Source: a virus (taxonomy: Duplodnaviria; Heunggongvirae; Uroviricota; Caudoviricetes). Taken from it: a stretch of DNA of 64,000 nucleotides. Each line of letters opens with the position of its first letter. Within the stretch, counting starts at the first letter, position 1. Shown here piece by piece: positions 1 through 64,000 of the stretch. The stretch lies in IMG/VR virus record IMGVR_UViG_3300025133_000019; one strand, given 5' to 3'. A program made the translations under genes and the position numbers. The notes under the pieces were generated by a model, which did not search any database, was not told the origin of the DNA, and was given only the letters and a program-made list of their open reading frames with translations.

Positions 1-6
1 TAGACC

Positions 7-417
7 TTGAGTTTAGATAAATTTTTCTCTCACTTTAACCCGTATTTTGGCCTTAGGTATCTTAAAGATATTCCTAGGGTCAATTTGTCTTCTGCAATTC
101 AAAGAGAGCTAATAAGTAGCCTGGAGAATGGCAAAATAGGTAGATTCAGAAAAGTTTTGTTAGACGGGGTTCATCTGGAATTCGTTTTCGAGTCCTGGGA
201 CGCTAAACAAGAAACTTTTGCCCACAGAGTAGAGTTATACTTTAAAGAATCAGCTATAGCTAGCACAGGTAAGTTTGTTGATACCGGAATGAGAGAGCTT
301 CTTTGGGCTATGAAATTGTTTACGGAAATGGACTCCGAGGAATTTAGTAGCGAAATTACTTGGTCACGCATTTTTTTGGAGGCAGACGCAATATCTCTGT
401 ATTGGTACACGTTATGA
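7..417 (+). CDS. hypothetical protein
   Basis: 136-aa ORF; stop overlaps the next start (ATGA at 414-417). Confidence 0.5.
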   Translation: MSLDKFFSHFNPYFGLRYLKDIPRVNLSSAIQRELISSLENGKIGRFRKVLLDGVHLEFVFESWDAKQETFAHRVELYFKESAIASTGKFVDTGMRELLWAMKLFTEMDSEEFSSEITWSRIFLEADAISLYWYTL

Positions 418-745
418 CAGGATTATCAGAAGATTCAAAAGAATTTCTCAGACTTTATGAGGAACGAGAAAAGAGGACTCCCGAACAAACCAAGGTTATC
501 GCAAATTCTCTGACAAAGAAATAAAAAGACTTTATTTGTGGTGGAAAGACGAAAGACCTAATAGAGTTTCCCCTTGGGATGACGGTTGGACAGAAGATAT
601 CAAAAGAACTGGGTATTATCAAGATTTCTTAAAGTGTGATCTTAATCACCCTGAACTAGAACTAGAATTAGAAGATCTTTATACCAAAGAAGATACAGAG
701 ATGCTTGCAAGACTTGCTAAAATAAGGACTAGTTTGTGGACTTGA
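414..745 (+). CDS. hypothetical protein, one apparent frameshift near 503
   Basis: ATG 414 frame (MTGLSEDSK...TKVIA) joins the 536..745 frame (KFSDKEIKRLYLWW) if one A is missing from the run at 503-505. Confidence 0.4.
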
Positions 746-769
746 TAAAAAGGTTTATAATCTGGTTGG

Positions 770-1204
770 ATGAGTACGTTAAATACAAGGTTGATAAATA
801 TGAGTGGTACGAAAAGTCTAAAAGAAATTCGAGACTCGTTAATGCTGCAAAAGACGACTCTAGATAACTTGTATAGAGTTAGAGGTTCTATTATAGAGGG
901 CTTAGCAGAGATAAACATTCGAATTAATACGGATATTGAAAATGGCTTTAAAGATCGTGGTTTACTTCCGTTTATAAGGCTTGAACAAGAGCAAGTAAAA
1001 GCCACTAAACTACGTTTATCCTCGGATCTTGTTGAGCTGCTAAGGCAAATAAATGTTATTGAAGACGAGTATAATGACGGAAGACTTAAGCTGGCAGAAC
1101 TTTCTGGTTGGTCTGAAGTAAAAGGAACTCAATTATTTTTATGGAAAAGGAGAGATGATGAAGTACCTGAAACTGCTGTGGAAAATTCTGAAGTACCTGT
1201 TTAA
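770..1204 (+). CDS. hypothetical coiled-coil protein
   Basis: 144-aa ORF with heptad-like L/I/E/K pattern. Confidence 0.55.
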   Translation: MSTLNTRLINMSGTKSLKEIRDSLMLQKTTLDNLYRVRGSIIEGLAEINIRINTDIENGFKDRGLLPFIRLEQEQVKATKLRLSSDLVELLRQINVIEDEYNDGRLKLAELSGWSEVKGTQLFLWKRRDDEVPETAVENSEVPV

Positions 1205-1212
1205 AAAGTTCT

Positions 1213-1512
1213 TTGGATAATATTATGACTAAGAAAGATAAAGAGCTGGAAAGTTTCTCAATAAAATCAGACGGCAGTGCTGCTGTATTCGTGGTTAACG
1301 TTAGTTCTCATGAAATGCCATTTCCCGTTGTTACTGCCTTAGTTTATGCGGGCAAATATGTACTTCAGGATTTTGAAGTCGCATTTGGGTCTAACTGGTT
1401 CGGTGTGGACGAGATTAACACGCCTACAGTAATGAATCAAAAATTTAGATTAAAAAGTGAAACTCTCAAAGCTAGAGAGCAGTATGACCGAGGATTAGAA
1501 GCGGATATCTAA
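1213..1512 (+). CDS. hypothetical protein
   Basis: 99-aa ORF in a co-directional run. Confidence 0.45.
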   Translation: MDNIMTKKDKELESFSIKSDGSAAVFVVNVSSHEMPFPVVTALVYAGKYVLQDFEVAFGSNWFGVDEINTPTVMNQKFRLKSETLKAREQYDRGLEADI

Positions 1513-1686
1513 AATTTCAGTATAATTTTAGGTCTGCTCCTAATATCCTTCTGTATACATTCGGAATAAATGGAGTTCCCGAGCAGTCTGAGGGTATAGG
1601 AATGTTCAATTTATCTGCTTTAACTACAGATGATATGGAAAACATTTTATTAGATGTTTTTAAGGTTCTTGACGAACTAGGGGATA

Positions 1687-1872
1687 ATGATAAAAAGATT
1701 TAGTTTTTCTGAATATTATGATAACTTAGAACTTCGTTTCCATCATACCAGATATTTAAATAACGGAGAAGAGTCTGAGGAAGAGGCTGAAATACTAGAA
1801 GAAATGGATGAAGTTTGGGAGATATTGACTCAAGATGAGAAAGATCGGTTACAAGGATTCCAGTTTACTTAA
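1687..1872 (+). CDS. small acidic hypothetical protein
   Basis: 61-aa ORF with GGGG SD-like element upstream. Confidence 0.5.
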   Translation: MIKRFSFSEYYDNLELRFHHTRYLNNGEESEEEAEILEEMDEVWEILTQDEKDRLQGFQFT

Positions 1873-2186
1873 TAAAAAAGGCAATTATGAATATAGAATA
1901 CTACAAAAACTTCATAGCATGCGAAATGTACGAACCACTTGAAATTGTTGAGGGCAACATAAATTTTAAAATTAGGATAGCGGTCAACTTAATTAAATTG
2001 AACCAGTCTTGAATAAATTATAAAATCAATTTCATTGTTTTTCGAGCTTGGCTTACAAGAGCCAAGGGCAAGACAGTTATTCCTCAGTAAATGGAGAATA
2101 ACTGTACAAAACCTTACTAGCTTGATCTCTGCGATAAGAGATTAGGTGAATCAGGCGGGAACACCTGTTAAATTTCCCGTCGCACT

Positions 2187-2258
2187 GGAGCTATATTATA
2201 ACGGTTATTATTCCAGCCTGTCACGCTGGAGATAGGGGTTCGACCCCCCTTGGTTCCG
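2187..2258 (+). tRNA. tRNA-Asp(GTC)
   Basis: Acceptor GGAGCTA/TGGTTCC, anticodon arm CCAGC-CTGTCAC-GCTGG, T arm AGGGG-TTCGACC-CCCCT; no CCA. Confidence 0.9.
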
Positions 2259-2326
2259 TTTAATCTTCTATATTCTGTAGTCATTGATTTATACTGGTTT
2301 ACATGGTATAATTTACAAAGGATTGT

Positions 2327-2533
2327 ATGGAATTTTTTCTTTTTCTAATAGGAATGGCTATATTTTTTGGAACTGTTACAGGTATTATCCCGGCTTTTAT
2401 AGTCGCTGCGCTAGTAGCGATATCTGACACATGGGAAACCGTTACTGCAAACAAAGTAAAAGCTTTGCAAGAACGCAGAAAGATACTGGAACTGGAATTA
2501 AAGCTTAAGAGCCGGGATTCTCAGAAAGAATGA
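2327..2533 (+). CDS. small membrane protein (N-terminal hydrophobic helix, charged tail)
   Basis: MEFFLFLIGMAIFFGTVTGIIPAFIVAALVAI followed by K/E-rich tail; AAAGGA SD; TATAAT upstream. Confidence 0.6.
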   Translation: MEFFLFLIGMAIFFGTVTGIIPAFIVAALVAISDTWETVTANKVKALQERRKILELELKLKSRDSQKE

Positions 2534-2657
2534 TGTTAGTTGTAACAGGAATTGGGGTATGCGTAGTTTTGTATATTTTGGTTTTCTATGTGCTGATAAC
2601 GGAGTCTGCTAAAATAGCCGGAATACTAAAATTTTTAGAAATTTTAAAGCTTACGTG

Positions 2658-2686
2658 TTGACATTGATACTAAATTAGTGTAGTAT
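2658..2686 (+). promoter_or_regulatory. sigma70-type promoter of the tRNA-Asn unit
   Basis: TTGACA-17 nt-TAGTAT; same GTGTAGTATTAGTA context recurs at 48335-48368. Confidence 0.7.
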
Positions 2687-2764
2687 TAGTATGTCGAACA
2701 AAGAAAAATACTGCAAAAGTATTAACTTTACCGAGGGGAATGTATGCGAGACATCCTATAAATC

Positions 2765-2818
2765 ATGAAAAGACTGGGCAACCTAAATAATAACAATTTT
2801 GAGGCCGGGGTCTTTTGA
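2765..2818 (+). CDS. Asn-rich leader peptide MKRLGNLNNNNFEAGVF
   Basis: Codons AAC CTA AAT AAT AAC AAT; ORF runs through antiterminator segment 2803-2811; start coupled to upstream mini-ORF 2744-2761 (SD GAGGGG). Confidence 0.7.
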   Translation: MKRLGNLNNNNFEAGVF

Positions 2819-2832
2819 CGCAAAAAATACTT

Positions 2833-2862
2833 GCCCCGGTCTTTTTGACCGGGGCTTTTTTT
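2833..2862 (+). terminator. attenuator terminator before tRNA-Asn
   Basis: GCCCCGGTC-TTTTT-GACCGGGGC followed by T7, ending 2 nt before the tRNA. Confidence 0.9.
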
Positions 2863-2864
2863 AT

Positions 2865-2936
2865 TCACCCGTAGCTGAGAGGTTATAGCGCTTGGCGGTT
2901 AACCAAGATACGTGGGTTCGATTCCTACCGGGTGAT
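2865..2936 (+). tRNA. tRNA-Asn(GTT)
   Basis: TCACCCG/CGGGTGA acceptor (U1:A72), CTTGG-CGGTTAA-CCAAG arm, TTCGATT T loop; atypical G33 and U73. Confidence 0.85.
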
Positions 2937-2941
2937 CTTTT

Positions 2942-2970
2942 AACCTCTGTTCCCAGGAGCAGAGGTTTTT
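2942..2970 (+). terminator. intrinsic terminator after tRNA-Asn
   Basis: AACCTCTG...CAGAGGTT plus T run. Confidence 0.7.
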
Positions 2971-2997
2971 ATTTTTCTCTTTATTTCCTGTTTATAT

Positions 2998-3621
2998 ATG
3001 ACAACAAAAAAAGAGAAAATATATAAATTAAAGTATGATTATAGCAAAATACAAGAGGATATAAACGCAGGGCTGGGTTACGCACAGGTTAGAGCTAAGT
3101 ACGGAATAAGTTTTGCAGCGTTGCACAAATCGGCAAAGAAGGGAAGAATACGATTTATGACCCACTCCGAGAAAGCTAGATGGAAAACAGCTAGGGGCCT
3201 CAATCACTCTCCTAAAATGACTCCTGAATACAAAAAGAAAATCTCGGATTCAATGAAAAAGGGCCACGCCGAAGGCAGAGCCCATAACATAGGTTCGTCC
3301 AGGTGGAACAATGAGGAAAGCTACCCCGAAAAATTCTTCAAGAAAGTAATAAGTAATCATTTTGAAGACCAAGATTACCGTTATGAGCTGCCCTGTGGCA
3401 TATACTCTCTGGATTTCGCTTGGGAACATAAGAAAAAGGTTATAGAGATAGATGGTGACCAGCACCAAAGATTCGAGGAATACATAGCTAGGGATAAAAG
3501 AAAAGATGCTTACTTGAAATCTACTGGGTGGGATCTACTTAGAATTCCGTGGAAAGAGTTTTACCACAACACAAAAGAATACATCCAAATAGCTAAAGAT
3601 TTCATAGACGGGTCTATCTAA
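2998..3621 (+). CDS. DUF559/Vsr-like PD-(D/E)XK endonuclease with NUMOD3-like motif (homing-endonuclease-like)
   Basis: KKKISDSMKKGH motif; YSLDFAWEHKKKVIEIDGDQH; DKRKDAYLKSTGWDLLRI. Confidence 0.75.
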   Translation: MTTKKEKIYKLKYDYSKIQEDINAGLGYAQVRAKYGISFAALHKSAKKGRIRFMTHSEKARWKTARGLNHSPKMTPEYKKKISDSMKKGHAEGRAHNIGSSRWNNEESYPEKFFKKVISNHFEDQDYRYELPCGIYSLDFAWEHKKKVIEIDGDQHQRFEEYIARDKRKDAYLKSTGWDLLRIPWKEFYHNTKEYIQIAKDFIDGSI

Positions 3622-4126
3622 AGCTTTTGGAATATCTAGATTTACTGGAATCTCCGGCAAGACCTGTTTTGATAACTTGGGAATACACAGAAAAATCTAT
3701 TATCTTTCCATTTAACAGATTCCAGTAATGAGGTAGTCGGTAAAAATCTTTCTGGAGTTTTGGGTCAAGAGAATCAAAATAGCTTTTCCTGTCTTCGTCG
3801 TTAAAAGGATCTAGCCCTGTTTCTCTCATTTGTTTGAATTCTTCTTTGTGAAAATCCCCGTAACTTAGCATGGGTTTGTCTAGCTTAAAATAACCGGATT
3901 CCCTGGAAACCTTGAAATCTTGGTAGTTGTTTTCAATCCAATCTCTAAAATCCGCAGCTATAACACCGCAGTTGTCCCGTATGCATCCGTATTTAATTTC
4001 GTCTTGATGAGTGTTAACAAACTCTTGAATAGCTTTCTTTTCTTGTTCGGATAAATGCTCTTGAGAATAACGGGATAACCCACTGTTGGCAATAACAACC
4101 ATTTTGCTTAAAATTCCCATACCCAA
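3614..4126 (-). CDS. hypothetical protein, paralog of 17578..18075
   Basis: Shared TGL.P..DRK..Y.SLDP....DF...PH.WN.LN.K.ID motif. Confidence 0.7.
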   Translation of the reverse strand: MGMGILSKMVVIANSGLSRYSQEHLSEQEKKAIQEFVNTHQDEIKYGCIRDNCGVIAADFRDWIENNYQDFKVSRESGYFKLDKPMLSYGDFHKEEFKQMRETGLDPFNDEDRKSYFDSLDPKLQKDFYRLPHYWNLLNGKIIDFSVYSQVIKTGLAGDSSKSRYSKSFR

Positions 4127-4211
4127 AATAAAAATAAAGAGACTATTTCATTGACTCGTACTAAGTTATGTTTTAGAATAGTATTAACTTAACTATAAAC
4201 AAAGGACTTGC

Positions 4212-4553
4212 ATGAAGGAAGTTATTTCCCTTAATGGTACTCGAAGAGAAATTCTGCTTGACCCAGAACGAACCAACTTGAGTTTGGTTCTCAGTATTAG
4301 TGGATCTAAATTGACCAGATTCCATATCTACCTAGACGGGTCAGTAGTATTTCGCAGTTTTATTCAAGGAAAAGATAAATCTGGAGCGGATACATATGGA
4401 GACTCCTTTGTCACATTCTTTGAGCAGTATAGATGTAATCAAGGATTTCCGAGGGATGGATTGGATCGTAGAAATAGGAGATGGTCAAGTATCTGGTTTA
4501 ACAGGTTGGACTATCCAAGAATTCTGGAATCACAAAGGTTGGAACACAAGTGA
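4212..4553 (+). CDS. hypothetical protein (C-terminal frame uncertain)
   Basis: ORF with AAAGGA SD and TTGACT-17-TAGAAT promoter upstream. Confidence 0.45.
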   Translation: MKEVISLNGTRREILLDPERTNLSLVLSISGSKLTRFHIYLDGSVVFRSFIQGKDKSGADTYGDSFVTFFEQYRCNQGFPRDGLDRRNRRWSSIWFNRLDYPRILESQRLEHK

Positions 4554-4650
4554 GTAGTTCCCAAGCTATCAAAATTTCTTATCCTGGAGGAGAAAATCTT
4601 CAGTTTCCGAATGGATGTATTAAAATTAGGATTACCAATAAGGATCAGTT

Positions 4651-5325
4651 ATGTCACGTAAACTTATTTTCATCAAAGACTTAAAGCCTTTAACTGCTTT
4701 GTCAGATGATTTCAGCTTTGAAAAAGTGGTTGTATATTATAGCAATAAACTAGGAGTATTCAGTCCAGTAACTTCTGAGACAATGCTATACAGTATATTC
4801 GGAACTAGTCTGACTTCCCCAGAATCCGTGGATACAAAGTCAAGAGACTGGTGCTTGGATTTGGCTAAGGATTCTGGAGCTTTGGCGGTAAGACAATACG
4901 ACACTTTTGACGATAAGAGCTTGGCTATTCAGTATTTCATCAGAAAAGGGGAAATGAACGAAGCCAGATCCAGAGAAGTGGGGATTAAACCTGTAGAGTC
5001 CCTAAATCCAAATCTTATATTAATCCGTGATAAAGACAGCAAATTCTTTACTATTGGTCACAGCCATCATGACTCTGGAGCGATAAAGGGTTATGTTCTG
5101 TATAACTATAAGGAAGAGAAAGTAGCAGAGGATAGTCTGTTGAGAAGCCCTAATGACCTTAGCGTAGAAAGTCTTATCGAAAGGGCGTTATCTTTAAACG
5201 TGTTAAACCCGGAAAACGAGATCTATATTTATGATTCGATAAAAGAGTTATTGTGGGATAAAAAGCAATTTGCTAATTACTGGAGTGTTATAGAAGAACT
5301 GGACAGGAAACATGGGAATATTTGA
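4651..5325 (+). CDS. hypothetical protein
   Basis: 224-aa ORF overlapping the next gene. Confidence 0.6.
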   Translation: MSRKLIFIKDLKPLTALSDDFSFEKVVVYYSNKLGVFSPVTSETMLYSIFGTSLTSPESVDTKSRDWCLDLAKDSGALAVRQYDTFDDKSLAIQYFIRKGEMNEARSREVGIKPVESLNPNLILIRDKDSKFFTIGHSHHDSGAIKGYVLYNYKEEKVAEDSLLRSPNDLSVESLIERALSLNVLNPENEIYIYDSIKELLWDKKQFANYWSVIEELDRKHGNI

Positions 5326-5710
5326 TAGAGCAAAAAGGATAGTTAAATCTAAAATTAATTCCGCACTGGATAACCTAGACATAGATTTAGGATTCGGGGA
5401 TTCTGAAGACTATAAGTCTGATCTAAGTGACGAAGAAATGGAAGATATTTTAAGGACAGCGGGTTATTATGATGCTCCTTGTGCTGTTGATTTAGAGTTG
5501 GAGAAGCAACTCAAGCAAGCTTATAATAAACTAGGAGTTCTTCCGGCTATGCCACTTAGTCAAATAGAGAAAGCTTTTAAAAAAGAAATTGTTAAATTTC
5601 ACCCAGATAAATTCCCCGGAGACTCAAAGAAACGGGAAAAAGCTACCAAAGTATCTCAAAGCCTTAGTGAAGCTATTTCGTTAATAAGAAAGCACCACCC
5701 CATAAAATAA
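5312..5710 (+). CDS. J-domain (DnaJ-like) protein
   Basis: AYNKLGV...IEKAFKKEIVKFHPDK with HPD motif. Confidence 0.8.
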   Translation: MGIFDRAKRIVKSKINSALDNLDIDLGFGDSEDYKSDLSDEEMEDILRTAGYYDAPCAVDLELEKQLKQAYNKLGVLPAMPLSQIEKAFKKEIVKFHPDKFPGDSKKREKATKVSQSLSEAISLIRKHHPIK

Positions 5711-5749
5711 AGAATTGAAGAATACTTTGAGCTGTGCTAACCTGTAGTT

Positions 5750-6358
5750 ATGGAATCTTTAATAAAACACTTGCTAAACATATCGTTAGACCTAGATTTT
5801 GACACCGGATTTACCTTTACCAGCGGTTTAAAAAGTCCTATCTACTGTGACAACAGACTTTTATATGGTGACATAGAAGCCAGAGAAAAAGTAGTTGCCG
5901 AGTTCTGCGATTTAATTCCTACTCAAAATCCTAGTAATACCGTGATAGCAGGAATTGCTACAGCTAGTATAGGGTGGGGAGCAATTGTAGCCGATAGACT
6001 CAAACTTCCCTTTGCTTATGTACGTCCGAAAGCTAAAGAACACGGGGCACAACGAAAAATAGAGGGTGCCAGTGTTCAAGATAAAAAAGTAATTCTAATA
6101 GAGGATACCATAACAACTGGAGCAAGTTCAGCGGAAGCTATAACGGAACTTATTAATGATGGTGCTGATGTGACAGCTTGTTTATCAGTATTTTCTTATA
6201 GATTCCATTCAGTTGACCGGGCTTTCAAACCTCTAGGAATAATGCCCATTCCTTTGGTATCGTTTCAAGACCTCATTGACTATCTGAAAGAGAATAAAGA
6301 GGTTCAAGACGATAACATAAAAAAATTGCTGGAATGGTACGGCAACAAAAACTTGTAA
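5750..6358 (+). CDS. pyrE: orotate phosphoribosyltransferase
   Basis: FTFTSGLKSPIYCDNR, YVRPKAKEHG, ILIEDTITTGAS PRPP-binding motif. Confidence 0.93.
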   Translation: MESLIKHLLNISLDLDFDTGFTFTSGLKSPIYCDNRLLYGDIEAREKVVAEFCDLIPTQNPSNTVIAGIATASIGWGAIVADRLKLPFAYVRPKAKEHGAQRKIEGASVQDKKVILIEDTITTGASSAEAITELINDGADVTACLSVFSYRFHSVDRAFKPLGIMPIPLVSFQDLIDYLKENKEVQDDNIKKLLEWYGNKNL

Positions 6359-6381
6359 TAACACAACACTAAATACTTGTA

Positions 6382-7476
6382 ATGATAACAGGAATTCTAG
6401 ACAACAAAAGATACTTTATCAGAGACATTTTAAGCAATGATCCCAGAGATTTTTTGCCTATTACTATGGTTACGGGATAGCAGTAGTAGAGGATCAAGAA
6501 CTGTGTGACCGGGATAACCCGAGATTTTATATCACAGCACGAAATTCGGAAGTCTCTTTTGGAACTATTTGTGATGGAATGGCTGATTCGACGACTTTTA
6601 AAGAGGCGTTGGAAGAAATAGTAAGGCAAATTAGATATGTGGAAAAATTGTAGTGAAATAGTTTTTTTAAATCGTACTAGTATGGGATTGGACTCTTCTA
6701 ACCTCAACCCTGATCTTATTATCAGCAGAGGAGAGGATTGGATTGAAGTATACAACTCTCAACCCTTAGCTAGTATTGTTGTGTTAAAAGGTCCCCGAGA
6801 TCCCCAAGAACTCAAGGAAAAGAGTTATACCATAGAAGGTCACACAGATTTTTTAGACGATAGATTGAAAAAGCACTTAGACAAAGGTTACACCGTTGTT
6901 CAATGCCGAGATTTTAAGGTAAAAAGAGAGGTTATCGAGAAAGGTGAGGATTATGTTAATTGGTCTAAAGTAAAACATATTGAGTATCTTGGTGAAGGTT
7001 ATATCAGTGCTAACGCAATGAAACCCGAGCTATGCTTAGTCGAAAAAGAGGACAGGGTTCTTATATTAAGTACTGATGATAACTCTTTTATGATGACTGA
7101 TACAGACGGAAATGTTGAATACACTGTGGAAGCAAACCCGGTTAACCTGAAAAGACTCTGCCATGAATACGGGTTAAAGATCTTCCAATTTGTAAATAAA
7201 ATTGATAAGTACCAAGCTTTATATAACTATGTGAAAAAGAAAAACTCCAGGGTTTTCCATTATCGAGATCTAGACACAAATTCAGTGTTTGAGTCTAAAG
7301 AAGAACTTGATTTAGAGGACCACACCAGACTAGAAAAAGTTGACGAAGAAGTTTATAGAGACCATACAATACAAATTTTAAAGTCAAATTCTGAGGTTAC
7401 CAAAAAAGCTAAACTGAAATATAGTAATGCCAGAAAAATAGATGAACATCTACTTAACAAGAAGACAACTGTATGA
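6382..7476 (+). CDS. hypothetical protein; track ORF 6637..7476 probably extends to ATG 6382 via two homopolymer indels
   Basis: Open reading continues across T6 (~6450) and A5 (~6645) runs with frame changes. Confidence 0.5.
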
Positions 7477-8558
7477 ATGATATTCTAATTGTAGGCGGGT
7501 CTTTTGATGGTAATTCCGGAAAACCTTCTAAAATAGTTTCCGGGCTAGCCGAGTCTTTTGATAACCCAAGAGTTGTTAATGGGGGCCACATAGATCTGGT
7601 AAGAAATCTTAGTTTAGACGGCGTTAAGTGCTTGGTATGGATGCCTAATATTGACAATTCTGAACCAAAAATTCTATTAGATATAAAGAAACGGTCTCCT
7701 CATCTTCTTTTAGTGTCTTCAAAACGAGTTGTAGAAAAAGAGTACTCACATTTTGATATTATATCCAGGCTATTAAAAACAAGATCTAACTTAGGGATTA
7801 TGGTAACCAAGGCAAATGACCTGTATAATTTTGAACTTCTCGATCCTCTGGGTAATTCGTTTTGTAGTACCAGCGATATAAAGACTTTTTCTAGCTCTTT
7901 GAACAAAAGAGTAGAATTTCTTCTAAATATTAAACGGGAAAGTTTTCAAGGAGATCCAGGCTTTTCGGAAGAGACCTTAGCTCAGGCTCAAAGTGAAATT
8001 AAGGGCGATTATATAGAATTAGTGAAAATGTACGCCCAGGAGTTTACAGAACATGTAAACGCAATTAACCCGAGCAGATTTTTGGGTAACACTAGCACAC
8101 GCTGCATGCAAGGATTTCCTTCTCAACGAGGGTCCGGAAGAGGTGAAATATTGGTGTCACGGAGGAACGTGGATAAAGAAACTTTAAGTAAAAAAGATTT
8201 CGTTCCTCTAGGAAACATTCCTAATTGTTATGGATTCGGACCTAATAGATTTTATATAGGCAGTAACAAACCTTCTGTGGATTCTCCTATTCAATATAGA
8301 TTATATGAATCTTTGTTAAACATAAATTTCATGATTCATGGTCATGTTTATGTAGAAAACGCAGAAACAACACAAGAAATAATCCCGTGTGGGGGATTAC
8401 AAGAAGTAGACGAGGTCCTTAGTATTGTTACTGACCCTATTACAACCTCTTTCGTGGTTAATCTAAGGGGACACGGATTTCTAGCAGGCGGTCACACCGT
8501 AAATGACCTAAAAGGTCTCAAATTCGTTTCTAGGGGATTACCCGAGGTTCACAAATAA
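7473..8558 (+). CDS. class II aldolase/adducin-domain protein
   Basis: C-terminal PSVDSPIQ..LY, MIHGHVY, NLRGHG motifs. Confidence 0.65.
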   Translation: MNDILIVGGSFDGNSGKPSKIVSGLAESFDNPRVVNGGHIDLVRNLSLDGVKCLVWMPNIDNSEPKILLDIKKRSPHLLLVSSKRVVEKEYSHFDIISRLLKTRSNLGIMVTKANDLYNFELLDPLGNSFCSTSDIKTFSSSLNKRVEFLLNIKRESFQGDPGFSEETLAQAQSEIKGDYIELVKMYAQEFTEHVNAINPSRFLGNTSTRCMQGFPSQRGSGRGEILVSRRNVDKETLSKKDFVPLGNIPNCYGFGPNRFYIGSNKPSVDSPIQYRLYESLLNINFMIHGHVYVENAETTQEIIPCGGLQEVDEVLSIVTDPITTSFVVNLRGHGFLAGGHTVNDLKGLKFVSRGLPEVHK

Positions 8559-8708
8559 TGCTAGTAGATTTTCATTGTCACTTAGATCTGAATAAAGATT
8601 GGAAAGAGCTTACTGAGAAAGCTGTTTTCGTACTCTCTGTTTGCAATCTGGTGTGAATTTACGAAGAAAGAATACGAACCACAATTGTTTTTAGCTATGG
8701 GTAGATAA
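8558..8708 (+). pseudogene. truncated TatD-family nuclease fragment
   Basis: MLVDFHCHLDL start, stop after 32 codons, second frame ending LFLAMG. Confidence 0.55.
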
Positions 8709-8711
8709 TAT

Positions 8712-9407
8712 CTATCTTGATCCGGGAAGTCCGGGCATACTCCCAGCATATCCAGCATCTCTTCTTTTTACCTCTTTTACCACATCTTTTGCGGTAACAA
8801 CATCAGATTCTTCAGACATTTCCATATAAACTTTAACAGAGGTTTCTATTATAGAGCCTATGAATTTATTTTGTTCGGTAGGGTCGTTAAATGTCCATCC
8901 TCGTTTTAAATATTTCCACAGCCTTGTTAAAGCCGAATAGGGCTGATCGCCAGTATTCTTAGTTTCTATGGAGTTTCCAGTTTGAGAGATATAGATATTT
9001 ACATCTGGGTCGTAAGGACTGTGCTCGTTTGGCCCAGAGCATACCGCATAACCGTTAGCTACGCTCCAATCATGAGTATCTATAATTTCTTTAGGACTGC
9101 CCCATTTGAACAGTAAGAATTGAAGCTTTCTTCCTTCGCAGTTAAAATCAAAAAGTGATCTTTGTATTGCCGGAAACGATAGAGTAGCAGTAGCTTTTGA
9201 TTCAAATTTAACAAGATCCTCCATCTTTCTAAAGACTATATCGAAATCGTTATAATCTAACCCCTGTCTTATAGAGTGTATAGATGATCCAGTTATAAAA
9301 ACTTGGGTATGAAGATTAGGGATTCCTAAGTCTTCCCCCAGTCTCTTGATGATGCTAAAAACATGGGAAATAGTTCCGTGTACCTTATCTTTTTGTTTAT
9401 TAACCAT
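8712..9407 (-). CDS. Pol-beta-superfamily nucleotidyltransferase (class II CCA/poly(A)-polymerase head-like)
   Basis: FITGSSIHS...NDFDIVF (GS..DxD), IIDTHDWSV resembling the RRDFT motif. Confidence 0.6.
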   Translation of the reverse strand: MVNKQKDKVHGTISHVFSIIKRLGEDLGIPNLHTQVFITGSSIHSIRQGLDYNDFDIVFRKMEDLVKFESKATATLSFPAIQRSLFDFNCEGRKLQFLLFKWGSPKEIIDTHDWSVANGYAVCSGPNEHSPYDPDVNIYISQTGNSIETKNTGDQPYSALTRLWKYLKRGWTFNDPTEQNKFIGSIIETSVKVYMEMSEESDVVTAKDVVKEVKRRDAGYAGSMPGLPGSR

Positions 9408-9418
9408 AATAAAATCCT

Positions 9419-9961
9419 TTATATTGAGTCAACGTGGTCTAAAACCATTGTTAACCTTCTCATAGAATCCAGGTTTGCAGGGATTTCTATAAAATTGGGG
9501 TGAGTTTTACATATATCTCTAAGTTTTGTGTGAATTTCTAGGGCCATTTCAGCGGGTTCCCATCTTGTATCATTGATTTCGTATCTATCAACTGCTGCCA
9601 AGGTTTCAAAGAGAACAATTGAAGTATATCTCTCTAATTCTTGCTCAACAGTTGTGTTAACTAGGTCAAAGAATGAGGAATGATAAACAGCTCCGTCAAA
9701 GGTTCCTCGGTCAAAGAAAACCATCTCCTCCGGCCTTCTTTGTGCTTCCATTACTGAATAGAGTCTGGAATTGTAAACAAGTATATCGAACTGCTCTTGT
9801 TCTGGCCCACCTTGAGGTATAGTGTGCAATCCTTGCTTAAAGAATGTGGGTGCTTCTGGTGTAATATGGAAATCTTTATAGCCTTTAATAAGCTCCATAG
9901 CTTCTAGGCTTTTGGTTTTTCCAGAGCAGGGCGCTCCGGTAAAGCAAACGAGTTTTTTCAT
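9419..9961 (-). CDS. AAA_28/NadR-like P-loop kinase
   Basis: FTGAPCSGKT Walker A, TPEA, VFFDRGTFDG. Confidence 0.75.
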   Translation of the reverse strand: MKKLVCFTGAPCSGKTKSLEAMELIKGYKDFHITPEAPTFFKQGLHTIPQGGPEQEQFDILVYNSRLYSVMEAQRRPEEMVFFDRGTFDGAVYHSSFFDLVNTTVEQELERYTSIVLFETLAAVDRYEINDTRWEPAEMALEIHTKLRDICKTHPNFIEIPANLDSMRRLTMVLDHVDSI

Positions 9962-10019
9962 AACTCTCCTAAATAATTATATAGATTATAGTTCCAATTG
10001 GAAGAGCATGACATAAAAA

Positions 10020-11480
10020 TTACACAGCCTCCAAAAGTTTAAGCTCCGCAGAAAAATAAAAATTTTCCTTTAAAACTTCTGCCCAACTATACGGGCGAGG
10101 GTCTCGGCTCGTCAAAGTCGATAATCGCTCTCTATTTTGATTTAAGTACTTCTTAACCAAAATAGAAAGGATGCTAAATCTTGATAAATAATTGGAACTA
10201 ATCTCAGGTAAAGAACTTCTTCCCTTCACAGATCTAGCTCCATTGATATCAGCATGGGATTTTAATCCACACGCCAGACATCGGAATCTATCCTGATTCC
10301 TATTCTTTTTATCTAGGTAACCGCATTTATTACACTCTTGAGAAGTATAAGCTGGATTAACTTTTGTAATTTTTATTCCTAGCAGTTCCTGGACCGAGTT
10401 TAATTTGTCCAATAAAACTTTCTTTCCATAATTATTATAGAGTCTTTTATAACTCCTTCCTGCTTTTATTTGTCTTAAATCTAAGTCTTCTATTACAATT
10501 TCTGAGGGGTTATGAATTTCTATTAATCTGTTTACAATCCTGTTAACCTCATTTTTAATTAGGGATCTCGACTTTCTAATCAAGGTTTCTAGTCTGTCAG
10601 AATTTAAGGACATTCCAATTTTATTTCTCTCTTTTCGAATTCTGTTGATTTCTTCGATTACTTCTTTTAACTTGGAAATAAATTTAGTGCCGAAGGCACC
10701 TCCTTCGGAGTCAAACACGAAATCATCTCGGAACCCTAAGTCAAGTCCAATCACTTTCCCTGAAGAATTGTAAGGCTCTTTTGCCAAATCCTTTACCAAC
10801 TTGAACTCAAGATTTCCATTTCTTTTCAAGTGGATTTGTGTAATAGCTTTCAAACTGCCTTGTCTAGAATTGAAATAAGGATTTACATTTAAAGGAATTC
10901 GAACGGGTTTATTTTTTGTTGAGGTAGAAACTCTTAGCCAGTAGTCGAATGTAGTAGCGCCCAATTCCTGTTTGCTATGAATTTCACAAACTTTATGATC
11001 CAAAACCATATTTATTCTCTTGAAACTAGGCTTACTGACTCGTTTCAGGGCTTGATGAAAGATCTTTCTGCTTGTTTTCAAATTTTCTGTAGAGTAGAAA
11101 ACCCCTTTTTCCGAAGTGAACGCAGGAGAGGACCAAAATTTATATTTATTAATCGTATAAAGTATTCTCTTTTGTTCTTTAGGTAAATTAGATTTTGAAA
11201 TGGTTTTTCTTATAGAGTTCTGTAAATTTGAAATAAAACTTTGAAGTTGGCTTACAACTTGCGCTCTTATTGTTTGCGTGTAACGAGAGGAGAGATCTGT
11301 TTTAATTCTATGCCCAGAAAAGTTTTTAAACTTGTTAAATTTAGAATATCTGAAAAAATAGTTCCATTGATCACGGGATACATCCTCTGCGGTGGCCCGA
11401 TAACTAGGGAACACCCTTTTAATTTTTTCTAGTTTAACTTGATTAGAAAAATTTTTTAATCCGTAAGCTCTAAGTGCCAT
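10020..11480 (-). mobile_element. tnpB: TnpB-family RNA-guided endonuclease (IS200/IS605-like orfB), no tnpA in window
   Basis: RuvC-I IGLDLG, RuvC-II IVIEDL, Zn ribbon YTSQECNKCG..FRCLACG, RuvC-III HADINGA. Confidence 0.88.
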
Positions 11481-11554
11481 TATTAATACCTAATATTATA
11501 TCATAACATTCTAAAATACTCCATTAAACTTAGTGATTGTTATCGCAGTTCACA

Positions 11555-11588
11555 GCAGCAACTATAAAAGCCGGAATAATACCTGTAA
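11555..11588 (-). repeat. 34-nt near-identical copy of 2376..2409
   Basis: 32/34 identical to part of ORF 2327..2533; flanked by inverted CGCAGT/ACTGCG. Confidence 0.85.
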
Positions 11589-11626
11589 TACTGCGTTTGT
11601 TTTAATTATACAAGGAGAACTACGAA

Positions 11627-13858
11627 TTATTCTAAAATATCTTTGGTGTAGTCGGCTATGGAGGCTGCGCTTAGATACATGTTAAGTTCGTAAGGAGAGG
11701 CATCAGAGTCGTCTCTACCATAAACTTGAAGATGTACGGCTTTTTTGGCTGGCTTTTTATTTTTCCATAATAGCAGGGTATGTCGATTAGTGCTTCCTGG
11801 CCTAGGCTTTCCAGGGCCAGACCCGATCACTTGAAATTGTTCTTCAGGGTCAAGTTCATAACCTTTTTTAGTAATGTACTTTTCCATTTCTTGTATAGCC
11901 TCGGTATAAGACCTGTGATATATTTTGTAATCACTGGCTTTAACTACAAGCTTTTCTATTTCCTGGGTTATTTTGTCTGTCATTCCTGCTCCGATTGAGT
12001 AATTCGCCAAAACCCAAACTGACTTACCATTTATTTTATCATGAAAATCGGTAAGAGTTTCCTTTTTGAACCTTAATCTTCTAGGCAAATCGTGATATGT
12101 GGATTTTGGGGGTTTGGCTCGGTTGTATAACTGGGTTGCTGTTTGGTGATTAGGCATATAAATTTTTTCAAACCCTTGGGACCTGATAAATTTTATAAAC
12201 TTGGTCATTAACACGTACATAAATTTGGCAGAAGGTATTAAATCCTGGGCTTTCTCTCTTCCGAATATGACATGTAGGTCGGTTTGAATTTCATCAATCC
12301 AAATCGAAGATTCTTCGTCTTCCTCGGTAATATCTTTTCCTAGTGTATAACGTATCCATCCTAAAGTAAGATGATTAGCGATCCCTGGATGGGTAGTTTT
12401 TTCTATGTATTCTTCCGGAATAGAGACATGAAGAATGTCTTCCACATCCTCTACATCTCGGGCTTCCGCATATGCTTCTAGTTCATCCGTACTCATTATG
12501 TCATTAGGAGTGGTGTCCCAATATGAATCAGGAACAAGATCTTCTTGTAATGACCATAAGAAAATATGATTAGTCTCGGGGAAAATCCGCTGATCCCCAG
12601 TCCAGGTTTGGTGTTTCGTTTTGCCTTTATTAAGAATTGAATTCCTAAAATCCAGGGTGTCTTGATGAAAAGATTCTGGAAGCTCTATCTTTTCTGAAGT
12701 CCCGTAATCAAGGATGTCCTGATAACTTAATTTATTTTTAGTGTTATGCCTAAGATACAAATCTTTTAGCTCCTCAACATTAAAAAATCCTTGTTTCTTC
12801 AAGTCTTCTATACTTATAGATTCTATGCCTTTCTTATCCATATATCTTAGAAGTAAAACTTTGTCGTGACTAATATCTTCTGGATAATCTTTTTCAGGTT
12901 CAGTATGAATAGAATGAGCAGGATCTGAAAAAATCCCGTGTTCAACAAGAGCCTCTCTCACTTCTTGGGAAAAATTTTTATAGTCCTCATAAGACTCAGT
13001 ATTTTTAATTGCGAGGTCCATAACCTCTGGATCTTCTAATAAGCTTAGTTGAACTTCCGTGGTAAAAGGTATTATTTGTCCAGTTTCTAGAACTATTTCT
13101 TTTATGATATTTTGGACAGCAGGTTTTTTTACTATCTTGTCGTGTACTTTTCTACTTAAATGTTTCAAAGCTCCATATTCAATATCGGTTTTTAGTACAG
13201 GCAGTATTTTTGGATCATCGAATATATAGTCAACTAAAACATAAGGTATATCCTCATCAAAGCGTGATTTTTTTGTTAGTAAATCCTCTTTTATTTCCTG
13301 ACGTGCCTCTTGAGTTAATAATTTGTCTTGTGTTTCTGTGTTGGCGAGATTAAATTCTGGTCCTACCCAATCTGCTGCGTACTCTTGGAATTCTTGGAGA
13401 TAAACTGGGACATTTAGTAGAGCTTCCTGAACTATTGTGCCAAAAGAGAGAATATCCTTTTTGTCCATCACCCTAAATATTTTGTGGAGTGCTCCTGGTA
13501 TAGAAACAAACTTTCTTGTAAAATCCGCATTCTCAGGAAAAGAATCCGATTGAAAAGGAGGAACTCTGTGCCTTAATTTAAACCTATCTGTTAATAATTC
13601 TATGAGTTCTGGGCTATCCAAGCTTTCTAAAGGGAATAAGTAAGTGTCTTTTGGAAAATTGTGTATATGATCATTGATAGCCCAAACTATATCGCTGTCT
13701 TTAAAAAGCTCAAGTTGATATTCCCTAGGAATCTTTGTTAACAAGTAAGCCAAGCGATAGCCACTTCTAGACAATTTCCGTTTGTAGTCTTGCAGGATGT
13801 TTAAATTTAGTGTAGAATACAAGCGGTGAGTATAGAAAAAATGTCTGGAATACCCCAT
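11627..13858 (-). CDS. large protein with conserved WIDEIQ domain (family member 1) and C-terminal extension
   Basis: HLTLGWIRYT, IWIDEIQTDL, KFIKFIRSQGF, VWVLA shared with three paralogs. Confidence 0.8.
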   Translation of the reverse strand: MGYSRHFFYTHRLYSTLNLNILQDYKRKLSRSGYRLAYLLTKIPREYQLELFKDSDIVWAINDHIHNFPKDTYLFPLESLDSPELIELLTDRFKLRHRVPPFQSDSFPENADFTRKFVSIPGALHKIFRVMDKKDILSFGTIVQEALLNVPVYLQEFQEYAADWVGPEFNLANTETQDKLLTQEARQEIKEDLLTKKSRFDEDIPYVLVDYIFDDPKILPVLKTDIEYGALKHLSRKVHDKIVKKPAVQNIIKEIVLETGQIIPFTTEVQLSLLEDPEVMDLAIKNTESYEDYKNFSQEVREALVEHGIFSDPAHSIHTEPEKDYPEDISHDKVLLLRYMDKKGIESISIEDLKKQGFFNVEELKDLYLRHNTKNKLSYQDILDYGTSEKIELPESFHQDTLDFRNSILNKGKTKHQTWTGDQRIFPETNHIFLWSLQEDLVPDSYWDTTPNDIMSTDELEAYAEARDVEDVEDILHVSIPEEYIEKTTHPGIANHLTLGWIRYTLGKDITEEDEESSIWIDEIQTDLHVIFGREKAQDLIPSAKFMYVLMTKFIKFIRSQGFEKIYMPNHQTATQLYNRAKPPKSTYHDLPRRLRFKKETLTDFHDKINGKSVWVLANYSIGAGMTDKITQEIEKLVVKASDYKIYHRSYTEAIQEMEKYITKKGYELDPEEQFQVIGSGPGKPRPGSTNRHTLLLWKNKKPAKKAVHLQVYGRDDSDASPYELNMYLSAASIADYTKDILE

Positions 13859-13892
13859 ATAATTAAAAACTTATTAAATAAAAAGAAGTAGC

Positions 13893-14291
13893 ATGAACGA
13901 AAAAGAACTTATAAACATTTTGACTTTTGTCCAAAGAGTCCCGTTAACCCTAACTTCTAAAGTAGTCGAGGATATCCCCGGTTTAAAAAGGTTTTACAGA
14001 GACGCTAATGATAGTTTTGAACGGGGACTAGGAAAGTTTCACTTTAAATACGATCATATCGACGAGAAATTCTTAGTTATAGGTAGTTCTCATATGGTAG
14101 TACTTGGAGGACCTCATTCAGGTTACAAGGAGTTTAGTGCAAACCTAAGTTTTAGAGCTATACCAGACTATCTTATTAGTATGGCTAAAAACCGTTTTGA
14201 AAAGGCTCTGTTGGATTTATATTTAGACAGTCAACAAGAATCCCTAGATTTAATGGCAGAAGCTATTAAAACCAGATGCCTAGAGTCATAG
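13893..14291 (+). CDS. hypothetical protein
   Basis: 132-aa ORF. Confidence 0.55.
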   Translation: MNEKELINILTFVQRVPLTLTSKVVEDIPGLKRFYRDANDSFERGLGKFHFKYDHIDEKFLVIGSSHMVVLGGPHSGYKEFSANLSFRAIPDYLISMAKNRFEKALLDLYLDSQQESLDLMAEAIKTRCLES

Positions 14292-16313
14292 TTTATTAAC
14301 AAGAATCCCAGGTTTCCCAGAAGACAGAACTAAGTATTTTCCGTTCAAAACCTTATCTTTGTATTGTTTTTTAATATCTTCCAAGTCGATAAAATCTAGG
14401 CTATTTATATCAGTCTTAGTGAAATGGGATTTCCTGGCTGCTTCGAATGGATCAGTAGGAGCTTTTGAATTAGGATAAAGAGTGTTCCTTAGTTGTTTAT
14501 CAGGCATCACAATAGTTTGGTATCCTCTGGATCTAGCAAATTTTATAAATTTCTTAAGTAAAAAAGACAAAAAAGTTACTGGGTTACCTATTATGTTCTT
14601 AAAGTTCTTGGGATATATTCCGGGTAAATCGCTTTGGAGTTCGTCAATCCATATATGAGTCTTGTCGATAACAGTATATCTAACCCATCCCAAGGTTACG
14701 TCTGTTTTAAATCTTGGGTGCTGGGTTCTAGCTAAGCTTTGCTTTTTATAGTCTCTGGTTTTATCGTATCGAGCAGGGAAGTTTTCCCTTTCTATACTAG
14801 CCACAAACACATAATTTTTCTTGTTACTAAAAAGTCTTTGCGCCCCAGACCAGGATTGATAAGTGTATTTAGCGTATTGCCATAAATCTTTGTCATCAGG
14901 ATTATCAGCTTTTAAATCACCAAGCTCCTTTAAAAATAGCTTTGACTTATTAAACCTGTTTTTAAGGTTGTCCCACACAGGAATATTCCTTGTTTTTTGA
15001 AGTCGTATGACCTGTTCCTGGGTAATAAAATCCAGGTGGCTTTGCTCCATATACCTTTTAATCCAATCTATATAGTAGTCTTTATATCCAGTTTGTTCTA
15101 ACACAGGAATATTAGGATGGAGCAAAGTTTTTTGCAGCTTCTCCCTCAATTCTTTGTTTAGAATTAGATCTAAAAGACCAGAGTCTAAGTTTACAGCGTG
15201 TTTAGCAACCTCTTCGTTATCTCTGATATTGTCTGGAAACCGTGAGAACAGCTTTGCATCATAATCTAAAGATAGTTTATACAGATTTAAAGATTCGCTA
15301 TTAAGATCAGGGCTAAAATTTGTGTCCACAATAATTCCTGGATCAAGTGGAATGATTGCTCTAACGATATCAACATCATCTCGAAGAATCTTTGGTAAGT
15401 CATAGTAATCTACTGCTCCACTAGGAAAAACTCCGCCAGTTTTAACGGCATTTAATACAATATCTTTTAATTCCTTTTTTATACCGGGCAAGATGTCTGG
15501 TAAGTTAGGTAAAACATTTATATTGTGGATATTTTCTCGTGACGCATGTAAAATAGCCTCTCCAATTTCTTCACTAAAATTGGGAAACATATACTCAGGA
15601 ATCGAATCTTCTAAGTATTCTAGCCCCAGTTCTAATGATGTTTTCAACTTATTTTTAATAACACCTAGTATTTCAGGATTATTAGTCATAACTTCAGGGA
15701 TTTTATAAAGGGACTCTATGCTGTCGTCCTCTTTAATTTTCTTTAAAATATGGTTTGTTAGCTCGTACTGCTCTTCTGGGTATTTTTCCAGGAAGTCTCT
15801 GGACAAATGGTAGGAGTAGTTAATTCCAGAGTATAGAATGTCTTTTACTAACTCCTTATTTTGTAAATAAGATTCCTGTTGTTTTTCATCTAACCTCAAA
15901 TATGTAAAGGGGCTAGATCTCATGTATTCTAAAATAAAATCCGGGTCGTACCTAAATTTTTTGGAAACTCGTTCGAAAGATCTGGGATTTTGTTTTACTA
16001 TTCCTAGTTGTATTTCCCGGTTATCTGGGTTGGCTCGAATCACTGTTCCAGTCATTCCAGTATTCTTTGCAGTTTTTAAGGCTATTTCTACGTCTTGTTG
16101 CAAGTATGTAGGCAAATCTTCGTACCAGATCCCACTTCCGATAGAAATAACCGACAAAGCCAGCTCTTTAGCAAGATCACTAGGCAATTCGGCCATTTCA
16201 GCAAGAGTCTTATCTCTAAACTCGGGCTCTCTTCTAGGAATTACTGGTATAGCTAAGATATTCTTTGTTTCTATAAATTTCTCGACCCATAAGTCTATCT
16301 GCTCTGATTCCAT
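14286..16313 (-). CDS. large protein with DUF4116-like helical repeats and WIDEIQ domain (member 2)
   Basis: VTLGWVRYT, IWIDELQSDL, KFIKFARSRGY; DNEEVAKHAV-type repeats. Confidence 0.8.
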   Translation of the reverse strand: MESEQIDLWVEKFIETKNILAIPVIPRREPEFRDKTLAEMAELPSDLAKELALSVISIGSGIWYEDLPTYLQQDVEIALKTAKNTGMTGTVIRANPDNREIQLGIVKQNPRSFERVSKKFRYDPDFILEYMRSSPFTYLRLDEKQQESYLQNKELVKDILYSGINYSYHLSRDFLEKYPEEQYELTNHILKKIKEDDSIESLYKIPEVMTNNPEILGVIKNKLKTSLELGLEYLEDSIPEYMFPNFSEEIGEAILHASRENIHNINVLPNLPDILPGIKKELKDIVLNAVKTGGVFPSGAVDYYDLPKILRDDVDIVRAIIPLDPGIIVDTNFSPDLNSESLNLYKLSLDYDAKLFSRFPDNIRDNEEVAKHAVNLDSGLLDLILNKELREKLQKTLLHPNIPVLEQTGYKDYYIDWIKRYMEQSHLDFITQEQVIRLQKTRNIPVWDNLKNRFNKSKLFLKELGDLKADNPDDKDLWQYAKYTYQSWSGAQRLFSNKKNYVFVASIERENFPARYDKTRDYKKQSLARTQHPRFKTDVTLGWVRYTVIDKTHIWIDELQSDLPGIYPKNFKNIIGNPVTFLSFLLKKFIKFARSRGYQTIVMPDKQLRNTLYPNSKAPTDPFEAARKSHFTKTDINSLDFIDLEDIKKQYKDKVLNGKYLVLSSGKPGILVNKL

Positions 16314-16373
16314 ACACTAACACAAGATATAAAAATTATTGCTAATAGATTTATGGTATGATACGATTAAGTT

Positions 16374-17588
16374 ATGAAGATAAAAACACGTTTCGCTCCA
16401 AGTCCTACAGGATTTCTACACCTAGGCTCGATTAGAACAGCCTTGATTAACTATTTGTACGCCAAATCCCAAGGCGGAGACTTCTATTTAAGGATAGAAG
16501 ACACTGATCAAACCCGATTAGTCCAGGGAGCTACAGAAGAAATTCAATCCGTGTTAACCAGCTTTGGGATGAGCACGGATTGTCTACGCATTCAAAGCGA
16601 GAATTTGGAGTCTTACAAGTATTGGGCTAACAAGTTAGTAGAAACAGGTTGGGCATACATAAAAGACGGAGCTGTTTTTGCTGTTTCCGATCAGGTGAAT
16701 AAAAATATTATTCACGATGACATACTAAAAGGCCAAATAACTTTGCCAGCTCAAGAAGACGACTTTGTTATTATAAAGGCTGATGGTTATCCAACATATC
16801 ATTTTGCCAGCGTTGTTGACGATCACTCAATGGGTATAACTCATGTATTCAGAGGAGCAGAGTGGTTAACCTCTTTGCCTAAGCATCTACTCTTGTACGA
16901 TTACTTGAAATTTGATTCTAAGCCTAAATTCGGTCATTTATCACTAATCCTAGATTCTGACGGTAAAAAATTATCAAAACGTCACCCAGGATCAGACTTG
17001 GGAGAGTACTTAGATCAAGGATTCTTGCCCTCTGCCTTAATAAACTACTGTTTACTCTTGGGAAATTCTAATAGAAGTAAAGAGATTTTTGGTTTAAAAG
17101 ATGAACTTAAGGATTTCGATATAACTAAGTTTAGCTCCAATAATCCCATGCTAGACAGGGATAAATTAGTGTATCTCAATTTTCAGCACATAAAGAAATT
17201 AGATAAGGATTCTTTCCTGGACCTGAGTTCAATTTTTTATGGGGGAAGTCTTCCTGATAAACTCAAAGAATTTTTAACGGAAGAGAGACATAGAGTAAAA
17301 GTTCTAAGTGATATAAAGAGGTTTTCTGACTATACTAAATCTTTTGTGCTTGCGCCTAGACCGTGTGACCATGATATTCTAAGTATTGTTCGTGATTACT
17401 ATACCTCCGAGTATCCTGCCAGTATAAAAAAGGCTGTTCAGCATTGTAACAAAACGACACACTACTGTATTACCGTGATTTACAAATCAGTAAGACGAGC
17501 TTTGTGTAATGAGGAAGATGGTCCGGATTTGGACAATATTTGTGATTTGTTGGGTCAACCTGAAGTAGTTAAAAGGCTTACTCTGTAG
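16374..17588 (+). CDS. gltX: glutamyl-tRNA synthetase (compact)
   Basis: TRFAPSPTGFLHLGS, LRIEDTDQTR, YPTYHFASVVDD, RGAEW, KLSKR. Confidence 0.93.
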   Translation: MKIKTRFAPSPTGFLHLGSIRTALINYLYAKSQGGDFYLRIEDTDQTRLVQGATEEIQSVLTSFGMSTDCLRIQSENLESYKYWANKLVETGWAYIKDGAVFAVSDQVNKNIIHDDILKGQITLPAQEDDFVIIKADGYPTYHFASVVDDHSMGITHVFRGAEWLTSLPKHLLLYDYLKFDSKPKFGHLSLILDSDGKKLSKRHPGSDLGEYLDQGFLPSALINYCLLLGNSNRSKEIFGLKDELKDFDITKFSSNNPMLDRDKLVYLNFQHIKKLDKDSFLDLSSIFYGGSLPDKLKEFLTEERHRVKVLSDIKRFSDYTKSFVLAPRPCDHDILSIVRDYYTSEYPASIKKAVQHCNKTTHYCITVIYKSVRRALCNEEDGPDLDNICDLLGQPEVVKRLTL

Positions 17589-18075
17589 GTAAGTATCTTC
17601 TGGGCTGGTTATCCGAACTGTGTCCGGTTTTGACATATTTGAAATACCCTGTTAAATCAATAAGTTTGTCATTCAAAGTGTTCCAAACATGGGGCATGAT
17701 AAAAAAGTCTTGTCGTCTCATTGGATCAAGAGAGGCGTAGAAATTTTTTCTGTCTAAATCTTGTTCTGGATTGAGACCTGCTGTTTTCATTTGCTCAATT
17801 TCAACAGATTCAAAATTGCTTTGAAACAGAAACGGATTGTCTAATATAAAAAAACCGTCTATTTGATCGACGGTTTGTTCTGGATATTCGTTACAAACAA
17901 ATTCGGAGAATTTCTTAGAAACACCAATTACCCCTGCACTGGGGTCTTTAATTTCTTCTTGGTACATCCATACAAAATCTCTTAGAACTTTTTCCTCGTT
18001 TTCGTTGAGGCTGTTCTTTGCGTAAAAAGAAAGATCTGGATTGGCCAGGAAATAAAGTTTTTGTAGAATGCTCAC
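17578..18075 (-). CDS. hypothetical protein, paralog of 3614..4126
   Basis: Same motif series as 3614..4126. Confidence 0.7.
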   Translation of the reverse strand: MSILQKLYFLANPDLSFYAKNSLNENEEKVLRDFVWMYQEEIKDPSAGVIGVSKKFSEFVCNEYPEQTVDQIDGFFILDNPFLFQSNFESVEIEQMKTAGLNPEQDLDRKNFYASLDPMRRQDFFIMPHVWNTLNDKLIDLTGYFKYVKTGHSSDNQPRRYLPTE

Positions 18076-18147
18076 ACAAACTCTCTGAGGTTGATTTATA
18101 CCGTTATTAATGTCAATATATCAATTGACTATTTAGAAGGACTAATT

Positions 18148-18402
18148 ATGGGAAAAAGAATAACACGAAACGCTATACAGTGCAAGCTATGTTCAGATAT
18201 CATTGAGTCAACTCATAGACATGATTTTGTTAGCTGTTCATGCAAAGCAGCTTTCGTTGACGGAGGATTAGATTACCTTAGAAGAGGTGGTAACCCGGAT
18301 GATATAATACCTTTGTATGAATCAGAGGAAACCGATGAAACTGACGACGAGGAAGAAGAATGCTTGAAAGATTTGTACACATTGAAGATGAACCAGGACT
18401 AA
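18148..18402 (+). CDS. small Cys-rich (putative Zn-binding) phage protein
   Basis: NAIQCKLCSDIIESTHRHDFVSCSCKAAFVDGG; start moved to ATG 18148 behind AGAAGGA. Confidence 0.7.
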   Translation: MGKRITRNAIQCKLCSDIIESTHRHDFVSCSCKAAFVDGGLDYLRRGGNPDDIIPLYESEETDETDDEEEECLKDLYTLKMNQD

Positions 18403-19115
18403 AGAATTTTCATGAAGACCATCTAAAAATAGCCGAACATTTCGACTTAGATCATAAGACTTTAGAAGACACTGTTCAATACGGATCAATTATCTTGGTA
18501 AGGTATGTCACTCTAAAAAAGGTTCTTGCCCAAATGCCTGGATACCAACCTGTAGATCCTTACCCTGAATTTTGTAGGGACCAGCTCTTTAATAAACCTG
18601 TGGTCACGAATTTCAAGGAAGCTCGTAAAGTTTACGAGGCTAGCCCTGAAAGTACTAGAGTAGAGTTTATGTGGCCGGGAAACATTTGGAATAACACTTT
18701 TATGGATACCTACAAAGGAGACAGCCCCGAGCTAATTCCCGTGGATACTCCGGTATATCTTTTTACAAACGTAGTAGTTCCTGACGGATACCTCACTTTC
18801 TTTATTATTGGTGAGGACATGCAGTATAACGGTGATGTCTCGGATGAATGCTACGATTTAGTTTACGATATCGAAAGAGCTATGCCTAAAGATATGTATG
18901 TTTACTCTATTAGATTGGCCACAATCCTAAACGAAGAGACTGGTGAAATAGAAGAAGCAGGAGTGTCTAGAATTAATGATATTCTATTAGAAACTTGGGT
19001 TATGAGAGCTGCCCTAGATTCTATGATAGCATCAAATTTTGTAGATGCTGGGTGGGACAGAGTTTGGGACGATGTAGTAGCCAATCAAAGAATTCGTATT
19101 GACTTGAATCTATAA
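18360..19115 (+). CDS. hypothetical protein
   Basis: 251-aa ORF. Confidence 0.6.
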   Translation: MLERFVHIEDEPGLKNFHEDHLKIAEHFDLDHKTLEDTVQYGSIILVRYVTLKKVLAQMPGYQPVDPYPEFCRDQLFNKPVVTNFKEARKVYEASPESTRVEFMWPGNIWNNTFMDTYKGDSPELIPVDTPVYLFTNVVVPDGYLTFFIIGEDMQYNGDVSDECYDLVYDIERAMPKDMYVYSIRLATILNEETGEIEEAGVSRINDILLETWVMRAALDSMIASNFVDAGWDRVWDDVVANQRIRIDLNL

Positions 19116-19721
19116 AGTTTCAAGAAGTCTTTTGAATTTTCCGCTTGTTTGGTAAACTACAGGAGTTTCCGAATTACAGGTTAACCAGTCCTTTAATTCT
19201 TGGATAGACAGTACCTGAGATTCCACAGAATTGTCAAACTCGCACTCTAATTCGTAATCAGTTCGATCAGAATATAAAGTTTGATCCAGTTCCAATAAGA
19301 GACCGAATTCTTCAAACCTTATTCGAATATTTATTAAAGGAACAGAATTGATAAGAACTAGTTTTTCTCCCCTTTTTAGAATATCTCTACTTATTAGTAC
19401 TGTTTCTAAGGTTGAGATATAGGGTAAAGGTCCCGTGTCGTCTATAGAGTCTACACCTAGTATCTTGAATTCTTTTTCATTTGAGGTTTGGACACCGTTT
19501 TCAAACTTTGATCCCGATTTATGAGTTACAAGTGTTTGCTGTTCAGGAGAAAGGCTTCTAGTCACTCTGATCATCTCTTGATTTTCAAGAATCCTGTTAT
19601 TAAAAGTATTGTAATATAGGTGGCATTGAATTATAGTCTCAGGTCTGCTATTATGAGAACTAAGAAGTAAAAATTTGTACTGATCTGGAGTGAGTTTTAA
19701 TTTTAGTTCAATTTCTTTCAT
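19110..19721 (-). CDS. CYTH-domain protein
   Basis: N-terminal KEIELKLKL (ExExK) and LELDQT.Y...DYELECEF. Confidence 0.75.
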   Translation of the reverse strand: MKEIELKLKLTPDQYKFLLLSSHNSRPETIIQCHLYYNTFNNRILENQEMIRVTRSLSPEQQTLVTHKSGSKFENGVQTSNEKEFKILGVDSIDDTGPLPYISTLETVLISRDILKRGEKLVLINSVPLINIRIRFEEFGLLLELDQTLYSDRTDYELECEFDNSVESQVLSIQELKDWLTCNSETPVVYQTSGKFKRLLETL

Positions 19722-19780
19722 ATAAATATAGTAACAGGAAGGCATAAATATGTCAATACAGGAGATTACAAGAGGAAACT

Positions 19781-20386
19781 ATGTTTTTATCTTCTCCTGC
19801 GCAAAGCAGTCACCCCGAATTGTACCAAGAACTTTTCGACCACCCCGAATCAGAACTGCTAGCAAACTATTTTATTAGTAGATATAGTCCTGTTGACAGA
19901 GGAACTAAAGAGCCTTCTTGGATAGCCATAAGCCTGTTTTTAAAGCACGGTAACTATAATATACCCGAATTTTTCGGGGGAAGTTACGACGCATTAGCTC
20001 AGTTTTGTAAATCCAGATTGGCCCTAAAGACCCAAGATGTAATTCCTGTGGTAAGCATGGATAGCAAGCTTAACATAGAAAGAGAGTTTGTGAAAAACAG
20101 TTCTAGCTATGCACAAGATATACTAGATTCAATACAAATTTTTAATTCTCGGAGTCCCGAAATAACTGGGCACTCATTATCAATAAGACAACGAGAAGGG
20201 ATAGTAGTGGAGGATATTTTTATATCTCCGTATCCGGGAGAATCTACTTGCCTAGGAAGCAACGGGGAAGCCCCTTTTATTACTCCAGGAAATTCTTTCG
20301 GATTTTTAGACGGAGATCTTGTTGCTAATATGAAACTGGAAAATTTTCAGTCGATTCAAAACAGAAGTAAATCTCTCTCCTATTAA
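19781..20386 (+). CDS. hypothetical protein
   Basis: 201-aa ORF with GAGG SD; true C-terminus may be frameshifted. Confidence 0.55.
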   Translation: MFLSSPAQSSHPELYQELFDHPESELLANYFISRYSPVDRGTKEPSWIAISLFLKHGNYNIPEFFGGSYDALAQFCKSRLALKTQDVIPVVSMDSKLNIEREFVKNSSSYAQDILDSIQIFNSRSPEITGHSLSIRQREGIVVEDIFISPYPGESTCLGSNGEAPFITPGNSFGFLDGDLVANMKLENFQSIQNRSKSLSY

Positions 20387-20488
20387 TGACGACAAAGTGA
20401 GAACACTGGCTTTAAAACTTTTAAAAGAAAGAATGGGAAGATATCACTTTGATCACAAAGATTAGTTTTTTAATATAGCTACAATTTT

Positions 20489-22657
20489 GTGGCTAATATT
20501 AGTAAAATTATAGCAGAATTAGCTGACAAAGAGTTTCTTACTAATGTTTTAGATGCTTATGTCAACGAGGAAAGCTCTTTTGGTAATGTTATCCAAGAAG
20601 TGGACCGTACTTCTAAAGATCAAGAACTTCTTGATTGGTTACTTGACAAAGCTGTTAGTGATCCTGACACAAAGAAAAAAATTATTAAGGATCTAAAACA
20701 CGCAGCCCCATTTTTTAGAGCCGGAGATCACGCAGTCCAATTGGTTTATCTTTGGTTTGAAGCGCCAGAATTCAGAAACGCCTTTTTCCAAGGTATACAC
20801 GAAGCTGAGGAAGTTGATTCTGCGCACACATTGGCCATATTGCAAGACTCCTGGCAAAAATACGGAAGTTCCCTAGATTTATTTAATGCTGTTGGGATGG
20901 TAATAAACACTAATCCTCTTTATGGATTCAACTTTAGGAGCCCGCTTTTATTAGCTACCCTGGATTTTTTAAAAGAGGACGAAAATTTTATAACCGCTTT
21001 CCTAAAAGATTTTGTGCCAGCCAATCTATCTAGTCCTTCACAATCGGTAAGATATAAAGTCTCTGAGTTTGTTGACAATGAATTAGCTGAAAAATATGTA
21101 AACCTTCAAATAAGACTTAATTATTCTAATTATCATGACATAAAAGATAATGCCCGAAATTTTCCTGGTATAAAAAAATATCTAGAATTATTTCCAAAAG
21201 ATGAATTAGAAAAAAGTTTAATATGGTCTTTACGAGAAAAGCCTGTAAGTACTTGGTTAGCTCCTAAGTTTGTGAAAAGAGTGTCACCTGAGAGCCTTAT
21301 AAAATATTATGAATCAAACCCCGGTATTAGAGCAGGATTCAAGAAAGGATTCACTAGCTTCCCCAAGGCTTTTCAAAATTATCCCGAGAGTTTTATCAAA
21401 TACTTCACAGATAAGGGGATTATAGAAGAAATCATTACTGACGCATTGTCTGATTCTCCCGGTTTGTTATCATCTCTTCCGTATAACGTGGATAAATCAT
21501 TACAACTACGAGCAGTCCAAAAAACTTTGCCTCAACTCATAAAACATATGAACAACAGGGACCTTATATTCACTCGGGATTTCCCCGATTTTATTGCAAA
21601 ATCTCTAGTTTGGAACGATGATTTTATGGATGTTGTAGAATCTAAGCTAACTGAACAAGCCTCCCTTTTAAAGTTGCACCCTATTTTTAGAAATGCTTTT
21701 GATGATGGTTTGTTTGACGAACCATTTCATAAGTCCCCTGTAGTTAAAGATGAGGTATATCCAGATGACATGCCTTCAGAGTTATACGGTTTAATAAAAG
21801 AGTTAGAAAAAGCAGACAATAATTTTTTAAGCTTACAAGATCTTAAATCAAAAGATTTTATGCAATACCCTGTGATCAAACAGTTGTATTCAAAATTTCA
21901 AAAAAACAAGGGTCTAACCCTGGAAAACGCTGTAAATTATGAGTACAAAAAGACCGAATTACCAGAAAGCCACGACAGAGATATAGATGATTTTAGAGCT
22001 GCGGTAAAAACTAAGTCCGTAATGAAACATACAACCTGGAATAGCAGCCTGCAAAGGATATTTCACGGTGCCACTAATCATATAGCTATTCTAACCCTTC
22101 CTGAACACCTGATACCTCTTTATATACAAGCTCAGACTGTTGATGAGGAGGGTGAGAAGGAAAGGGCTCTGTATAACCTGGACCCGAGTTTTATAGAAGA
22201 GAATAAAAGATTAAAAATAGACGATCATCCGTATATAGATAAACATTTAACACTGGGTTGGGTTCGATACACTTTAATGAGAGATGTAACGGAGAATGCT
22301 CAGGATAAAAGAGTATGGATAGATGAAATACAAACAGATTTTTCCATGTTATTTGGAAAAGAGTTTTCCAAGGAAATATACCCGTCTGACCATTTACCTA
22401 CCATACTTTTAAAAAGGTTTATAAAATTTATAAGGTCAAGAGGTTTTAAAGAAATTATTATCCCAGACTTAACAACTGCCCAACATCATTACAATAGAAC
22501 TGGTGTGATTCACAAATCGGTTTACACTACTTTACCTAAAAAACTTAGGTTTAAAAAAGAAGAGGTTAGTGATACCGGACAAGAAGACCTAGAAGGCAGA
22601 AAGCTTTGGGTTCTTGCAAAGAAAAAGTTATTCCCTGGATATACATTTGATTGGTGA
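20489..22657 (+). CDS. large protein with WIDEIQ domain (member 3)
   Basis: HLTLGWVRYT, VWIDEIQTDF, RFIKFIRSRGF, LWVLAKKKLFPGYTFDW. Confidence 0.8.
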   Translation: MANISKIIAELADKEFLTNVLDAYVNEESSFGNVIQEVDRTSKDQELLDWLLDKAVSDPDTKKKIIKDLKHAAPFFRAGDHAVQLVYLWFEAPEFRNAFFQGIHEAEEVDSAHTLAILQDSWQKYGSSLDLFNAVGMVINTNPLYGFNFRSPLLLATLDFLKEDENFITAFLKDFVPANLSSPSQSVRYKVSEFVDNELAEKYVNLQIRLNYSNYHDIKDNARNFPGIKKYLELFPKDELEKSLIWSLREKPVSTWLAPKFVKRVSPESLIKYYESNPGIRAGFKKGFTSFPKAFQNYPESFIKYFTDKGIIEEIITDALSDSPGLLSSLPYNVDKSLQLRAVQKTLPQLIKHMNNRDLIFTRDFPDFIAKSLVWNDDFMDVVESKLTEQASLLKLHPIFRNAFDDGLFDEPFHKSPVVKDEVYPDDMPSELYGLIKELEKADNNFLSLQDLKSKDFMQYPVIKQLYSKFQKNKGLTLENAVNYEYKKTELPESHDRDIDDFRAAVKTKSVMKHTTWNSSLQRIFHGATNHIAILTLPEHLIPLYIQAQTVDEEGEKERALYNLDPSFIEENKRLKIDDHPYIDKHLTLGWVRYTLMRDVTENAQDKRVWIDEIQTDFSMLFGKEFSKEIYPSDHLPTILLKRFIKFIRSRGFKEIIIPDLTTAQHHYNRTGVIHKSVYTTLPKKLRFKKEEVSDTGQEDLEGRKLWVLAKKKLFPGYTFDW

Positions 22658-22747
22658 TAAAATTTAACCTTCTTACTTGATTTCTGTTACCCTTTGAGTT
22701 ATAGTACTAAAAACTTGTACTAATTTTTAAAATCAAAGGTATAACAA

Positions 22748-23770
22748 ATGACCCTTTTTACACACGAGTACATCTGGCTAGACGGATGCGAGACTCAATT
22801 ATTGAGGTCCAAAACAAGAATTTCTAGTGCTCCGGTTCCTAAAGTATGGAATTATGATGGAAGTTCCACAAAGCAAAGTGAAGGGGACTCCGCTGACTTA
22901 GTTCTAGTTCCTACGACTACGGTTAGAGACCCTCTTAGAGAAAACGGATTTTTGACTGTTTGTGAAGTCATGGAGCAAGACGGAGTTACTCCCCATGAAA
23001 CTAACACACGAGCACTATTGAGTAATACAGTAGACAGAGCCGAAAAACTAGAACCCTGGATAGGATTCGAACAAGAATATACTTTGTTTGATATGGATAA
23101 GAACCATGTTCACGGATGGCCTGAACGAGGATTCCCTGGACCTCAAGGACCTTATTATTGTGGTGTCGGACCAGCTCAAATACGGGGTCGTCAGTTCGTA
23201 GAAGCTCATATGAAAGCTTGTATGGACGCTGGACTTATGATTTACGGGGTCAACGCTGAAGTTATGATGTCTCAGTGGGAATTTCAAATAGGACCACGAG
23301 GAGTCAAGGGAGACAAATCAGACTTACTCACCATTTGTGACCACCTTATCCTGGCTAGATGGTTGCTATTTCGACTCGGAGAAGATTTCGAAGTTGAGCC
23401 CTCCTTGGACGTTAAGCCTATTAAAGGAGATTGGAATGGTGCCGGGATGCACACTAATTTCTCAATAGCTCCGATGAGAGAAGACGGTGGCCTCGAAATT
23501 ATAAAAGAACTTATACCAGTTCTTGAATCAAGGCACGAATCTCATATCTCATCATACGGAGAAGGTCTTCACGAAAGGTTGACAGGTCTCCACGAAACCT
23601 GTAGTATAGATGAGTTTAAGAGCGGAGATTCTAACCGTGGAGCTTCTATTAGAATTCCTAATCATGTAGCCCAAGACGGTAAAGGATATTTTGAGGATAG
23701 AAGGCCAGGAGCCAACGCTAATCCTTATGATGTGGCGAGACTTATTTTTGAGGCTTGCTTGGAAGGATAA
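22748..23770 (+). CDS. glnII: glutamine synthetase type II
   Basis: EYIWLDG..LRSKTR, WNYDGSST, GFEQEY, GPQGPYYCGVG, WNGAGMHTNFS, RLTGLHET, YFEDRRPGANANPY; 340 aa. Confidence 0.93.
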   Translation: MTLFTHEYIWLDGCETQLLRSKTRISSAPVPKVWNYDGSSTKQSEGDSADLVLVPTTTVRDPLRENGFLTVCEVMEQDGVTPHETNTRALLSNTVDRAEKLEPWIGFEQEYTLFDMDKNHVHGWPERGFPGPQGPYYCGVGPAQIRGRQFVEAHMKACMDAGLMIYGVNAEVMMSQWEFQIGPRGVKGDKSDLLTICDHLILARWLLFRLGEDFEVEPSLDVKPIKGDWNGAGMHTNFSIAPMREDGGLEIIKELIPVLESRHESHISSYGEGLHERLTGLHETCSIDEFKSGDSNRGASIRIPNHVAQDGKGYFEDRRPGANANPYDVARLIFEACLEG

Positions 23771-23774
23771 CAAG

Positions 23775-24215
23775 ATGAAGATATTTTTATTTTTTGTGTT
23801 GACATTAATAACTTTTCCCGAAGAAATCTACACTACTAAAGCAGGTGGAGGTTGGTTCATCAAAGATGCTCTAACAGTCCAGGTGTTTGATGACCCTTAT
23901 ATTACAGGAGTCAGTTGTTATACCACCTATTACGATAGAGCATGGTCTTTCACAGATTCCCATAAGTCTAGTCTGGCGTGTAGACAAACCGGAGACGTAG
24001 TTTTTAGTACTAAAAGAGAACTACAACCCAGAAAAGGCGTGTTTACACAAAGTAAATCTATCTTCTTCAAGTATACTGTAGTAGATAGAGTGTGGGATGC
24101 CAAGAGAGGAGTTTTAGTGTACTTAACATACTCTAAAACTACTGACGAGGACACCGCAACACACTCTATCTCTGTGGTATCCATAGGTAAGAATTTTAAA
24201 ATTAAGGGAAAGTGA
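23775..24215 (+). CDS. creA: CreA family protein
   Basis: FDDPYITGVSCY, SLACRQTG, SIFFK...RVWD.KR.VLVYLTYS; signal-like N-terminus. Confidence 0.8.
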   Translation: MKIFLFFVLTLITFPEEIYTTKAGGGWFIKDALTVQVFDDPYITGVSCYTTYYDRAWSFTDSHKSSLACRQTGDVVFSTKRELQPRKGVFTQSKSIFFKYTVVDRVWDAKRGVLVYLTYSKTTDEDTATHSISVVSIGKNFKIKGK

Positions 24216-24580
24216 TTACTAAAGCTGAATTAGGAGTGAAAATGGATATAAATGTATTGATTACACTATCGTCAAACAAAGTTACCAGTAAACATGTTGT
24301 TATGTTGGATAGTAACATTCTGAGCAACACAGCCAAGTCTCTCCCAAATGAATTAGCAAGCAGACTAGAGTTTTTAGGTCTCTTGATTTCTGAAGATATT
24401 CCAAACGATGCTATGGTTGTGAGTGCTGAATTCCTGGATAGCGTAAGTGTTCATGAGTCCAGCGACCTAAGATTTGTTCTAAAAGATCCAAGATTTGCTT
24501 CAAAATCTCCGGCAAGGCTGGTCGTAAATGTTCCCGAGATTGAACGAACCTCATTGGATGAGAAATGGGCTAGCTCCTAG
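24212..24580 (+). CDS. hypothetical protein
   Basis: 122-aa ORF. Confidence 0.5.
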   Translation: MITKAELGVKMDINVLITLSSNKVTSKHVVMLDSNILSNTAKSLPNELASRLEFLGLLISEDIPNDAMVVSAEFLDSVSVHESSDLRFVLKDPRFASKSPARLVVNVPEIERTSLDEKWASS

Positions 24581-24688
24581 CCCAAGATTATATTGGTTTT
24601 CAGAGTTAAATGACCTAGAATTTGAGTTACTCGAAAACAGTTAATACCAACGCTTTCGAGCGTTAAACCTTATTATTTAGAAGTTATT

Positions 24689-26179
24689 ATGGAAAAAATT
24701 ACACCTAGTGCGTATCAAGAAAAGATTTTCGACTTTGTAGAGCAAGACTATAGGAACCTCATAGTTAATGCTGTTCCTGGGTCAGGGAAAACCACGACTG
24801 TCATCATGGCCCTTAAGTTAGCATACGGAAAAACTTTGGCTGCTGCTTTTAACAAAGCTATAGAAACAGAATTATCTGCTAAAGCTCCTAAGCACGCTAA
24901 AGTTAAGACTCTTAATGCTTTAGGACACGGTTTGTTGTGCAGAAAGTACAATTACGTAAAGATTAATAAGAATAAGTTCTATAATTCTGTTAAAGCTTAT
25001 GAGGATGAAAGTTCCGAGAAAATACCTTTTAAAATGGTAAAGCCCCTTAAAGAGTTTTTTGAGAAAACTCGGGCTTATGGATTCGGAATTTCCATAGATA
25101 TGACGGATGAAAACTTGAATGAGTACTTTGATTTTTTCCAAATAGACCTAGATCCTCAAGAAAACGAAGATTTCGATATTCTAAAAACTTTCTTTTTAAA
25201 AGCTTATCAAGGAATTTTTAAGGAGCATATCGGAAACGAATCCGAGTTTGATTTCGGGGACCAAGTGTACATACCTGTTTACAGAAAAATAGATGCCTGG
25301 AAGTACGATAACATTTTTATTGACGAGGCCCAGGATATAAGTCCACTGCAATTACTGTTAATACAGAAATTCAGTCATTCCACTACTAGATCGTATTTTG
25401 TTGGCGACAGATTCCAATCTATATACGCATTTAGAGGGGCTGACCATAATTCCATGGATACTATCAAAAAACTTTTTGACTGTGTTGAATTGCCTTTGAG
25501 TATTTCTTACAGATGCCCTAACAAAGTTTTGGGTATATTAAGTCAATACACACCTGATATAGAAGGAAAGCCAGGAAATATAGAGGGAGAAGTAGACAAC
25601 CTTCTGTTCACTGAGGAAATGGCCTTTCCCAAAGATTCTCTTATATTATGTAGAACTAACGCACCTTTAGTTAAAGTTGGAGCAAGCCTATTAGCTAGAG
25701 GACAAGATGTAAGTCTTAACAACAATGAGTTAAGAGACAAGCTCCTAAATTTCATCGCAGGATGTAAGACTACAAAAATGAACAGGATACTTGAACTAGC
25801 TAAGAGTGACCATGAAAGATGGCTGTCTGTAGGAAAAATCCGCAAAGACGCTTGGTTTCAAGTCCTAGAGTCCCAAGAGGTATATCAATCACTACAGAGT
25901 TTCTATGATATTTCCGATACTGTTGCTGATCTAAAGGATAATATATCAAAGATGTTTACCTATAAAATTGGGTGTATACAACTTTTAACAGTCCATAAAG
26001 CTAAGGGACTGGAATCAGATAACGTGTACATTATTAATGATGAACTTTTCAGTAAATTTGGTAACACCGATAAAGAGAAGATTCAGGAAGACAATTGTAG
26101 ATATGTAGCACTTAGCAGGTCTAAAAAGAACCTCACCTTTTTAACAGTGAATATCAAAGACGGGAATTCTGGAAAGTAA
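24689..26179 (+). CDS. UvrD/Rep-like SF1 helicase
   Basis: NAVPGSGKTT, FIDEAQD, VGDRFQSIYAFRGAD, SYRCP, LTVHKAKGLE, YVALSRSK. Confidence 0.92.
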   Translation: MEKITPSAYQEKIFDFVEQDYRNLIVNAVPGSGKTTTVIMALKLAYGKTLAAAFNKAIETELSAKAPKHAKVKTLNALGHGLLCRKYNYVKINKNKFYNSVKAYEDESSEKIPFKMVKPLKEFFEKTRAYGFGISIDMTDENLNEYFDFFQIDLDPQENEDFDILKTFFLKAYQGIFKEHIGNESEFDFGDQVYIPVYRKIDAWKYDNIFIDEAQDISPLQLLLIQKFSHSTTRSYFVGDRFQSIYAFRGADHNSMDTIKKLFDCVELPLSISYRCPNKVLGILSQYTPDIEGKPGNIEGEVDNLLFTEEMAFPKDSLILCRTNAPLVKVGASLLARGQDVSLNNNELRDKLLNFIAGCKTTKMNRILELAKSDHERWLSVGKIRKDAWFQVLESQEVYQSLQSFYDISDTVADLKDNISKMFTYKIGCIQLLTVHKAKGLESDNVYIINDELFSKFGNTDKEKIQEDNCRYVALSRSKKNLTFLTVNIKDGNSGK

Positions 26180-26192
26180 TTCTGGTACACAC

Positions 26193-26221
26193 TTGACACT
26201 GATACACAATATGAGTATGAA
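26193..26221 (+). promoter_or_regulatory. sigma70-type promoter of the Ile/Met tRNA unit
   Basis: TTGACA-17 nt-TATGAA. Confidence 0.6.
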
Positions 26222-26240
26222 ACTCAAAGGAACCTCTTAC

Positions 26241-26267
26241 ATAGCTATGATTATTATGCGGTTGTAG
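26241..26267 (+). CDS. Ile/Met-rich leader peptide (I A) M I I M R L; start uncertain (26211, 26241 or 26247)
   Basis: ATA GCT ATG ATT ATT ATG CGG TTG TAG; AAAGGA at 26226-26231; stop lies in antiterminator segment. Confidence 0.65.
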   Translation: MAMIIMRL

Positions 26268-26296
26268 GGGTTTTTGTTTCTCCTTTGGTTAAAGCT

Positions 26297-26327
26297 AAAG
26301 ACCCCTCATCTCCGAGGGGTCTTTTTT
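26297..26327 (+). terminator. attenuator terminator before tRNA-Ile
   Basis: AAAGACCCCTC-ATCTCC-GAGGGGTCTTT plus T run. Confidence 0.9.
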
Positions 26328-26333
26328 ATATTC

Positions 26334-26405
26334 TGGCGTATAGTCTAACGGTTAGGTCGCTACTCTGATAAAGTAGAAGTCTAGGTTCAATTCCTGGTAC
26401 GCCGA
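26334..26405 (+). tRNA. tRNA-Ile(GAT)
   Basis: CTACT-CTGATAA-AGTAG anticodon arm, TTCAATT T loop, A73. Confidence 0.9.
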
Positions 26406-26412
26406 TATACTA

Positions 26413-26485
26413 GGCAAGGTAGTTCAGTTGGTAGAACGCATAGCTCATATCTATGAAGTCGGGAGTTCGATCCTCTCTCTTGCTA
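26413..26485 (+). tRNA. tRNA-Met(CAT) elongator (or lysidine-type Ile2)
   Basis: CATAG-CTCATAT-CTATG; lacks initiator GGG/CCC pairs. Confidence 0.85.
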
Positions 26486-26490
26486 TTTAT

Positions 26491-26564
26491 CGTGGCGTAG
26501 CTCAGTTGGTTAGAGCATCATCCTTATAAGGTGAGAGTCGTGAGTTCAAGCCTCACCGCCACGA
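26491..26564 (+). tRNA. tRNA-Ile(TAT)
   Basis: CGTGGCG/CGCCACG acceptor, TCATC-CTTATAA-GGTGA arm. Confidence 0.88.
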
Positions 26565-26569
26565 CTAAA

Positions 26570-26926
26570 TTATACTTTTCTGGAGTAAAGTACCTTTATA
26601 GATCTAAAGGGAATTACTCCTCTATATTCCAAGGTGGAATCTGAGTCCAATACATTTCTGTCAAAATCGAACTTATCCTGGTCTAGCTGGGAAGTGTTGA
26701 TCTCTAGCAAAGAGATTTCTAACCCATCTTCGTCTTCGTACAGGCCCCACCCTATATCAGACACCTCTGCATAGCTAAACGCTACCTCTTTGTCTCTTGC
26801 TAAATACACTACTCCTTTTTCAGAGTCTTCCCAGTTGGGCTCACCTAGCGCCCCTAGCCCTTTAGTTCGTATAGAAGGGAGCAGCTTTGAATAAGTAGCG
26901 TGATACAATTTTTTTGGTATATCCAT
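26570..26926 (-). CDS. putative ADP-ribosyltransferase-fold protein
   Basis: KLYHATY...SIRTKGL, VVYLA, LLEI pattern. Confidence 0.5.
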   Translation of the reverse strand: MDIPKKLYHATYSKLLPSIRTKGLGALGEPNWEDSEKGVVYLARDKEVAFSYAEVSDIGWGLYEDEDGLEISLLEINTSQLDQDKFDFDRNVLDSDSTLEYRGVIPFRSIKVLYSRKV

Positions 26927-27049
26927 AATTAAACACCGAAATAAAAGAAAATTCTTGCTTACCTAGTATTGACACTATTGACTCTCTGATTTATACTGAA
27001 TACAAAACAGTGAAACAAAGGAAACAATATTAACAAGCTTAAAAAAGAG

Positions 27050-27619
27050 ATGTACAAGTTCACCAATTGTGCTATTTGTGATGACGTTCCAGAGTATTAC
27101 GTTGTTAAAAATAGTGTGTGGTATTCGATTAACCCCGATTACTTTAAGTCCATGCTATGTATAAGATGTTTGGAAAATCAAATTGGCAGGAGTTTAAACA
27201 TATATGATATTCACTCTTGTCCAGCTTCCATAGCCACTTTTACAGAGCATTTTAATTTATACAGCGATCCACATGAAGTTCCGGCTTTTGTAAAGAGATT
27301 ATCAGACCGAGAGACCCCTATGGATTTCAGTGAGGGCAGTTATCCAGGTGCTAATACAAAAGATTTCCTAAAGAGACTGATGTCAGAAGGAGTGATTGTT
27401 TGTATGAGTGCGTCGAAACAAACTATGGAAGCGTGGCCTGAACTACTGGAAGGGCCAAAATCTAGGATTCTAAGATTAAGTCCTGGGACCTTTTGCTCTG
27501 AACCAATAGCGGTTTTACTAGAAGACTTGCCTCTTAATAAGATTAAAATCTATTCAGTTTTCACTGGAAAACATATACTAAACTGGGAACTGATAGACTA
27601 CCTTTTAGTAAACTCTTGA
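27050..27619 (+). CDS. hypothetical protein with N-terminal CxxC/CxxC Zn finger
   Basis: CAICDD...VW...MLCIRCLENQIGRSL. Confidence 0.6.
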   Translation: MYKFTNCAICDDVPEYYVVKNSVWYSINPDYFKSMLCIRCLENQIGRSLNIYDIHSCPASIATFTEHFNLYSDPHEVPAFVKRLSDRETPMDFSEGSYPGANTKDFLKRLMSEGVIVCMSASKQTMEAWPELLEGPKSRILRLSPGTFCSEPIAVLLEDLPLNKIKIYSVFTGKHILNWELIDYLLVNS

Positions 27620-27713
27620 AATTAGTATAAAAATACTGTAGAATATAAACCTACCGTCCTTACTAAGGACCTGTTTTAAATAAAATATTGTTAATTTTAA
27701 CAAAAGGAAATAT

Positions 27714-28220
27714 ATGAAAGAAAAAATCGTGGTAAGTGTTAATTACGGGGAGCAAGGAGTGAGCCCTGTAGAAGCAACAAGGCAAGCTGTTCAAGCATTG
27801 CAGACAGCAGGTTACTCAAGTGAAGCAGTTATTGCTCATGCAAGCACTGCTCACACTTTAAGAGCTAGCAAAGGGGTAAGTTCTGGTTTCCAGCTAAGTA
27901 TTAGTGATGACCCAGAAGATACTAGTATTCAAACTCCGGTATCCGTGAATCTCCGAGGAGATGAAAGAGTGCCCGAGTCTGTTGTGTTAGTAAGGTCAGG
28001 AGAGCAAGAAAGTTCAATTAAGGCTTCTGGACTAGATACTATTCAGCTAGGAGAGCTTTCGGCAGCACGAGCAGTTTACGGTGAAGACAAGCCAGCTTAT
28101 GATTCTGTATTACTAGATGCTATTAGCATGCTTAATCCAGATCTGAATCCTGGGGAAAAGTCCGGTCTTAGTACTGTGGATGATGAAGTCACTATTACAA
28201 TGACAGATCACATTCTATAA
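27714..28220 (+). CDS. hypothetical protein
   Basis: 168-aa ORF with AAAGGA SD and its own terminator. Confidence 0.65.
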   Translation: MKEKIVVSVNYGEQGVSPVEATRQAVQALQTAGYSSEAVIAHASTAHTLRASKGVSSGFQLSISDDPEDTSIQTPVSVNLRGDERVPESVVLVRSGEQESSIKASGLDTIQLGELSAARAVYGEDKPAYDSVLLDAISMLNPDLNPGEKSGLSTVDDEVTITMTDHIL

Positions 28221-28230
28221 TTCTTGACTT

Positions 28231-28270
28231 AAAAGAGGGTCTAATGCTATGGCGTGTTAGACCCTCTTTT
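28231..28270 (+). terminator. intrinsic terminator
   Basis: AAAAGAGGGTCTA...TAGACCCTCTTTT. Confidence 0.8.
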
Positions 28271-28285
28271 TATATCGGAGAAATT

Positions 28286-28801
28286 GTGGAAGATATTATT
28301 TTAGATCAAAAATTATTAAGTCAAATAGGTTTTACTGAAGAAAACATAGGAGATATCAACGAATACGATATGATAGGTAAAACTTTAGGAGAATGACAAT
28401 CCGTAGACATTAATTTCGCCCCTTTTAATGCTGTTAAAATGATCAAAACTTTAAAGCTAGATTCGTCAGGTAATTTAGTAGAACTGGATTTTGGTAACGG
28501 AGATCACTATTTTTTCCAAAGGGACTACGAACAAAACACTTGCTTAAAACTTCAAGGGGTTGAATTCCAAAGATTGGATAAGTTTGATAGGGTAATAGAA
28601 TATAAAAATTTCTCTACACAAACAGAGCGCTTCTTTATATTAGACGATCCGAGTGATTTACACATAGTGATAATGGAAACCCCGACTAGAAAAGAAGAAA
28701 GTCGTTATAATAAAGAGGGAGACTTAGTTTATAACCGCACAACTTGGAAAACAAAGCCCAGTAAACTAGAGGAAAAGTACGGCCCTATAAAAAACAAATA
28801 A
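28286..28801 (+). pseudogene. YD-repeat-like phage protein with in-frame TGA at 28394
   Basis: GTG 28286 (GGAG SD) MEDIILDQKLLSQIG... is in frame with 28439..28801 across one TGA; N-terminus resembles 44432. Confidence 0.5.
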
Positions 28802-28874
28802 CACGTCTACCCAATAGGCGTTGCTAAATTTAAAATACAGTGCTATAGTAAAGAAAGTTGCAAGGAAGGTAAGC

Positions 28875-29666
28875 ATGAAAGCACACTTAGTCATTATTGA
28901 CCCGCAAAATGATTTTTGTGATCCCAGTGGATCACTATTTGTTCCAGGAGCAGACCAAGACATGTCCAGGTTATCTGGCATGATAAAAAGGATTCACAAT
29001 AAGTTTGACGATATCTTTGTCACACTAGATAGCCACCACAGATTCGATGTGGCACACCCGTTATTCTGGAAAGACCGGGACGGCAATCATCCCAATCCCT
29101 TTACAATCATCTCGGTTCAAGAAGTAGAAGACCAAACATGGAGACCTTCTATTCCTAGTTGTTATAACAGAGTTTTAGATTATGTAAAACAGCTCAGGGA
29201 CAACGATAGATACCAGTTGTGTATCTGGCCTCCCCACTGTTTAATAGGAAGTTGGGGACACAATGTTTTCCCGGAACTTCATAATTCACTAGAGCCTTTT
29301 GAAAGCTCTGGAGCAGTCATCAATTATGTTACTAAAGGATCTAATGTTTGGACTGAACATTACTCTGCTGTTCAAGCTGAAGTTGTTGATCCGTCAGATC
29401 CGTCAACACAATTGAATGATAGATTCCTGAAATCTCTAGCAGAAGCTGATATTGTAGCTTTAGCAGGAGAAGCCAGCAGCCACTGTTTAGCTTCCACTGT
29501 TAGGGATATAGCGGATCAATTTGATCCTGATTTTGTACAAAAACTGTTTTTACTGGAAGATGCGACTTCCCCAGTTCCTGGATTTGAAGATGAGGCAAAT
29601 AGTTTCATATCGGATCTTACGGCTAGAGGTATGCAACTAAGTAACACCCAAGACTTTTTGGGGTAA
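28875..29666 (+). CDS. isochorismatase/nicotinamidase-family cysteine hydrolase
   Basis: LVIIDPQNDFC, TLDSHH, WPPHCLIGSWG, KG.N..TEHYSA, AGEASSHC. Confidence 0.88.
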   Translation: MKAHLVIIDPQNDFCDPSGSLFVPGADQDMSRLSGMIKRIHNKFDDIFVTLDSHHRFDVAHPLFWKDRDGNHPNPFTIISVQEVEDQTWRPSIPSCYNRVLDYVKQLRDNDRYQLCIWPPHCLIGSWGHNVFPELHNSLEPFESSGAVINYVTKGSNVWTEHYSAVQAEVVDPSDPSTQLNDRFLKSLAEADIVALAGEASSHCLASTVRDIADQFDPDFVQKLFLLEDATSPVPGFEDEANSFISDLTARGMQLSNTQDFLG

Positions 29667-29761
29667 AGGGCCATCACAGGCTATTCCAGCAAGTCTTGGG
29701 ATTTAATCTCTTTTTGTTTTCGTAGCGGGGCCAAAAGCCCCGCTATATAAGGTAAAATTTT

Positions 29762-30313
29762 ATGGTAAAACCTATTAGAATTATAAGTTTTTCTGGCTTT
29801 GGTAACGCAGGAAAGGATTATTTGTTTAAAGCTATTACGGAACAACACAAAGAACAATGCTTTAAAAGATTTGCGTTAGCAGATTTTCTGAAAGAACTAG
29901 CCGGATATATTCTAGGGATGACCGTAAAAGAAGTAGATGAACTAAAAGACCGAGATCCAGAATTTAGACAGCGGATCTTAGATTTCAATTTAAAGGGTCT
30001 AAAAAAGTATGACCCAGATTTACTGGTTAAATATTTTATCAATGAATTCGATAAAAAGCCGATGAATTATATTATAACAGATGTCAGATTCCCAGGAGAA
30101 AAGCAAAGACTAGAAAAATGGGCTGAACAGAGTGAGTGGAATATAAGACTAGATTCAGTTTATATTCATAGCTCCGAAGAAGATTTGAATTATAACTGTG
30201 GAATGTCTATATTGCCCTCTCAATGTGATCATATATATCGAAACGGTAGATCTGGGATCGCTAAACTACTGCTCAAAAGGCTAATGAAGTCTTTGGACTT
30301 AGTGACACTATGA
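29762..30313 (+). CDS. deoxynucleoside monophosphate kinase-like protein
   Basis: ISFSGFGNAGKD, FALADFLKE, IITDVRFPGE. Confidence 0.7.
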   Translation: MVKPIRIISFSGFGNAGKDYLFKAITEQHKEQCFKRFALADFLKELAGYILGMTVKEVDELKDRDPEFRQRILDFNLKGLKKYDPDLLVKYFINEFDKKPMNYIITDVRFPGEKQRLEKWAEQSEWNIRLDSVYIHSSEEDLNYNCGMSILPSQCDHIYRNGRSGIAKLLLKRLMKSLDLVTL

Positions 30314-30540
30314 TAACAGATTCTTATTACACAATTGGCAGAACTCATCAGGTATGCCAGGATTACGCTAGAAGTTGGTATGACTCTGTTGCATTATCAG
30401 ATGGGTGCGGAGGAGCTTGGGATACTGACTTGGGTTCTAGGATCATGGTGGGCACAGCCTTCAAACACGATTTAAATGTATTTGGAAACAAGCAATTCAT
30501 ACCGAAAAATACAGCGCTACCAGAGGCACGGGTGTCCTAG
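30310..30540 (+). pseudogene. N-terminal fragment of PP2C-like phosphatase
   Basis: IGRTHQVCQDYA and VALSDGCGG motifs then loss of similarity. Confidence 0.6.
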
Positions 30541-30641
30541 CAGTTACGCCTAAAAAGCACAATCTCCTTGAGGTTAGCGGGGAAAACGGGGAACTGAAGG
30601 TAAGGAATCTTGATACTAGGACGGATATTTATTCCACTCCT

Positions 30642-31238
30642 ATGCTAATATCTGGAATGATGAGCTACGGTAATACAGTTTATATAAAAAATGGCTCTAA
30701 CATTTTAGAAGCAAGTTTTCTTGAGATGACAAATAAAATTATAGTGACCACTAAAACGGTTGCTAGGACACAAGAAAATTCCTCTGTAGTGTATGACGGA
30801 GTAGTTATCCAGGATATACTAGGATCTCATTTTGCGTCGGTATTTCCGGAACCTGGAGTACACTATCAAATTCCACTTGAAAACCTAAAGGGTTATAAAA
30901 TAGTTGAGGCTAAGTTTGATCACAGGGTGCTGTGTGTTATAGGAGTTAAAAAAGGAATTTATTCCAAATTCCTTTACATGTTTAGAGATAACTTCAGTAA
31001 ACACAATTTTAGAGAAATAAATGATATAGCTATTTCCGACATAAATTTTGTATGTCTAGAAAATGGGATTTGTGCTAGGATTAACGAATCAGAAAATCTA
31101 GAGTTATTCCATATAAATTCCCCTGACGTAAAAGAAATTAAGAGTAACTCTGTTTCATCAGATCTAAGACTTTGTAAAAACAGTCTAAAAGTGCTTGGTC
31201 ATAACGGAAAATTCTTATACCAAATTAAAACTAAATAA
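30642..31238 (+). CDS. C-terminal part of a kinase-associated protein (frame open from 30441, no kinase motifs left)
   Basis: GVVIQDILG..FASVF, YKIVEAKFD, INFVCLENG region recalled from the kinase gene that accompanies nicotinamidase/vWA/PP2C clusters. Confidence 0.5.
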   Translation: MLISGMMSYGNTVYIKNGSNILEASFLEMTNKIIVTTKTVARTQENSSVVYDGVVIQDILGSHFASVFPEPGVHYQIPLENLKGYKIVEAKFDHRVLCVIGVKKGIYSKFLYMFRDNFSKHNFREINDIAISDINFVCLENGICARINESENLELFHINSPDVKEIKSNSVSSDLRLCKNSLKVLGHNGKFLYQIKTK

Positions 31239-31286
31239 AGTTGAACCAAACGTAATTTTGGTTTATACTAAGATAAGGGAGATTAA

Positions 31287-33557
31287 ATGAGCACAAACCA
31301 CAATTTACACAAACTTCCTATGAAAATAGGGGGAAAAGAAAAAGTTCTTGTTATTTATGACCACAAGGATTATTTTTCCAGGGAAGAAAGTCCTTCTGTT
31401 ACTACGTCCCAAGACAGAGCAGGGATTCACTATATTCACGTCATAGACAGAAGTGGATCAATGTACGGTAATATTAATACATTGATAGACAATGTTAAGC
31501 AGTGCGTGAATGAAATGAGGGCATCAGACTTGTTGTCCGTAATTTGGTTCAGTGACCACGATGAGTGCGAAACAGTAATTAAAGGAGCCAAGAGAGGTCC
31601 AGAAATCAATAAACTCTTGGACAACCTTAAATCTGTTGAGAGTATTACCTGTTTCAGCTCTCCATTACGAGAAATAAGAAAGGTTGTCGAAGATCTTAAA
31701 GTGATGTGCCCCGATTTTATGGTAACTTTCTTTACCGATGGGCATCCAGTTACTACTAGCTGGTCTTACTCGGAAGAGCTTAATAAAATAGAAAAAGAGC
31801 TTCTTGAGATGCCAGAGAATGTTATTGCCCTTAATACAGTTGGTTACGGGTACTATAACAAAGAGCTTCTTCAGATTATGAGTCGTGCAAGCACACTAGG
31901 AAAAACTTTTCATAGCCACAATATCAGAGAATACTACGAAATTTTCCAGCACAACCAAGAAAGAACCTTAGGACTTACCACACAAAAAATGGAGTTCTCA
32001 AGCTCTTCTGTGGAAGACCGGATTCTTTTTATGAGCGATAAGGATTCCTCGTTATTTTTGAATAATAGCACTGTTCTTACAAAATGGAGCCAGGACAGGA
32101 ACTTCGTGGTATTCATCTGTGATGAAGCCGGGGAAGTCTGTGTTGACGATTCTGTTTATGAGGTTAATAAACTCCCACAATTAGTAAACGCTACTTTCCA
32201 AGATCACTTTCTTTATACATTAGCATATGAGCTTTATTATGCTGGACACGCCCGAGAATGTTTGGACATATTGTCTCAAAATTTAAGGGACAAGCGTCTT
32301 ATTGATGAGCATCTACAAGCTTTCACTAACCGGGAAAGACAAGCTTTCACAGACCTCTTGTGTAAAGCTTCATTTGACTTGGAATCCCGATTATACGAGG
32401 GTGTAGCGGAACCAGGATACGTCCCAGACGCAAATTCTCCTTGTATCTTAGATTGGTTTATGATACTAGAAGAATCCGAAGAATCTTACTATCTTCCAGA
32501 GAAGACTAGTTATACTAGAACAACCAAGCAAGTAAAAGATACAGACCGAAAATTCAAACGTGGAAGCGCAGAAATTATGGCTCCAGTATCAGACATGATC
32601 TGGGCTAAAGACAGGCTTAACTTGACTTTATCTTATCCTATCGACGGGGTTGTAGATCTGGATACAGATGAAGCTAGTAGAGTGGGACTTCCAGAAGCAA
32701 TTCCAGCTTCGGAGTGGAGAGCCCACACTTTCATTAAAGACGGGGAACCTCATGTGTCATCAGGTACTTTCTTGGTAACACGAGAAACCCTGGATAAACT
32801 AGAAGAAGTAAGTCAAACTTCCAGCGTAGCAGATAACCGGAGAACCGACGGTCTTTTAGAGATTGTCTTGAACTTTGAGGATCTACCAGTTATTAACCAA
32901 AGTTATGTCAAAAGAAGCTTGGATTTGAACACGGTTTTTGACTTGACTATGACTACTCTTAAGCTACAGGCACTGCAAAAAGTCGTCAAGCACTATTCTA
33001 ATGAAATCCAGGAAAACAGGGCTCTTACGCAAAAAGAGAGTCAATTCCAGCACTTAACTTTGGAACAGATAGAAGTCCTTAAGAATCATGGTTTGGACAA
33101 AGAATTGAGGTATAGTCCGGTATCTTCGGAAACAAAATCTTCTAAGGAAGCGGATTACTATGAAGTAAGGGCCTTTGAATTTCAAATCAAAGGGTGTGCT
33201 TCATTGCCTTCCATAGCTAAATTAGGGGAGAAGCTTGCAAAAGTTGCTTCTGGTAATTCTAGGTCGAAACTCAATTTCGTTGAGGAGACTATGAGAGACT
33301 ATGAAGAAGAGCTACAAGAGAAATTCGATTTCGAGAAGCCAAGTTTTGAAACCAGAGATTTGGTGTACAAAGAACTCAAGGAAATTAAACGGGCTTTGAA
33401 GAAAACCAGAGCTTCTTTGAGCTGTTTGAAAATGTCCAGGGTTTTGACTGGAGATTGGTGGCCTGAGTTAGTAGAAGATGACAAAGGTAACTATACTTGG
33501 CAGAACGGCGATCACGTTATGGTGGCCAAAATAGCCAGGAAAAAGCGGTACTTCTAG
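31287..33557 (+). CDS. vWA-domain protein
   Basis: MIDAS motif VIDRSGSM, T in ITCFS, FFTDGH. Confidence 0.85.
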   Translation: MSTNHNLHKLPMKIGGKEKVLVIYDHKDYFSREESPSVTTSQDRAGIHYIHVIDRSGSMYGNINTLIDNVKQCVNEMRASDLLSVIWFSDHDECETVIKGAKRGPEINKLLDNLKSVESITCFSSPLREIRKVVEDLKVMCPDFMVTFFTDGHPVTTSWSYSEELNKIEKELLEMPENVIALNTVGYGYYNKELLQIMSRASTLGKTFHSHNIREYYEIFQHNQERTLGLTTQKMEFSSSSVEDRILFMSDKDSSLFLNNSTVLTKWSQDRNFVVFICDEAGEVCVDDSVYEVNKLPQLVNATFQDHFLYTLAYELYYAGHARECLDILSQNLRDKRLIDEHLQAFTNRERQAFTDLLCKASFDLESRLYEGVAEPGYVPDANSPCILDWFMILEESEESYYLPEKTSYTRTTKQVKDTDRKFKRGSAEIMAPVSDMIWAKDRLNLTLSYPIDGVVDLDTDEASRVGLPEAIPASEWRAHTFIKDGEPHVSSGTFLVTRETLDKLEEVSQTSSVADNRRTDGLLEIVLNFEDLPVINQSYVKRSLDLNTVFDLTMTTLKLQALQKVVKHYSNEIQENRALTQKESQFQHLTLEQIEVLKNHGLDKELRYSPVSSETKSSKEADYYEVRAFEFQIKGCASLPSIAKLGEKLAKVASGNSRSKLNFVEETMRDYEEELQEKFDFEKPSFETRDLVYKELKEIKRALKKTRASLSCLKMSRVLTGDWWPELVEDDKGNYTWQNGDHVMVAKIARKKRYF

Positions 33558-33558
33558 A

Positions 33559-34896
33559 ATGTGGGAGTTTGTCTACGGAACAGTAATTCTGAGTATTCTG
33601 GCGACATTTCGTCAGAAGCTCGGGATATTACTGAGAAGCTCGGTTTCTTATGTGTTTTGCACTGTAGAACTTGATCTAGGTTATACCAAACCAATCGAGG
33701 GCTACTGTAAAGAGTTTTTAAAACGCAGCAAAGTAGGAAACCGAGCTTTTTCTGTGGGCACAATTTTTGTCAATCCTAAAGACAGAGTAGAAGCTGTTGG
33801 ATACGAACAATTTGCCAGTTCTGACACTGTATCAGTGTATTGGATGGGTTTACTGCCATTCCTGGCAAGATACAACAATAACGGTACTGGTGGACGGAAC
33901 ATATCCATAAACTTTCTAAAAGGCACTCTAGACATAGATAAGCTTCTAGTAGACTCTTTGGAATACTATAACGAACTCACCTTCGATAATAAAGAAAAAG
34001 ACAGGTACAAACTAGTAAGAGTTAATGGCGTTAATTTCCAGCACATAGAGGGGAATCAGGGAAACCAGGACAACAAAGCTACTTCATGGGATAAGGCCAT
34101 GAGTTCTAAGGATAAAATAGTTAGCTTGACTGACTATGAAAACAAGAAGTTTCTTAAGTGGGATAAAGAAGATTTAACATTAAAATCTAGTATTCCTGTG
34201 GGTTCTCTGAAAGACTTGAGCCTGGATTCTTATATTCTAGAAGCTGTAGAAGAAGCACGTAGGTGGAAAGAGAGCCAGGAGTGGTATAAAAAGCGAAGCA
34301 TAATCTGGAAAAGAGGGTGGATTTTGCATGGGCAACCCGGAACTGGGAAAACAAGCTTAGCCCGAGCACTGGCCCGTGAACTCAAAATACCTTTGATTGT
34401 CTTTGATTTAAACAGAATTCACAATGAGTTACTGTTCTCTCACTGGGAAAACAGTATACCCAAAGAAGCTCCCTGTATTGTTCTTTTGGAGGATATAGAC
34501 ACCGCTTTTAAAAAGAGGGATGCCCAAAACGCAGGATTGACTTTAGACGCACTCCTCAATTGTTTGGATGGGGTTATTCCTTGTGACGGGGTATTTGTAA
34601 TTATAACCACTAATAATGTTAATGACCTTGATGAAGCTCTAGGAGGCCCGGATAGTGAGGGCCATTTTGCTGAGATGGGTAACAGACCTGGAAGAGTGGA
34701 TCGACTTATAGAAATGCATCCCCTGGACCGAGAAGGTCGTTATAAACTGGCTACAAGAGTCTTGGACGGATTTACTGATAAAATTGAGGAAGTTGTACTT
34801 GCGGGGGAAGGTGAAACCGGGGCTCAATTCCAAGAAAGGTGCTCCAGACTCTCTTTATCTCTTTATTGGAGTAACCATGAACCCAGAGACCTTTAA
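33559..34896 (+). CDS. BCS1-like AAA+ ATPase
   Basis: ILHGQPGTGKTS, VLLEDID, LLNCLDG, ITTNN..LDEAL, RPGRVD. Confidence 0.88.
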   Translation: MWEFVYGTVILSILATFRQKLGILLRSSVSYVFCTVELDLGYTKPIEGYCKEFLKRSKVGNRAFSVGTIFVNPKDRVEAVGYEQFASSDTVSVYWMGLLPFLARYNNNGTGGRNISINFLKGTLDIDKLLVDSLEYYNELTFDNKEKDRYKLVRVNGVNFQHIEGNQGNQDNKATSWDKAMSSKDKIVSLTDYENKKFLKWDKEDLTLKSSIPVGSLKDLSLDSYILEAVEEARRWKESQEWYKKRSIIWKRGWILHGQPGTGKTSLARALARELKIPLIVFDLNRIHNELLFSHWENSIPKEAPCIVLLEDIDTAFKKRDAQNAGLTLDALLNCLDGVIPCDGVFVIITTNNVNDLDEALGGPDSEGHFAEMGNRPGRVDRLIEMHPLDREGRYKLATRVLDGFTDKIEEVVLAGEGETGAQFQERCSRLSLSLYWSNHEPRDL

Positions 34897-35934
34897 AGCC
34901 GATTTATTCGAGGCCAACTTGAATCTAGAGTTGGGGATTCCAGAATACTCTCTGTACTTAGCAGATATGCAGGACCACATAGATCATGGCATACTATAGA
35001 CCACTTACTTAGGAATCATCAAAAGATTAAAACCCTTAAAAGGAGATCCGAGCGAGAAATATTCATCCTTTTTATAGCTAATTTGTATCATGACTCGGTT
35101 TACACTCCTAGTTCTGTGTCTCAAGATGATTTTAACAGGTGGAGTACTGATTCCCTGGAGAAGAGAAGCGCTGATTTTTTAAGTTTGATTGTGATCTAGC
35201 TAAAGACAAAAAGGTAGTTGATTTGATACACAGTATCATTACTTTAACTAATATCAAATATCCTTCTACTAGCTTAGAATTATCAAACACATTTAACCAT
35301 ATAGATAGGGGCATACTGAGGTCCAAATCCTTGGATAACTTAATAGATTGGGAGGACCGTATATTTTGGGAATATCAATTCTGCAACATTGAAAAATATG
35401 TAGACAAAAGAGTAGAATTTTTAAAATCACATAGCCATGATAACAAAAAACTACTGGATCTAATTAGTTATGTTCAAAACAGAAGATATAGTATCGGAGT
35501 TTATCCAGGAAGCTTTAACCCGTTTCATAATGGGCACCTCTCTATTCTGGAGAGGGCTGAGAAAAGCGGATCTTTTGATAAAGTTATTGTTGCTTCTGGT
35601 ATAAACCCTGAAAAGTGCAATGATCCTGATAAGATCAAAGCTAAGAAGAAAATTGGGTTTTAGAGAGATTCTTAGTTATAACGGATTCTTAACTGATGCG
35701 CTAAAAAACTCTGGGGCCACAGTAATCATTAGAGGTCTTAGAGATGGGTACGATCTTAACTACGAATTTAACCAACTCAGATTTTTAGAGGACACGAATG
35801 TTTCTATCCCAACTTTCTTTATAGCCTGTGATGCGCAATACTCTCATCTAAGCTCTTCTGCGTTAAGATCAATTGGGTCTCTCAACCAAAGAGAAGCTAA
35901 GAAGTACATTCCTGAAGACTTAGAAGTCCTCTGA
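34877..35934 (+). pseudogene. coaD: HD-domain phosphohydrolase fused to phosphopantetheine adenylyltransferase, split by three frameshifts
   Basis: PHRSWHTIDH and LYHDSVY (HD), [23 protein letters not shown] motifs spread over four frame segments. Confidence 0.75.
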
Positions 35935-36501
35935 TATTCCTAAAGCATATAAGTCTTGTATTGTGGAAGCGAACCCGGTGTGAAGTATAGCTATCCCGCC
36001 ATGCTCTTTCCATGCAGACGTTTTTTTGTGGTAATCATCTATTAAAATTCTTAAATAATTTTTCTCGTGATCCCGCACTAACAAATTGTCTGTGGTGTGT
36101 TTGAACTTATCACTTTCCAGGATAACTCGTATATCCCCTATGTTCTCTTTTACCCATCTCCGTTTTCCAGCTTTACAAGCAGCAGTTTTTACAGGAGAAC
36201 TCAAGATTATAGGATCGTAGTCTTTAATAGCGTTCCACAACTCTTTTCCATCAGGCATCCAATCCATGTCACCCCAAAATTCTTCGGGAGTGGACAACAA
36301 AAAGTCTTCAAAGGCAGCGTGACCAATAGCTTTTTCCATATCTTTTAGGGCTAAAAACTTGATGTCCGGGTATTTTTCAGGGTTCTCCAGATATTGGGTT
36401 GTTTTGCGAAACCCGGTATGGTAGAATTCAATAGATATCTTATTCAGGTCACATAGACATCCGTCTAAGTCCTGATAAATTAGTATAGGTAATTTTTTCA
36501 T
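35920..36501 (-). CDS. HAD-family 5'(3')-deoxyribonucleotidase
   Basis: YQDLDGCLCD, ILSSP, GKRRWV, ILIDD. Confidence 0.8.
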   Translation of the reverse strand: MKKLPILIYQDLDGCLCDLNKISIEFYHTGFRKTTQYLENPEKYPDIKFLALKDMEKAIGHAAFEDFLLSTPEEFWGDMDWMPDGKELWNAIKDYDPIILSSPVKTAACKAGKRRWVKENIGDIRVILESDKFKHTTDNLLVRDHEKNYLRILIDDYHKKTSAWKEHGGIAILHTGFASTIQDLYALGISEDF

Positions 36502-36525
36502 ATTATTTAAAATTATAACACATTT

Positions 36526-36831
36526 ATGTTAATATGTAAATCCATGATCCAAGAAACTCTTTATATAGAAGCTCTTGAAAAAGAGTTTTATATAGTATAC
36601 CTAAACGCAGAAGAACTCAAGATAAAAGAAGACTGGATAGAATTAAATCACACTATCTCCCCGGATTTGCTTGATGGAATCTTCTCAAATGCTCTTAGAG
36701 AAGCTCACTTGAGATCCTGTTTCGAAGTTAAAGAGAAACTTCATTACTGGAAAGAATCCTTGGAGTCTCTTATAGAAAGTAATAGACACATGAAAGGGTT
36801 TCTGGAGAGGTTAAAGGAAAAAGATGACTAG
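36526..36831 (+). CDS. hypothetical protein
   Basis: 101-aa ORF overlapping the next gene. Confidence 0.5.
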   Translation: MLICKSMIQETLYIEALEKEFYIVYLNAEELKIKEDWIELNHTISPDLLDGIFSNALREAHLRSCFEVKEKLHYWKESLESLIESNRHMKGFLERLKEKDD

Positions 36832-37102
36832 ATATACCAATCCAGTTGACCAGATGCTAAGATCAGATGTTCTCTTTCCGATATATGCTAAAATCGAAGA
36901 ATTAAAAGGAACAGGCTCTTTCGAGGAATTGGACGACTACATTTTAACCGAAACAGAAACTGCTGAAATAGCCACGGCCTTTGTATTAGGATCTTTTGAG
37001 GCTAGAAGCCACCTTAAAAATTGGGTGGAGTGTAGAGATCGAGCCGTAGCTTTATATGAGAGAAAGATAAAAATGTTGGAGCTGATGAAAATTGAGCTGT
37101 AA
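36824..37102 (+). CDS. hypothetical protein
   Basis: 92-aa ORF with AAGGA SD. Confidence 0.5.
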   Translation: MTRYTNPVDQMLRSDVLFPIYAKIEELKGTGSFEELDDYILTETETAEIATAFVLGSFEARSHLKNWVECRDRAVALYERKIKMLELMKIEL

Positions 37103-37319
37103 GAATAAAGACACTAAACACATTATATTTACACTATTAGCCCTAGTGGGAGCTTTAATTATAGGGTCAGCTATAGGACTAATAGTAAAAACACTATTGA
37201 CATAACAGTTTTAAACTCCTTGGGGTTTTGAATTCCATGATATTGACCAGGATGGAGTTACCGTAATCGCAAGCACAAGTTATTGTGGATGCTGTCCGAG
37301 CGATGAGACGCACTTTAAC

Positions 37320-37526
37320 ATGCCCTCGGAATGTTTCTTTTTGAATGACGAAGACTTTGAGGAATTCCTTATTTCTTATTCTTCCGAGCAAGAAGAGGTT
37401 ATTAGAAAGAAAAAACAAGAATCTGTAGAGAAAGAGAAGAGGAAAAAAGAACAAGAAAGGTTAGATAAAGAGAAGAAAGACTTGGAGAAGTTCAAAGAGC
37501 TTCAAGAAAGGTTTGGTGATCGGTAA
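37320..37526 (+). CDS. CxCC-motif paralog 1 (frame open upstream to ~37215 including YCGCC)
   Basis: Upstream in-frame TSYCGCCPSD; K/E-rich coil and EKFKELQERF tail. Confidence 0.5.
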   Translation: MPSECFFLNDEDFEEFLISYSSEQEEVIRKKKQESVEKEKRKKEQERLDKEKKDLEKFKELQERFGDR

Positions 37527-37945
37527 TGAGATCCGAAGAAGGAATATTATCCATAGTAAACAAGTTTGAGAATCTAAAAGTAACAATAGAGGACCGAGCT
37601 GAAAGGTTGTTTCGAATAGAGGGTCAGTACTGTCGTGGAGCCACTTTCAGTCATATAGACAGTAAAAAAGCTAGCGTAAGCATAATGTTAGATGGATGTA
37701 ATTGCTGCTCTCCAGATTACGACAGCATAAATGTTCCCATGGAACTCATTTGCTTATCTGACGAGGATTTCTCGTCTTATATCAAAGATAAACAAATAGA
37801 ACTGGAGGAAAAGAAAGTCAAAAAAGAAGCCAATAAAAAGAAAAAGGAAGAAGCAGATAAGAGGAAAAAAGAGAAAGCAAATGAAAAACGGGAATTATCC
37901 CAGTACAAAAGGCTAAAAGCTAAATACGAAGGAGATAAACAATGA
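37526..37945 (+). CDS. CxCC-motif paralog 2
   Basis: DGCNCCSPD, K/E coil, ELSQYKRLKAKY tail. Confidence 0.65.
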   Translation: MRSEEGILSIVNKFENLKVTIEDRAERLFRIEGQYCRGATFSHIDSKKASVSIMLDGCNCCSPDYDSINVPMELICLSDEDFSSYIKDKQIELEEKKVKKEANKKKKEEADKRKKEKANEKRELSQYKRLKAKYEGDKQ

Positions 37946-38271
37946 AAAAGAAAGTGATTCAATTTATGCTTGATAATTTCGATGAATTCAGAGAACTAGT
38001 CGAAAATAGGGGAGCTAGACTATTAGAAGCTCAGCACTCTTTAAGACTGAGAAATTTCAGTATACAAGAAGCTTGGTCGGCACAAGTAAATCTAGAAGTC
38101 GAATCTCGTGGGTGCAGTTGTTGCTCTGGAGAGTTTAAAACTGTGCGGATAGATTCCGAGTTATTGTGGATGACCCCAGAAAGGTTTGAGGTCCATATAA
38201 ACAATATTAAAGGAAACAAAGAGAGAGAAAAACAGGAGCGAGAAAGGAAAAAGACGAGTATAACAGGTTAA
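37942..38271 (+). CDS. CxCC-motif paralog 3 (tail frameshifted at A run near 38250)
   Basis: RGCSCCSGE; alternative frame ends DEYNRLKEKFE. Confidence 0.6.
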   Translation: MKKKVIQFMLDNFDEFRELVENRGARLLEAQHSLRLRNFSIQEAWSAQVNLEVESRGCSCCSGEFKTVRIDSELLWMTPERFEVHINNIKGNKEREKQERERKKTSITG

Positions 38272-38356
38272 AAGAAAAATTTGAGTAAACATGGTTTACA
38301 TTTCCCATATATTTTTGATATAATATAAGAGTATATTATGTTTAAAAGGATATACT

Positions 38357-38905
38357 ATGAGAACTTTAATTTTAAATCAAGACGGAATGTATTTGAACAC
38401 TGCTAATTGGCAGGATATTATCTATGATGCTTATCTAGAAAACGTGATTGTTCTAGAAGAGTACGAACAGACAGTCAGCAGCCCTAGCGTAACCATGAGG
38501 ATACCTAGTGTGGTGGCGTTAAAGAAATATGTTCCAAATACGTTTAAGCATGTGTACAGATTAAAGTTCTCTAGGGAAAACGTGTTTGCGAGAGACCAGA
38601 ACACTTGTCAGTATTGTGGGACCAAGACTGTTAAGATATCTCAGACTAAAGGAAAAGGACGCAAGGCTCTGTCTAAAAAAAGAGACCTTGAGCACGTTCA
38701 TCCTATAAGTAGGAGCGGTCCTACTATTTGGGAAAATGTGGTTTGTAGCTGTAGATCTTGTAACACTTATAAGAACGACAGAACTCCAGCAGAGGCTAAC
38801 ATGGCTTTGTTGAGAGAGCCTTACGAACCAAGAGATCCTAAAGAGGTACTAGCGATTAAAATAGGATCAATCCAGGAGTCCTGGAAGAAATATTTAGGAC
38901 TTTAG
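38357..38905 (+). CDS. HNH endonuclease
   Basis: RENVFARDQNTCQYCG, LEHVHPISRSG, WENVVCSCRSCN..K. Confidence 0.9.
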   Translation: MRTLILNQDGMYLNTANWQDIIYDAYLENVIVLEEYEQTVSSPSVTMRIPSVVALKKYVPNTFKHVYRLKFSRENVFARDQNTCQYCGTKTVKISQTKGKGRKALSKKRDLEHVHPISRSGPTIWENVVCSCRSCNTYKNDRTPAEANMALLREPYEPRDPKEVLAIKIGSIQESWKKYLGL

Positions 38906-39613
38906 ATCGTATAACTTTTTTTCAAGACCTTCTTTCTCTGAGAGAAGGTCTTTTATTTTATTGTAAATTATGTTTACGAATTTTTGATTTGCGTCAAGTT
39001 TTTTTAGAGGTTCTAGGCTATAATAGTTTCTAGCAATTTTTAGTTGAACAGAGTTTTCCATATTACTTAGAATCATGGACTTCTCTAGAATAAGCCTTTT
39101 CAAAACTTCTACTTGTTCGTCTATCAAACTATCTGATTCGAAAGTTCCTTTTGACACAGCCGAGACTAGAATCCACAGCGAGTTATAATCAAGAGTCTCA
39201 AAAGCTTCTTGGGCTTGTTTAAAAATTTCGTGTTTACTGGGGTCACTGGTTTTATCGGGGTGACATTCCACTGCTATCAAAGAATATAATTCTTTACACA
39301 ACTTCTTAGGAGACTGGGAATCCTTTTCTACAGGAATTTCTGGTTTTACTTCAGGAGTGGGTACATATCTTTGTATATCTACTTTCAATCTTGCTATATC
39401 GGCTTGTACAGGAGGTAACTCAGATGCTAGTACAGAATGATCTGCCTCCATCTCTTCAAAAGCATCCCCTATTTCTCTCTCGTATTCTTCAATGCCTATT
39501 TCAATAGCCGACAGCTCATCTCTCAATGCCTTAAGGGAATCTCCGGTTTTCTCAGATCTCACTATATCTTTAGTCACAAAATCTATAGGGCTAGAATTAA
39601 ATATTTTTATCAT
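38894..39613 (-). CDS. coiled-coil protein with internal J-domain
   Basis: KELYSLIAVECHPDK. Confidence 0.7.
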   Translation of the reverse strand: MIKIFNSSPIDFVTKDIVRSEKTGDSLKALRDELSAIEIGIEEYEREIGDAFEEMEADHSVLASELPPVQADIARLKVDIQRYVPTPEVKPEIPVEKDSQSPKKLCKELYSLIAVECHPDKTSDPSKHEIFKQAQEAFETLDYNSLWILVSAVSKGTFESDSLIDEQVEVLKRLILEKSMILSNMENSVQLKIARNYYSLEPLKKLDANQKFVNIIYNKIKDLLSEKEGLEKKLYDLKS

Positions 39614-39670
39614 AAAGAAAACGGTTGACTCCGGGTATAGTGCATATTATAATAATATAAAGGAGAAATT

Positions 39671-40018
39671 ATGAGTCCAGATTTAAAAGCTATGCAAGAA
39701 AACTGTTTATTTAAACAATGGTATATTAAAGCATTCAAGCGAATGTTGCCTTCTATGCAAAACGATCCCAAACTGAGATCTTTATTCGAAGACCTCCATA
39801 AAATACGAAACGCCAACTTCTGGTTGTTTATCTACGAGAAACATCCTAGGTGTCACGGTAATGTATTCCAGGAATTTAAAAAGTTTTTGGAAACTTCTGG
39901 AATACACAGTGAAAATAACATACCTGACCTTGGAATCTCTAGTGTAGAAACTCTTTTGGAACAAGATCCTAATAAAGTTAAAAAACATATTGACTCGTAC
40001 TTACAAAATTCTGTATAG
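39671..40018 (+). CDS. hypothetical protein
   Basis: 115-aa ORF with AAGGAG SD. Confidence 0.55.
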   Translation: MSPDLKAMQENCLFKQWYIKAFKRMLPSMQNDPKLRSLFEDLHKIRNANFWLFIYEKHPRCHGNVFQEFKKFLETSGIHSENNIPDLGISSVETLLEQDPNKVKKHIDSYLQNSV

Positions 40019-40125
40019 TTGGACTTACTAGCCTAACCCTACCCCTACCCAACTATTGTTTAGAGTTTCCTCATAGACTCTAGGACTTCCTCTGTACGTA
40101 TATGGGGTTTAAAGATCGGTATCAT

Positions 40126-40482
40126 TTATGTATTTTCCTTGACATAATCGTTAGGGTCGTAATTTTCTGAGGCCAGTACCATCAAAACAGCATCTGAACT
40201 GAAGTTTGTCATCTGATGCCAATCCTCCGGGAATAAAGTGAGAATTTTTGAAGGGCTATCTAAGATAAAGCTCTCTGACTCATTACAGGTAATCACACAA
40301 CTACCTTTAACACAAAATAAGGACTGAACATTCCTCTTATGAGAATGCCCTCCTCGTGTCGTATTTGAAGAGGGGACATCATAAATATAATAAACCCTTT
40401 TCACCTCGTGGGGGAGATTTTCTATAACCCCCATGCTCCCTTTATCATTACAATGATGGGGTATTTTAGATAATATAGGCAC
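40126..40482 (-). CDS. FdtA/QdtA-like sugar 3,4-ketoisomerase (cupin)
   Basis: KRVYYIYDVP...RGGHSH, SSDAVLMVLASENYDPNDY. Confidence 0.85.
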   Translation of the reverse strand: MPILSKIPHHCNDKGSMGVIENLPHEVKRVYYIYDVPSSNTTRGGHSHKRNVQSLFCVKGSCVITCNESESFILDSPSKILTLFPEDWHQMTNFSSDAVLMVLASENYDPNDYVKENT

Positions 40483-40499
40483 GGCTACCCTTTATAGAA

Positions 40500-41435
40500 C
40501 TACTTATTCATCAGACTAGAAAGTCTAAACCAGTTAAATACTTTAACAGAAATCATGGTGTTTATCAACTTCAATCGCTCTGGTTTAGGTAGATTAACCT
40601 TTCTACCTACAAATTCGTACTTGGTATCAATTCCCTTTAAGATATTTATAATTTTCAAAAAAGTCTTAAAGTAAGGTACATAAATTTTATTCAAAATAAA
40701 CCCAGGTATTTGGTAGAAACCACAATCCACATAACCGTCCTCATAAAAGTCTAAGCAGTTGAAATGGAAAAAGAGTAAATTTTTGATCACGTCCTCATCT
40801 GTTTTATCTAAGTAATAAAGTGACACTGATAAAGGGGTGTCAATCTCTGAAACCGAGTCAAACTCCTGTATCCAAGTATTGAGGTATTTCTGGTCTCCAA
40901 ACCTATCATTCTCAACCTTATCGTAACACCAATCTAAGCAGGAATAATACCACTTGTCTAAAACCTTGTTCCCTTCCTCGTTGTTTTTAAAGGGCATGAA
41001 TTGTACGCAATATTTCCCGTATTTCTCTTTGTCTCCTTCGAAATTGGACGGAGTTATAAATACAGATGAGTCACTGTCCCACAAATCTTGGAGTAAAGAT
41101 TCAGGTGACTTAAAGAAAAATAAGTCAGCATCTAGATAAACACAAGAAGGAACCTCAAAATTTGAAAAGACATATCTAATGATTGCCGGTGAACATGTCC
41201 AACAATATTCCTTGTGATTCCTGTTGCTCTTAGCCCTTAAGATGTCACTGTTTTCTAAACTATGTAAGGGGATTAAGGTTACGTGGTCTAAGGCCATCTC
41301 CTGTAGGAGAGTATAACTCAAGTCATCGAAAGTGAAGATGTAGAGATGAAAACTAGAGCAGTGTTCCCTTAGTGAAAAATATAATGAGACACCTTTTAAA
41401 AAGTAGTTAGAATCAAATAAGGTGCAAAAATTCAT
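40500..41435 (-). CDS. GT-A fold glycosyltransferase
   Basis: FCTLFDSNYF..G.SLY.SL, YCWTCSP, YLDADLFFF (DxD), FGDQKYL. Confidence 0.8.
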   Translation of the reverse strand: MNFCTLFDSNYFLKGVSLYFSLREHCSSFHLYIFTFDDLSYTLLQEMALDHVTLIPLHSLENSDILRAKSNRNHKEYCWTCSPAIIRYVFSNFEVPSCVYLDADLFFFKSPESLLQDLWDSDSSVFITPSNFEGDKEKYGKYCVQFMPFKNNEEGNKVLDKWYYSCLDWCYDKVENDRFGDQKYLNTWIQEFDSVSEIDTPLSVSLYYLDKTDEDVIKNLLFFHFNCLDFYEDGYVDCGFYQIPGFILNKIYVPYFKTFLKIINILKGIDTKYEFVGRKVNLPKPERLKLINTMISVKVFNWFRLSSLMNK

Positions 41436-41440
41436 AAACC

Positions 41441-41677
41441 TTAAAGGGCATCACTAAAAGGAATAAAAGATGGTAATAAATGGTGAGGCCACAATTTGAC
41501 TAATCCTGTAAGGGTCTTACATTTCTTTAGTGCAGAATCTAAATCAAAGTTGTCCATCTCTTCTTTTATCAAGAGCAGATCAGTTGTGTCTTCACTTGCG
41601 TATTTTAAATCGGCAATGAAAGTCTTTACGTGAAATAACACCTCTTTCTCCCTTTGTTTTATTTTGGATTTCCACAC
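41441..41677 (-). CDS. hypothetical protein
   Basis: 78-aa ORF co-directional with the GT gene. Confidence 0.4.
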   Translation of the reverse strand: MWKSKIKQREKEVLFHVKTFIADLKYASEDTTDLLLIKEEMDNFDLDSALKKCKTLTGLVKLWPHHLLPSFIPFSDAL

Positions 41678-41921
41678 CGCTTTACTCTCCGCTAGATTTT
41701 TATACTTAGAGTCTACTTTATAAAAAATGATTTTAATTCTTCCATGAGTCTCACATTATATACAATTTTATTAAAATTTTCAACTTAAATAACAGCCGTG
41801 GTGTGGTTTCTGTACTCGCCATTGTCCTACCTTCAAAACGCCATGTGTCACTTACGGGATCGTATGCCATGACATCATTAGTAAAATCATCAGTAAATTA
41901 AAACTTTTTAATCAACAGTTT

Positions 41922-41949
41922 AGAAAGGACTCTAGCTAGAGTCCTTTCT
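41922..41949. repeat. perfect 28-bp palindrome
   Basis: AGAAAGGACTCTAG/CTAGAGTCCTTTCT abutting TTGACA at 41949. Confidence 0.9.
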
Positions 41950-41984
41950 TGACATTACAAGGAGTTTACCGTTACAATTAAAGT

Positions 41985-42212
41985 ATGATTCTGTCTCTTT
42001 TAATCGTATTACTTGGCTTCTATTTTGGTTTGTACTCGGAATTTAGAGATGATATTTCAATGGTGGGAGTAATGAGTTACGTGGTCTTAGTATTTGTGCT
42101 AAAGGTTCCTTATAATTCTCCTTGGTTCTACAAATCTTTGTTACATCAACTGTTATTTGGAGGAGTGTTAGGTACACTTGTATATTATGCCAGAAGTTAT
42201 TATAAAAAATGA
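41985..42212 (+). CDS. small multi-pass membrane protein
   Basis: Three hydrophobic segments. Confidence 0.55.
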   Translation: MILSLLIVLLGFYFGLYSEFRDDISMVGVMSYVVLVFVLKVPYNSPWFYKSLLHQLLFGGVLGTLVYYARSYYKK

Positions 42213-42963
42213 AGAGCAAATAGAAGGGATCAAAAAATCCAGCAAGTTATCCGCACAAATTCTTTATGAATTAGGACAAATGGTAGCTCCGGGAGTAAGT
42301 CTAGAAGATATAGACGAAAAATGTTTAGACCTTACTTTAGATGCCAGAGCTGAACCTGCCCCTTTAAATTATAGGGGATTCCCCAGGAGTGTTTGTACCA
42401 GCGTTAACGAAGTTGTGTGCCACGGGATTCCTGACCAATATGTTTTACAAGACGGAGATATTATAAATATAGACGTTACTTGCAGACTTAACGGCTATTA
42501 CGGAGATACTAGTTATACCTTTTTGTGCGGAGAGGTAGACCCAGATTCAAAGAAACTAGTTAGTGATTGTAAAGAAGCTTTATACTTAGGAATAAATGAA
42601 GTTAAGCCGACAGCTTTTATAGGTAATATTGGTTATGCCATACAAACTTTCGCAGAAAAGCTTGGCTACGGGGTAGTCCGGGAGTACACTGGCCACGGAA
42701 CCGGAGTGGAATTCCATGAATACCCTAGCATTCCTCATATCGGACAAAAGAACAAGGGTTTAGAAATTCTTGAAAACATGATTTTCACTATTGAACCTAT
42801 GTTGAACATGGGTACTCATGAAACCTGTTTAGATCCTTTTGATACTTGGACTGTGCGAACTAAAGACTTGAAAAGAAGCGCTCAATTTGAACATACCTTG
42901 TTAGTTACAAAAAACGGAGTAGAAGTATTGACAGACCACGATTTACTGTGGCATAATAAATAG
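42187..42963 (+). CDS. map: methionine aminopeptidase type I
   Basis: CTSVNEVVCHGIP, INIDVT, YYGDTS, GHGTG..FHE, FTIEPM, SAQFEHT. Confidence 0.95.
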   Translation: MPEVIIKNEEQIEGIKKSSKLSAQILYELGQMVAPGVSLEDIDEKCLDLTLDARAEPAPLNYRGFPRSVCTSVNEVVCHGIPDQYVLQDGDIINIDVTCRLNGYYGDTSYTFLCGEVDPDSKKLVSDCKEALYLGINEVKPTAFIGNIGYAIQTFAEKLGYGVVREYTGHGTGVEFHEYPSIPHIGQKNKGLEILENMIFTIEPMLNMGTHETCLDPFDTWTVRTKDLKRSAQFEHTLLVTKNGVEVLTDHDLLWHNK

Positions 42964-43167
42964 AACTAAGGAGATAAAATGGGTTTCTTGACTTTTTCAA
43001 CACTAATAGCATTATCATTTCATGGGTTTACAACTACTTGTATGTACACCATTTTTAAAGCGGGGGGGGTTCTCTTCTTTAGACCCCAATTTTATTTTTC
43101 TGGGCTGTGTAATAGCTTCAGCATTACTAACACACACTATCTGGAATATTCAAGTTAAAGACAAGTA

Positions 43168-44430
43168 ATGGGATTTCTAACTCTTAGTAGTGATAATCCA
43201 AATTTTTCTTTTGCTATAAAAAAGAATCCCGAAACCGGAATGCAGATAAAAAAATGCAGACGTGGGTTCATGTATGGGTGGTATTCAGATCCTTGTAGTT
43301 ATAACATCTATTTTAGGGAGGGGCTAAATTCAGTTTCTTTTAAACGGGATAAGCACGAAGATTTTGAATACATAAATACTACTAGATTTTCAAGCCCTCT
43401 TTTCGTTATTCAAGCTATTTCAGAGTTCTTTAGGCATAACACCAGAGAAATTGTTAGCGAAGACACTGAAGGCACGAACACAGTCAATATCAATATGATT
43501 TCGGTGAATGTTCCGTTGTACCTAAAATTCTTTTCCGAGCAATTCGACAACCTAGAAGTTAGTCATGCCGAGCTTGGACCTAAGAATTTCTCGGTTACAA
43601 TGAAATCCGCAGGTACTTTACACCGAGTCTTAAATTTGGCTCAGTTATTTGCTTTCTTTGTTATCCTTTCTAACCGAGATTACATTGAACTTAATAACGA
43701 TATTGTTACCAAGTACATGGAATGTTTGAATGCGCTAACTCCTCCTTACTTTATGACCTATTTGTTTAAAAAGAATTGTCTAAGAAGCAGAGGAGCTTTT
43801 GATAAAGAAAAGGCTGTGTTAGAGCAGAATCCTTTGTACGATTCTATGACCTTAAAATTTGGGGGTACTCTGCAAAACCGGATAGACGCTATTCTGGAAA
43901 GAACTTGTTTAGACGAATCTATTCTAGACATAGGGTGTGGTGAAGGAAACTATATTAGAGAGTTCTCAAAGCGTAATAAAGAAGTTAGATACATTGCTGT
44001 CGATACTGACGAAGAGACCTTAGAAAGGGCTAAAAAGGTCATTAGAAACAGAAATCTTGAGAATGTCTTGGTTTCCAGTAACCTAGATATAGTTATAGCG
44101 ACTGGAATCCCTGAAAACACAGAAGTTCTGTTAACCGAAGTTATTGAACACATGTCAGAACAAGAAGCCCAGGAATTGGTGAACAAGATTCTCGGTTTAA
44201 AAAACGTTAAGAGCTTGTTAATAACCACCCCTAATTTTGAGTTTAATCGGTTTTATCCTATGGACACGAAATTCAGGCATGATGACCATAAATTTGAGTT
44301 TACTCAAGAGCAATGGAGAGTGTTTATGGAACAATTCGAGCGCTACGGAGAAGTCGAGTACTTTAATATAGGTGATGAGGTTAACGGAATCCCCACTAGT
44401 CTAGGAGCTAAGATAACTAGGAAGGTTTAG
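43168..44430 (+). CDS. hen1: Hen1-like RNA 3'-terminal 2'-O-methyltransferase
   Basis: ILDIGCGEG SAM motif, EVIEH, ITTPNFEFN, FRHDDHKFEFT; adjacent to Pnkp. Confidence 0.85.
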   Translation: MGFLTLSSDNPNFSFAIKKNPETGMQIKKCRRGFMYGWYSDPCSYNIYFREGLNSVSFKRDKHEDFEYINTTRFSSPLFVIQAISEFFRHNTREIVSEDTEGTNTVNINMISVNVPLYLKFFSEQFDNLEVSHAELGPKNFSVTMKSAGTLHRVLNLAQLFAFFVILSNRDYIELNNDIVTKYMECLNALTPPYFMTYLFKKNCLRSRGAFDKEKAVLEQNPLYDSMTLKFGGTLQNRIDAILERTCLDESILDIGCGEGNYIREFSKRNKEVRYIAVDTDEETLERAKKVIRNRNLENVLVSSNLDIVIATGIPENTEVLLTEVIEHMSEQEAQELVNKILGLKNVKSLLITTPNFEFNRFYPMDTKFRHDDHKFEFTQEQWRVFMEQFERYGEVEYFNIGDEVNGIPTSLGAKITRKV

Positions 44431-44431
44431 T

Positions 44432-44776
44432 ATGGAAGATGTTAAGTTAACAGAAGAGCTGCTGCTAAAAATAGGAACGGACGAAGAAGACATTGGTACT
44501 CTTAGGCGAAACGGATTAATTGGTATTCCTCTAAGTATTTTTAGGTCCCAGAAGTGGTTCAAAACCCGCATGTTTAAGAATCTGGGAGAAATTAAGGAGA
44601 TAATGCATCAGAAGTGTGGCTATGGGGATGAGGAAGGTTATACGGCAATTTACGAATACCCAAGCGGGTACGGTCAGGTATGTGGGTATGATGAACACGG
44701 AAACCATATCTCAACTAGGGATGACGAACACCAAGACTTGGTAAGATATACACATAATGATAAGGGTTGCCAATAG
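44432..44776 (+). CDS. YD-repeat-like phage protein (paralog of 28286 and 61987-62544)
   Basis: LTEELLLKIG...RNGLIGIPL N-terminus; YDEHGN motif. Confidence 0.55.
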   Translation: MEDVKLTEELLLKIGTDEEDIGTLRRNGLIGIPLSIFRSQKWFKTRMFKNLGEIKEIMHQKCGYGDEEGYTAIYEYPSGYGQVCGYDEHGNHISTRDDEHQDLVRYTHNDKGCQ

Positions 44777-44814
44777 CCTTGACACATAAAGAATAAAAAT
44801 AGTACAATAAAAAC

Positions 44815-47385
44815 ATGGAAAATACAATTACAGTTGAACCAAATACTATTTTTTTATGTATTGGACCCACTAATTCTGGTAAAACTACTTTTATCAAGAA
44901 TTTGATTGCTAATAATAAAAAGAAGCTGGAGGGACTAAATGTTCAAATACTGGGGTCTGACCAAATAAGAAAAGAGCTTCTTGGGGAGGATTTGTTTAGA
45001 TATGATCCTAGAATGCTTGAAGCTAGCGATGCTACGTTCAGAGTATTTGAAGCTAAGTTAAAAGCGTTAACACAATACCCTATTAACGCAGACATTATTT
45101 TTCTTGATTGTACTTCTTTGCATCCTGACTTCAGGAAATTCGTAAGTAACACTGCAAAGGAAAGTTGCTACAATCTACAAGCCCTAGTTTTCAACTACAA
45201 AGACACCGAAGACCACATGAGGTATGCTCACGAAGGCTATGAACATCTAGTATACAGGAATCTCAAGAAGTTTAGAACAACAGTACTTCCCACTATTAAA
45301 GCCAAAGATTTTGATGGTCTAACTAAAATAAGGTCTAAAGACTTTGGTGACTGGGAACTCGGTCTAAAGAACTTTGATTTAGCTGAGAGTTACAAATTAG
45401 ATCCTGAGGTACATTATAGTATTATCGGAGATATCCATGGGTGCTTCGATGAATTTCAAGAACTGCTTTTAAAGCTCGGAAGTAAAATTGAGAATGGTAT
45501 TCTCATTCCTCCTGAAAACAGAAAGTTTATTAGTATAGGTGACCTGATTGATAAAGGCCCGGAAACTAAAAAAGTAGTAGACTTTGTTCTCAGAAATATC
45601 CAGCATTTCATTATTATCAGAGGAAATCACGAATACGGTAATTACCAGTATTTGACTGGTCAAATGAAGAAAGGGACCTGGACCCCTAAGTTTATTAATG
45701 AGTGGTTCGATACAATTAGGCTAGCCGAGCAAGATCCGGATTTAAAACAGAAACTACTTGAGCTAGTCGAATACTCTGCTCCTTTTGCGAGTCACCCGAA
45801 TTTTATCTGTACTCATGTTCCGTGTAAATCTAAATTTTTAGGTAGAGTCTCTAAAAAAGGGGTTAACGGTCAGGTAAGATGGAGCTATCCACATAGAGAA
45901 GATAGAACACTCGAAGAATACGCAGAACACCTTAAAGAGACCTTAAGCTACTTGAAAGAAGAGTCAGATTTTAATCTGCCTTATCATATCTTTGGTCATA
46001 TCGCTACTGCTAATACCATAAGGTATTCCAAAAAAATTGGTATTGACTTAGGGTGTTATAAGGGAGGAAAACTCCAAGCCGTAACATTTTACTCAGGAAG
46101 TAAAAAGCCTGAATTCTGTGAAGTAGAAAGTAAGCAACCCAAAGACCTTGAGGGATTACCAGATTTGACTCCTGCGCCTGTTCCGGTGGAACTAAATTTA
46201 GAAGATCTAGATCCTAAGGACATGGTTAAGATGAGGAAAATTTGCGCTAATAAAATAAATTTTCTTAGCGGTACGGTATGCCCAGCAGACAAAGATACTG
46301 AAACTAACGAACTAGAATCTCTAGAAAAAGGTTTGAACTACTTTAAAGACAACGGAGTAAACAAGGTTCACCTGCAAACCAAGTATATGGGAAGTAGAGG
46401 TACTGTGTACTTAACTCCAGATAATGAAACAAGTTTCGTTATTAGCAGAAACGGGTTCAAAATAGGATACCTAGATTTCAGCGATCAGTTCTCGATTCTT
46501 AGGGACAGGGTTAAAGAGTATTTCGACTGCGGTGCAGAAATAGTTATTATAGATGCCGAAATCATGCCTTGGGCTGCTATGGGTAAAGGGTTAATAGAAA
46601 AAGAGTTCGGGATAGTAGGAACAGGGTTAGCTTCAGAGCAAGACATATTAAAAAATTCCGGGTTTTACGAACAATTAGATTCTATGTCTTGCTCAACAGA
46701 ATTTATTGGCTACCTAGAAGACAAGAAAACTACTAGTAAAAAGGATCTTGTTGAGAAGTACGGACACTCTAAATTTTCGACTTACCGTGCTCTAGACGAA
46801 TCAGAGATTATAGAATCTTATACCGAGGACTTTTTGATTCAGCAGTATTTTGATCAACTAAAACTTTATGGAGAAGAAGGCGATTTGCATATAGAACCCT
46901 TCTGTCTGTTAAAAGTAGTTTATCCTGATAGTGAAACCACATTTTTTACAGAAACCAGTAAATCTATGTTTCAAAAAGTAAACCCCGAAGGTCGTAACTT
47001 AGAGGTTGACTTTAGCGATCCAGATTACCTGGAGAAAGCCCAAGCATTTTATGACGAACTTACTTTAAATATGGAAGGTATAGTGATTAAGCCAGAGATC
47101 ATGTGGACCCCTGGAATTGCTCCTTATATGAAAGTCAGAAATCCTCGATACCTCTCCATTATCTATGGGTATGACTATCAGAAAGACACTAAATTCCAAA
47201 GACTCATCAGGCAAAAGAATATCGCCAGAAAACTGAGGGCAAGTATCCAGGAGTACGAAACTGGAAAAAGTCTGTTAGAAGTCCCTTGGAAAGAAATAAA
47301 CAGTGAAAACACTAGGTATATTGGTTTGGTCTCTAAATTCATGAGGCTTGAGAAAAAAGCTGAATCCTTAGATCCTAGATTATGA
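44815..47385 (+). CDS. pnkp: polynucleotide kinase-phosphatase-ligase (bacterial Pnkp)
   Basis: GPTNSGKTT kinase; IIGDIHGC/IGDLIDKG/RGNHE phosphoesterase; TKYMGSR, EGIVIKP, KVRNPRYLSIIYG ligase. Confidence 0.93.
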   Translation: MENTITVEPNTIFLCIGPTNSGKTTFIKNLIANNKKKLEGLNVQILGSDQIRKELLGEDLFRYDPRMLEASDATFRVFEAKLKALTQYPINADIIFLDCTSLHPDFRKFVSNTAKESCYNLQALVFNYKDTEDHMRYAHEGYEHLVYRNLKKFRTTVLPTIKAKDFDGLTKIRSKDFGDWELGLKNFDLAESYKLDPEVHYSIIGDIHGCFDEFQELLLKLGSKIENGILIPPENRKFISIGDLIDKGPETKKVVDFVLRNIQHFIIIRGNHEYGNYQYLTGQMKKGTWTPKFINEWFDTIRLAEQDPDLKQKLLELVEYSAPFASHPNFICTHVPCKSKFLGRVSKKGVNGQVRWSYPHREDRTLEEYAEHLKETLSYLKEESDFNLPYHIFGHIATANTIRYSKKIGIDLGCYKGGKLQAVTFYSGSKKPEFCEVESKQPKDLEGLPDLTPAPVPVELNLEDLDPKDMVKMRKICANKINFLSGTVCPADKDTETNELESLEKGLNYFKDNGVNKVHLQTKYMGSRGTVYLTPDNETSFVISRNGFKIGYLDFSDQFSILRDRVKEYFDCGAEIVIIDAEIMPWAAMGKGLIEKEFGIVGTGLASEQDILKNSGFYEQLDSMSCSTEFIGYLEDKKTTSKKDLVEKYGHSKFSTYRALDESEIIESYTEDFLIQQYFDQLKLYGEEGDLHIEPFCLLKVVYPDSETTFFTETSKSMFQKVNPEGRNLEVDFSDPDYLEKAQAFYDELTLNMEGIVIKPEIMWTPGIAPYMKVRNPRYLSIIYGYDYQKDTKFQRLIRQKNIARKLRASIQEYETGKSLLEVPWKEINSENTRYIGLVSKFMRLEKKAESLDPRL

Positions 47386-47567
47386 GTTATAAAACCTGTA
47401 GTTGCGGGGAAGATTTTTTATGTCATGAAGATTATTTGGCTAAAACTACTGACTGTGGTACAATGGAATTTGAAGATGAAGTGTTTGTACTAAGAAATTG
47501 TAAAAAATGTTTGTCAACACTAACAACTGAAGATACCAAGGATTCAATATGCATAGAGAACCCCTAG
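47382..47567 (+). CDS. small Cys-rich protein
   Basis: CSCG...NCKKCLSTLT. Confidence 0.5.
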   Translation: MSYKTCSCGEDFLCHEDYLAKTTDCGTMEFEDEVFVLRNCKKCLSTLTTEDTKDSICIENP

Positions 47568-47809
47568 AAGAAATTATAAAAGCTCAAAGGATGGGGATAA
47601 TAGTCTTGTTTTTAGTGGCTTTAAGCTTTGGTATATTCGCAATGTGTCTGGAAAATAAAATGCATGATTTGGAAAATAAATTTATAGATACAAAATTAGA
47701 AAATTCTTTGCTGAAAAGCAGGCCCGGACTAGTTGTAAATAAGGCACACCTGGATCTAGTCTCCCTTTTCGCTAAAGATCTAAAAAAGTGTAACGATTCA
47801 AAAAGGTAG
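47549..47809 (+). CDS. membrane-anchored hypothetical protein
   Basis: Hydrophobic segment followed by coiled coil. Confidence 0.5.
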   Translation: MHREPLEEIIKAQRMGIIVLFLVALSFGIFAMCLENKMHDLENKFIDTKLENSLLKSRPGLVVNKAHLDLVSLFAKDLKKCNDSKR

Positions 47810-47816
47810 GACTAAC

Positions 47817-48197
47817 ATGAAAGAGAATTTCCATTTAAAAGTTGTAATAGCAGTTCTTATAGTATCTAACTGTTTGACAGCTTACAACATGATTGGCAGC
47901 AGATGGTGTGACCACTCTAACGATAAAACCGAGAGGTACGAAGAATTATTTAGTAGATTTAAACAAGTCAGAAAAAACTCCTATGATTTTGCAGAAAGAG
48001 TTAGGATTATAAGAGGGCAGTTTGAGACTGTTAATAGTAAACTCATAAACTCTAGAAATACGGTAAAATCTTTAGAGGAAAAAGCGGAATCTCTCCGAGA
48101 GGTTTGGAAGTCAGCTCAGAAACTGGTAATAGTTCAAAGAAAGAAGTTGGAATTACTAGCCGAGCCAGACCAAGAGATATCTTATTTTACGACGTAA
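47817..48197 (+). CDS. membrane-anchored coiled-coil protein
   Basis: VVIAVLIV segment then coiled coil; AGGA SD. Confidence 0.55.
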   Translation: MKENFHLKVVIAVLIVSNCLTAYNMIGSRWCDHSNDKTERYEELFSRFKQVRKNSYDFAERVRIIRGQFETVNSKLINSRNTVKSLEEKAESLREVWKSAQKLVIVQRKKLELLAEPDQEISYFTT

Positions 48198-48334
48198 AAT
48201 AAGAGAGTTCGAGGCTTATATGGACAAACAGGAGCTTAAAAAGATTGAAATAGAGAAGGGGACAGAAAAGCTTGTTAAATCAAATCAAATTTTAACAGAA
48301 ACTTGTGGAAAGAGCATAAAAATCGAGAAATAGG

Positions 48335-48363
48335 TTGACACTAATAGTTATTTGGTGTAGTAT
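48335..48363 (+). promoter_or_regulatory. sigma70-type promoter of the Gln/Cys/Leu tRNA operon
   Basis: TTGACA-17 nt-TAGTAT, same context as 2658. Confidence 0.75.
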
Positions 48364-48459
48364 TAGTACATAAGACTGAAGATTACAGGGTTACCGTTAT
48401 TTTGAGACACACCCCCTGCTATCACTCACTGGGTCTTATATTTTTTAAAGGATATAGAA

Positions 48460-48534
48460 ATGATTACAAGAAACGTTTTACAACAGTTATGTTTGCTCCA
48501 GCTAAGTATGCTGGGAGGTAAGGGCGTTTCGTAA
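48460..48534 (+). CDS. Leu/Gln/Cys-rich leader peptide MITRNVLQQLCLLQLSMLGGKGVS
   Basis: AAAGGA SD at 48447-48452; TTA CAA CAG TTA TGT TTG CTC CAG CTA; 3' half covers antiterminator segment. Confidence 0.8.
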   Translation: MITRNVLQQLCLLQLSMLGGKGVS

Positions 48535-48553
48535 AAACATTGCTATAACTACA

Positions 48554-48598
48554 AAAAAAGCCCCTTGTTTTCCAGATAGGAAGCAAGGGGCTTTTTTT
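48554..48598 (+). terminator. attenuator terminator before tRNA-Gln
   Basis: AAGCCCCTTGTTTTCC-AGATA-GGAAGCAAGGGGCTT plus T run. Confidence 0.9.
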
Positions 48599-48605
48599 GT
48601 GCCCT

Positions 48606-48677
48606 AGAGCCTTGGTGTAATTGGTAACACAGCAGACTTTGACTCTGCTATTCTGAGTTCGAATCTCAGGGGCTCTG
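48606..48677 (+). tRNA. tRNA-Gln(TTG)
   Basis: GCAGA-CTTTGAC-TCTGC; G73. Confidence 0.92.
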
Positions 48678-48684
48678 TATTGTT

Positions 48685-48756
48685 GACACGGTGTCCGAGT
48701 GGTTAGGGAGATGCCTGCAAAGCATCTTTACGTGAGTTCGAATCTCACCCGTGTCT
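48685..48756 (+). tRNA. tRNA-Cys(GCA)
   Basis: GATGC-CTGCAAA-GCATC; U73. Confidence 0.92.
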
Positions 48757-48759
48757 TAT

Positions 48760-48830
48760 AGAGGTATAGTGTAATGGTAACACGACAGACTCTGAATCTG
48801 TGGCTTCTGGTTCGACTCCAGATACCTCTG
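48760..48830 (+). tRNA. tRNA-Gln(CTG)
   Basis: ACAGA-CTCTGAA-TCTGT; G73. Confidence 0.92.
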
Positions 48831-48833
48831 CAT

Positions 48834-48917
48834 GGCGGTGTGTTGGAATTGGTATACATCTGAGTTTTAGAAACTCAGGCCCTTAAGGGATTGAGAGTTC
48901 GAATCTCTCCACCGTCA
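48834..48917 (+). tRNA. tRNA-Leu(TAG)
   Basis: TGAGT-TTTAGAA-ACTCA, long variable arm, A73. Confidence 0.9.
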
Positions 48918-48923
48918 TTACAT

Positions 48924-49008
48924 GGCTCCGTAGCCGAATTGGAATAGGCACTAGAGTTAAAATCTAGCGGACATCGTCCATTTGTGGGTTCAATCCCCAC
49001 CGGAGCTA
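48924..49008 (+). tRNA. tRNA-Leu(TAA)
   Basis: CTAGA-GTTAAAA-TCTAG, long variable arm, A73. Confidence 0.88.
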
Positions 49009-49023
49009 TTTTATAGTATATAA

Positions 49024-49112
49024 GCTGATGTGGCGGAATTGGTATACGGTACTTCCTTTCGGGAAGGAGACCTATTAATACGGTCACGAAGGTTCGAACC
49101 CTTCCATCAGCT
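49024..49112 (+). tRNA. atypical class II tRNA-like RNA: Leu-type body, TTC at anticodon position
   Basis: GCTGATG/CATCAGC acceptor, GGAATTGGTATAC D loop, ACTTC-CTTTCGG-GAAGG arm, 20-nt variable region, U73. Confidence 0.7.
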
Positions 49113-49118
49113 CTTTAT

Positions 49119-49200
49119 GCCAACGTGGTGAAACTAGAAGACACGCTAGACCTAGAATCTAGCGCCTTCGGGCATGCGAGTTCGACCCTCGCCGTTGGTA
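49119..49200 (+). tRNA. tRNA-Leu(TAG), second copy
   Basis: CTAGA-CCTAGAA-TCTAG (C33), variable arm, A73; D loop lacks GG. Confidence 0.8.
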
Positions 49201-49206
49201 CTACAT

Positions 49207-49288
49207 AGCAGTACGTTGGAATTGGAAGACATGCAAGACTAAGAATTTTGTGCCTTTTGGCGTGAGGGTTCGAATCCCGCCGTCGCTA
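49207..49288 (+). tRNA. tRNA-Leu(AAG), imperfect acceptor stem
   Basis: CAAGA-CTAAGAA-TTTTG, variable arm, TTCGAAT T loop; mismatches in acceptor and T stems. Confidence 0.65.
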
Positions 49289-49357
49289 TATAATTTCTAT
49301 ACAAAGAGCTATTTCTTTGTTATAATTAGTAAAATAACTATTTATACAAGGAACATA

Positions 49358-49975
49358 ATGACAACACGTCTTGATTACACTTCTAATAACTCAGTAACAT
49401 TCTCCAGCCTGTCTCAAGTGACACCTTCTAATTTATCTCAGATATACGATTCTTCAGAACCGGGAGTACTGAGTATGGAAGTAAAAGGTTCTATTTCCAC
49501 AGATGGGTATTACACAATAACTAATTTAGAGGAACATCACAGGCATAACGGAATTCCTGACATCTTTTCACACTCAGATTTAAAAATGTCCACAGTATCC
49601 GAATTAACTATGCTTACGCAAGTAAAACAAGGCCACTCAGTTCATGTGGAGGAGACTGATATGACCTATGTTTTCACAGGAGAAAGCTGGGAAGAAAAAT
49701 GTAAAAGCTCCGAATTCACTGTTGACACGGGTTCTCACTCTTTCGTAGTTTTGGAAAAGCCCGAGGAAAATATAAAAGACTTTAATACTGTTGACGATGC
49801 TGCGAGAGGCATTAGTTTTTTAGAGCCTTTAAAAACTGTGCATGAATTACTTATGTTAGAAAACGTAGAAGCAGGGGATGCCAGATTTATCGAAGAATTT
49901 GATGTGTTAGTAGTTTTTTGTGGAGAGAGCTGGCTTCCTCTGATAAGTGCTAATAAAACATATCAATACTTATAG
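49358..49975 (+). CDS. hypothetical protein
   Basis: Start moved to ATG 49358 (AAGGA SD) to avoid the tRNA. Confidence 0.6.
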   Translation: MTTRLDYTSNNSVTFSSLSQVTPSNLSQIYDSSEPGVLSMEVKGSISTDGYYTITNLEEHHRHNGIPDIFSHSDLKMSTVSELTMLTQVKQGHSVHVEETDMTYVFTGESWEEKCKSSEFTVDTGSHSFVVLEKPEENIKDFNTVDDAARGISFLEPLKTVHELLMLENVEAGDARFIEEFDVLVVFCGESWLPLISANKTYQYL

Positions 49976-50019
49976 ACAATAGAACTATAATGAGTTACAA
50001 TAGATAAGAGGAGTTAAAA

Positions 50020-50256
50020 ATGGAACTCTCGGGACTGATATACTTAGGAGTAGGGATGGAATTAGCAGTACTGACATATCTAGTGCTAGGGATGATTACT
50101 GGTGGAGCTGTTTTGTATAAACTAATCACAGCTAAGCCCAAGGAAGATCACAACAAAGCTTTAATTTTTACGGTTAATTCTGTAATGGTTACGGTCTCTG
50201 TGGTACTCTGGATTTTGGTTGTTCCTGTTTTGATGTACTTGAAATCTAGGAAATAA
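50020..50256 (+). CDS. small membrane protein
   Basis: Two hydrophobic helices; GAGGAG SD. Confidence 0.6.
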   Translation: MELSGLIYLGVGMELAVLTYLVLGMITGGAVLYKLITAKPKEDHNKALIFTVNSVMVTVSVVLWILVVPVLMYLKSRK

Positions 50257-50495
50257 TGTGGGAAACGATAGCTAAATATCTATCTCTCCTATACTACACA
50301 GGATTTTTTATATCCTTTGCTTATCTTTTTGGTGTCAAACTCGGAGATAACTTCGGAATTCTTAGACAAAAAAACTGGATTACAGGAAGAGCTAGACCGC
50401 TAGGAGTACTGGTATTCTTCAGTTTTTTAGCTTCAGTATTATGGTTTATAACAGGACCTTGTTATCTATTGGTCCGATACAAACGGAGAATTTAA
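50256..50495 (+). CDS. small membrane protein
   Basis: Two hydrophobic helices; TAATG coupling. Confidence 0.6.
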   Translation: MWETIAKYLSLLYYTGFFISFAYLFGVKLGDNFGILRQKNWITGRARPLGVLVFFSFLASVLWFITGPCYLLVRYKRRI

Positions 50496-50729
50496 ATGGA
50501 ACCGAATTTTAAATCCCTTTTTTTAACAGTAACTTTAGGCGTGGGCATTATCTTTTCAGGGTTTTATGCTTTTTTTACTAGTCAACCCGTTGTTTCTTCT
50601 GATACTACTATCCATTGGTCTGAGCACACAAAAAAATTCAGTATTCAAGTAATTAATTCCGAAAAATCCTGTCAAAAGGTTTTGAGGATTGCTGAGACCG
50701 GGGAAGAGTTTACTTCATCTTGTGACTGA
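50496..50729 (+). CDS. small membrane-anchored protein
   Basis: One hydrophobic helix. Confidence 0.55.
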   Translation: MEPNFKSLFLTVTLGVGIIFSGFYAFFTSQPVVSSDTTIHWSEHTKKFSIQVINSEKSCQKVLRIAETGEEFTSSCD

Positions 50730-50730
50730 C

Positions 50731-51660
50731 ATGAATGAAATTAAAGATCTAAAAACTCTAGAAAAATCTTTACACGAATTCAATTGGGAACAAGAGCTAG
50801 AAAAATTCCGGCACAACCTAGCTTACGACAATTATCAAACTGATTTCGAAAAAGCTTATCAAAAACCTGTTTTTACCGAAGAGGATATGCCTATAGTACT
50901 AGCTATCCTGGGAGTATCAATTGTAGGAGGCTTTTGTCTGGTAGGAGCTTTTTTTGTGGGCATGGCTTTACAAATCTCTAGCTTAATGGCTTTTGTAGGA
51001 ATAGTGTTTGCTATTTCTTTTAAAGACGAACTCCTCAGTTTAATTCAGAGATCTATCTTAGATCCCAAGATAGACTGGGAAGAATATGATAAATACGAAC
51101 TAACTCCAAGAGATGTTCTCCAATTCCTAAGGACTAAGGTTGACGTAATTCTTAGCTCTTATGAATCCAGGGCAGATAATATTAACTCCTATTTTGCTTC
51201 TAAACAAGCTAGGTATGATGAATTAGTAGAAAACGCTGAGGAATACAAAATGTTAGGTGTAAATGGCTGCTTAGACGGCATTTACGGGCTAGACGAGATA
51301 ATATCTGAACGAAAACAGCAAGTAGGGTTAGTAAAAAGAGAGCTGTGCTCTCTTAGATCTAGATTCCAAGAGAAAACTCAAGAGCTAGAAGAAATTTTAG
51401 AAGTTCAAGAGAATATGGAAAATAGAGACCGTATTTTTAAGGAAACCCAGGAAGCAGGGGAAGAGTTGTCCAAAGAAATTGGGGAAGCCGAGAGTGTCTG
51501 GATAAACTTCATAAGCACTCTGAATTCTGATTTATCTTGTCTGGAAAGGTTTTCAACAGAGAAATTGGAGTATTGCAAGGATTCAGTAGAAGCAGAATTA
51601 CGACTTTCGTACTCAAATGTTGAGAAAGAGCTTGAGGCTCCTGCTGAATCTCTAGTCTGA
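50731..51660 (+). CDS. membrane hairpin plus long coiled-coil protein
   Basis: Two adjacent TM segments then E/K/L-rich coil. Confidence 0.65.
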   Translation: MNEIKDLKTLEKSLHEFNWEQELEKFRHNLAYDNYQTDFEKAYQKPVFTEEDMPIVLAILGVSIVGGFCLVGAFFVGMALQISSLMAFVGIVFAISFKDELLSLIQRSILDPKIDWEEYDKYELTPRDVLQFLRTKVDVILSSYESRADNINSYFASKQARYDELVENAEEYKMLGVNGCLDGIYGLDEIISERKQQVGLVKRELCSLRSRFQEKTQELEEILEVQENMENRDRIFKETQEAGEELSKEIGEAESVWINFISTLNSDLSCLERFSTEKLEYCKDSVEAELRLSYSNVEKELEAPAESLV

Positions 51661-52134
51661 CTTCATGTCAAAAAAGTCTTTAGGGGAAAAGTGAGAGTTA
51701 TCATAAATGATCTCTCTTATAGAATCCCTTTTCAGTCTTCCAGTGTAAATAGCTTCCCGGAATCTGTCTAAAGAGTGGCTTAAATCTGGATTAAAGGAAT
51801 TGTCGAAATTCTCTGTTTCGCCAGTTTTAATAGGATTTAGATCAGATGCTTTAGCTCGGAATACTATAATACACGAGTCCCCGTATTTTCTGTGCCTCTC
51901 AAGAAATGACCGGGCTTGTTCTAGATGTAATGTGGAATAAACTCCCAGTTTTTCTCTTCCAGCTTTCCAATATACCTTAGATTGATAATGAGAGGCATTA
52001 ACACCATTTCCTAGCCAATCCATAGCAGTAGTCACAAAGTTTGCGTGATAAACTTCTAATATCTGGTCAGACTGTAGATATTCCAATAAGTTACGTTGAA
52101 AATTATTGGCTATTATTTGGAATTTCTGAAGCAT
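51652..52134 (-). CDS. hypothetical protein, possible ADP-ribosyltransferase fold
   Basis: EVYHA, YSTLHLEQARSF, CIIVFR spacing reminiscent of ART strands. Confidence 0.4.
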   Translation of the reverse strand: MLQKFQIIANNFQRNLLEYLQSDQILEVYHANFVTTAMDWLGNGVNASHYQSKVYWKAGREKLGVYSTLHLEQARSFLERHRKYGDSCIIVFRAKASDLNPIKTGETENFDNSFNPDLSHSLDRFREAIYTGRLKRDSIREIIYDNSHFSPKDFFDMKSD

Positions 52135-52193
52135 GTTTAAACAAAATATTAACAGATAATCAATTAATTTAATTACTTATTTAGGAGGCTGCG

Positions 52194-52466
52194 ATGGAAA
52201 TTAAACCCTATAGTCAAATAGTAGAAGAACTTGAGGATTTACATAAAGAGATATTTGAAAAACTTCCGGGCCTTGTAGAAAGCTCTGTTAAAGAGAACAT
52301 ATACAAAGGATCACAAAAGTTTTCAATCACTCTAGAATACACCAAACTTCCTTCTTCGATAGAAAAAAAGATAGTAAACGCTATAACTAAAGCTGGATAC
52401 AAGAACATAACTCTTAATCCGCATGATAACAAGATTACTATTAGCTTTCATCCAGAATTGTTTTGA
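52194..52466 (+). CDS. hypothetical protein
   Basis: 90-aa ORF with AGGAGG SD. Confidence 0.6.
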   Translation: MEIKPYSQIVEELEDLHKEIFEKLPGLVESSVKENIYKGSQKFSITLEYTKLPSSIEKKIVNAITKAGYKNITLNPHDNKITISFHPELF

Positions 52467-52798
52467 AGAAAAACATAAAGCCCTCGTATCTCGATAGCAA
52501 GAATCAGATACAAAAGGTGGATACTTATAGGCTAACCAGCGTACCTTACAAAACCTACGTTCCCAAGCCACAACCTCCAAGAGAACCCGTTGCCAGCGGT
52601 TCTTCTGAACTAGAAGCGTTAAAAAAGAGAGTAGCTGAATTAGAAGCTTTGCTTGCTAAGGGATCAGGGTCCTTCAAAGAGATTACTTTAGAAGAGATAC
52701 TTGCTCTACAAAAGATAGAAGGCAAAGATACCGAGGATAAACGAGAACTGTTCAAATCTATATTGTCAGACAACCTAGATTTACAGGATAAACAGTGA
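52463..52798 (+). CDS. hypothetical protein with short coiled coil
   Basis: ELEALKKRVAELEALL. Confidence 0.5.
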   Translation: MKKNIKPSYLDSKNQIQKVDTYRLTSVPYKTYVPKPQPPREPVASGSSELEALKKRVAELEALLAKGSGSFKEITLEEILALQKIEGKDTEDKRELFKSILSDNLDLQDKQ

Positions 52799-54780
52799 GC
52801 ACGATAGAACAAGAAATATCTAGACTAATTCAAAAAGAATCAAAAATATTGGCTAGTTCTAAAAGAGAGATCGAGAGAGCTAGACTTAAAATTAAAAATG
52901 ATCCTTATAGTTTTAGGTATCTTTCCGACGCATTAAAAAATAATTTAGAGCTAGCTCGGTATGCGGTTGAGGAAGACCCCACTAATTTCAAGCATGCTCC
53001 TGACGAATTAAAAAAAGATTTAAAATTATCTGAACAGGCAGTTAAAAAAGATTCTAGTAATTTTGGTCATGCTCCCTATGAATTAAGAAACAATTTAGAA
53101 CTCGCTACATGGGCAGTTAAAGACGCTCCTTATAATTTTCATTCTGCTTCTGAGGAATTGAGAGGAAATTTAGAATTTGCTACGTGGGCGGTTGAAATAT
53201 CTCCAGGTAATTTCAAGTATGTTCCTGACAAGTTAAAAAATAATCTAGAATTCTCTACGTGGGCGGTTGAGATATCTCCTAGTAATTTTGAACACGTTCC
53301 CTATGAATTAAGAAATAATTTAGAACTGGCTAAGTTTGCGGTTAGGGAGGACTCCTTTAGTTTCCAACATGCTTCTAAAGAATTAAGAGGAAATTCAGAG
53401 TTTGCTAGATATGCGGTTGAGATAAAGCCCACTGATTTCAGTTATGTCTCTGAGGAATTAAGGCATAACACAGAATTTGCTAAATGGGCGGTTGAAAAAA
53501 ATTATAGTAATTTCAAGTATGTTTCTGAGGAATTAAAAAACGATTTAGAGTTCGCTACAGATATGGTTGAAAAAAACCCTACTAATTTCCAATATGTTTC
53601 TGATGATTTAAAAAATAATTTTGACCTAGCTAAGTTTGCGGTTGGAGAAGACTCAGCGAATATCACAAATGTTTCTGACGAACTGAAGAACAAGTTGCCC
53701 GACTCCCCTTTTCATGACCCTCATAAATCTCCGGAGCAAGTAGAAATCTCTAAGAATACTCCAGCTTCCTTATATGATTTAGTAAGGTATCTAAAGAAAA
53801 ACAATCTTGAATTCACGGATTGGGTTATCCTAGAAAAACTTGATTTAACAGAAGACAAACACACAAATAATTTAATCCGGGAATATAATCAAACTCATGT
53901 ATCTCCTCTTGTTAAGAAATTTGTTCAAAACCTGGATAAAAATCTATCAAAAAAAGAACAGCAACAAAAAATTAAGGAATACCGTGGAAAATTAAATTCT
54001 GAATTCAAAATTCCTGTGGAGTTTATAGTTGAATCTCGAAGTTTTCACTCCGAGAAAATTGTACCCGAAAATTTAAAACAGCCCAAAGATGGCTTATCTG
54101 AAATAGAAAAACGGTTCAAGGATACCAAAACTCTAGACATCAGTGATCCAGAAATAAGTGAAGCTATAAAAGAATTCAGAAATATAATCCTAAACAAAGG
54201 AGTGACTAAGCATCATACTTGGTCCGGAGATCAAAAAATATTTCCTAGCACAAATCACGTTATGATGCTTGTTATCCCTAAAGATATTATTCCTCCAAGA
54301 TTATATGAACTTAATAAGATCAGGGTAGACCATGCAATTTCTAAGAGTGAGCACCCATTTATAAAAGGAAACTTGACAATTGGATGGGTAAGATATACAC
54401 TAGGAAAAGACATTACTGGCAACAAAGATAACGAAGATGTTTGGATTGATGAGATTCAAACAGATTTCTCCTCTGTATTCGGAAAAGAAAATATGAAGCA
54501 AGTTTTTCCTATTGAAAAAATCTCTTATCTTTTGGTCAAAAAGTCCATTAAATTTAGAAGAGCTAAGGGATTTGAGAAGATTTACATTCCCACTTTTGAA
54601 TTATCAAGTCATTTATATGACAGAGAGGAGTCGTATGTACCTCCTTATACATCTATTCCTCAAAAACTGAGGTTTAAAAGAACGGAATTGAATGATTTCC
54701 ACAAAAAAGTTGATGGAAACCAAGTTTGGGTTCTAGCTAAGAAAAAACTAGACTCAGGATATACTTTTGATTGGAGTTAA
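52795..54780 (+). CDS. DUF4116-like repeat protein with WIDEIQ domain (member 4)
   Basis: Ten 25-aa repeats, then NLTIGWVRYT, VWIDEIQTDF, VWVLAKKKLDSGYTFDW. Confidence 0.82.
   Translation: MSTIEQEISRLIQKESKILASSKREIERARLKIKNDPYSFRYLSDALKNNLELARYAVEEDPTNFKHAPDELKKDLKLSEQAVKKDSSNFGHAPYELRNNLELATWAVKDAPYNFHSASEELRGNLEFATWAVEISPGNFKYVPDKLKNNLEFSTWAVEISPSNFEHVPYELRNNLELAKFAVREDSFSFQHASKELRGNSEFARYAVEIKPTDFSYVSEELRHNTEFAKWAVEKNYSNFKYVSEELKNDLEFATDMVEKNPTNFQYVSDDLKNNFDLAKFAVGEDSANITNVSDELKNKLPDSPFHDPHKSPEQVEISKNTPASLYDLVRYLKKNNLEFTDWVILEKLDLTEDKHTNNLIREYNQTHVSPLVKKFVQNLDKNLSKKEQQQKIKEYRGKLNSEFKIPVEFIVESRSFHSEKIVPENLKQPKDGLSEIEKRFKDTKTLDISDPEISEAIKEFRNIILNKGVTKHHTWSGDQKIFPSTNHVMMLVIPKDIIPPRLYELNKIRVDHAISKSEHPFIKGNLTIGWVRYTLGKDITGNKDNEDVWIDEIQTDFSSVFGKENMKQVFPIEKISYLLVKKSIKFRRAKGFEKIYIPTFELSSHLYDREESYVPPYTSIPQKLRFKRTELNDFHKKVDGNQVWVLAKKKLDSGYTFDWS
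52909..53696 (+). repeat. coding tandem repeat, ~75 nt x 10
   Basis: Unit NF.(Y/H)(V/A)S.EL(K/R)NN.EFA.(W/Y)AVE..P. Confidence 0.85.
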
Positions 54781-54781
54781 T

Positions 54782-55798
54782 ATGAGCACAACACATTTCG
54801 TAGGCATAGACTTAGGAACAAGTCGTACCAGCATAATAACAAACTCTGGAGCTAAGCATACCATTGAAACTGTGGTGGGCCATGCCAAAGATGCCATAAC
54901 TAAAAAAAGGTTTAACAAAGACTATTTAATAGGGGAAGAAGCCAGAAAAAACAGGCTTGCTCTTAATATGGTAGAACCTTTATCTGGCGGGGTTATCGAA
55001 GATGACGATAAGAGTAAAGAAGCCACTAAACTTATACTTAAGCATGTTGTTGCTAAAGCCATTCCAAATAAAAAGAAGGAAGATAAAATTTACGCTATTA
55101 TAGGGGTTCCTGCTTTAGCCAGTACCCAATCAAAAAAGGCTATTCTTGAAGTTACCAAAGGATTTATAGATAAAGTTATGGTAATAAGTGAGCCCTTTGC
55201 TGTAGCTTATGCTTTAGACAGACTATACGAAACCATTGTAATTGATATTGGTCACGGCAGTGTTGACTTAGCAAGGCTAGAAGGTACTTTTTGCACAAAA
55301 GAGAACCAGATAACCATTGACCAAGCTGGAAAGTACCTGGATAAATGTATAACCGATGCTATTCTAGAAAAGTATCCTGATGTACAAGTAACACCTCAAA
55401 TAGTGAAAAAGATCAAAGAGAAACACGGATATATAAGCAATCTTAGTGATCCTATTGAAATCGTGTTAACCAATAAAGGTAAACCCGGTAAATACGATAT
55501 AACCGAAATAATGAAAGAGTCCTGTCTTAAGTTAGCACAGCCTATATGCGATGCTGTTCAATCCTTGATATCAGAAGCAGACCCGGAGTTCCAAGAAACT
55601 TTTAGAAACAATATCCTGATAGCAGGAGGAGGTTCCAGGTTAAAAGGAATTGACAAAGCTATTGAGGACTGCTTAGTAGAATATGGCGGAGGAGAGGCAG
55701 AGTGTGTTCAAGATGCTGAGTTCTGCGGAGCCGAGGGAGCTTTTAAACTGTGTTTTGAAATGGACGAAGATCTCTGGGATCAACTCAACGAACTTTGA
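54782..55798 (+). CDS. MamK-like bacterial actin
   Basis: GIDLGTSRT, IIGVPA.AS, SEPF.V.Y.LD.L..TI..DIG.G, AG.Y.D..I..AILE.YP, NI..AGGGSR, W.QL match MamK along its length as I recall it. Confidence 0.8.
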   Translation: MSTTHFVGIDLGTSRTSIITNSGAKHTIETVVGHAKDAITKKRFNKDYLIGEEARKNRLALNMVEPLSGGVIEDDDKSKEATKLILKHVVAKAIPNKKKEDKIYAIIGVPALASTQSKKAILEVTKGFIDKVMVISEPFAVAYALDRLYETIVIDIGHGSVDLARLEGTFCTKENQITIDQAGKYLDKCITDAILEKYPDVQVTPQIVKKIKEKHGYISNLSDPIEIVLTNKGKPGKYDITEIMKESCLKLAQPICDAVQSLISEADPEFQETFRNNILIAGGGSRLKGIDKAIEDCLVEYGGGEAECVQDAEFCGAEGAFKLCFEMDEDLWDQLNEL

Positions 55799-56430
55799 AC
55801 CTGATCTAGTATTTTAATAACTTCTTCAGGACTATTTTCTTTTAGATCAAAAACTTCAAATCCAGGCGCTCCTTCTTTAAGTGAGTCGCCGTGGTAGTCA
55901 ACAGACTTTCTTCGCAAATCGAAATGCAGCCTGTTATGGTTGTGATCTACGTAATCAACAAATTTTAATGATCCATTAGGATTTGTGTTCATAGCGTCTC
56001 GCTTCCAGAAACTACCAGTCTTAGGGATATCTTCAAGGAATAGTCCCTCTAGAGCTGTTACAACTAAAACTGGAATCAAAGACATCCCTAGCTGCTCTGC
56101 TGCCTTTGCTCTGTGCCTGCCATCTTGAGACATAAGTTTGTGTCCGTAGTGCAAAACTGGGAGAGGAAACCTCTGACCTTTTGTCATGTCCTGTCTATAC
56201 TTATCCACAGCAGCATTATTTAAAGCTGGCAAAGATAAGTGTAAGCCAGATTCAAAGAGATAGTCATGTGGCGACATATTTTTAGTTTCCACCGTAACTT
56301 TCATGCTCTTAGCCAAAGATTCAGACCTTAAAAGCTTGTCATAAGGAGCCATCCCTGTTTTAGATTTGTCAAAGACATTGAGGTTGGAAAAACTTTTGGC
56401 TACAATAGCAAGATATCTGAGCATACTCAA
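55780..56430 (-). CDS. ParB/sulfiredoxin-like domain protein
   Basis: AVDKYRQDM..G..FPLPVL, QDGRHRAKAA..LG...IPV. Confidence 0.65.
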   Translation of the reverse strand: MSMLRYLAIVAKSFSNLNVFDKSKTGMAPYDKLLRSESLAKSMKVTVETKNMSPHDYLFESGLHLSLPALNNAAVDKYRQDMTKGQRFPLPVLHYGHKLMSQDGRHRAKAAEQLGMSLIPVLVVTALEGLFLEDIPKTGSFWKRDAMNTNPNGSLKFVDYVDHNHNRLHFDLRRKSVDYHGDSLKEGAPGFEVFDLKENSPEEVIKILDQVQSSLS

Positions 56431-56516
56431 ACCAAATATAAAAAAGCTATTGAAAATGCAGGTTTGTATGCTATAATTCGAACCAGAAATACTATTATAC
56501 TTAGGACACCCCTTAG

Positions 56517-56894
56517 ATGAAAAATTATACCGATGTAAGTTTAGAGAAGAGCAAAGATCCTATTGTTCAATGGATATTAAGCCCAAAAACAAGAGAAGAG
56601 ATCTCTGGAACTTTGACTTCTCAGCCCCTAACCCTAATCAGAGAGACATCTAGATTGTTTGACAAAAGGCCGACTACAACTGTTCCTGTACCCGCAACCT
56701 ATAAAGCCGGGAAAGACTACATTAGTTTTGAATGGGTAGGACGAGCATTTAAAGTCTCCTTGAAAGCCTATGACAATCTGATGCATTACTCTTTAGTCAG
56801 TGTTTCAAGTGGTAAAGAAGATAAAAGCAATATCCTTAGTTATGACTCCGAGTTGTGGGATATTATAAAAAAGGACTTAAAACGGGAGGCATGA
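56517..56894 (+). CDS. hypothetical protein
   Basis: 125-aa ORF, TATAAT upstream. Confidence 0.55.
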   Translation: MKNYTDVSLEKSKDPIVQWILSPKTREEISGTLTSQPLTLIRETSRLFDKRPTTTVPVPATYKAGKDYISFEWVGRAFKVSLKAYDNLMHYSLVSVSSGKEDKSNILSYDSELWDIIKKDLKREA

Positions 56895-56895
56895 T

Positions 56896-57768
56896 ATGTC
56901 AACACGAATTGCGACTCCTAAAGCTAGCGAGGAAAGCATTCTAGTTATTGCGGAGACTCTGGACGAATTGAGAGTGTCTAACAAATTTAGTAATAAAAGA
57001 GAAGTCAAGGAAAGAATAATATCACAACATGAGTCCAGTACTAGGAAATCCCTGATAGCTCAGATAATTAATTTTATGTTGAGCGACTCCGGATCTCTTC
57101 CCTTAAAATATCAGAGGGTTATTTTTGACTGGATTTCTGAGGATTCTGAGAGGCTTCAGAGATACCCCTCGGTAATTAGAATTTATGAAGAAACTTCCCA
57201 GAATAGTTATACCTATAAATCTGATCTTAGTAAATTACCTAGGGTTACTAAGCTAACTCAAGAACACGTAAACTTTCTGGCCAGGAAAATGGAACAATTC
57301 AAACAAATCGAAAGACCTTCCCCTATTAATATTTTCATAAAAACTTCTGTAATCCCAGATTTTGCTTCTAAATTTGGCCTTAGAATAGGAGGCCACTCTG
57401 CTAAAAGAATAAAGACTCTGCTAGCAATGGGAGGGGGATCTAGAAATTCCGAAGATCCTCGGTATTCCCATATATTGGATATGGTAGGTAATTACAAACT
57501 AGAAAAAGAGAAAGAGACCTTAAGAATCAAATCTGAAAGCCCTCTAAGCAAGATACAAAAATGCTTGGCTGACATAGAAACTCTAGATATTAAACCTCTA
57601 GACCAATTCACTGACCAAGATATACCAGAACTAGTTAATCTTAGTAAAACTGCTACGCAAGAGATAAAGAATAAATTACAGGTTATACTTAGACTAACAG
57701 ATCCACAATTTGTGTTGGATATAATGAAAAAATCTTTATATGAAAACTCTTCAGGACCTTGTCCTTAA
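56896..57768 (+). CDS. hypothetical protein
   Basis: 290-aa ORF with GGAGG SD. Confidence 0.65.
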   Translation: MSTRIATPKASEESILVIAETLDELRVSNKFSNKREVKERIISQHESSTRKSLIAQIINFMLSDSGSLPLKYQRVIFDWISEDSERLQRYPSVIRIYEETSQNSYTYKSDLSKLPRVTKLTQEHVNFLARKMEQFKQIERPSPINIFIKTSVIPDFASKFGLRIGGHSAKRIKTLLAMGGGSRNSEDPRYSHILDMVGNYKLEKEKETLRIKSESPLSKIQKCLADIETLDIKPLDQFTDQDIPELVNLSKTATQEIKNKLQVILRLTDPQFVLDIMKKSLYENSSGPCP

Positions 57769-58087
57769 TGTACAAAGCACTAGCTCACTAAGCAGTTACA
57801 AATATTCTATATACAGGCTGTTTTCCTTTGATAAAGTTCTTTTGTATGATTCAGATGTCTTTGTTAAGTGGATAGTAGGAGCGCAACTTTACAGGGATGC
57901 CAAACCTCTTTTCGCTATTACCCTGGAAAAACCTTTATGGGATGAGAACGGTAATCCAAATCAAGAACCGTTAAGACCTTTTTTCTATGAATCAAAGAAG
58001 ATACCTTTACACATAAGATCTAATATAATTTCCCCGCTTCAGCTTGTTAAAGTAGCTGAACAATCACTGAAGTCTAATTCTTTTTAG
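57740..58087 (+). CDS. hypothetical protein
   Basis: 115-aa ORF. Confidence 0.5.
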   Translation: MKTLQDLVLNVQSTSSLSSYKYSIYRLFSFDKVLLYDSDVFVKWIVGAQLYRDAKPLFAITLEKPLWDENGNPNQEPLRPFFYESKKIPLHIRSNIISPLQLVKVAEQSLKSNSF

Positions 58088-58884
58088 GAATTGAGCTTTC
58101 TCAGGTATGCGGTTAGTTTGACCTCTTTATCCTGATCCTCTAAAAACTTATCTAGGTGCTCGGAAGGAATTCTCTTGACAACTTCTCTCCTAACTATGTA
58201 AGAGGGGTCAGAAACGTGGTCTACTAAATCCTCTGGGCTAAGTCTGCTCACTAATTCATATCTTACTCTGGGATCTTCGTACTTTCTAGTTTTAACTAGT
58301 TCTAGATCACAATGCTTCACCAAAAAGACCAGTAATCTAGGATCTTCGGTTTCAAGAAGGCCAGAAAGCTCTCCTTCATTTTCTTTAGGAATGGAGTGTA
58401 TATCAGTCCAAGCATGCGTATCTGTTGTGTAATACCATTCGGGACAATCTCCAATCCAGAATATACCTTCAAATTTACCAGCAGGAACTTCCCCTTTTAA
58501 AACTTCTTTGAAAAAACTCTGGGAAATTAATTTGTGAAGCCCCAGAGACTTGAATAGTTTTATCACGTAGTCTAATGGGTGGGAGAAGTTGTTCTCCAGC
58601 TCATCCAGAGTCACTCCCCATAGATCTTTAACCGAATTTAAAAACTTGGGCGAATCAATCCACAGCAATCTGAATCTATATTCTAAGGGCTCGTCTTTAC
58701 CACTTTCTTTAAAGCCTATAGCCAAGCCCCCATCAAAAGCCTCGAAGACCTCGGAATCAGGAGCCTCTTCGTACAAATAAACCTTTCCGTCACTATTAGG
58801 CCACCTGTCTATGAAATCTTGAGTGGACAAGTTTTCTATTTCACTGGCTATCTTAGAATGGAGTAATTTGGAGCTGATTTTCAT
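58084..58884 (-). CDS. protein with C-terminal HEAT/LRV-like repeats
   Basis: EDPRVRYELVSRL, SDPSYIVRREVVKRI, EDQDKEVK. Confidence 0.65.
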   Translation of the reverse strand: MKISSKLLHSKIASEIENLSTQDFIDRWPNSDGKVYLYEEAPDSEVFEAFDGGLAIGFKESGKDEPLEYRFRLLWIDSPKFLNSVKDLWGVTLDELENNFSHPLDYVIKLFKSLGLHKLISQSFFKEVLKGEVPAGKFEGIFWIGDCPEWYYTTDTHAWTDIHSIPKENEGELSGLLETEDPRLLVFLVKHCDLELVKTRKYEDPRVRYELVSRLSPEDLVDHVSDPSYIVRREVVKRIPSEHLDKFLEDQDKEVKLTAYLRKLNS

Positions 58885-58972
58885 GCTTTAACAAGTAAAT
58901 ATTCAACGATTATTGTTGGAACAGCTTGACTTATCTTAATAAAATAAGCTAAGATAATCTAAGAGGGAAACA

Positions 58973-59206
58973 ATGAAGCTTACAGATCATCAACTAAAAG
59001 CACTGAGAAGAATAAAAAGAGGGATAGAGAAAGCTAAAAAGCTAGATCCTGGTTATACCGGGGGACTCCCTCTAGAACATTCGGTATTTCTTAATGCGTC
59101 AACCCTTAAATCTCTGTTAAAAAGAGGATTAATACAACTGGATAGATCCAGTGTTAATCATTCTGTTTACGGGGAAGTAAAATTCTCAATCCATATGACC
59201 CCTTAG
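58973..59206 (+). CDS. small winged-helix-like protein; TAG stop lies inside the tRNA
   Basis: MKLTDHQLKAL...TLKSLLKRGLI. Confidence 0.55.
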   Translation: MKLTDHQLKALRRIKRGIEKAKKLDPGYTGGLPLEHSVFLNASTLKSLLKRGLIQLDRSSVNHSVYGEVKFSIHMTP

Positions 59207-59268
59207 CTCAATGATAGAGCGTCGGCTTCTAAACCCGAAGGTTGAGAGTTTGATTCTCTCAGGGGTCA
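59197..59268 (+). tRNA. tRNA with Arg(TCT)-like body; standard spacing gives CTA anticodon (possible amber suppressor)
   Basis: GACCCCT/AGGGGTC, GCTC/GAGC D stem, G-TCGGC-TTCTAAA-CCCGA-AGGTT, T loop TTTGATT. Confidence 0.65.
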
Positions 59269-59295
59269 TAAAAAATTTGGAAGCAAAATTAACAG

Positions 59296-59324
59296 TTGAC
59301 TAATAGTAAGTTTTTATGTATACT
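59296..59324 (+). promoter_or_regulatory. sigma70-type promoter
   Basis: TTGACT-17 nt-TATACT. Confidence 0.75.
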
Positions 59325-59333
59325 AAATATAAG

Positions 59334-59435
59334 ATGGAAAATACATAGACTAAATACAAACCAGAAGAAACAAACTTCACCCGTTGCGTTGAGGACTTAT
59401 TATTAATAGTTCTACCAACGGGTTTTTTAATGTAG
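59334..59435 (+). CDS. leader ORF MENT(TAG)TKYKP...GFLM(TAG)
   Basis: TAG at codon 5 (59346-59348); readthrough frame spans the terminator. Confidence 0.5.
59379..59428 (+). terminator. leader terminator
   Basis: ACCCGTTG...CAACGGGT plus T run, inner AGGACT/AGTTCT pairing. Confidence 0.75.
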
Positions 59436-59443
59436 GGAAAATA

Positions 59444-59776
59444 ATGACGGACACATAGAACCATAGTTATATTTATGTCGTGATTAGACACGATCTAACC
59501 CCGGCACAAATAGCGGTACAAGCTTCTCACGCTTGTATAGAATCCACACGATCTTACCTTAACGATGAGGATCAACATCCACATTTAGTTTTAGTAAAGG
59601 TCAAAAATGAATTCCGTTTGATTCGTTTAATAGATGAATTAAACGAATCAGGTATTAAATTCAGGAACTTTATAGAGCCTGATTTAAACTACTCTTTAAC
59701 AGCTCTGGCAACAAAGCCTATCCCAGCAAATTCACCTAAACGAGACTTCTTCAAGAAGTTCTCACTATATGTCTAA
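59444..59776 (+). CDS. PTH2-like peptidyl-tRNA hydrolase-family protein with in-frame TAG at codon 5
   Basis: ATG ACG GAC ACA TAG AAC CAT AGT TAT ATT TAT GTC GTG; YIYVVIRHDL..AQIAVQASHA, LVLVKV, FIEPD....TALA. Confidence 0.7.
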
Positions 59777-59789
59777 TAAAGGAGACGTA

Positions 59790-60107
59790 ATGAAAGATCC
59801 ACGTATTACAAACAACATTAGAATCACAAAGCAACAACTAAAAGACCTAGCTTCTGAGATAAGATCTGTTAAGCCAGATCTCAAGAATCCTGCTATAAAG
59901 CAATGGATTACGCAGAACAAGCTTTTTCACCTTAGCTACAATTACAGGCATTTGCATATCGCTTATTGTGAGGTAAGGGGCAAGACCCGAGAGCAGATTG
60001 AAAGTCCTGGGGAAGATAACTTCCCTTATGAAAAAAAGATTGACGAGCACAAAGAGGCTATTTTAAATGGGGATCTTACTCCGGTAAAAGAGAAGGCGGT
60101 GGCATGA
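59790..60107 (+). CDS. hypothetical phage protein
   Basis: AAAGGAG SD; YRHLHIAYCEVRGKTREQIE motif. Confidence 0.6.
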   Translation: MKDPRITNNIRITKQQLKDLASEIRSVKPDLKNPAIKQWITQNKLFHLSYNYRHLHIAYCEVRGKTREQIESPGEDNFPYEKKIDEHKEAILNGDLTPVKEKAVA

Positions 60108-60556
60108 GCTTAGAAATACTAGACGGAAAGCTAGTATGGTCTGGGGGTCCTGTTATTATGGACCCCGTAGATCCTAGTGGCTACAAATACTGGGAATTCT
60201 ATATACCCAGATTTATACCTCACGGATATTTCTGTGTCGATGAATGTGACTTTGAGGATTCCTGGCTAGAAGATGTCGAAGATCATGAATACAGAGATCA
60301 CGATATTGTGGTCACACGAGGTTGTGGTTACGGAATGCTGGATATCAGCGTTTGGGATGCCAGAGAGCTTAGCGAAGGAAAACTAACTCTTATTCAAGCA
60401 TCTTCTAGGGTTTCTCATAAAGTAAACCTTAAAGACTCAATAGCGCTAGATACAAATAAAGCAGGATTATTTGTTAGTATACTTGAATCTAATTGCTATA
60501 GCATTAGAAGTTATGATCAAAAATCATTCGAGGAGCTTGTGAAAATGGAGCCTTGA
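60104..60556 (+). CDS. hypothetical protein
   Basis: 150-aa ORF with ATGA overlap. Confidence 0.55.
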   Translation: MSLEILDGKLVWSGGPVIMDPVDPSGYKYWEFYIPRFIPHGYFCVDECDFEDSWLEDVEDHEYRDHDIVVTRGCGYGMLDISVWDARELSEGKLTLIQASSRVSHKVNLKDSIALDTNKAGLFVSILESNCYSIRSYDQKSFEELVKMEP

Positions 60557-60928
60557 TTCCGTTTGTATAAACAAACTTGTGATCTGGACTAGCCTTGACC
60601 TCTACCCCAAACTCTTCTGGGTCACTGGTTATTTCCCAATCCTGGGCAAAATCTTTGGAGCCCTCTTTTTCTCTGTTTTAAGGGGCCGAATTAGAAACGA
60701 GCTTTTGCCTCTTTTCCCTAAAACTTCGTAAGGGAAAGTATCACTATACAATTTTAGATTGACATAACCAGAAGCCTCTTCATACTTAACTGGATGAGAC
60801 TTCAACATACAATAAATATTTAGCTTTTCTAATCAGTCCTATAGCTTTTACAGGGGACTCGGCATCTAACACGAAATTATCCCGTATTCCTGGCCCGGTA
60901 ACTTTATAAGTTTTCACAGCACTCTCCT

Positions 60929-61678
60929 CTAAGAACCTATTTTCATACTCATTATCTTATTATACACTTCTTCTTGGGTATGTGGAATATAGGTATACAA
61001 AAAAGAACGGCCTTTTTTCTCTTTAGAAAGGATTCCCATCTTCCCATAAAAGAAATCTTCTAGATAATTTTTTAGAGTGCTAGGATTCCACTTAATACTA
61101 GTTTTTTCGGCGTATTCTTTCTTGGTGAAAGACTTGATCTCTCTTATTTCATAATACATTTTTTCAAGGATACCCTTAAATTCTGTGTAGTGAGCTGTTT
61201 TTGTCACACCAGGAGTTTGTCTTAATAAGTCTTTAAACATTATGGTGTCAGTAACTTGTTTGTGGATATCTCTCGGCTTAGGATCTTGTTCTTTAGGAAT
61301 GGCATACGTATCCCATCCTCCAGGATTTGTGTGATACGCTCGTTTGTTAGTCATATTCACAAAAATATAACCAAGACCTAATGCTGACAGCAGTTTTTTA
61401 GTTCCGTTATAGTACTTCCATTTCCTGGTCATAAAATTTGTAGACGTGGCTAACCATATCAAATTGGCTTTAGGATGTACTGTTCTATCAGATCCTTGAA
61501 GAATAGAGTCTTTATTAAAGGTCTTTTTAAGCTCTATTTCGATTACTTGTCCTTGGTGAAAAACAACTATATCTCTATGTCCATACTCAGTATGGAAATC
61601 TGCTCCAGGGTATGTGGTCTGGATAAAATCATAAACAGCCTTCCAAAGGCACGACTCGTCAAATTCTGATTGTTTCAT
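60929..61678 (-). CDS. DUF2161-like PD-(D/E)XK nuclease with C-terminal HTH
   Basis: E..L.KAVYDF, RDIVVF, IEIELKKTF, LLSALGLGYIFV. Confidence 0.6.
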   Translation of the reverse strand: MKQSEFDESCLWKAVYDFIQTTYPGADFHTEYGHRDIVVFHQGQVIEIELKKTFNKDSILQGSDRTVHPKANLIWLATSTNFMTRKWKYYNGTKKLLSALGLGYIFVNMTNKRAYHTNPGGWDTYAIPKEQDPKPRDIHKQVTDTIMFKDLLRQTPGVTKTAHYTEFKGILEKMYYEIREIKSFTKKEYAEKTSIKWNPSTLKNYLEDFFYGKMGILSKEKKGRSFLYTYIPHTQEEVYNKIMSMKIGS

Positions 61679-61788
61679 AACTAGTAAGAGCCAGATACTA
61701 ACATATCTCACAAATTTAATCAAATTTAGTCTGTTGTATTGACAATTCTTAGTGTCCTTAGTTATACTAGATAAAATGAAGGAGAGTT

Positions 61789-62544
61789 ATGAGTAAAGAT
61801 GAATTTAGACCTAAAAATCCTATAGACACTGTTTGCCATTTTGAACTTTTGAGGGAAATTATTCAAGAGGCTATAGAAGCAGCCTCAGGTATGCAGGATG
61901 AACTATCAGATTTAAATAGGCAAACTGTAATTCAATCCTCAATAGGAATAAAAGAAGATATTTCTAAATTTATAGAGACACTCTAAAAGCCAGAAACCCA
62001 AAACTCCAGGCGGAACCGAGCCTTACTAGAAAGTATTGGATCTAGCAGTGAATTTATCTCTTTTCTAGGCCAAAACAACTTATTAGATATTCCACTCGAA
62101 ACTTTAAAGGGCATCACAATAGATCCTTTCCTGCTTTCCAGTCTTCCTGCTCTAGACGGTTGCGAAGAGACCTTAAATTGTCTTGATTCTATTTCTGATG
62201 TGTATTTTTATTCGAACGACACGGTTAGTAGAATAGAGCACTTTTCCTTTGAGATTGATTTTCTGTATCACTCCAATGGACAACTAAGCGGACGAATTCA
62301 CTCAGATCTAACGGGTATATTATTTACTCTGGAATACGATCTTCAAGGAAGACCTCTCTCTCACTTAGATGGCGAGGGGAATGTGATAGAAAAACGTGTT
62401 TATGACATTTTCGGAGATCAGACCCAAACTACAGCCGAGGGCACTCAAATATTCCCAGTAACTTACGACAGACATCCTGATAGTAGTACTCTAAAAAGTA
62501 TTAAAGTAGGAAAAAAAGTCGTATTCAATGTTCCTCAAGATTGA
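61789..62544 (+). CDS. two ORFs in one frame separated by TAA 61984-61986; downstream part is YD-repeat-like
   Basis: Frame stays open 61987-62544; LLESIG...NNLLDIPL, EYDLQGR, YDIFGD motifs. Confidence 0.45.
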
Positions 62545-62601
62545 AACTCTGTTGACTTCTAGTTAAATTTATATTACTATAGATATAACCAAGGAGATAA
62601 A

Positions 62602-63459
62602 ATGAAGTTTCAAACCATGAGTTTAGTAGCGGGTACACCAGCATGCTAAGCAAAATGTCCATTTTGTGTAAGTAAAATGACCCCTAATCCTGAGAACACT
62701 AAAAGTGTAGAGATAAACTCCCGCAATTTAAGGAAGAGCCTTATGTTTGCCGAAAAAGCTGGAGTAACTACAATTCTCATTACAGGAAAAGGAGAGCCCA
62801 CTCTTGCCCCCCGGCAAATTACAGATTACCTCAATTATATCAAAGAAAGGGAATTCCCTTTCATAGAACTCCAAAGTAATATGCTCAGGGCTCGTGAATT
62901 GAGAGACGAAGGCTACCTAAGTAATTGGTACGAGAAAGGATTGAATACAGTTTGTATCAGTATCGTCCATTACGATAACCAAAAAAACTCTGAAATTTAT
63001 ACTCCAGGTAAAGACTACCCTGATTTATCAGAGACTATTGGTTTGCTTCATGAAAAAGGTTTTACAGTTCGCCTTAGTTGTGTAGGTGTTCAAGGATACA
63101 TAGATACCTATGAAAAGCTACAGGAACTAACGGCATTCGCCAAGGAGAATGGAGTAGAGCAAGTGTCTTATTGCCCTATGACAAACTCGGGTAATACCCA
63201 AAACTCGAAAGTGTCTGGATGGATCAATAAAAACTCGTTGAAGTTTTATGTTGAGATCGTTAACACAGTTAGATGCCGGGGAACTATACTTCTTAATCTC
63301 GTTCATGGTGCTCAGGTCTTTGACCTTGACGGACAAAACCTGTGTTTAAAGAATTGTTTGACCAGAGATCCGTTAGAAGAGACCGTACGACAACTGATCT
63401 TCTTTCCAGATGGAAAGCTGACTTACGATTGGGAATACGAAGGAGCTAGAATACTATGA
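62602..63459 (+). pseudogene. radical SAM protein with TAA inside the CxxxCxxC motif
   Basis: AAGGAG SD, MKFQTMSLVAGTPAC(TAA)AKCPFC in frame with 62677..63459; ITGKGEP. Confidence 0.75.
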
Positions 63460-64000
63460 TTGAAGCATTCTCTATTATCTCTGTGATTGCTGTGTCTGCG
63501 TGTCTCTTTGTTATTGACAGTTACAAAACATCAAACGTGGATCTGTTTAAAAAGTAGAAGGACTGAACAAAAGGGTCAAATACCTAGAAACAGATAGAAA
63601 GATTTTGGCACTGAGCCATGACTTTCTACTGCAACAAAGCAGGAAACACTTGGACCCAGACAGGCTGACTATTATCTCCGATAAGCTCAGAGATATTAAG
63701 AAAGAATGCAGCAAAACTTACAAGAATCACCTGGAACTGGAAACCCAGTTAAACAAAGCTTTATAGGTTATTGGATTATGTCGCCGGATTTTACCATATA
63801 TGCTGACGAAATAAGACATAAAGCCTCAGAACAAACTGGATGTATCTCAGACAAATGGTTTTTTACAACAAAGCTAACAAACTCAAGAGTCAGAGCAAAA
63901 GGAGTACCAGCACAATACAGAAGTTTGAATATCTCCGATATATTTTCTGGGACATTTCCTGTTCCAAAACTTCCTATGGTAAGAACACATTCTTCTAGGT

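Follow-up and report, generated by a model that had tools for sequence, protein, structure and literature searches.

The loci described here come from an uncultured marine giant phage; the window is the whole stretch of DNA analysed, 64 kb in length, and its six-frame translation comprises 127,996 codon positions. Three of the six tRNA blocks seen in this phage are preceded by the same series of elements: a promoter, a short ORF, an antiterminator segment, a U-tailed terminator and the tRNA gene or genes (Table 1). An earlier note on the sequence had described this order at three loci, and every element was recovered where the note had placed it. The promoter-to-terminator distance at each locus is only 170–260 nt, with no long gene between, and the gap of 2–6 nt from the terminator to the first tRNA leaves no room for a tRNA promoter. 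The cognate codons form runs ~68–130 nt 5′ of the tRNAs they match; run and tRNAs share a strand, and each run lies in a frame opened by a start codon and closed by a stop codon. The leader ORF stop codons lie 15–30 nt upstream of the terminator 5′ arm, and the antiterminator strand, segment 2, overlaps the stop codon or ends just before it at all three loci. No comparable leader was found upstream of tRNA-Asp, the suppressor tRNA or tRNA-Tyr of this genome.

Table 1. Coordinates of the features at the three tRNA loci, as positions in the window
Feature	Position	Strand	Details
Locus 1 predicted promoter	2658–2691	+	TTGACA at 2658, 17-nt spacer, TAGTAT; inside 14-nt box GTGTAGTATTAGTA
Locus 1 leader ORF	2765–2818	+	17 codons, MKRLGNLNNNNFEAGVF
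Locus 1 segment 1	2766–2780	+	1:2 pairing puts Asn codons in loop; alternative partner segment 3
Locus 1 segment 2, antiterminator 5′ strand	2801–2817	+	GGCCGGGGTC; within ORF, ends at its stop codon
Locus 1 intrinsic terminator	2833–2862	+	hairpin 2833–2855 (9-bp stem with 8 G-C pairs, 5-nt loop), then T7; 2 nt to tRNA
tRNA-Asn (GTT)	2865–2937	+	
Operon-end terminator after tRNA-Asn	2944–2965	+	
Locus 2 predicted promoter	26193–26221	+	TTGACA, 17 nt, TATGAA; read from sequence
Locus 2 leader ORF MIIMRL	26247–26267	+	ATG ATT ATT ATG CGG TTG TAG
Locus 2 segment 2, antiterminator strand	26260–26276	+	partner 26295–26312, or segment 1 at 26228–26245; overlapped by stop codon
Locus 2 intrinsic terminator	26297–26327	+	hairpin 26297–26324; core GACCCCTC / GAGGGGTC, T6; ends 6 nt 5′ of tRNA
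tRNA-Ile (GAT), tRNA-Met (CAT), tRNA-Ile (TAT)	26334–26565	+	
Locus 3 predicted promoter	48335–48368	+	14-nt box identical to that of locus 1
Locus 3 leader ORF	48460–48534	+	24 codons; contains LQQLCLLQL
Locus 3 segment 1	48489–48502	+	within sensing run; partner is start of segment 2
Locus 3 segment 2, antiterminator strand	48507–48530	+	partner 48557–48579; ends just before stop codon
Locus 3 intrinsic terminator	48553–48599	+	13-bp G-C core, lengthened by A-tract/T-tract pairing; ends 5 nt upstream of first tRNA
Gln-TTG, Cys-GCA, Gln-CTG, Leu-TAG, Leu-TAA, 90-nt UUC-anticodon tRNA, Leu-TAG	48605–49201	+	
Degenerate Leu-like tRNA-like sequence	49207–49288	+	acceptor stem mismatched; anticodon loop UAA or AAG

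The locus 1 ORF contains five Asn codons, AAC at 2780 and AAT AAT AAC AAT at 2786–2797, the latter run lying 68 nt upstream of the only tRNA-Asn in the window. This ORF lacks its own Shine–Dalgarno sequence. The ATG shares nucleotides with the TGA that ends another ORF (2691–2768), and a mini-ORF at 2744–2761, equipped with a GAGGGG Shine–Dalgarno sequence, has its stop 3 nt upstream of that ATG. The locus 2 ORF is just six codons long, with a weak or distant Shine–Dalgarno sequence, while at locus 3 AAAGGA (48447–48452) lies 7 nt upstream of the ATG. The locus 3 sensing run at 48478–48504, L Q Q L C L L Q L, draws on TTA, CAA, CAG, TGT, TTG, CTC and CTA. In the window as a whole, a Shine–Dalgarno sequence was found for only 36% of long ORFs.

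Codon matching and alternative pairings

The earlier claim that leader codons match the downstream tRNAs holds at all three loci but not for every tRNA: the locus 2 ORF samples ATT and ATG and omits ATA, despite Ile-TAT in the operon, and Glu codons are absent from the locus 3 leader, so that the 90-nt tRNA with a long variable arm and a UUC (Glu) anticodon goes unsampled. The note had also counted four Leu tRNAs at locus 3, a number that falls to three clear Leu tRNAs, accompanied by the UUC-anticodon tRNA and a degenerate tRNA-like sequence that scores 17.3 bits against a tRNA model cut-off of 29. The three leader peptides are unrelated, as had been described; loci 1 and 3 are nevertheless not wholly unrelated, because the 14-nt promoter box is common to both.

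The pairing of leaders with tRNA genes is non-random. In six frames of the window, NNNN at locus 1 is the sole run of at least four Asn, LQQLCLLQL is the sole run of at least eight residues drawn from Q/C/L, and MIIM has a single counterpart among stretches of four or more from I/M that contain both. A matrix of leaders against tRNA sets is diagonal for the three loci, and the joint chance of the three codon matches is near 1e-8 by our own estimate, which counts about 250 codon positions per upstream stretch. When 33 tRNA blocks, taken from all DNA collected up to that stage, were ranked blind, codon enrichment together with a terminator appeared only at these loci and at that of a related phage. 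The window contains exactly two copies of TTGACA with the 14-nt box, each before one of the candidate tRNA attenuators, where shuffled sequences lead one to expect none. Only five stringent plus-strand terminators occur in the 64 kb, and the three that abut tRNA blocks all sit downstream of a promoter.

An upstream complement of the terminator 5′ arm is present at each locus, with z-scores against shuffles (dinucleotide shuffles were also run) of −4.3, −2.75 and −3.3 for loci 1, 2 and 3, whereas two ordinary control terminators have no such complement (z about +1.1 and −0.2). Predicted 1:2 hairpins exist, and the 2:3 energies are near those of the terminators. Computed energies at locus 1 are −14.4 kcal/mol for 1:2, −19.2 for 1:3 and −21.4 for the 2:3 duplex; the 2:3 duplex is at −17.2 kcal/mol at locus 2 and about −22 at locus 3, where 1:2 is at −13.8.

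At equilibrium, the complete leader RNA always adopts the terminator fold, and any switch must therefore be kinetic. Folding with a masking ribosome gives a clean switch at locus 2 and in the relative, a moderate one at locus 3 and an ambiguous result at locus 1. At locus 2, segment 3 is paired at 0.97, 0.83 and 0.61 with the A site on ATT, ATT and ATG, and at 0.14–0.19 with the A site on CGG, TTG or TAG. The corresponding values at locus 3 are 0.91–0.94 on TTA, TGT or TTG and ~0.6 on the stop codon. Masking at locus 1 yields no clean switch because segment 1 can also pair with segment 3.

The design in other phages

The same design precedes Ile-GAT and Met-CAT tRNAs in a relative whose helicase is 70% identical. 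Its leader cannot be aligned with those described here and its terminator sequence differs from this phage's, but Ile/Met codons are kept, bearing out the expectation that codon identity would outlast sequence drift. The relative's leader has the promoter TTGACA-17-TAGTAT, an ORF encoding MKFM(NI)2-3MLC and a TGA within segment 2; a 6-nt unit that keeps the frame sets its strain variants apart. It also carries Asn codons without a matching tRNA, and no such leader lies upstream of the relative's Ile-TAT. Untranslated, the leader folds to the antiterminator by default. For loci 1 and 3, no relative came to light.

The design is also present in the cultured Caulobacter phage phiCbK and in six further Caulobacter or Brevundimonas phages. 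In this family, 14–15 leader codons in a row specify amino acids carried by tRNAs of the array, and the Asn codon count follows the presence or absence of tRNA-Asn. The leaders of the relative and of the phiCbK family are probably leaderless, since the start lies ~7 nt past the −10 hexamer. An unrelated 282-kb phage and phage T5, taken as negative controls, have no such leaders.

A proposed attenuation mechanism and its alternatives

The three loci are probably classical ribosome-mediated (leader-peptide) transcription attenuators placed before tRNA genes, forming a demand-sensing feedback loop. The earlier note's attenuator reading is supported by the unique codon runs, the strong terminators, the significant upstream complements and the lack of any T-box or riboswitch. 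For leader translation, the direction and kinetics of the switch and its physiological trigger, we infer the following course. Host RNA polymerase would initiate at a strong sigma-70-type promoter and transcribe a short leader, in which a ribosome would read a mini-ORF rich in codons of the tRNAs encoded directly downstream. With fast decoding, the ribosome would reach the stop codon and mask segment 2, allowing the 3:4 terminator to form and transcription to end. When charged cognate tRNA is scarce, the ribosome would stall on the sensing codons and break the 1:2 pairing, and the freed segment 2 would pair with the emerging terminator 5′ arm, letting polymerase enter the tRNA genes. Judged from sequence, production of these tRNAs is probably confined to times when ribosomes are slow on the matching codons, so that the phage would supplement Asn, Ile/Met and Gln/Cys/Leu decoding only as needed. 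Possible sources of demand are the phage's AT-rich codon use, host tRNA decay and cleavage by host anticodon nucleases; the neighbouring Hen1/Pnkp RNA-repair genes lend plausibility to the last of these.

It is unlikely that the same elements operate with another polarity or signal, responding to general translation capacity, ribosome–polymerase coupling or Rho access, or with the terminator as a fixed dimmer. Under such schemes efficient translation would raise tRNA transcription, or the ORF would matter little on a strong promoter, and the invariable terminator fold at equilibrium, the relative's antiterminator default and the unclear switching at locus 1 count in their favour. A general sensor, however, needs no codon match, and the match is locus-specific and recurrent in other phage lineages. 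Moreover, a ribosome on the leader ORF cannot melt the terminator directly because the ORFs stop short of its 5′ arm, and the position of segment 2 beneath the terminating ribosome predicts termination upon fast translation. Very unlikely, too, is a translation-independent sensor in which the codon run supplies specifier triplets that bind free tRNA anticodons in a T-box-like manner, without a ribosome. Leader triplets are complementary to the downstream anticodons by construction, and translation-initiation signals are weak at loci 1 and 2, as this idea would allow; yet the triplets are contiguous and in one frame, from an ATG to a stop in or just after segment 2, and this frame recurs in all three loci, the relative and the phiCbK family. 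Locus 3 has a good Shine–Dalgarno sequence, searches with T-box and other riboswitch models give no match even when E is relaxed to 1, and scaffold-free 3-nt pairings, from what is understood of T-box structure, are too weak.

That the short ORFs are meaningless, the hairpins ordinary terminators of upstream units and the tRNAs products of leak-through is highly improbable. Short ORFs and AAT-rich stretches are common in an AT-rich genome, and half of the tRNA blocks lack a leader, but coincidence is strongly disfavoured by codon runs that are unique (or, for MIIM, one of two) in 128,000 codon positions, each beside its cognate tRNAs, by control terminators devoid of an arm complement, by a dedicated promoter close upstream of each terminator and by recurrence in the relative and in cultured phages. 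Scarcely credible is the idea that the mini-ORFs encode functional micropeptides with the codon match as a by-product: nothing specific favours it, no two of the three peptides are related, that of the relative resembles them in composition only, and a function is unlikely for a 6-codon product.

Comparison with known regulatory systems

As putative leader-peptide attenuators, the loci resemble the enterobacterial trpL, hisL, pheL, leuL, thrL and ilvGMEDA systems in having a mini-ORF near the promoter in which regulatory codons are clustered, segments 1–4 with (here predicted) exclusive 1:2, 2:3 and 3:4 pairings, segment 2 beneath the ribosome at the stop codon and an intrinsic terminator before the regulated genes. 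The locus 3 leader shares its multivalence with thrL (Thr/Ile) and ilvGMEDA (Ile/Leu/Val). Among sub-threshold Rfam matches, the best for loci 2 and 3 are to Phe_leader, spanning ORF start to terminator end, although 27 bits against a cut-off of 55 indicates no sequence-family membership. Unlike the enterobacterial elements, these leaders belong to a phage, are very short (6–24 codons) and would regulate tRNA genes rather than biosynthetic enzymes; the output would therefore be the sensed molecule itself, and the loop would feed back on itself. Because the tRNA 5′ end follows so closely on the terminator, cleavage by RNase P would free the leader.

T-boxes control mainly synthetase, biosynthesis and transporter genes. 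As proposed for the present loci, these riboswitches (Rfam RF00230) sense the supply of specific tRNAs and decide between terminator and antiterminator ahead of translation-related genes, but they bind uncharged tRNA directly, without translation, using Stem I, one specifier codon and the conserved T-box sequence, none of which was detected at these loci. Mycobacterial leaderless polycysteine mini-ORF attenuators, described as governing downstream operon expression (bioRxiv 10.1101/834739), are likewise very short, some of them probably leaderless, as the leaders of the relative and of the phiCbK family probably are, and use codons of one amino acid; their targets, as described, are bacterial cysteine-metabolism genes rather than phage tRNA genes. 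In the literature retrieved by searching, judged mostly by titles and abstracts, neither trp-operon-style attenuation of tRNA genes nor a demand-sensing attenuator for phage tRNA genes was found.

Phage tRNA clusters have been presented as a counter-measure to the loss or cleavage of host tRNAs, an example being those considered in connection with PARIS AriB (PMC12409363). As far as that account goes, the biological problem is the same, with tRNA genes grouped, here beside Hen1/Pnkp repair genes. The window also holds the suppressor tRNA and a PTH2 gene along with these repair genes. In the phage's codon use, ATA makes up 41% of Ile codons and TTA 30% of Leu codons.

Leader ORFs, terminators and codon runs at three tRNA loci

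The window, with a G+C content of ~37%, belongs to an uncultured giant phage and is densely filled with ORFs under the standard genetic code; assembly contigs of 347 and 374 kb carry genes identical to those of the window. Its 13 tRNA genes lie in five blocks. At the Asn, Ile-Met-Ile and Gln-Cys-Leu blocks (loci 1, 2 and 3), the order of parts claimed in the earlier note is borne out: a promoter, a short ORF, a hairpin with a T-tract and the tRNA gene or genes. The promoters are of the sigma-70 type, with TTGACA, a 17-nt spacer and either TAGTAT or TATGAA. The G+C-rich hairpins with their T-tracts stop short of the first tRNA by 2, 6 and 5 nt at loci 1, 2 and 3, respectively, too little for a separate tRNA promoter to fit in between. 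Stringent terminators number five on the + strand of the whole window: three at these loci, one closing the Asn unit and one after a protein gene.

tRNA blocks and leader elements of the window
Feature	Position	Strand	Remark
tRNA-Asp	2186		
Leader ORF, locus 1	2765-2818	+	start and stop codons; 70-125 nt past promoter
Segment 2, locus 1	2801-2817	+	complement of terminator 5' arm
tRNA-Asn	2865	+	block of locus 1
Leader ORF, locus 2	26247-26267	+	start and stop codons; 70-125 nt past promoter
Segment 2, locus 2	26260-26276	+	complement of terminator 5' arm
tRNA-Ile-GAT, Met-CAT, Ile-TAT	26334-26565	+	block of locus 2
Leader ORF, locus 3	48460-48534	+	start and stop codons; 70-125 nt past promoter
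Segment 2, locus 3	48507-48530	+	complement of terminator 5' arm
tRNAs Gln, Cys, Gln, Leu, Leu, long-arm with anticodon UUC, Leu	48605-49201	+	block of locus 3
CUA suppressor tRNA	59196		

The leader ORFs contain runs of codons for the amino acids of the tRNAs that follow. A six-frame search of the window, 127,996 codon positions in total, gave a single run of at least four Asn codons, the NNNN in the ORF of locus 1, and a single run of at least eight codons drawn from Gln, Cys and Leu, the LQQLCLLQL in the ORF of locus 3. Runs of at least four codons from Ile and Met that hold both occur twice, one of them being the MIIM of locus 2. Each of the three runs lies 70-130 nt upstream of its cognate tRNAs on the same strand. 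With ~250 codon positions per upstream stretch, we estimate the joint chance of the three matches at ~1e-8; chance is excluded as an explanation for the codon runs beside cognate tRNAs. When each leader is compared with each tRNA set, the resulting matrix is strictly diagonal, and the leaders ahead of tRNA-Asp and the suppressor tRNA yield nothing.

The match claimed between sensing codons and tRNAs is complete at locus 1, where both Asn codons precede tRNA-Asn. At locus 2 it holds for ATT and ATG and fails for ATA, which the leader does not sample; an ATA at 26241-26243 lies in frame two codons before the ATG and would be translated only from an upstream start. At locus 3 it holds for Gln, Cys and Leu: the run contains TGT, both codons for Gln and four for Leu, CTG occurs later, and all of these codons are readable by downstream anticodons if the UAG tRNA or the degenerate last copy reads CTC. 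The locus 3 leader contains no Glu codon, so the tRNA with the UUC anticodon goes unsampled. This 90-nt tRNA (49024-49113) combines a Leu-like long variable arm with a Glu anticodon and has a weak D arm.

The statement that the leaders are unrelated in sequence needs one amendment: an exact 14-nt box over the -10 region is common to loci 1 and 3 and occurs nowhere else in the window. Searched in IMG/VR, the promoter-box pattern matched three unrelated loci, none of them with tRNAs. Translation-initiation signals are weak at loci 1 and 2, and just 36% of the window's long ORFs have a Shine-Dalgarno sequence. The locus 1 ATG overlaps the stop codon of one upstream ORF and lies 3 nt past the stop of a mini-ORF that bears a Shine-Dalgarno sequence. 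Neither tRNA-Asp nor the suppressor tRNA has a leader, and a tRNA-Tyr 7.7 kb past the window end lacks one as well, indicating that attenuation serves some blocks and not all.

Alternative pairing and comparison with known leaders

Upstream of each terminator lies a segment 2 whose predicted 2:3 (antiterminator) duplex, at -21.4, -17.2 and ~-22 kcal/mol for loci 1, 2 and 3, is close in energy to the 3:4 terminator stem (-21.9, -20.3 and -29.8 kcal/mol). Compared with shuffled upstream sequence, the upstream complement gives z values of -4.3, -2.75 and -3.3 (dinucleotide shuffles, p 0.004, 0.05 and 0.003), and the window's two ordinary terminators give +1.05 and -0.2 in the same shuffle test. 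At all three loci, segment 2 overlaps the ORF stop codon or ends just before it. A 1:2 (pre-emptor) hairpin is predicted at all three, with energies of -13.8 to -15.4 kcal/mol, and at two of them, loci 1 and 3, it would enclose or adjoin the sensing codons.

In the full leader at equilibrium the terminator fold always wins, so the choice must be kinetic and made before segment 4 is transcribed, as in trp. We therefore folded the RNA up to the terminator loop with a ribosome footprint forced unpaired and the A site placed on chosen codons. The switch that the earlier note's exclusive 2:3 and 3:4 structures call for is clean at locus 2. Placing the A site on ATT, ATT and ATG leaves the terminator 5' arm sequestered at 0.97, 0.83 and 0.61, and the value drops to 0.14-0.19 when CGG, TTG or the stop occupies the A site. 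The switch is partial at locus 3, with values of 0.91-0.94 for TTA, TGT and TTG versus ~0.6 for the stop. At locus 1 the complement is significant and the masking result is ambiguous, because segment 1 can pair with segment 3 as well.

These features make it quite probable, on sequence and folding grounds, that the three loci are attenuators of the classical ribosome-mediated kind, here acting on tRNA genes. A ribosome that decodes the cognate codons fast would move onto segment 2 and bring about termination; one that decodes them slowly would leave segment 2 free, permit readthrough and so yield more of exactly those tRNAs, the outcome being a negative feedback loop.

A T-box, with its Stem I and specifier loop, T-box sequence and acceptor-binding bulge, is rejected, as none of the three leaders matched the T-box model, whether at the gathering score or at E values up to 1; riboswitch models gave no match to them at any threshold tried. 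None of the Rfam leader families Phe_leader (RF01859), Thr_leader (RF00506) and Trp_leader (RF00513) is matched at the gathering threshold. Below threshold, loci 2 and 3 match the Phe leader model best, and these matches extend exactly from the ORF start to the terminator end; their scores of 27.2 and 26.7 bits, about half the cut-off of 55, indicate a resemblance of architecture and not membership.

Leader-peptide attenuation of the trp/his type is a textbook class of mechanism. The window's loci share with it a leader ORF between promoter and genes, a cluster of regulatory codons, an intrinsic terminator and a 2:3 antiterminator. To our knowledge, the genes regulated by the leader-peptide attenuators described so far are all for amino-acid biosynthesis or related proteins. 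The loci differ in regulating tRNA genes, and this target is the point of novelty and not a defect of mechanism: what would be new is the use of leader-peptide attenuation on tRNA genes, in phages. A literature search, in which subscription journals were poorly covered so that absence is unproven, found no published attenuation of this type on phage tRNA genes.

Conservation in a diverged relative and in cultured phages

No close relative of the window's phage was found in the phage isolate collection, or in IMG/VR when searched by Pnkp, helicase and a tRNA-Ile pattern. Locus 3 also occurs in strain-level copies, all of them 100% identical and thus uninformative. A relative with a helicase 70% identical is represented by six short contigs, and its gene order is that of the window: helicase, leader, tRNA-Ile-GAT, tRNA-Met-CAT. 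DNA similarity ends with the helicase gene and returns in the terminator and tRNA. The unalignable stretch in between holds a TTGACA-17-TAGTAT promoter and an ORF that starts 7 nt past the -10 hexamer and is thus probably leaderless. This ORF reads MKFM(NI)nMLC, with its TGA inside segment 2, and despite the drift Ile and Met codons again precede Ile-GAT and Met-CAT. The antiterminator and terminator differ in sequence and follow the same logic, and masking gives 0.75 on the Ile codons, falling to 0.02-0.06 at the last codons. The 1:2 hairpin is absent in the relative, and its Ile-TAT lies elsewhere, behind a plain promoter. Strain variants of the relative (L020, 4725-4760; L021, 6594-6635) differ by one in-frame AACATT unit, giving (Asn-Ile)2 or (Asn-Ile)3; this repeat polymorphism alters the number of sensing codons.

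The search for other tRNA loci with matching leaders was successful in the cultured Caulobacter phage phiCbK and six relatives. In phiCbK (JX100813, 51290-51640), a TTGACA-17-TAGGGT promoter is followed after 7 nt by a 32-codon ORF whose codons 5-19 read Y R Q F V R Q I Q V V R N I R. The 3' arm of the terminator after the ORF is nearly repeated (9 of 10 bases) within it. A Tyr-like sequence comes next, recognized by eye, and ARAGORN calls a tRNA-Tyr there in four relatives; the array continues with Phe, Val, Ile, Ile, Val, Gln, Gln, Ile, Arg, Arg and Gly tRNAs. The leader is kept in CcrRogue, CcrBL10, CcrSC, CcrColossus and the Brevundimonas phages Kikimora and Bambus. Four phages of this family have an annotated tRNA-Asn, and in these an unbroken stretch of 14-15 leader codons is drawn entirely from the array's amino acids. 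The leaders of these four hold 3, 3, 2 and 1 Asn codons and those of the three phages without the tRNA hold one each, which hints that leader codon content follows tRNA gain and loss, for Asn. The phiCbK genome paper makes no mention of attenuators or leaders. A second phiCbK leader (JX100813, 48022-48177) is poorly matched. Its TTGACA promoter and 20-codon ORF are followed by a terminator that immediately precedes tRNA-Glu and tRNA-Asp; 3 of the 19 codons after the start encode Glu or Asp, and five encode Thr.

Among the 33 tRNA blocks ranked by a blind pipeline, taken from every locus gathered by that point, only the window's three loci and that of the relative combined codon enrichment with a terminator. 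A 282-kb IMG/VR phage of Bacteroidota type with 18 tRNAs has no comparable leaders, only plain Bacteroidota-type promoters. The small ORFs between the tRNA genes of phage T5 were considered as codon-matched leaders and ruled out on inspection, as they are not matched; a Cys-rich, zinc-ribbon-like 42-aa ORF before tRNA-Cys is an exception and probably unrelated.

From the sequences compared, it seems likely that many phages, phiCbK-like ones included, gate tRNA genes by demand-sensing attenuators that sample the codons of each block. If so, such an autoregulatory loop, which senses and replaces tRNAs, would be a response to codon-usage mismatch, host shut-off and defence by anticodon nucleases, and would account for the grouping of phage tRNA genes by amino acid into small blocks. 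Attenuation of the trp/his type would gain a new target class in which the regulated product is the sensed molecule, giving direct homeostatic control of tRNA supply. Expression of phage tRNA genes would be conditional, which bears on why phages carry tRNAs and on how they respond to tRNA-targeting immunity. The leaders would serve as readable labels of the codons that limit a phage in its host and could aid the annotation of odd tRNAs, such as the unsampled long-arm tRNA of locus 3. Since cultured Caulobacter and Brevundimonas phages carry the design, a direct bench test is possible.

Possible triggers and neighbouring genes

Codon use in the phage, where ATA makes up 41% of Ile and TTA 30% of Leu codons, suggests demand or damage as the trigger, as do the nearby Hen1/Pnkp pair, the PTH2 gene and the suppressor tRNA. 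This RNA repair pair of the bacterial type is encoded at 43168-47385, 1 kb upstream of the Gln/Cys/Leu locus. Its members are the methyltransferase Hen1 (Hen1_N, 212 bits) and Pnkp, a kinase-phosphatase-ligase (PNKP_ligase, 101 bits). A strain variant of 347 kb carries an inserted serine-recombinase element between the two genes. A metagenome scan with Pnkp as the query returned distant phosphatase matches only, and Pnkp homologues at 36-40% identity lie in gene-dense surroundings with no tRNA gaps.

The stop codon of the locus 2 leader is TAG (26265-26267). If the phage suppressor tRNA is active, the ribosome would pass this codon and both terminator arms, switching attenuation off. Right after the suppressor tRNA, at 59297-59776, a TTGACT-17-TATACT promoter precedes a short ORF, M-E-N-T-TAG, and a terminator (59379-59428) that readthrough of the TAG would take the ribosome across. 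The gene that follows encodes a PTH2 peptidyl-tRNA hydrolase (Pfam, 30 bits) and has a TAG at its own codon 5. The unit looks like an amber-suppression sensor built on the attenuator principle of loci 1-3.

EF-Ts and a tyrosyl-tRNA synthetase-like protein are encoded 0.2-3.9 kb past the window end (11489-15237 of L087, another record of this phage), near the tRNA-Tyr with its plain promoter, adding to the translation-related gene load. The only homologue found for the gene after locus 3 was the gene itself. The gene directly after tRNA-Asn (2998-3621) is of the DUF559/Vsr-like endonuclease family, which has 2107 representatives at E values up to 0.001 and is too widespread to be of use as a synteny guide. 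It is probably a mobile nuclease gene; such genes often adjoin phage tRNA genes. A transposase-like gene lies on the - strand at 10020-11480 (PHROG transposase; listed as Cas12f1-like_TNB/TnpB on contig L088).

Follow-up and report, generated by a model that had tools for sequence, protein, structure and literature searches.

A putative leader-peptide attenuator upstream of the tRNA-Asn gene of a very large marine phage-like genome

Introduction

What decides whether a phage transcribes one of its own tRNA genes? Why phages carry such genes has long been debated, for decades, between codon compensation and the replacement of tRNAs lost to host defenses, and, to our knowledge, the regulation of these genes has hardly been asked about. 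The question is raised by a tRNA-Asn gene on a stretch of 64,000 nucleotides (hereafter the window) from a very large, uncultured marine phage-like genome, where the gene is preceded by a promoter, a short ORF with a run of Asn codons, and an intrinsic terminator. The window has a GC content of 37% and is rich in tRNA genes, of which it holds 13; its other genes include Pnkp/Hen1 RNA-repair genes, a TnpB-like gene, and genes for DUF4116 proteins. The longest contig listed for its proteins in the protein collection measures 374,268 bp.

We propose that the unit at 2658-2975 (unit A) is likely to be a leader-peptide, or ribosome-mediated, transcription attenuator that senses the supply of charged tRNA-Asn and feeds back on the tRNA-Asn gene. 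There is no RNA-level or experimental evidence for this reading, and in what follows the case is built from the parts of the unit, their predicted folds, their departure from chance, and their recurrence in this and other phages.

Parts of the Asn unit

The elements of unit A are shown in the sequence and are listed here in order along the plus strand.

2658-2686, plus strand: sigma-70-type promoter with TTGACA (2658-2663), a 17-nt spacer, and TAGTAT (2681-2686); assigned by consensus only
Near 2691-2694, plus strand: expected transcription start, predicted from the promoter and unmapped
2691-2768, plus strand: possible upstream ORF of 25 codons, MSNKEKYCKSINFTEGNVCETSYKS and stop; its TGA overlaps the leader ATG (ATGA), and it is an uncertain coupling partner
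2733-2738 and 2744-2761, plus strand: SD-like GAGGGG, 5 nt before the ATG of a mini-ORF encoding MRDIL and stop; second candidate coupling partner
2765-2818, plus strand: leader (sensor) ORF of 17 codons, MKRLGNLNNNNFEAGVF and stop, the stop being TGA at 2816-2818
2768-2779, plus strand: segment 1 (AAAAGACUGGGC), leader codons 2-5; pairs with segment 2 as anti-antiterminator and possible pause hairpin
2803-2815, plus strand: segment 2, in which 2803-2812 pairs with the terminator 5' arm (antiterminator) and 2808-2815 pairs with segment 1; UGA follows directly
2803-2811, plus strand: antiterminator core GGCCGGGGT, complementary to GCCCCGGTC (2833-2841)
2833-2862, plus strand: intrinsic terminator, made of segment 3 GCCCCGGUC (2833-2841), loop UUUUU, segment 4 GACCGGGGC (2847-2855), and U7 (2856-2862)
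2865-2936, plus strand: tRNA-Asn(GUU), the putatively regulated gene (ARAGORN; Rfam 57.6 bits), 2 nt after the U-tract and without an encoded CCA
About 2942-2975, plus strand: second intrinsic terminator, closing the Asn unit (terminator finding)

Five of the 17 leader codons specify Asn (AAC, AAT, AAT, AAC, AAT at 2780-2797), four of them consecutively, and the terminator is a 9-bp stem (8 of the pairs G-C) that closes a 5-nt loop and is followed by U7, with a predicted energy of about -21 kcal/mol. An earlier sequence-only reading had placed a leader with five Asn codons of both kinds at 2765-2818 and had paired 2803-2811 over 9 bp with the terminator 5' arm at 2833-2841; the first claim held at exactly those positions and beyond chance, and the second held by complementarity and by RNAduplex. 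It had also noted the mini-ORF MRDIL (2744-2761, SD GAGGGG) 3 nt before the leader ATG, as well as a leader ATG that has no SD of its own and overlaps another stop, and both observations were confirmed, the overlapping stop being the TGA of the 25-codon ORF at 2691-2768. For its suggestion that coupling starts translation of the leader, two candidate coupling ORFs exist, and the route of initiation is unsettled. The mini-ORF is in frame with the leader ORF, with TAA and ATC between the two. Initiation could go by coupling to either upstream ORF or through an open A/U-rich site, possibilities that we infer from sequence alone. The 25-codon ORF might itself be leaderless if transcription starts at A2691, by analogy with the near-leaderless leader ORF in a relative's counterpart of unit B (see below), whose ATG lies 8 nt after the -10 hexamer.

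No gene other than tRNA-Asn lies between the attenuator and the second terminator, and no promoter-like site was found by consensus between 2700 and 2865. With just 2 nt separating the U-tract of the first terminator from the tRNA, and without a promoter-like site between leader and tRNA, tRNA-Asn should be made only by readthrough of that terminator. The tRNA carries G at position 33 instead of the near-universal U, the sole such case among the 13 tRNAs of the window. Unit A is not an assembly artefact, since an exact-protein look-up found it identical in five independent marine metagenome contigs.

Predicted folds and switch geometry

Three pairings compete within the leader RNA, with duplex energies of -14.3 (1:2), -21.4 (2:3), and -21.9 kcal/mol (3:4). 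For the antiterminator, RNAduplex gave -17.8 kcal/mol for the arm alone and -21.4 kcal/mol when neighboring bases were included. Both the MFE and the centroid structure of the full leader contain 1:2 and 3:4, and the leader is significantly structured (z = -2.95); the Asn codons form the loop between segments 1 and 2, and the leader AUG is unpaired in the MFE. That these pairings are mutually exclusive is shown. A four-segment, trp-like design in which termination is the default when the leader goes untranslated is the likely interpretation, inferred from the sequence and predicted folds with no RNA data behind it. The sequence-only reading had described three segments and overlooked the pairing of 2768-2779 with 2803-2815, and four segments give the better fit.

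The effect of a ribosome was modeled by forcing a 28-nt footprint to remain unpaired, with boundaries of -15/+12 assumed. With the A site placed in turn on each of the first three Asn codons (2780, 2786, 2789), segment 2 was left free and 2:3 was the MFE of the RNA up to segment 3. When the ribosome was placed at the stop codon, segment 2 was covered and the terminator formed in the full-length RNA. The earlier claim that stalling on Asn frees the antiterminator, and that complete translation leads to termination, is supported by the anatomy and by these masked folds, again without RNA data.

Two features of the predicted geometry are less clean. If the footprint reaches +12 nt as assumed, a ribosome held at the fourth or fifth Asn codon starts to encroach on segment 2. 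Segment 1 is also able to pair with segment 3 (-18.6 kcal/mol), and with the ribosome at the stop codon and the RNA truncated, the MFE shows this 1:3 pairing. It is possible, on the strength of predicted folds, that 1:3 pairing blurs the OFF state and could permit readthrough without stalling.

Sister units in the window

Two further units in the window share the same order of parts, with a promoter and a short ORF first, then an antiterminator that ends at the leader stop, a U-tailed terminator, and a tRNA within 5-9 nt.

26193-26565, plus strand: unit B, with promoter, leader, and terminator (26297-26327), followed by tRNA-Ile(GAU), tRNA-Met(CAU), and tRNA-Ile(UAU)
48335-49201, plus strand: unit C, with promoter, SD, leader ORF at 48460-48534 (MITRNVLQQLCLLQLSMLGGKGVS and stop), terminator at about 48553-48598, and a tRNA block

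The unit B leader contains the codons ATA GCT ATG ATT ATT ATG, and its stop TAG overlaps the antiterminator. In unit C, nine consecutive Leu, Gln, or Cys codons precede a block with the order Gln, Cys, Gln, Leu, Leu, Glu-like (Glu anticodon), Leu. Masked folds of both units switch as those of unit A do. The attenuator reading of unit A is strengthened because these two parallel units have leaders that match their own tRNAs. Not every tRNA of the phage is gated in this way: tRNA-Asp (2186) and a tRNA with a CUA anticodon (59196) are without an attenuator-type unit, and the leader of tRNA-Asp has neither an Asp-rich ORF nor a terminator.

Departure from chance

The statistical excess of these elements is shown against the window's own background, in which Asn makes up 5.1% of the codons of long ORFs. 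We scored 20,000 random segments of the same length, drawn from both strands of the window and all frames, by their best stop-free 10-codon window; five Asn codons in such a window occurred in 0.12% of the segments (P = 0.0012). The same enrichment test gave P = 0.0066 for the codons of unit B and P = 0.0033 for those of unit C, and the product over the three leaders is about 3e-8 if they are treated as independent. A cross-matrix of codon counts shows specificity: the leaders of units B and C each have an Asn count of 1.

The antiterminator was assessed within 70 nt upstream of the terminator arm. The complement GGCCGGGGU, which pairs with the arm GCCCCGGUC at -17.8 kcal/mol, was equalled in 0.2% of random genomic 67-mers (P about 0.002); the corresponding values are P = 0.007 for unit B and P = 0.04 for unit C. 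A strict terminator finder returned five terminators in the 64 kb, three of them directly before tRNA blocks, and those three have the three strongest upstream complements among the five. The promoter pattern is found three times exactly, and five times with at most one mismatch against an expectation of 0.58; two of the three exact matches precede gated tRNA units. By our count, 22 of the 28 bases after the -35 hexamer are identical between the promoters of unit A and unit C (48335).

Relatives of the units

Conservation of the design is shown for sister and analogous units and not for unit A itself, of which only identical copies and no diverged homolog were found, so that neither covariation nor ORF-conservation data exist for it. 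A homologous Ile/Met unit in a relative and an analogous, covarying unit in Caulobacter phages strengthen the attenuator reading.

In the relative, the helicase adjoining unit B is 70% identical, and the homologous unit has the same promoter type, a near-leaderless ORF encoding MKFMNINI(NI)MLC and stop, a terminator, and then tRNA-Ile(GAU) and tRNA-Met(CAU). Its stems have other sequences than those in the window but preserve all three pairings (1:2, 2:3, and 3:4), and the stop overlaps segment 2. Strains differ by one in-frame 6-nt repeat in this leader. The relative has its tRNA-Ile(UAU) elsewhere, behind a plain promoter, and ATA is absent from its leader. The match between codons and tRNAs is slightly marred by two or three AAC codons in the leader, as the block lacks a tRNA-Asn.

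The analogous unit of the Caulobacter phage phiCbK belongs to an independent lineage and consists of a Phe-Val-Ile-Ile-Val-Gln-Gln tRNA block behind a promoter, an ORF beginning MSKTYRQFVRQIQVVRNIRAG, and a terminator. The ORF is conserved in a set of six phages of Caulobacter and Brevundimonas, and an 11-bp antiterminator is paired in all six sequences with compensatory changes at three pairs; none of 500 shuffles matched this covariation, and slid controls collapsed. The phages Colossus and Gurke have a tRNA-Asn in the block (Gurke also a tRNA-Tyr), and their leaders carry extra Asn codons and, in Gurke, Tyr codons. The other two annotated pre-tRNA terminators of phiCbK were considered as units and rejected, the small ORFs upstream of Glu/Asp and Pro/Pro being weakly or not enriched in matching codons; not every pre-tRNA terminator of phiCbK is a convincing unit.

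Searches directed at unit A itself were less rewarding. Neither an exact 23-mer of the terminator nor a degenerate tRNA-Asn pattern had a match in IMG/VR, metagenome pattern scans with the tRNA-Asn arm and with the shared promoter had none either, and blastn against GenBank phages returned only unrelated tRNA hits. The neighboring proteins of 68 aa and 224 aa are orphans, with no homolog but themselves among 5.8 billion proteins, and a scan of viral contigs found no homolog of the latter. The distant IMG/VR relatives to which the helicase led (about 30% identity) lack tRNAs beside that gene, and in the one such contig examined tRNA blocks elsewhere stand behind Bacteroidota-type promoters without leader or terminator units. 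The design is not universal, since distant relatives with promoters of this type do without it. Relatives of Pnkp in IMG/VR were too distant for comparison.

Rfam was searched at the gathering threshold over the whole window and at E up to 10 on 2640-2870. No Rfam family reached threshold in the unit A leader, whose weaker hits were driven by the terminator hairpin and included Trp_leader at 16.9 bits against a cut-off of 41 and Thr_leader at 13.6 against 55. The T-box (RF00230) had no match at the gathering threshold anywhere in the window, nor at E up to 10 on 2640-2870.

Proposed mechanism

The use of the promoter, translation of the ORF, stalling, switching, and the biological trigger are all inferred, and the following is offered as a model. 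Host RNA polymerase would start at the TTGACA/TAGTAT promoter and transcribe a leader of about 170 nt, in which a ribosome would translate the 17-codon ORF. Under scarcity of Asn-tRNA(Asn), the ribosome would stall on the AAY codons at 2780-2797, occupying segment 1 and leaving segment 2 exposed to capture the emerging 5' arm of the terminator; the terminator hairpin would be blocked, polymerase would enter tRNA-Asn, and RNase P would free the tRNA from its long leader. Under fast translation, the ribosome would reach the UGA at 2816-2818 and cover segment 2, the terminator would form, and the transcript would end at 2862. Without any translation, segment 1 would pair with segment 2 and the terminator would again form. 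Charged product tRNA-Asn would relieve the stall, giving a negative feedback loop on the supply of a single decoder.

The quantity sensed is likely, by inference, to be the rate at which AAY codons are decoded, that is, charged tRNA-Asn and not Asn as such, a refinement of the Asn-sensing first proposed for the locus. Because more tRNA cannot cure amino acid starvation, the useful trigger would be a lack of the tRNA itself, which could perhaps arise from the phage's own codon demand or from loss of tRNA during infection. By inference, a conflict over tRNAs is compatible with the RNA-repair genes in the window and with papers on tRNA-targeting defenses and phage tRNAs (PMC10264068, PMC11464382).

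Alternative explanations

An unlikely rival is a translation sensor without codon specificity, in which any ribosome traffic opens 1:2, segment 1 or 2 pairs with 3, the tRNA is produced whenever a ribosome translates the leader, and the Asn run adds little. In its favor are the energy of 1:3 (-18.6 kcal/mol) and the appearance of 1:3 in the truncated-RNA fold with a ribosome at the stop. Against it, the Asn enrichment (P = 0.0012) would go unexplained, as would three leaders that each match their own tRNA block and a stop codon placed at the antiterminator in three units and the relative. The terminator, furthermore, is the MFE in the full-length RNA, and we infer that a 1:3 helix could form only by enclosing a ribosome whose leading edge is no more than about 5 nt from segment 3.

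Also unlikely is a fixed, leaky terminator that damps the tRNA gene or insulates it from a strong promoter, with the short ORF and its Asn run being fortuitous. Experimental data for a switch are indeed absent, the leader ATG has no SD, and in a genome of 37% GC, A-rich codons are common. Against this stand the Asn density and the GC-rich antiterminator, each of which is rare relative to the genome's own background. The coincidence would be needed three times with different sets of matching codons, and homologous and analogous units elsewhere retain both the ORF and the alternative pairing.

We regard it as very unlikely that the transcript of about 170 nt represents a gene in its own right, for a small RNA or a micro-protein, with the tRNA arising from incidental readthrough or an unrecognized promoter. 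The leader is structured (z = -2.95) and has sub-threshold Rfam matches to terminator-bearing sRNAs; these matches, however, lie far below gathering scores and rest on the terminator hairpin. The tRNA, moreover, begins 2 nt after the U-tract with no promoter consensus, and the arrangement recurs before two other tRNA blocks. An attenuated leader RNA may have a second, trans-acting role, as reported for rnTrpL (PMC6614838), and by analogy a trans-acting role of the unit A leader is possible; it would add to attenuation, not replace it.

Direct sensing of uncharged tRNA in the manner of a T-box, without translation, would likewise tie a terminator/antiterminator switch to one tRNA species and is all but excluded. 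Even at E up to 10 on 2640-2870, neither a T-box nor any other riboswitch matches, and the sequence has no specifier loop or other T-box architecture. The cognate codons stand in tandem within an ORF bounded by start and stop, which indicates a ribosome as the reader, and units B and C each list several different codons, more than a single specifier could read.

Relation to known systems

The leader-peptide attenuator that we favor closely resembles the enterobacterial leaders trpL, hisL, pheL, leuL, thrL, and ilvL. Common to them and unit A are a promoter, a short ORF in which regulatory codons stand in tandem, four RNA segments whose 1:2, 2:3, and 3:4 pairings exclude one another, a 3:4 intrinsic terminator, and a stop at which a terminating ribosome would cover segment 2. 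With their several kinds of regulatory codon, units B and C recall the multivalent leaders of thr and ilv. Unit A differs from the enterobacterial leaders in that its target is not a biosynthetic enzyme but the tRNA that reads the regulatory codons, so that the loop closes on the supply of the decoder; it is also borne by a phage, its leader ORF lacks an SD, and it shows no similarity to these leaders in sequence or by Rfam model. The attenuator family as described covers amino acid biosynthesis or synthetase genes, and unit A, with a tRNA gene only, falls outside that scope.

An aminoacyl-tRNA synthetase operon, pheST of Escherichia coli, is attenuated by the pheM leader. As in unit A, a leader peptide with cognate codons controls a translation gene for the same amino acid and responds to the level of charged tRNA; pheM differs in having a synthetase and not a tRNA gene as its target, and in being cellular and not viral. 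T-box riboswitches are alike in that the state of one specific tRNA sets the choice between terminator and antiterminator, and they differ in reading the tRNA directly, RNA to RNA and without a ribosome, and in their targets, which are synthetase, biosynthesis, and transporter genes. The E. coli genes pheU and pheV were considered as a precedent with Phe-rich leaders and rejected, as they are transcribed with leaders of 3-4 nt (PMC7049720).

Phage tRNAs have been hypothesized to counter depletion of host tRNAs (PMC10264068), and a T5 tRNA has been set against PARIS (PMC11464382). These papers provide a rationale for coupling tRNA output to shortage and for anticodon-loop variants such as G33. 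Neither paper was found to describe control over the expression of such genes, and a term search of the former found promoters unmentioned; the genome paper of phiCbK (PMC3556154) mentions neither attenuation nor leaders. We found no description of leader-peptide attenuation of tRNA genes, in phage or cell, in the literature searched (full text). What appears to be new is the target, in that classical leader-peptide attenuation is applied to the tRNA that reads the regulatory codons, and within the literature searched this class is likely to be undescribed.

Significance

The Asn unit is the simplest case in the phage, with one codon family and one tRNA. At about 320 bp and with host-type signals, it is directly testable in a cell-free system or an E. 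coli reporter, and the phiCbK unit offers a cultured model in Caulobacter.

A bolder reading is also possible, in which the phage has a multi-channel alarm for shortages and the Asn unit serves as one of its channels. Stalling on set codons would then report the loss of particular host tRNAs, perhaps through anticodon nucleases of host defense or through phage-induced tRNA decay, and only the matching replacement tRNA would be induced. The G33 anticodon loop of tRNA-Asn may escape such nucleases, with any effect on function or nuclease sensitivity being inferred. If this bolder reading is true, the gated tRNA genes would be an inducible counter-defense and not a codon-usage supplement, and the leaders would directly reveal which host tRNAs the phage expects to lose.

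Even on the plainer reading of unit A as an attenuator, if it is true, a textbook mechanism would be extended to a new class of target. The phage would gauge the speed of decoding codon by codon and top up the decoder that limits it, which would favor a view of phage tRNA genes as supply on demand.

Sister units in the window and comparable units in other phages

The promoter-leader-terminator-tRNA arrangement recurs at two further window loci, in a relative whose helicase beside the Ile/Met unit is 70% identical (contigs L065 and L066), and in the cultured Caulobacter phage phiCbK (L058, JX100813 47000-53000).

Units and loci compared
Window 26193-26565: unit B, promoter-leader-terminator-tRNA; leader codons Ile/Met, matching its own tRNA block
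Window 48335-49201: unit C, promoter-leader-terminator-tRNA; leader codons Leu/Gln/Cys, matching its own tRNA block
L065 4690-4963 and L066 6558-6838: homologous Ile/Met unit of the relative, with rebuilt stems
L065 8750-8863: tRNA-Ile(UAU) of the relative, separate from the Ile/Met block
L058 4300-4631: phiCbK unit; promoter, ORF MSKTYRQFVRQIQVVRNIRAG..., terminator, then tRNA Phe-Val-Ile-Ile-Val-Gln-Gln
Window 2998-3621: DUF559/MTES_1575-type endonuclease-like gene

Counted 3' of the -35 hexamer, the promoters at 2658 (tRNA-Asn unit) and 48335 (unit C) have 22 of 28 bases in common. The unit B leader ends in TAG, and a CUA-anticodon tRNA is also encoded in the window (59196-59269).

Within the relative's Ile/Met leader, the copy number of AACATT varies in-frame between strains (NI twice versus three times), and Asn codons are present despite the lack of a downstream tRNA-Asn. 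Its tRNA-Ile(UAU) lies 11 nt 3' of a plain TTGACT-N17-TATAAT promoter, with neither leader nor terminator at that locus (L065 8750-8863). The phiCbK-type unit is kept, with compensatory changes, in six Caulobacter and Brevundimonas phages; codon matches are much weaker at two other annotated pre-tRNA terminators of phiCbK.

In the ungated tRNA-Asp leader (window 2033-2185), four strong hairpins stand in series (MFE -50.7 kcal/mol, z = -4.6), and both a U-tailed terminator and an Asp-rich ORF are absent.

The tRNA-Asn unit and its surroundings

The endonuclease-like gene starts about 30 nt past the terminator closing the tRNA-Asn unit, and perhaps represents a homing-type endonuclease that settled beside the tRNA gene. 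In two marine metagenome contigs, L020 and L021, a 134-aa gene (1066-1470) replaces the window's 144-aa gene (770-1204), the strains being near-identical otherwise. The tRNA-Asn unit, 3' of this swap, is the same at every base.

The tRNA-Asn(GUU) of this unit (2865-2936), probably gated by the leader ORF and intrinsic terminator before it, carries G at position 33, against the near-universal U (anticodon loop CGGTTAA). G33 occurs in this tRNA alone among the 13 in the window (one tRNA-Leu has C33), and the tRNA-Asn sequence, G33 included, does not differ among the five metagenome contigs bearing the unit. It is possible, as an inference from sequence alone, that G33 has a bearing on the function of this tRNA or on its escape from anticodon nucleases.

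Follow-up and report, generated by a model that had tools for sequence, protein, structure and literature searches.

The window analysed here is a stretch of 64,000 nucleotides from a Caudoviricetes virus (IMG/VR record IMGVR_UViG_3300025133_000019) and is part of a very large phage genome; identical proteins occur on contigs of 347 and 374 kb. Its genes are densely packed and read well in the standard code, and there are 13 tRNA genes. Between a UvrD-type helicase gene and three consecutive tRNA genes, in the order Ile(GAT), Met(CAT) and Ile(TAT), lies a short open reading frame followed by a set of alternative hairpins, the last of which is a strong intrinsic terminator (Table 1). An earlier note had proposed that this region is an Ile/Met-sensing attenuator, and all the coordinates it gave for the pairing segments and the terminator are correct. 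The tRNA with anticodon CAT is called Met; it is not initiator-like (G1-U72, and an anticodon stem without the three G-C pairs), although an Ile2 (lysidine) identity is not excluded.

Table 1. Features of the tRNA trio locus, and other features of the same window.
Position	Strand	Feature	Details
24689-26179		UvrD-type helicase gene	
26193-26198	+	TTGACA, -35-like hexamer	17 nt before TATGAA (26216-26221), which lacks the final T of a -10
26205-26210	+	CACAAT, -10-like hexamer	6 nt before ATG 26217; -35 partner CTGGTA is weak
26217-26267	+	Leader ORF, 16 codons plus TAG (26265-26267)	MKLKGTSYIAMIIMRL
26231-26240	+	Segment 1	AACCTCTTAC; pairs with segment 2; 1:2 duplex -13.0 kcal/mol
26241-26258	+	Sensing codons	ATA GCT ATG ATT ATT ATG
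26264-26279	+	Segment 2, 5' arm of the antiterminator	GTAGGGGTT at 26264-26272; contains the leader stop
26292-26307	+	Segment 3, 3' arm of the antiterminator and 5' arm of the terminator	26297-26306 pairs with 26266-26275 (10 pairs, one of them G-U); 26292-26306 with 26266-26279; 2:3 duplex -15.5 kcal/mol
26314-26327	+	Segment 4, 3' arm of the terminator, running into the T tract	Terminator stem 26297-26324, 11 pairs with 6 G-C, T6 to 26327; 3:4 duplex -20.3 kcal/mol
26334-26405	+	tRNA-Ile(GAT)	ARAGORN; Rfam 56.5 bits
26413-26485	+	tRNA-Met(CAT)	ARAGORN; Rfam 61.6 bits
26491-26565	+	tRNA-Ile(TAT), reads ATA	ARAGORN; Rfam 67.1 bits
2658-2937	+	Asn unit	Promoter at 2658; leader MKRLGNLNNNNFEAGVF (2765-2818); antiterminator 2801-2812; terminator 2833-2855 plus T7; tRNA-Asn (2865)
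48335-49201	+	Gln/Cys/Leu unit	Promoter at 48335; leader 48460-48534 with the run LQQLCLLQL; terminator 48557-48594; tRNAs (48605 onwards) Gln, Cys, Gln, Leu, Leu, one long-arm tRNA called Glu, and Leu
43168-47385		Hen1-Pnkp RNA-repair pair	Next to the largest tRNA block
59196-59269		tRNA with anticodon CTA	

The terminator was the top hit of a consensus scan of 12 kb and is one of about six strong + strand terminators in the 64 kb. Only 6 nt separate its T tract from the first tRNA, and no promoter-like site lies between 26222 and 26334; the nearest -10-like string, TATATT at 26327-26332, would start transcription inside the tRNA. The trio can therefore be transcribed only by reading through this terminator. 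Other tRNAs of this phage group are built differently: the CTA tRNA of a diverged relative (contig L013, see below) and the Ile(TAT) of another (L047) sit directly behind a TTGAC(A/T)-17/18-TAnnAT promoter. The gated layout is thus a choice, not a default. The RNA of the leader folds far better than its shuffles (z = -5.3; 0 of 200 shuffles as good), and the 1:2 hairpin is present in the minimum-energy fold of the full leader.

Does the same design occur elsewhere in the window? Two other tRNA blocks, Asn and Gln-Cys-Gln-Leu-Leu-(long-arm)-Leu, have the same build, each behind a leader rich in its own amino acids. Three of the five tRNA units in the window have a strong terminator within 12 nt upstream (chance approximately 2E-8). 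In contrast, about twenty tRNA units in five unrelated giant-phage records show no comparable terminator in front, so the design is not generic. A hairpin is visible upstream of the Gln-Arg-Glu-Asp block of the crAss-like phage cr85_1, but with no clear codon match in a quick inspection by eye.

To test the codon match, we counted the maximum number of cognate residues in a stop-free 7-codon window, in any frame of the 200 nt upstream of each block, and compared this with random 200-nt segments of the same DNA on both strands. For their own amino-acid sets the leaders give P = 0.001 (Asn), 0.007 (Ile/Met) and 0.002 (Gln/Cys/Leu; approximately 0.001-0.003), and the Fisher combination is 3-6E-6. 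All other combinations of leader and amino-acid set are non-significant except for a Val/Ala-rich window (P = 0.009), which is the out-of-frame reading of the G/T-rich antiterminator and has no start codon. Taken alone, the enrichment of the Ile/Met leader is modest: P = 0.007-0.011 against random segments in all frames, and up to 0.019 depending on the window used, while five Ile/Met among 15 residues has a binomial probability of 0.006 against a background of 8.5%. In the two relatives alone it is P = 0.086. Additionally, the Ile/Met run lies in the AU-rich apical loop of hairpin 1:2, so local composition may contribute. The case becomes strong with the two sister loci and with three of five tRNA units sitting within 12 nt of a strong terminator. 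Demand for these tRNAs is plausible, since ATA is used 28.6 times per 1000 codons and makes up 41% of the Ile codons of the phage.

Among billions of proteins and contigs searched, only two diverged lineages were found, L013 (helicase 73% identical) and the contigs L047-L052 (70%), and in both the helicase gene is followed by the same element. L013 has a helicase terminator, then TTGCCA-17-TACAAT, 6 nt, and a 20-codon leader, MKLVKTLDIRNIIMRLLRAI, ending in TAA; an antiterminator, a terminator and the Ile-Met-Ile trio follow. L047 has TTGACA-17-TAGTAT, 7 nt, and the leader MKFMNINIMLC ending in TGA; an antiterminator, a terminator and only Ile(GAT) and Met follow. Four of the six L047-type contigs carry an extra in-frame AACATT, which adds one more Asn-Ile pair (11 or 13 codons). 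The start ATGAAA(C/T)TC and the core ATT ATG are invariant, and the frame stays open through a 1-nt and a 6-nt indel. The three terminator stems differ in sequence and each has its own matching upstream copy, which overlaps the leader's stop codon in the window and L047 and ends 3 nt before it in L013. These antiterminators beat dinucleotide shuffles (P = 0.038 in the window, 0.006 and 0.050 in the relatives), as does that of the Asn unit (P = 0.002), whereas six control terminators give 0.16-0.88. The three homologues share ancestry, however, so their common geometry does not amount to three independent observations. Interestingly, the L047 type does not gate Ile(TAT), which sits elsewhere behind a plain promoter, and has no ATA codon in its leader; this is suggestive but rests on a single contrast and is not significant by itself.

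Other searches for relatives added little. In IMG/VR the helicase reaches at most 30% identity, a 26-nt tRNA word gave no hits, and the conserved 18-nt loop word gave 37 hits, none beside a tRNA, most of which sit just downstream of the reverse complement of a start codon and read on the other strand as ribosome-binding sites. A collection of phages matched only the tRNAs. The neighborhoods of distant homologues of the helicase contain no tRNAs, nor do those of five relatives of Pnkp. The 207-residue gene after tRNA-Asn is a mobile Vsr/DUF559-type endonuclease and is useless for synteny, and four other samples of the same phage are identical in these regions.

We next asked whether the pairings could act as a switch. 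Column-by-column covariation on a MAFFT alignment is meaningless here because the three terminators sit in shifted registers, and each sequence was therefore folded separately. We folded the RNA that exists just before the 3' arm of the terminator is made and forbade pairing for everything up to 11 nt past the first base of the ribosomal A site. A ribosome on ATA 26241, ATG 26247, or ATT 26250 or 26253 leaves 10-11 of the 11 bases of the terminator's 5' arm locked in the antiterminator; on ATG 26256, 8 of 11 are locked. A ribosome at the TAG stop masks segment 2, and the arm is then free apart from a small local hairpin (4 of 11). With no ribosome, 1:2 forms and the arm is again free. L013, L047 and L048 behave the same way when stalled and at the stop, and so do the Asn and Gln/Cys/Leu leaders; across these leaders a stall on cognate codons sequesters 6-11 nt of the arm. 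In all five leaders the last fully permissive sensing codon (ATT 26253 in the window) lies 12 nt before the antiterminator arm. This is the classical trp/ilv scheme, although the model is thermodynamic, and kinetics and coupling are assumed.

The start codon, which the earlier note left uncertain, is most likely ATG 26217. In all three lineages it lies 6-7 nt after a -10-like hexamer, which implies a leaderless mRNA with its 5' end on the AUG. The same promoter-to-ATG spacing precedes other genes of this phage, including Pnkp at 44815. Initiation is nevertheless uncertain, because in this phage the -35 partner has decayed and there is no Shine-Dalgarno sequence before ATG 26217, although only 13 of 30 phage genes show such a motif. 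The alternative pair TTGACA-17-TATGAA has a poor -10 and was not reported by the promoter scan; if used, transcription would start near 26228 and the leader would shrink to ATG 26247 (MIIMRL). No terminator separates the leader from the helicase gene, so it may also be fed by read-in. The Ile codons and the switch survive either way.

Taken together, these findings suggest that the element is a ribosome-mediated transcription attenuator that controls the three phage tRNA genes and matches their output to decoding demand. This core reading, already proposed in the earlier note, survives every computational test we could run, and we put its probability at roughly 0.65, its function being inferred without transcript, ribosome or reporter evidence. 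In this scheme a ribosome translates the leader while RNA polymerase moves towards the terminator. If ATA, ATT and ATG are decoded quickly, the ribosome reaches the stop codon and covers segment 2, segment 3 pairs with segment 4, and transcription stops before the first tRNA. If charged Ile or Met tRNA is short, the ribosome stalls on 26241-26256, covering segment 1 but leaving segment 2 free to pair with segment 3, so that the terminator cannot form and the tRNA genes are transcribed. With no ribosome at all, 1:2 forms first and termination follows. Because the products are the tRNAs that read the sensing codons, the circuit would be a negative-feedback supply control. Extra tRNA does not help if the amino acid or the synthetase is limiting, however, so the physiological logic is assumed rather than shown.

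The alternative that survives best, though we consider it unlikely, is a plain, leaky terminator: the hairpin would simply end helicase-operon or short upstream transcripts, the tRNAs would be made by constant low read-through followed by RNase P processing, and the small ORF and its codon content would be incidental. In the window this is indeed the first terminator after the helicase gene, and the Ile/Met enrichment alone is modest. However, L013 has a separate helicase terminator and then a new promoter before the leader, so its second terminator is not needed to end the helicase transcript. The codon match in three of three gated units, the strength of antiterminators placed at the leader stop relative to control terminators, and the maintenance of the ORF through indels also speak against it.

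Less likely still, the promoter-to-terminator unit might be a gene in its own right, either a small regulatory RNA of about 110 nt or a 16-residue peptide, with the tRNAs merely lying downstream. The unit is highly structured in all homologues (z = -5.3 to -6.9), and the antiterminator loop TTGTTTCTCCTTTGGTTA is identical in the window and L013. Attenuator RNAs such as rnTrpL can probably act in trans as well, so this reading need not exclude attenuation. Yet the peptide differs in length (11 to 20 residues) and in sequence apart from I-(I)-M, the conserved loop is absent from L047, no Rfam family reaches its threshold for the element, and the match between codons and tRNAs in three units is left unexplained. 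Similarly improbable is read-through that depends on a factor rather than on a stalled ribosome, either a phage or host antitermination protein or direct binding of tRNA to the leader. Giant phages often encode transcription factors, a NusG-like gene was seen in one distant Pnkp-carrying relative, and the antiterminator loop contains UGGU, which could pair with an ACCA 3' end. But UGGU is not kept in L047, which has UGGA against the same discriminator A, there is no T-box match and the leader is far shorter than a T-box, no factor is identified, and the codon match is again unexplained. Finally, the link suggested in the earlier note, that suppression of the leader's TAG by the phage CTA tRNA carries ribosomes through the terminator, is not supported and is very improbable: the frame does stay open for 26 more codons, to TAA at 26346-26348 inside the first tRNA, but the leader stop is TAA in L013, which also has a CTA tRNA, and TGA in L047, and TAG ends 23 of 80 long ORFs in the window, where reading it through does not lengthen genes in any coherent way.

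Why phages carry tRNA genes, and when they use them, is a long-running question. An attenuator whose sensor codons are read by its own products would mean that tRNA supply is demand-controlled, block by block, rather than constitutive. It would be a new target class for the classical mechanism and the first case we know of in which tRNA genes are regulated by decoding speed; in the literature we searched, which did not include most subscription journals, many leader-peptide attenuators of amino-acid, synthetase and resistance genes were found but none in front of tRNA genes. The leader codons could then be read as a statement of which tRNAs the phage finds limiting in its unknown host, and such elements offer compact, amino-acid-specific sensors of decoding capacity for synthetic biology. 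It is tempting to speculate, although this is doubtful on present evidence, that the phage runs a set of codon-matched sensors, at least three in this window, each of which measures how fast ribosomes decode one group of codons and switches on only the matching tRNA block. The circuit would then act as a damage or depletion alarm for the tRNA pool, for example after host shut-off or attack by anticodon nucleases, and would work alongside the Hen1-Pnkp pair.

Among known systems, the closest are the multivalent leader-peptide attenuators of enterobacterial amino-acid operons, the ilvGMEDA leader ilvL (Ile/Leu/Val) and the thr leader (Thr/Ile), together with trpL, hisL, pheL and leuL (for the general principle, see PMC1183508). 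As inferred here, a short translated leader carries a run of regulatory codons, four RNA segments give 1:2, 2:3 and 3:4 pairings, an intrinsic terminator lies ahead of the regulated genes, a ribosome at the stop favors termination while a stalled one favors read-through, and more than one amino acid is sensed. The phage element differs in that the regulated genes are tRNAs, not biosynthetic enzymes, so that the product would act directly on the sensor codons; it is viral, and its mRNA is probably leaderless. There is no sequence relationship: the best Rfam match, Phe_leader (RF01859), scores 26.7 bits (E = 0.009) against a cut-off of 55, and His_leader (RF00514) 16.4 against 49. It is nevertheless notable that the best match, although below threshold, is a leader-peptide attenuator. 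The pheST attenuator of E. coli (pheM leader) applies leader-peptide attenuation to a gene of the translation apparatus and responds to the charged level of one tRNA, but it is cellular, senses a single amino acid and controls a synthetase protein. T-box riboswitches (RF00230) also place a terminator/antiterminator switch upstream of translation-related genes, keyed to one tRNA species through a codon-like specifier. A T-box, however, binds uncharged tRNA directly, needs no ribosome, is about 200 nt or longer and has a conserved Stem I and T-box sequence, none of which was found here, either in the gathering-threshold scan of the window or at E up to 10 on 26150-26340. Ordinary bacterial and phage tRNA units, examined here in E. 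coli pheV and pheU and in the five unrelated giant-phage records, are transcribed by the host-type polymerase from sigma-70-like promoters, and this phage's own CTA tRNA and the Ile(TAT) of L047 are built that way. Those units have a promoter directly upstream, with no leader ORF and no strong terminator in front, while the trio studied here lies behind a terminator.

In addition to the leaders themselves, the window contains other genes and elements (see table for coordinates). A Hen1-type RNA methyltransferase and a polynucleotide kinase-phosphatase with a ligase domain (Pnkp), both recognized from precomputed Pfam hits (PF22032; PF00149, PF16542), lie about 1 kb upstream of the largest tRNA block. 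This pair repairs RNA, and probably tRNA. The array itself is followed, after its seventh tRNA, by a tRNA-like sequence. Although the earlier note counted eight tRNAs here, this sequence is called neither by ARAGORN, even at a relaxed threshold, nor by Rfam. Directly after the tRNA-Asn unit sits a Vsr/DUF559-type endonuclease gene (PF04480, PF18741) with hundreds of scattered homologues, which is probably a mobile homing-type element. Upstream of the helicase lies a glutamine-synthetase-like protein (Pfam: Gln-synt_C, E = 6e-15) that is conserved in the relatives L047-L052; in those relatives and in L100, the same phage from another sample, a CreA-like protein lies between it and the helicase.

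Coordinates of additional features in the window and in the relative L013
Feature	Window	Strand	L013
Hen1-type RNA methyltransferase	43168-44430
Pnkp with a ligase domain	44815-47385
Promoter followed by ATG	44779-44817
Promoter followed by ATG	41949-41987
Promoter followed by ATG	61739-61778
Promoter followed by ATG	19756-19719	-
tRNA with anticodon CTA	59196-59269		5215-5286
Promoter, very short ORF and terminator	59296-59430
Strong terminator of that unit	59379-59423
Vsr/DUF559-type endonuclease	2998-3621
Glutamine-synthetase-like protein	22748-23770
tRNA-like sequence	49208-49290
Second upstream segment, Asn leader	2769-2782
Antiterminator loop	26274-26291		3890-3907

Several promoters of the form TTGACA-17/18-TAnnnT are followed after 6-7 nt by ATG, and only 13 of 30 long ORFs have a Shine-Dalgarno-like motif. 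The promoter spacing suggests that leaderless mRNAs are common in this phage. The tRNA with anticodon CTA (amber suppressor type) is kept in a relative (L013), where it sits behind a plain promoter. Within the window, TAG ends 23 of 80 long ORFs, and reading it through does not lengthen genes coherently. Downstream of the CTA tRNA, another promoter is followed by a very short ORF (M-E-N-T-TAG) and a strong terminator, an arrangement that the earlier note listed separately.

In the Asn leader, a second upstream segment, AAAAGACTGGGCAA, can also pair with the 5' arm of the terminator, and that unit may therefore have a more complex switch than the simple four-segment scheme. The 18-nt antiterminator loop ahead of the Ile-Met-Ile trio, TTGTTTCTCCTTTGGTTA, is identical in the window and L013, although the flanking stems differ. 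It is absent from L047. The loop contains UGGU, and it resembles the anti-Shine-Dalgarno end of 16S rRNA.

Follow-up and report, generated by a model that had tools for sequence, protein, structure and literature searches.

A putative leader-peptide transcription attenuator upstream of a phage tRNA array

The tRNA arrays of phages are commonly regarded as constitutively expressed extras that serve codon bias or defence escape, and to our knowledge the control that phages exert on their own tRNA genes is largely unknown. The locus between 48335 and 49288 of the window, the window being the whole stretch of 64,000 nucleotides analysed here, raised the question of whether transcription of such an array could be gated by the translation of a short leader upstream. 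A promoter, a 5' hairpin, a ribosome-binding site, a 24-codon ORF, a terminator and a tRNA array followed one another in this order on the plus strand. We consider the locus to be a ribosome-mediated (leader-peptide) transcription attenuator gating the phage tRNA operon, with a probability of roughly 0.78. An earlier note had proposed such an attenuator, and the proposal was supported by the order and geometry of the parts, the extreme match between leader codons and downstream tRNAs, three states seen in ribosome-masked folds, the recurrence of the design at other loci, and about 45 control units that did not show it.

The G+C content of the window was approximately 37% (AT-rich), and its genes, with phage-like ones among them, were mostly located on the plus strand. 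A 374-kb contig is recorded as carrying the Pnkp protein of the window, and several marine metagenome assemblies carry identical copies of the leader and tRNA locus. We read the window as a piece of a giant uncultured marine phage. A pair of RNA-repair genes, encoding Hen1 and Pnkp, was found approximately 1 kb upstream of the leader.

The leader transcript and its tRNA array

A sigma-70-type promoter (TTGACA, 17-nt spacer, TAGTAT; 10 of 12 matches) was identified at 48335-48363. This promoter pattern was over-represented in the window, with 12 occurrences against 2.8 expected, and the extended -10 element, GTGTAGTATTAGTA, was identical to that of the promoter at 2678-2691 preceding the Asn leader described below. 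The leader transcript was predicted to begin with a hairpin at 48370-48439, which appeared in both MFE and centroid folds. It is formed by TAAGAC (48371-48376) with GTCTTA (48433-48438) and also by CAGGG with CCCTG, in agreement with the additional paired element described earlier. The hairpin gave no match in Rfam and may possibly act as a stabiliser of the transcript.

The ribosome-binding site AAGGA (48448-48452) was located 7 nt before the ATG at 48460. The same motif was the commonest one ahead of the phage genes encoding proteins of at least 100 amino acids. The start codon lay approximately 90 nt past the predicted transcript start, the arrangement of a short promoter-proximal ORF expected of attenuators. 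The ORF, MITRNVLQQLCLLQLSMLGGKGVS, consisted of 24 codons and a TAA stop codon (48460-48534, stop codon at 48532-48534). Nine consecutive codons at 48478-48504, TTA CAA CAG TTA TGT TTG CTC CAG CTA (LQQLCLLQL), all specified Leu, Gln or Cys, and one further Leu codon, CTG, was found at 48511-48513. These nine codons, together with all the other sequences and positions given in the earlier note, were confirmed in the DNA.

The rarity of this codon run was evaluated against the whole window. LQQLCLLQL was the sole run of at least eight Leu, Gln or Cys codons in the six frames of the 64-kb window, in which 0.013 runs of nine would be expected. As Leu, Gln and Cys together accounted for 14.1% of the codons in the long ORFs of the phage, a succession of nine such codons from any one position would have a probability of about 2e-8 by our own arithmetic from this fraction. 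Every short ORF within the 300 nt upstream of a tRNA locus was also scored for enrichment in given sets of amino acids. The leader gave a -log10 p of 6.9 for Leu/Gln/Cys, when compared to at most 1.8 for the amino-acid sets of the other arrays. The leader was the best-scoring site of the window, because the minimum over 2000 random 300-nt stretches was the value of the leader itself. The use of five different Leu codons, which had been pointed out in support of the same idea, was indeed present in the ORF, but five among six Leu codons was not significant (P=0.16), and this argument was dropped.

ARAGORN and Rfam agreed on seven tRNAs downstream of the leader, with Rfam scores of 37-66 bits. 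They were tRNA-Gln (UUG) at 48605-48678 (60 bits), tRNA-Cys (GCA) at 48685-48756 (56.7 bits), tRNA-Gln (CUG) at 48760-48831 (66.3 bits), tRNA-Leu (UAG) at 48833-48918 (45.8 bits), tRNA-Leu (UAA) at 48923-49009 (52.2 bits), a tRNA with a long variable arm and the anticodon loop CUUUCGG (UUC, nominally Glu) at 49024-49113 (37.3 bits), and a second copy of tRNA-Leu (UAG) at 49119-49201 (44.7 bits). The array had been described as eight tRNA genes; seven were above the threshold, but the eighth, a tRNA-Leu-like sequence at 49207-49288 (loop CUAAGAA, anticodon AAG), was degenerate, scoring 17.3 bits against a cut-off of 29. Several of its pairs were broken, both the acceptor stem and the T stem containing mismatches; it received no ARAGORN call and is probably a pseudogene or an aberrant tRNA.

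The correspondence between the leader codons and the downstream tRNAs held for Leu, Gln and Cys but not for the whole array, as the UUC-anticodon tRNA had no matching codon in the leader. The alignment confidence of this tRNA was low in the D and anticodon arms. Under standard wobble rules, the seven solid tRNAs would be able to read the later CTG and all but one of the nine sensing codons. The exception was CTC, for which either a U34 that recognises all four bases or activity of the degenerate sequence with the AAG anticodon would be required.

Mutually exclusive pairings and the predicted switch

An intrinsic terminator, consisting of A7, a long stem and T7, was found at 48553-48598 (-28.5 kcal/mol), between the leader ORF and the tRNAs as in an attenuator. 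Its stem was predicted to be paired throughout, and the terminator was unique in the window. The distance from the T7 tract to the first tRNA at 48605 was only 6 nt, which therefore left no room for a sigma-70 promoter belonging to the array itself.

The three pairings of a classical attenuator, as the earlier note had listed them, were all recovered. Segment 1, the 5' strand of the anti-antiterminator (48470-48502, core CTCCAGC at 48496-48502), overlapped the sensing codons, and the stretch pairing with CTCCAGC was GCTGGGAG at 48510-48517. Segment 2 (48510-48530, core CTGGGAGGTAAGGG at 48511-48524) had two alternative partners, which were segment 1 and the 5' arm of the terminator, and ended 2 nt short of the stop codon (48532). 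In the predicted folds, the helix of segments 1 and 2 covered 48470-48530 and overlapped the sensing codons, as expected of an anti-antiterminator. Segment 3 was the 5' arm of the terminator (48560-48577), in which CCCTTGTTTTCCAG (48562-48575) was complementary to CTGGGAGGTAAGGG over 14 pairs, four of them G-U. The pairing of segments 3 and 4 was the terminator itself.

The computed energy of the hairpin of segments 2 and 3 was -18.1 kcal/mol. The best duplex between segment 2 and the terminator 5' arm reached -19.5 kcal/mol, when compared with -9.1 +/- 2.9 kcal/mol for random regions of equal length, none of which matched it (0 of 300), so that the leader contained a predicted antiterminator mutually exclusive with the terminator. 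The fold of the whole leader gave a z-score of -5.6. With these features, all the structural hallmarks of an attenuator that were looked for were found. At equilibrium, the antiterminator (-18 to -20 kcal/mol) was the less stable of the two structures, the terminator reaching -28.5 kcal/mol; read-through would therefore have to be kinetic, as in classical attenuators.

The influence of a ribosome on these structures was modelled by folding the nascent RNA up to 48580, where the 3' arm of the terminator is not yet made, under a 30-nt ribosome mask that began 15 nt ahead of the first nucleotide of the A-site codon and reached 14 nt beyond it. Without a ribosome, segments 1 and 2 were joined by approximately 20 pairs, and the arm of the terminator remained free. 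With the A-site at any one of sensing codons one to seven (48478-48496), 16 pairs formed between segments 2 and 3, corresponding to the antiterminator. With the ribosome at the stop codon, segment 2 was masked and the terminator arm was again free. The antiterminator was also lost with the A-site on either of the last two sensing codons (48499 and 48502), where the mask covered the start of segment 2. In this model, masked folding reproduces the three states expected of an attenuator.

These states suggest the following course of events. Host RNA polymerase would start at the promoter at 48335-48363, and a ribosome would load on the 24-codon ORF as the polymerase proceeds. If the nine codons were decoded quickly, the ribosome would arrive at the stop codon at 48532 and cover segment 2, the terminator would form, and transcription would end 6 nt before the first tRNA. 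If the leader were left untranslated, segment 1 would pair with segment 2, and the terminator would likewise form. When charged tRNA for these codons is scarce, the ribosome would linger on the run and occupy segment 1, leaving segment 2 to pair with the 5' arm of the terminator; with the terminator blocked, the Gln, Cys and Leu tRNA genes would be transcribed. As the leader would sense a shortage of the very molecules that the operon produces, negative feedback would result, topping up decoding on demand, and the tRNAs made would speed decoding and close the gate again. The leader had also been proposed to work as an OR gate responding to the loss of any one of these tRNAs. A slowdown summed over the nine codons would fit equally well, and it is uncertain how sensitively the leader would respond if just one tRNA were lost, since no species is represented by more than one to three of its codons.

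Recurrence, controls and competing explanations

Two other tRNA loci of the window showed the same codon-matched design. At the tRNA-Asn locus (2865), a promoter with the same extended -10 was followed by the ORF MKRLGNLNNNNFEAGVF, with five Asn in six codons, and then by a terminator, to whose arm the leader stretch GGCCGGGGTC was complementary. At the locus for tRNAs Ile-Met-Ile (26334), a promoter preceded the mini-ORF MIIMRL, of which the stop codon overlapped the antiterminator strand, and then a terminator. The complementarity of the antiterminator in the Asn and the Ile-Met-Ile leaders gave P=0.003 and 0.007, respectively. The matrix of leaders against tRNA sets for the tRNA loci of the window was strictly diagonal. 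The Asn module did not give a clean switch in the simple masked-fold model, as the arm of its terminator was also paired by other G-rich stretches upstream. The tRNA loci for Asp (2186) and a CUA suppressor (59196) were not preceded by a codon-matched leader.

The design was also found in a sister phage, whose helicase was 70% identical to that of the window. In the same place, this phage carried TTGACA-17-TAGTAT, an Ile/Met-rich ORF (MKFMNINIMLC), a different terminator, and genes for tRNA-Ile and tRNA-Met. The DNA of this leader could not be aligned with that of the window, while the architecture and the Ile/Met bias were kept. As controls, the same pipeline was applied to about 45 tRNA units taken from seven further phages, comprising five giant phage contigs, Pseudomonas phage EM and Vibrio phage Chazly21, and none of these units combined a comparable score with a terminator. 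The possibility of a scoring artefact, or of a generic feature of phage tRNA regions, was rejected on the basis of these negative control units and the diagonal matrix.

No relatives of the Leu/Gln/Cys leader itself were found, and the exact 27-mer was absent from the viral contigs searched. A search with Pnkp in viral contigs and metagenomes returned distant matches to the phosphatase motif only, and the Pnkp homologues in other large phage contigs (33-40% identity) had no tRNAs nearby. Searches with the 205-aa downstream protein, the 126-aa upstream protein, the 323-aa protein and the actin-like protein returned no relatives. The locus was present on seven public contigs, all identical except for one base. 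This sole natural variant, a G-to-A change at 48506 in one contig, replaces Ser16 of the peptide by Asn (S16N) and is located in the loop of the 1:2 hairpin, a position that fits the attenuator model as a single case.

Promoter, leader ORF and terminator could instead make up a self-contained unit, a conventional small gene or small RNA encoding for example a small hydrophobic peptide, with the tRNAs supplied by constant leaky read-through or by an unrecognised phage-specific promoter and the codon match arising by coincidence. Indeed, the peptide is Leu-rich and hydrophobic, like many small membrane peptides, the terminator is very strong and looks bidirectional (A7 before and T7 after the stem), and a sigma-70 scan is blind to the middle and late promoters of phages. 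The coincidence, however, would be needed three times in the window and once more in the sister phage, always involving the cognate amino acids and always falling on the best-scoring site. The complementarity of the antiterminator would also be left unexplained, the sole natural variant alters the peptide while sitting in a hairpin loop, and the gap between the U-tract and the first tRNA is only 6 nt. We therefore regard this explanation as unlikely.

A switch independent of translation was also considered, in which a protein or a tRNA would bind the leader, for example at the 5' hairpin (48370-48439), and choose between terminator and antiterminator in the manner of T-box or TRAP systems. A structured element of 70 nt does head the transcript, and T-box leaders are likewise closed by a terminator/antiterminator pair. 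Scanning 47800-49800 against Rfam with E values up to 10, however, gave only sub-threshold matches driven by the terminator (Phe_leader, Thr_leader, PyrR and some small RNAs), and no match to the T-box (RF00230) or assignment to any other family was obtained. The Asn and Ile/Met leaders have a codon-matched ORF without such an element, and this kind of switch would account for neither the codon run nor the placement of the stop codon, so that we hold it to be very improbable. It is just as hard to believe that the leader senses decoding speed but acts on the processing or decay of the precursor, for instance by altering whether RNase E or RNase P can reach the first tRNA, since the full U7 tract and the strong alternative partner of the 5' arm are marks of conditional termination, even though leader and tRNAs share one transcript, tRNA precursors need processing and the terminator hairpin abuts the first tRNA.

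Relation to known attenuators and phage tRNA supply

The prototype of leader-peptide attenuators is trpL, and the leaders of ilvGMEDA, thrL and leuL sense Ile/Leu/Val, Thr/Ile and Leu, respectively. The phage leader resembles these in its short promoter-proximal ORF rich in the sensed codons and in its mutually exclusive 1:2, 2:3 and 3:4 helices. As in the enterobacterial leaders, a ribosome finishing at the stop codon is predicted to mask segment 2, and an intrinsic terminator precedes the regulated genes; as in the multivalent ones among them, several amino acids would be sensed by one leader. In contrast to the enterobacterial systems, the phage-borne leader precedes tRNAs, so that the output would be the sensed molecule instead of biosynthetic enzymes, and each codon type occurs one to three times without long tandem runs. 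There was no sequence similarity to the enterobacterial leaders. The best match to an Rfam leader family, Phe_leader, scored 27.2 bits against a gathering cut-off of 55, and Thr_leader scored 24.2 bits against 55; none of the families Leu_leader, Phe_leader, Thr_leader, His_leader and Trp_leader reached its gathering threshold.

The attenuator of pheST in E. coli, with the leader pheM, controls phenylalanyl-tRNA synthetase. It shares with the phage locus the principle of a leader-peptide attenuator acting on the part of the translation machinery that serves the sensed amino acid, while its target is a synthetase, it senses a single amino acid and it is chromosomal. T-box leaders also sense the status of tRNA and switch between terminator and antiterminator upstream of translation-related genes, but they bind uncharged tRNA directly and without a leader peptide. 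In all described leader-peptide attenuators known to us, the targets are biosynthetic or synthetase genes that belong to the amino acid being sensed, whereas the genes downstream of the phage leader are tRNAs. Full-text literature searches found no published account of leader-peptide attenuation of tRNA genes. Judged from its sequence, the locus would represent a real attenuator of the classical type with a new kind of target.

Regarding the signal that might open such a gate, the abstract of PMC11555353 describes phage tRNAs that counter host defences targeting tRNAs. This would offer a rationale for the present locus, namely that tRNAs made by the phage replace depleted host tRNAs, although the abstract concerns the function of the tRNAs and not the control of transcription of their genes. 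A shortage of host tRNAs is a plausible trigger of the switch, given the neighbouring Hen1 and Pnkp genes and the role of phage tRNAs presented in PMC11555353.

If the attenuator reading is true, the locus would constitute a self-limiting circuit of tRNA supply in the style of the trp operon, with the sensed tRNA as its output, and ribosome-mediated attenuation would extend beyond amino-acid operons. Leaders of this kind would offer a route, from sequence only, to predicting which codons are limiting for a phage in its host, and a compact multi-input sensor could serve as a synthetic-biology part reporting decoding capacity. We lean towards the broader view that codon-matched leader attenuators may be a general, as yet undescribed means by which phages control their tRNA genes as feedback loops driven by demand. 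Each block of tRNAs would then be switched on only when its own codons slow the ribosomes, for example when host tRNAs are scarce for the AT-rich codons of the phage or have been cut by anticodon nucleases, and in the present phage this would operate alongside Hen1 and Pnkp.

Candidate codon-matched leaders at further tRNA loci

The Asn module (window 2658-2937) consists of a promoter, the mini-ORF MRDIL, the Asn-rich leader MKRLGNLNNNNFEAGVF and, downstream of this leader, a terminator followed by tRNA-Asn. The extended -10 of its promoter is the same as that of the promoter for the Leu/Gln/Cys leader, the proposed leader-peptide attenuator ahead of the tRNA array in the window. The mini-ORF comprises five codons with a strong ribosome-binding site, and the Asn-rich leader begins 3 nt past it. 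As the Asn-rich leader has no ribosome-binding site of its own, its translation may be coupled to that of MRDIL. A simple masked-fold model gave an unclean result for this module.

The Ile/Met module was located at window 26193-26565 with the leader MIIMRL, and at 4688-4963 of the sister-phage contig L067 with the leader MKFMNINIMLC. The latter ORF is probably leaderless, as its start sits only 7 nt downstream of the -10. The anti-antiterminator was absent from the L067 module, so that read-through would be expected in the untranslated state. The sister phage also has tRNA-Ile(UAU) relocated, to position 8790.

Further short ORFs ahead of tRNA genes were noted in other phages. On two distant giant phage contigs, L062 (1760-1950) and L065 (1846-2036), a short ORF lies upstream of tRNA-Met; in L062 this ORF includes MKKM. 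Also ahead of tRNA-Met is a hairpin that resembles a terminator and has a U-tract (AGCAAACC...GGTTTGCTTTTT). The weak leader signal at these tRNA-Met loci (p=0.002 in L062 and 0.007 in L065) may represent a poor instance of the codon-matched leader/terminator design. The short ORF MSCNGTTTLTLCALRIVSR of Pseudomonas phage EM (L093 7549-7608), located upstream of tRNA-Thr, has Thr at four of five codons (p=5e-5). This ORF overlaps an annotated gene on the opposite strand, and no terminator was evident for the locus.

The Leu/Gln/Cys leader and its neighborhood

The extreme 5' end of the Leu/Gln/Cys leader transcript corresponds to a 70-nt hairpin (window 48370-48439), for which an Rfam scan gave no match. 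The Asn leader also opens with a small 5' hairpin (window 2700-2729). The sole variant among the seven public copies of the Leu/Gln/Cys locus was G to A at window 48506 (in L010), which is located in the 1:2 hairpin loop and replaces Ser16 of the leader peptide with Asn.

Approximately 1 kb upstream of the attenuator, a complete RNA-repair pair was identified (window 43168-47385), which was Hen1 RNA 2'-O-methyltransferase (Hen1_N, 1.4e-62) followed by the kinase-phosphatase-ligase Pnkp (PNKP_ligase, 1.2e-28). Relatives of Pnkp with 33-40% identity were found on other large phage contigs. A 661-aa protein (window 52795-54780) carries the DUF4116 repeat six times, together with a stretch weakly resembling ADP-ribosyltransferases that did not pass the cut-off (E=7.5e-4).

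Unusual tRNAs of the window

An amber suppressor tRNA with the anticodon CUA (window 59196-59269), labeled 'Pyl' by ARAGORN, lacks a leader module, and its gene overlaps the final part of a 77-codon ORF. The tRNA at 49024-49113 has a long variable arm of the Leu/Ser type but the anticodon loop CUUUCGG (UUC), which C32-G38 pairing could reduce to 5 nt. At 49207-49288, a degenerate tRNA-Leu-like sequence with the anticodon AAG scored 17.3 bits. The leader's CTC codon would be read by this tRNA alone, were it active.
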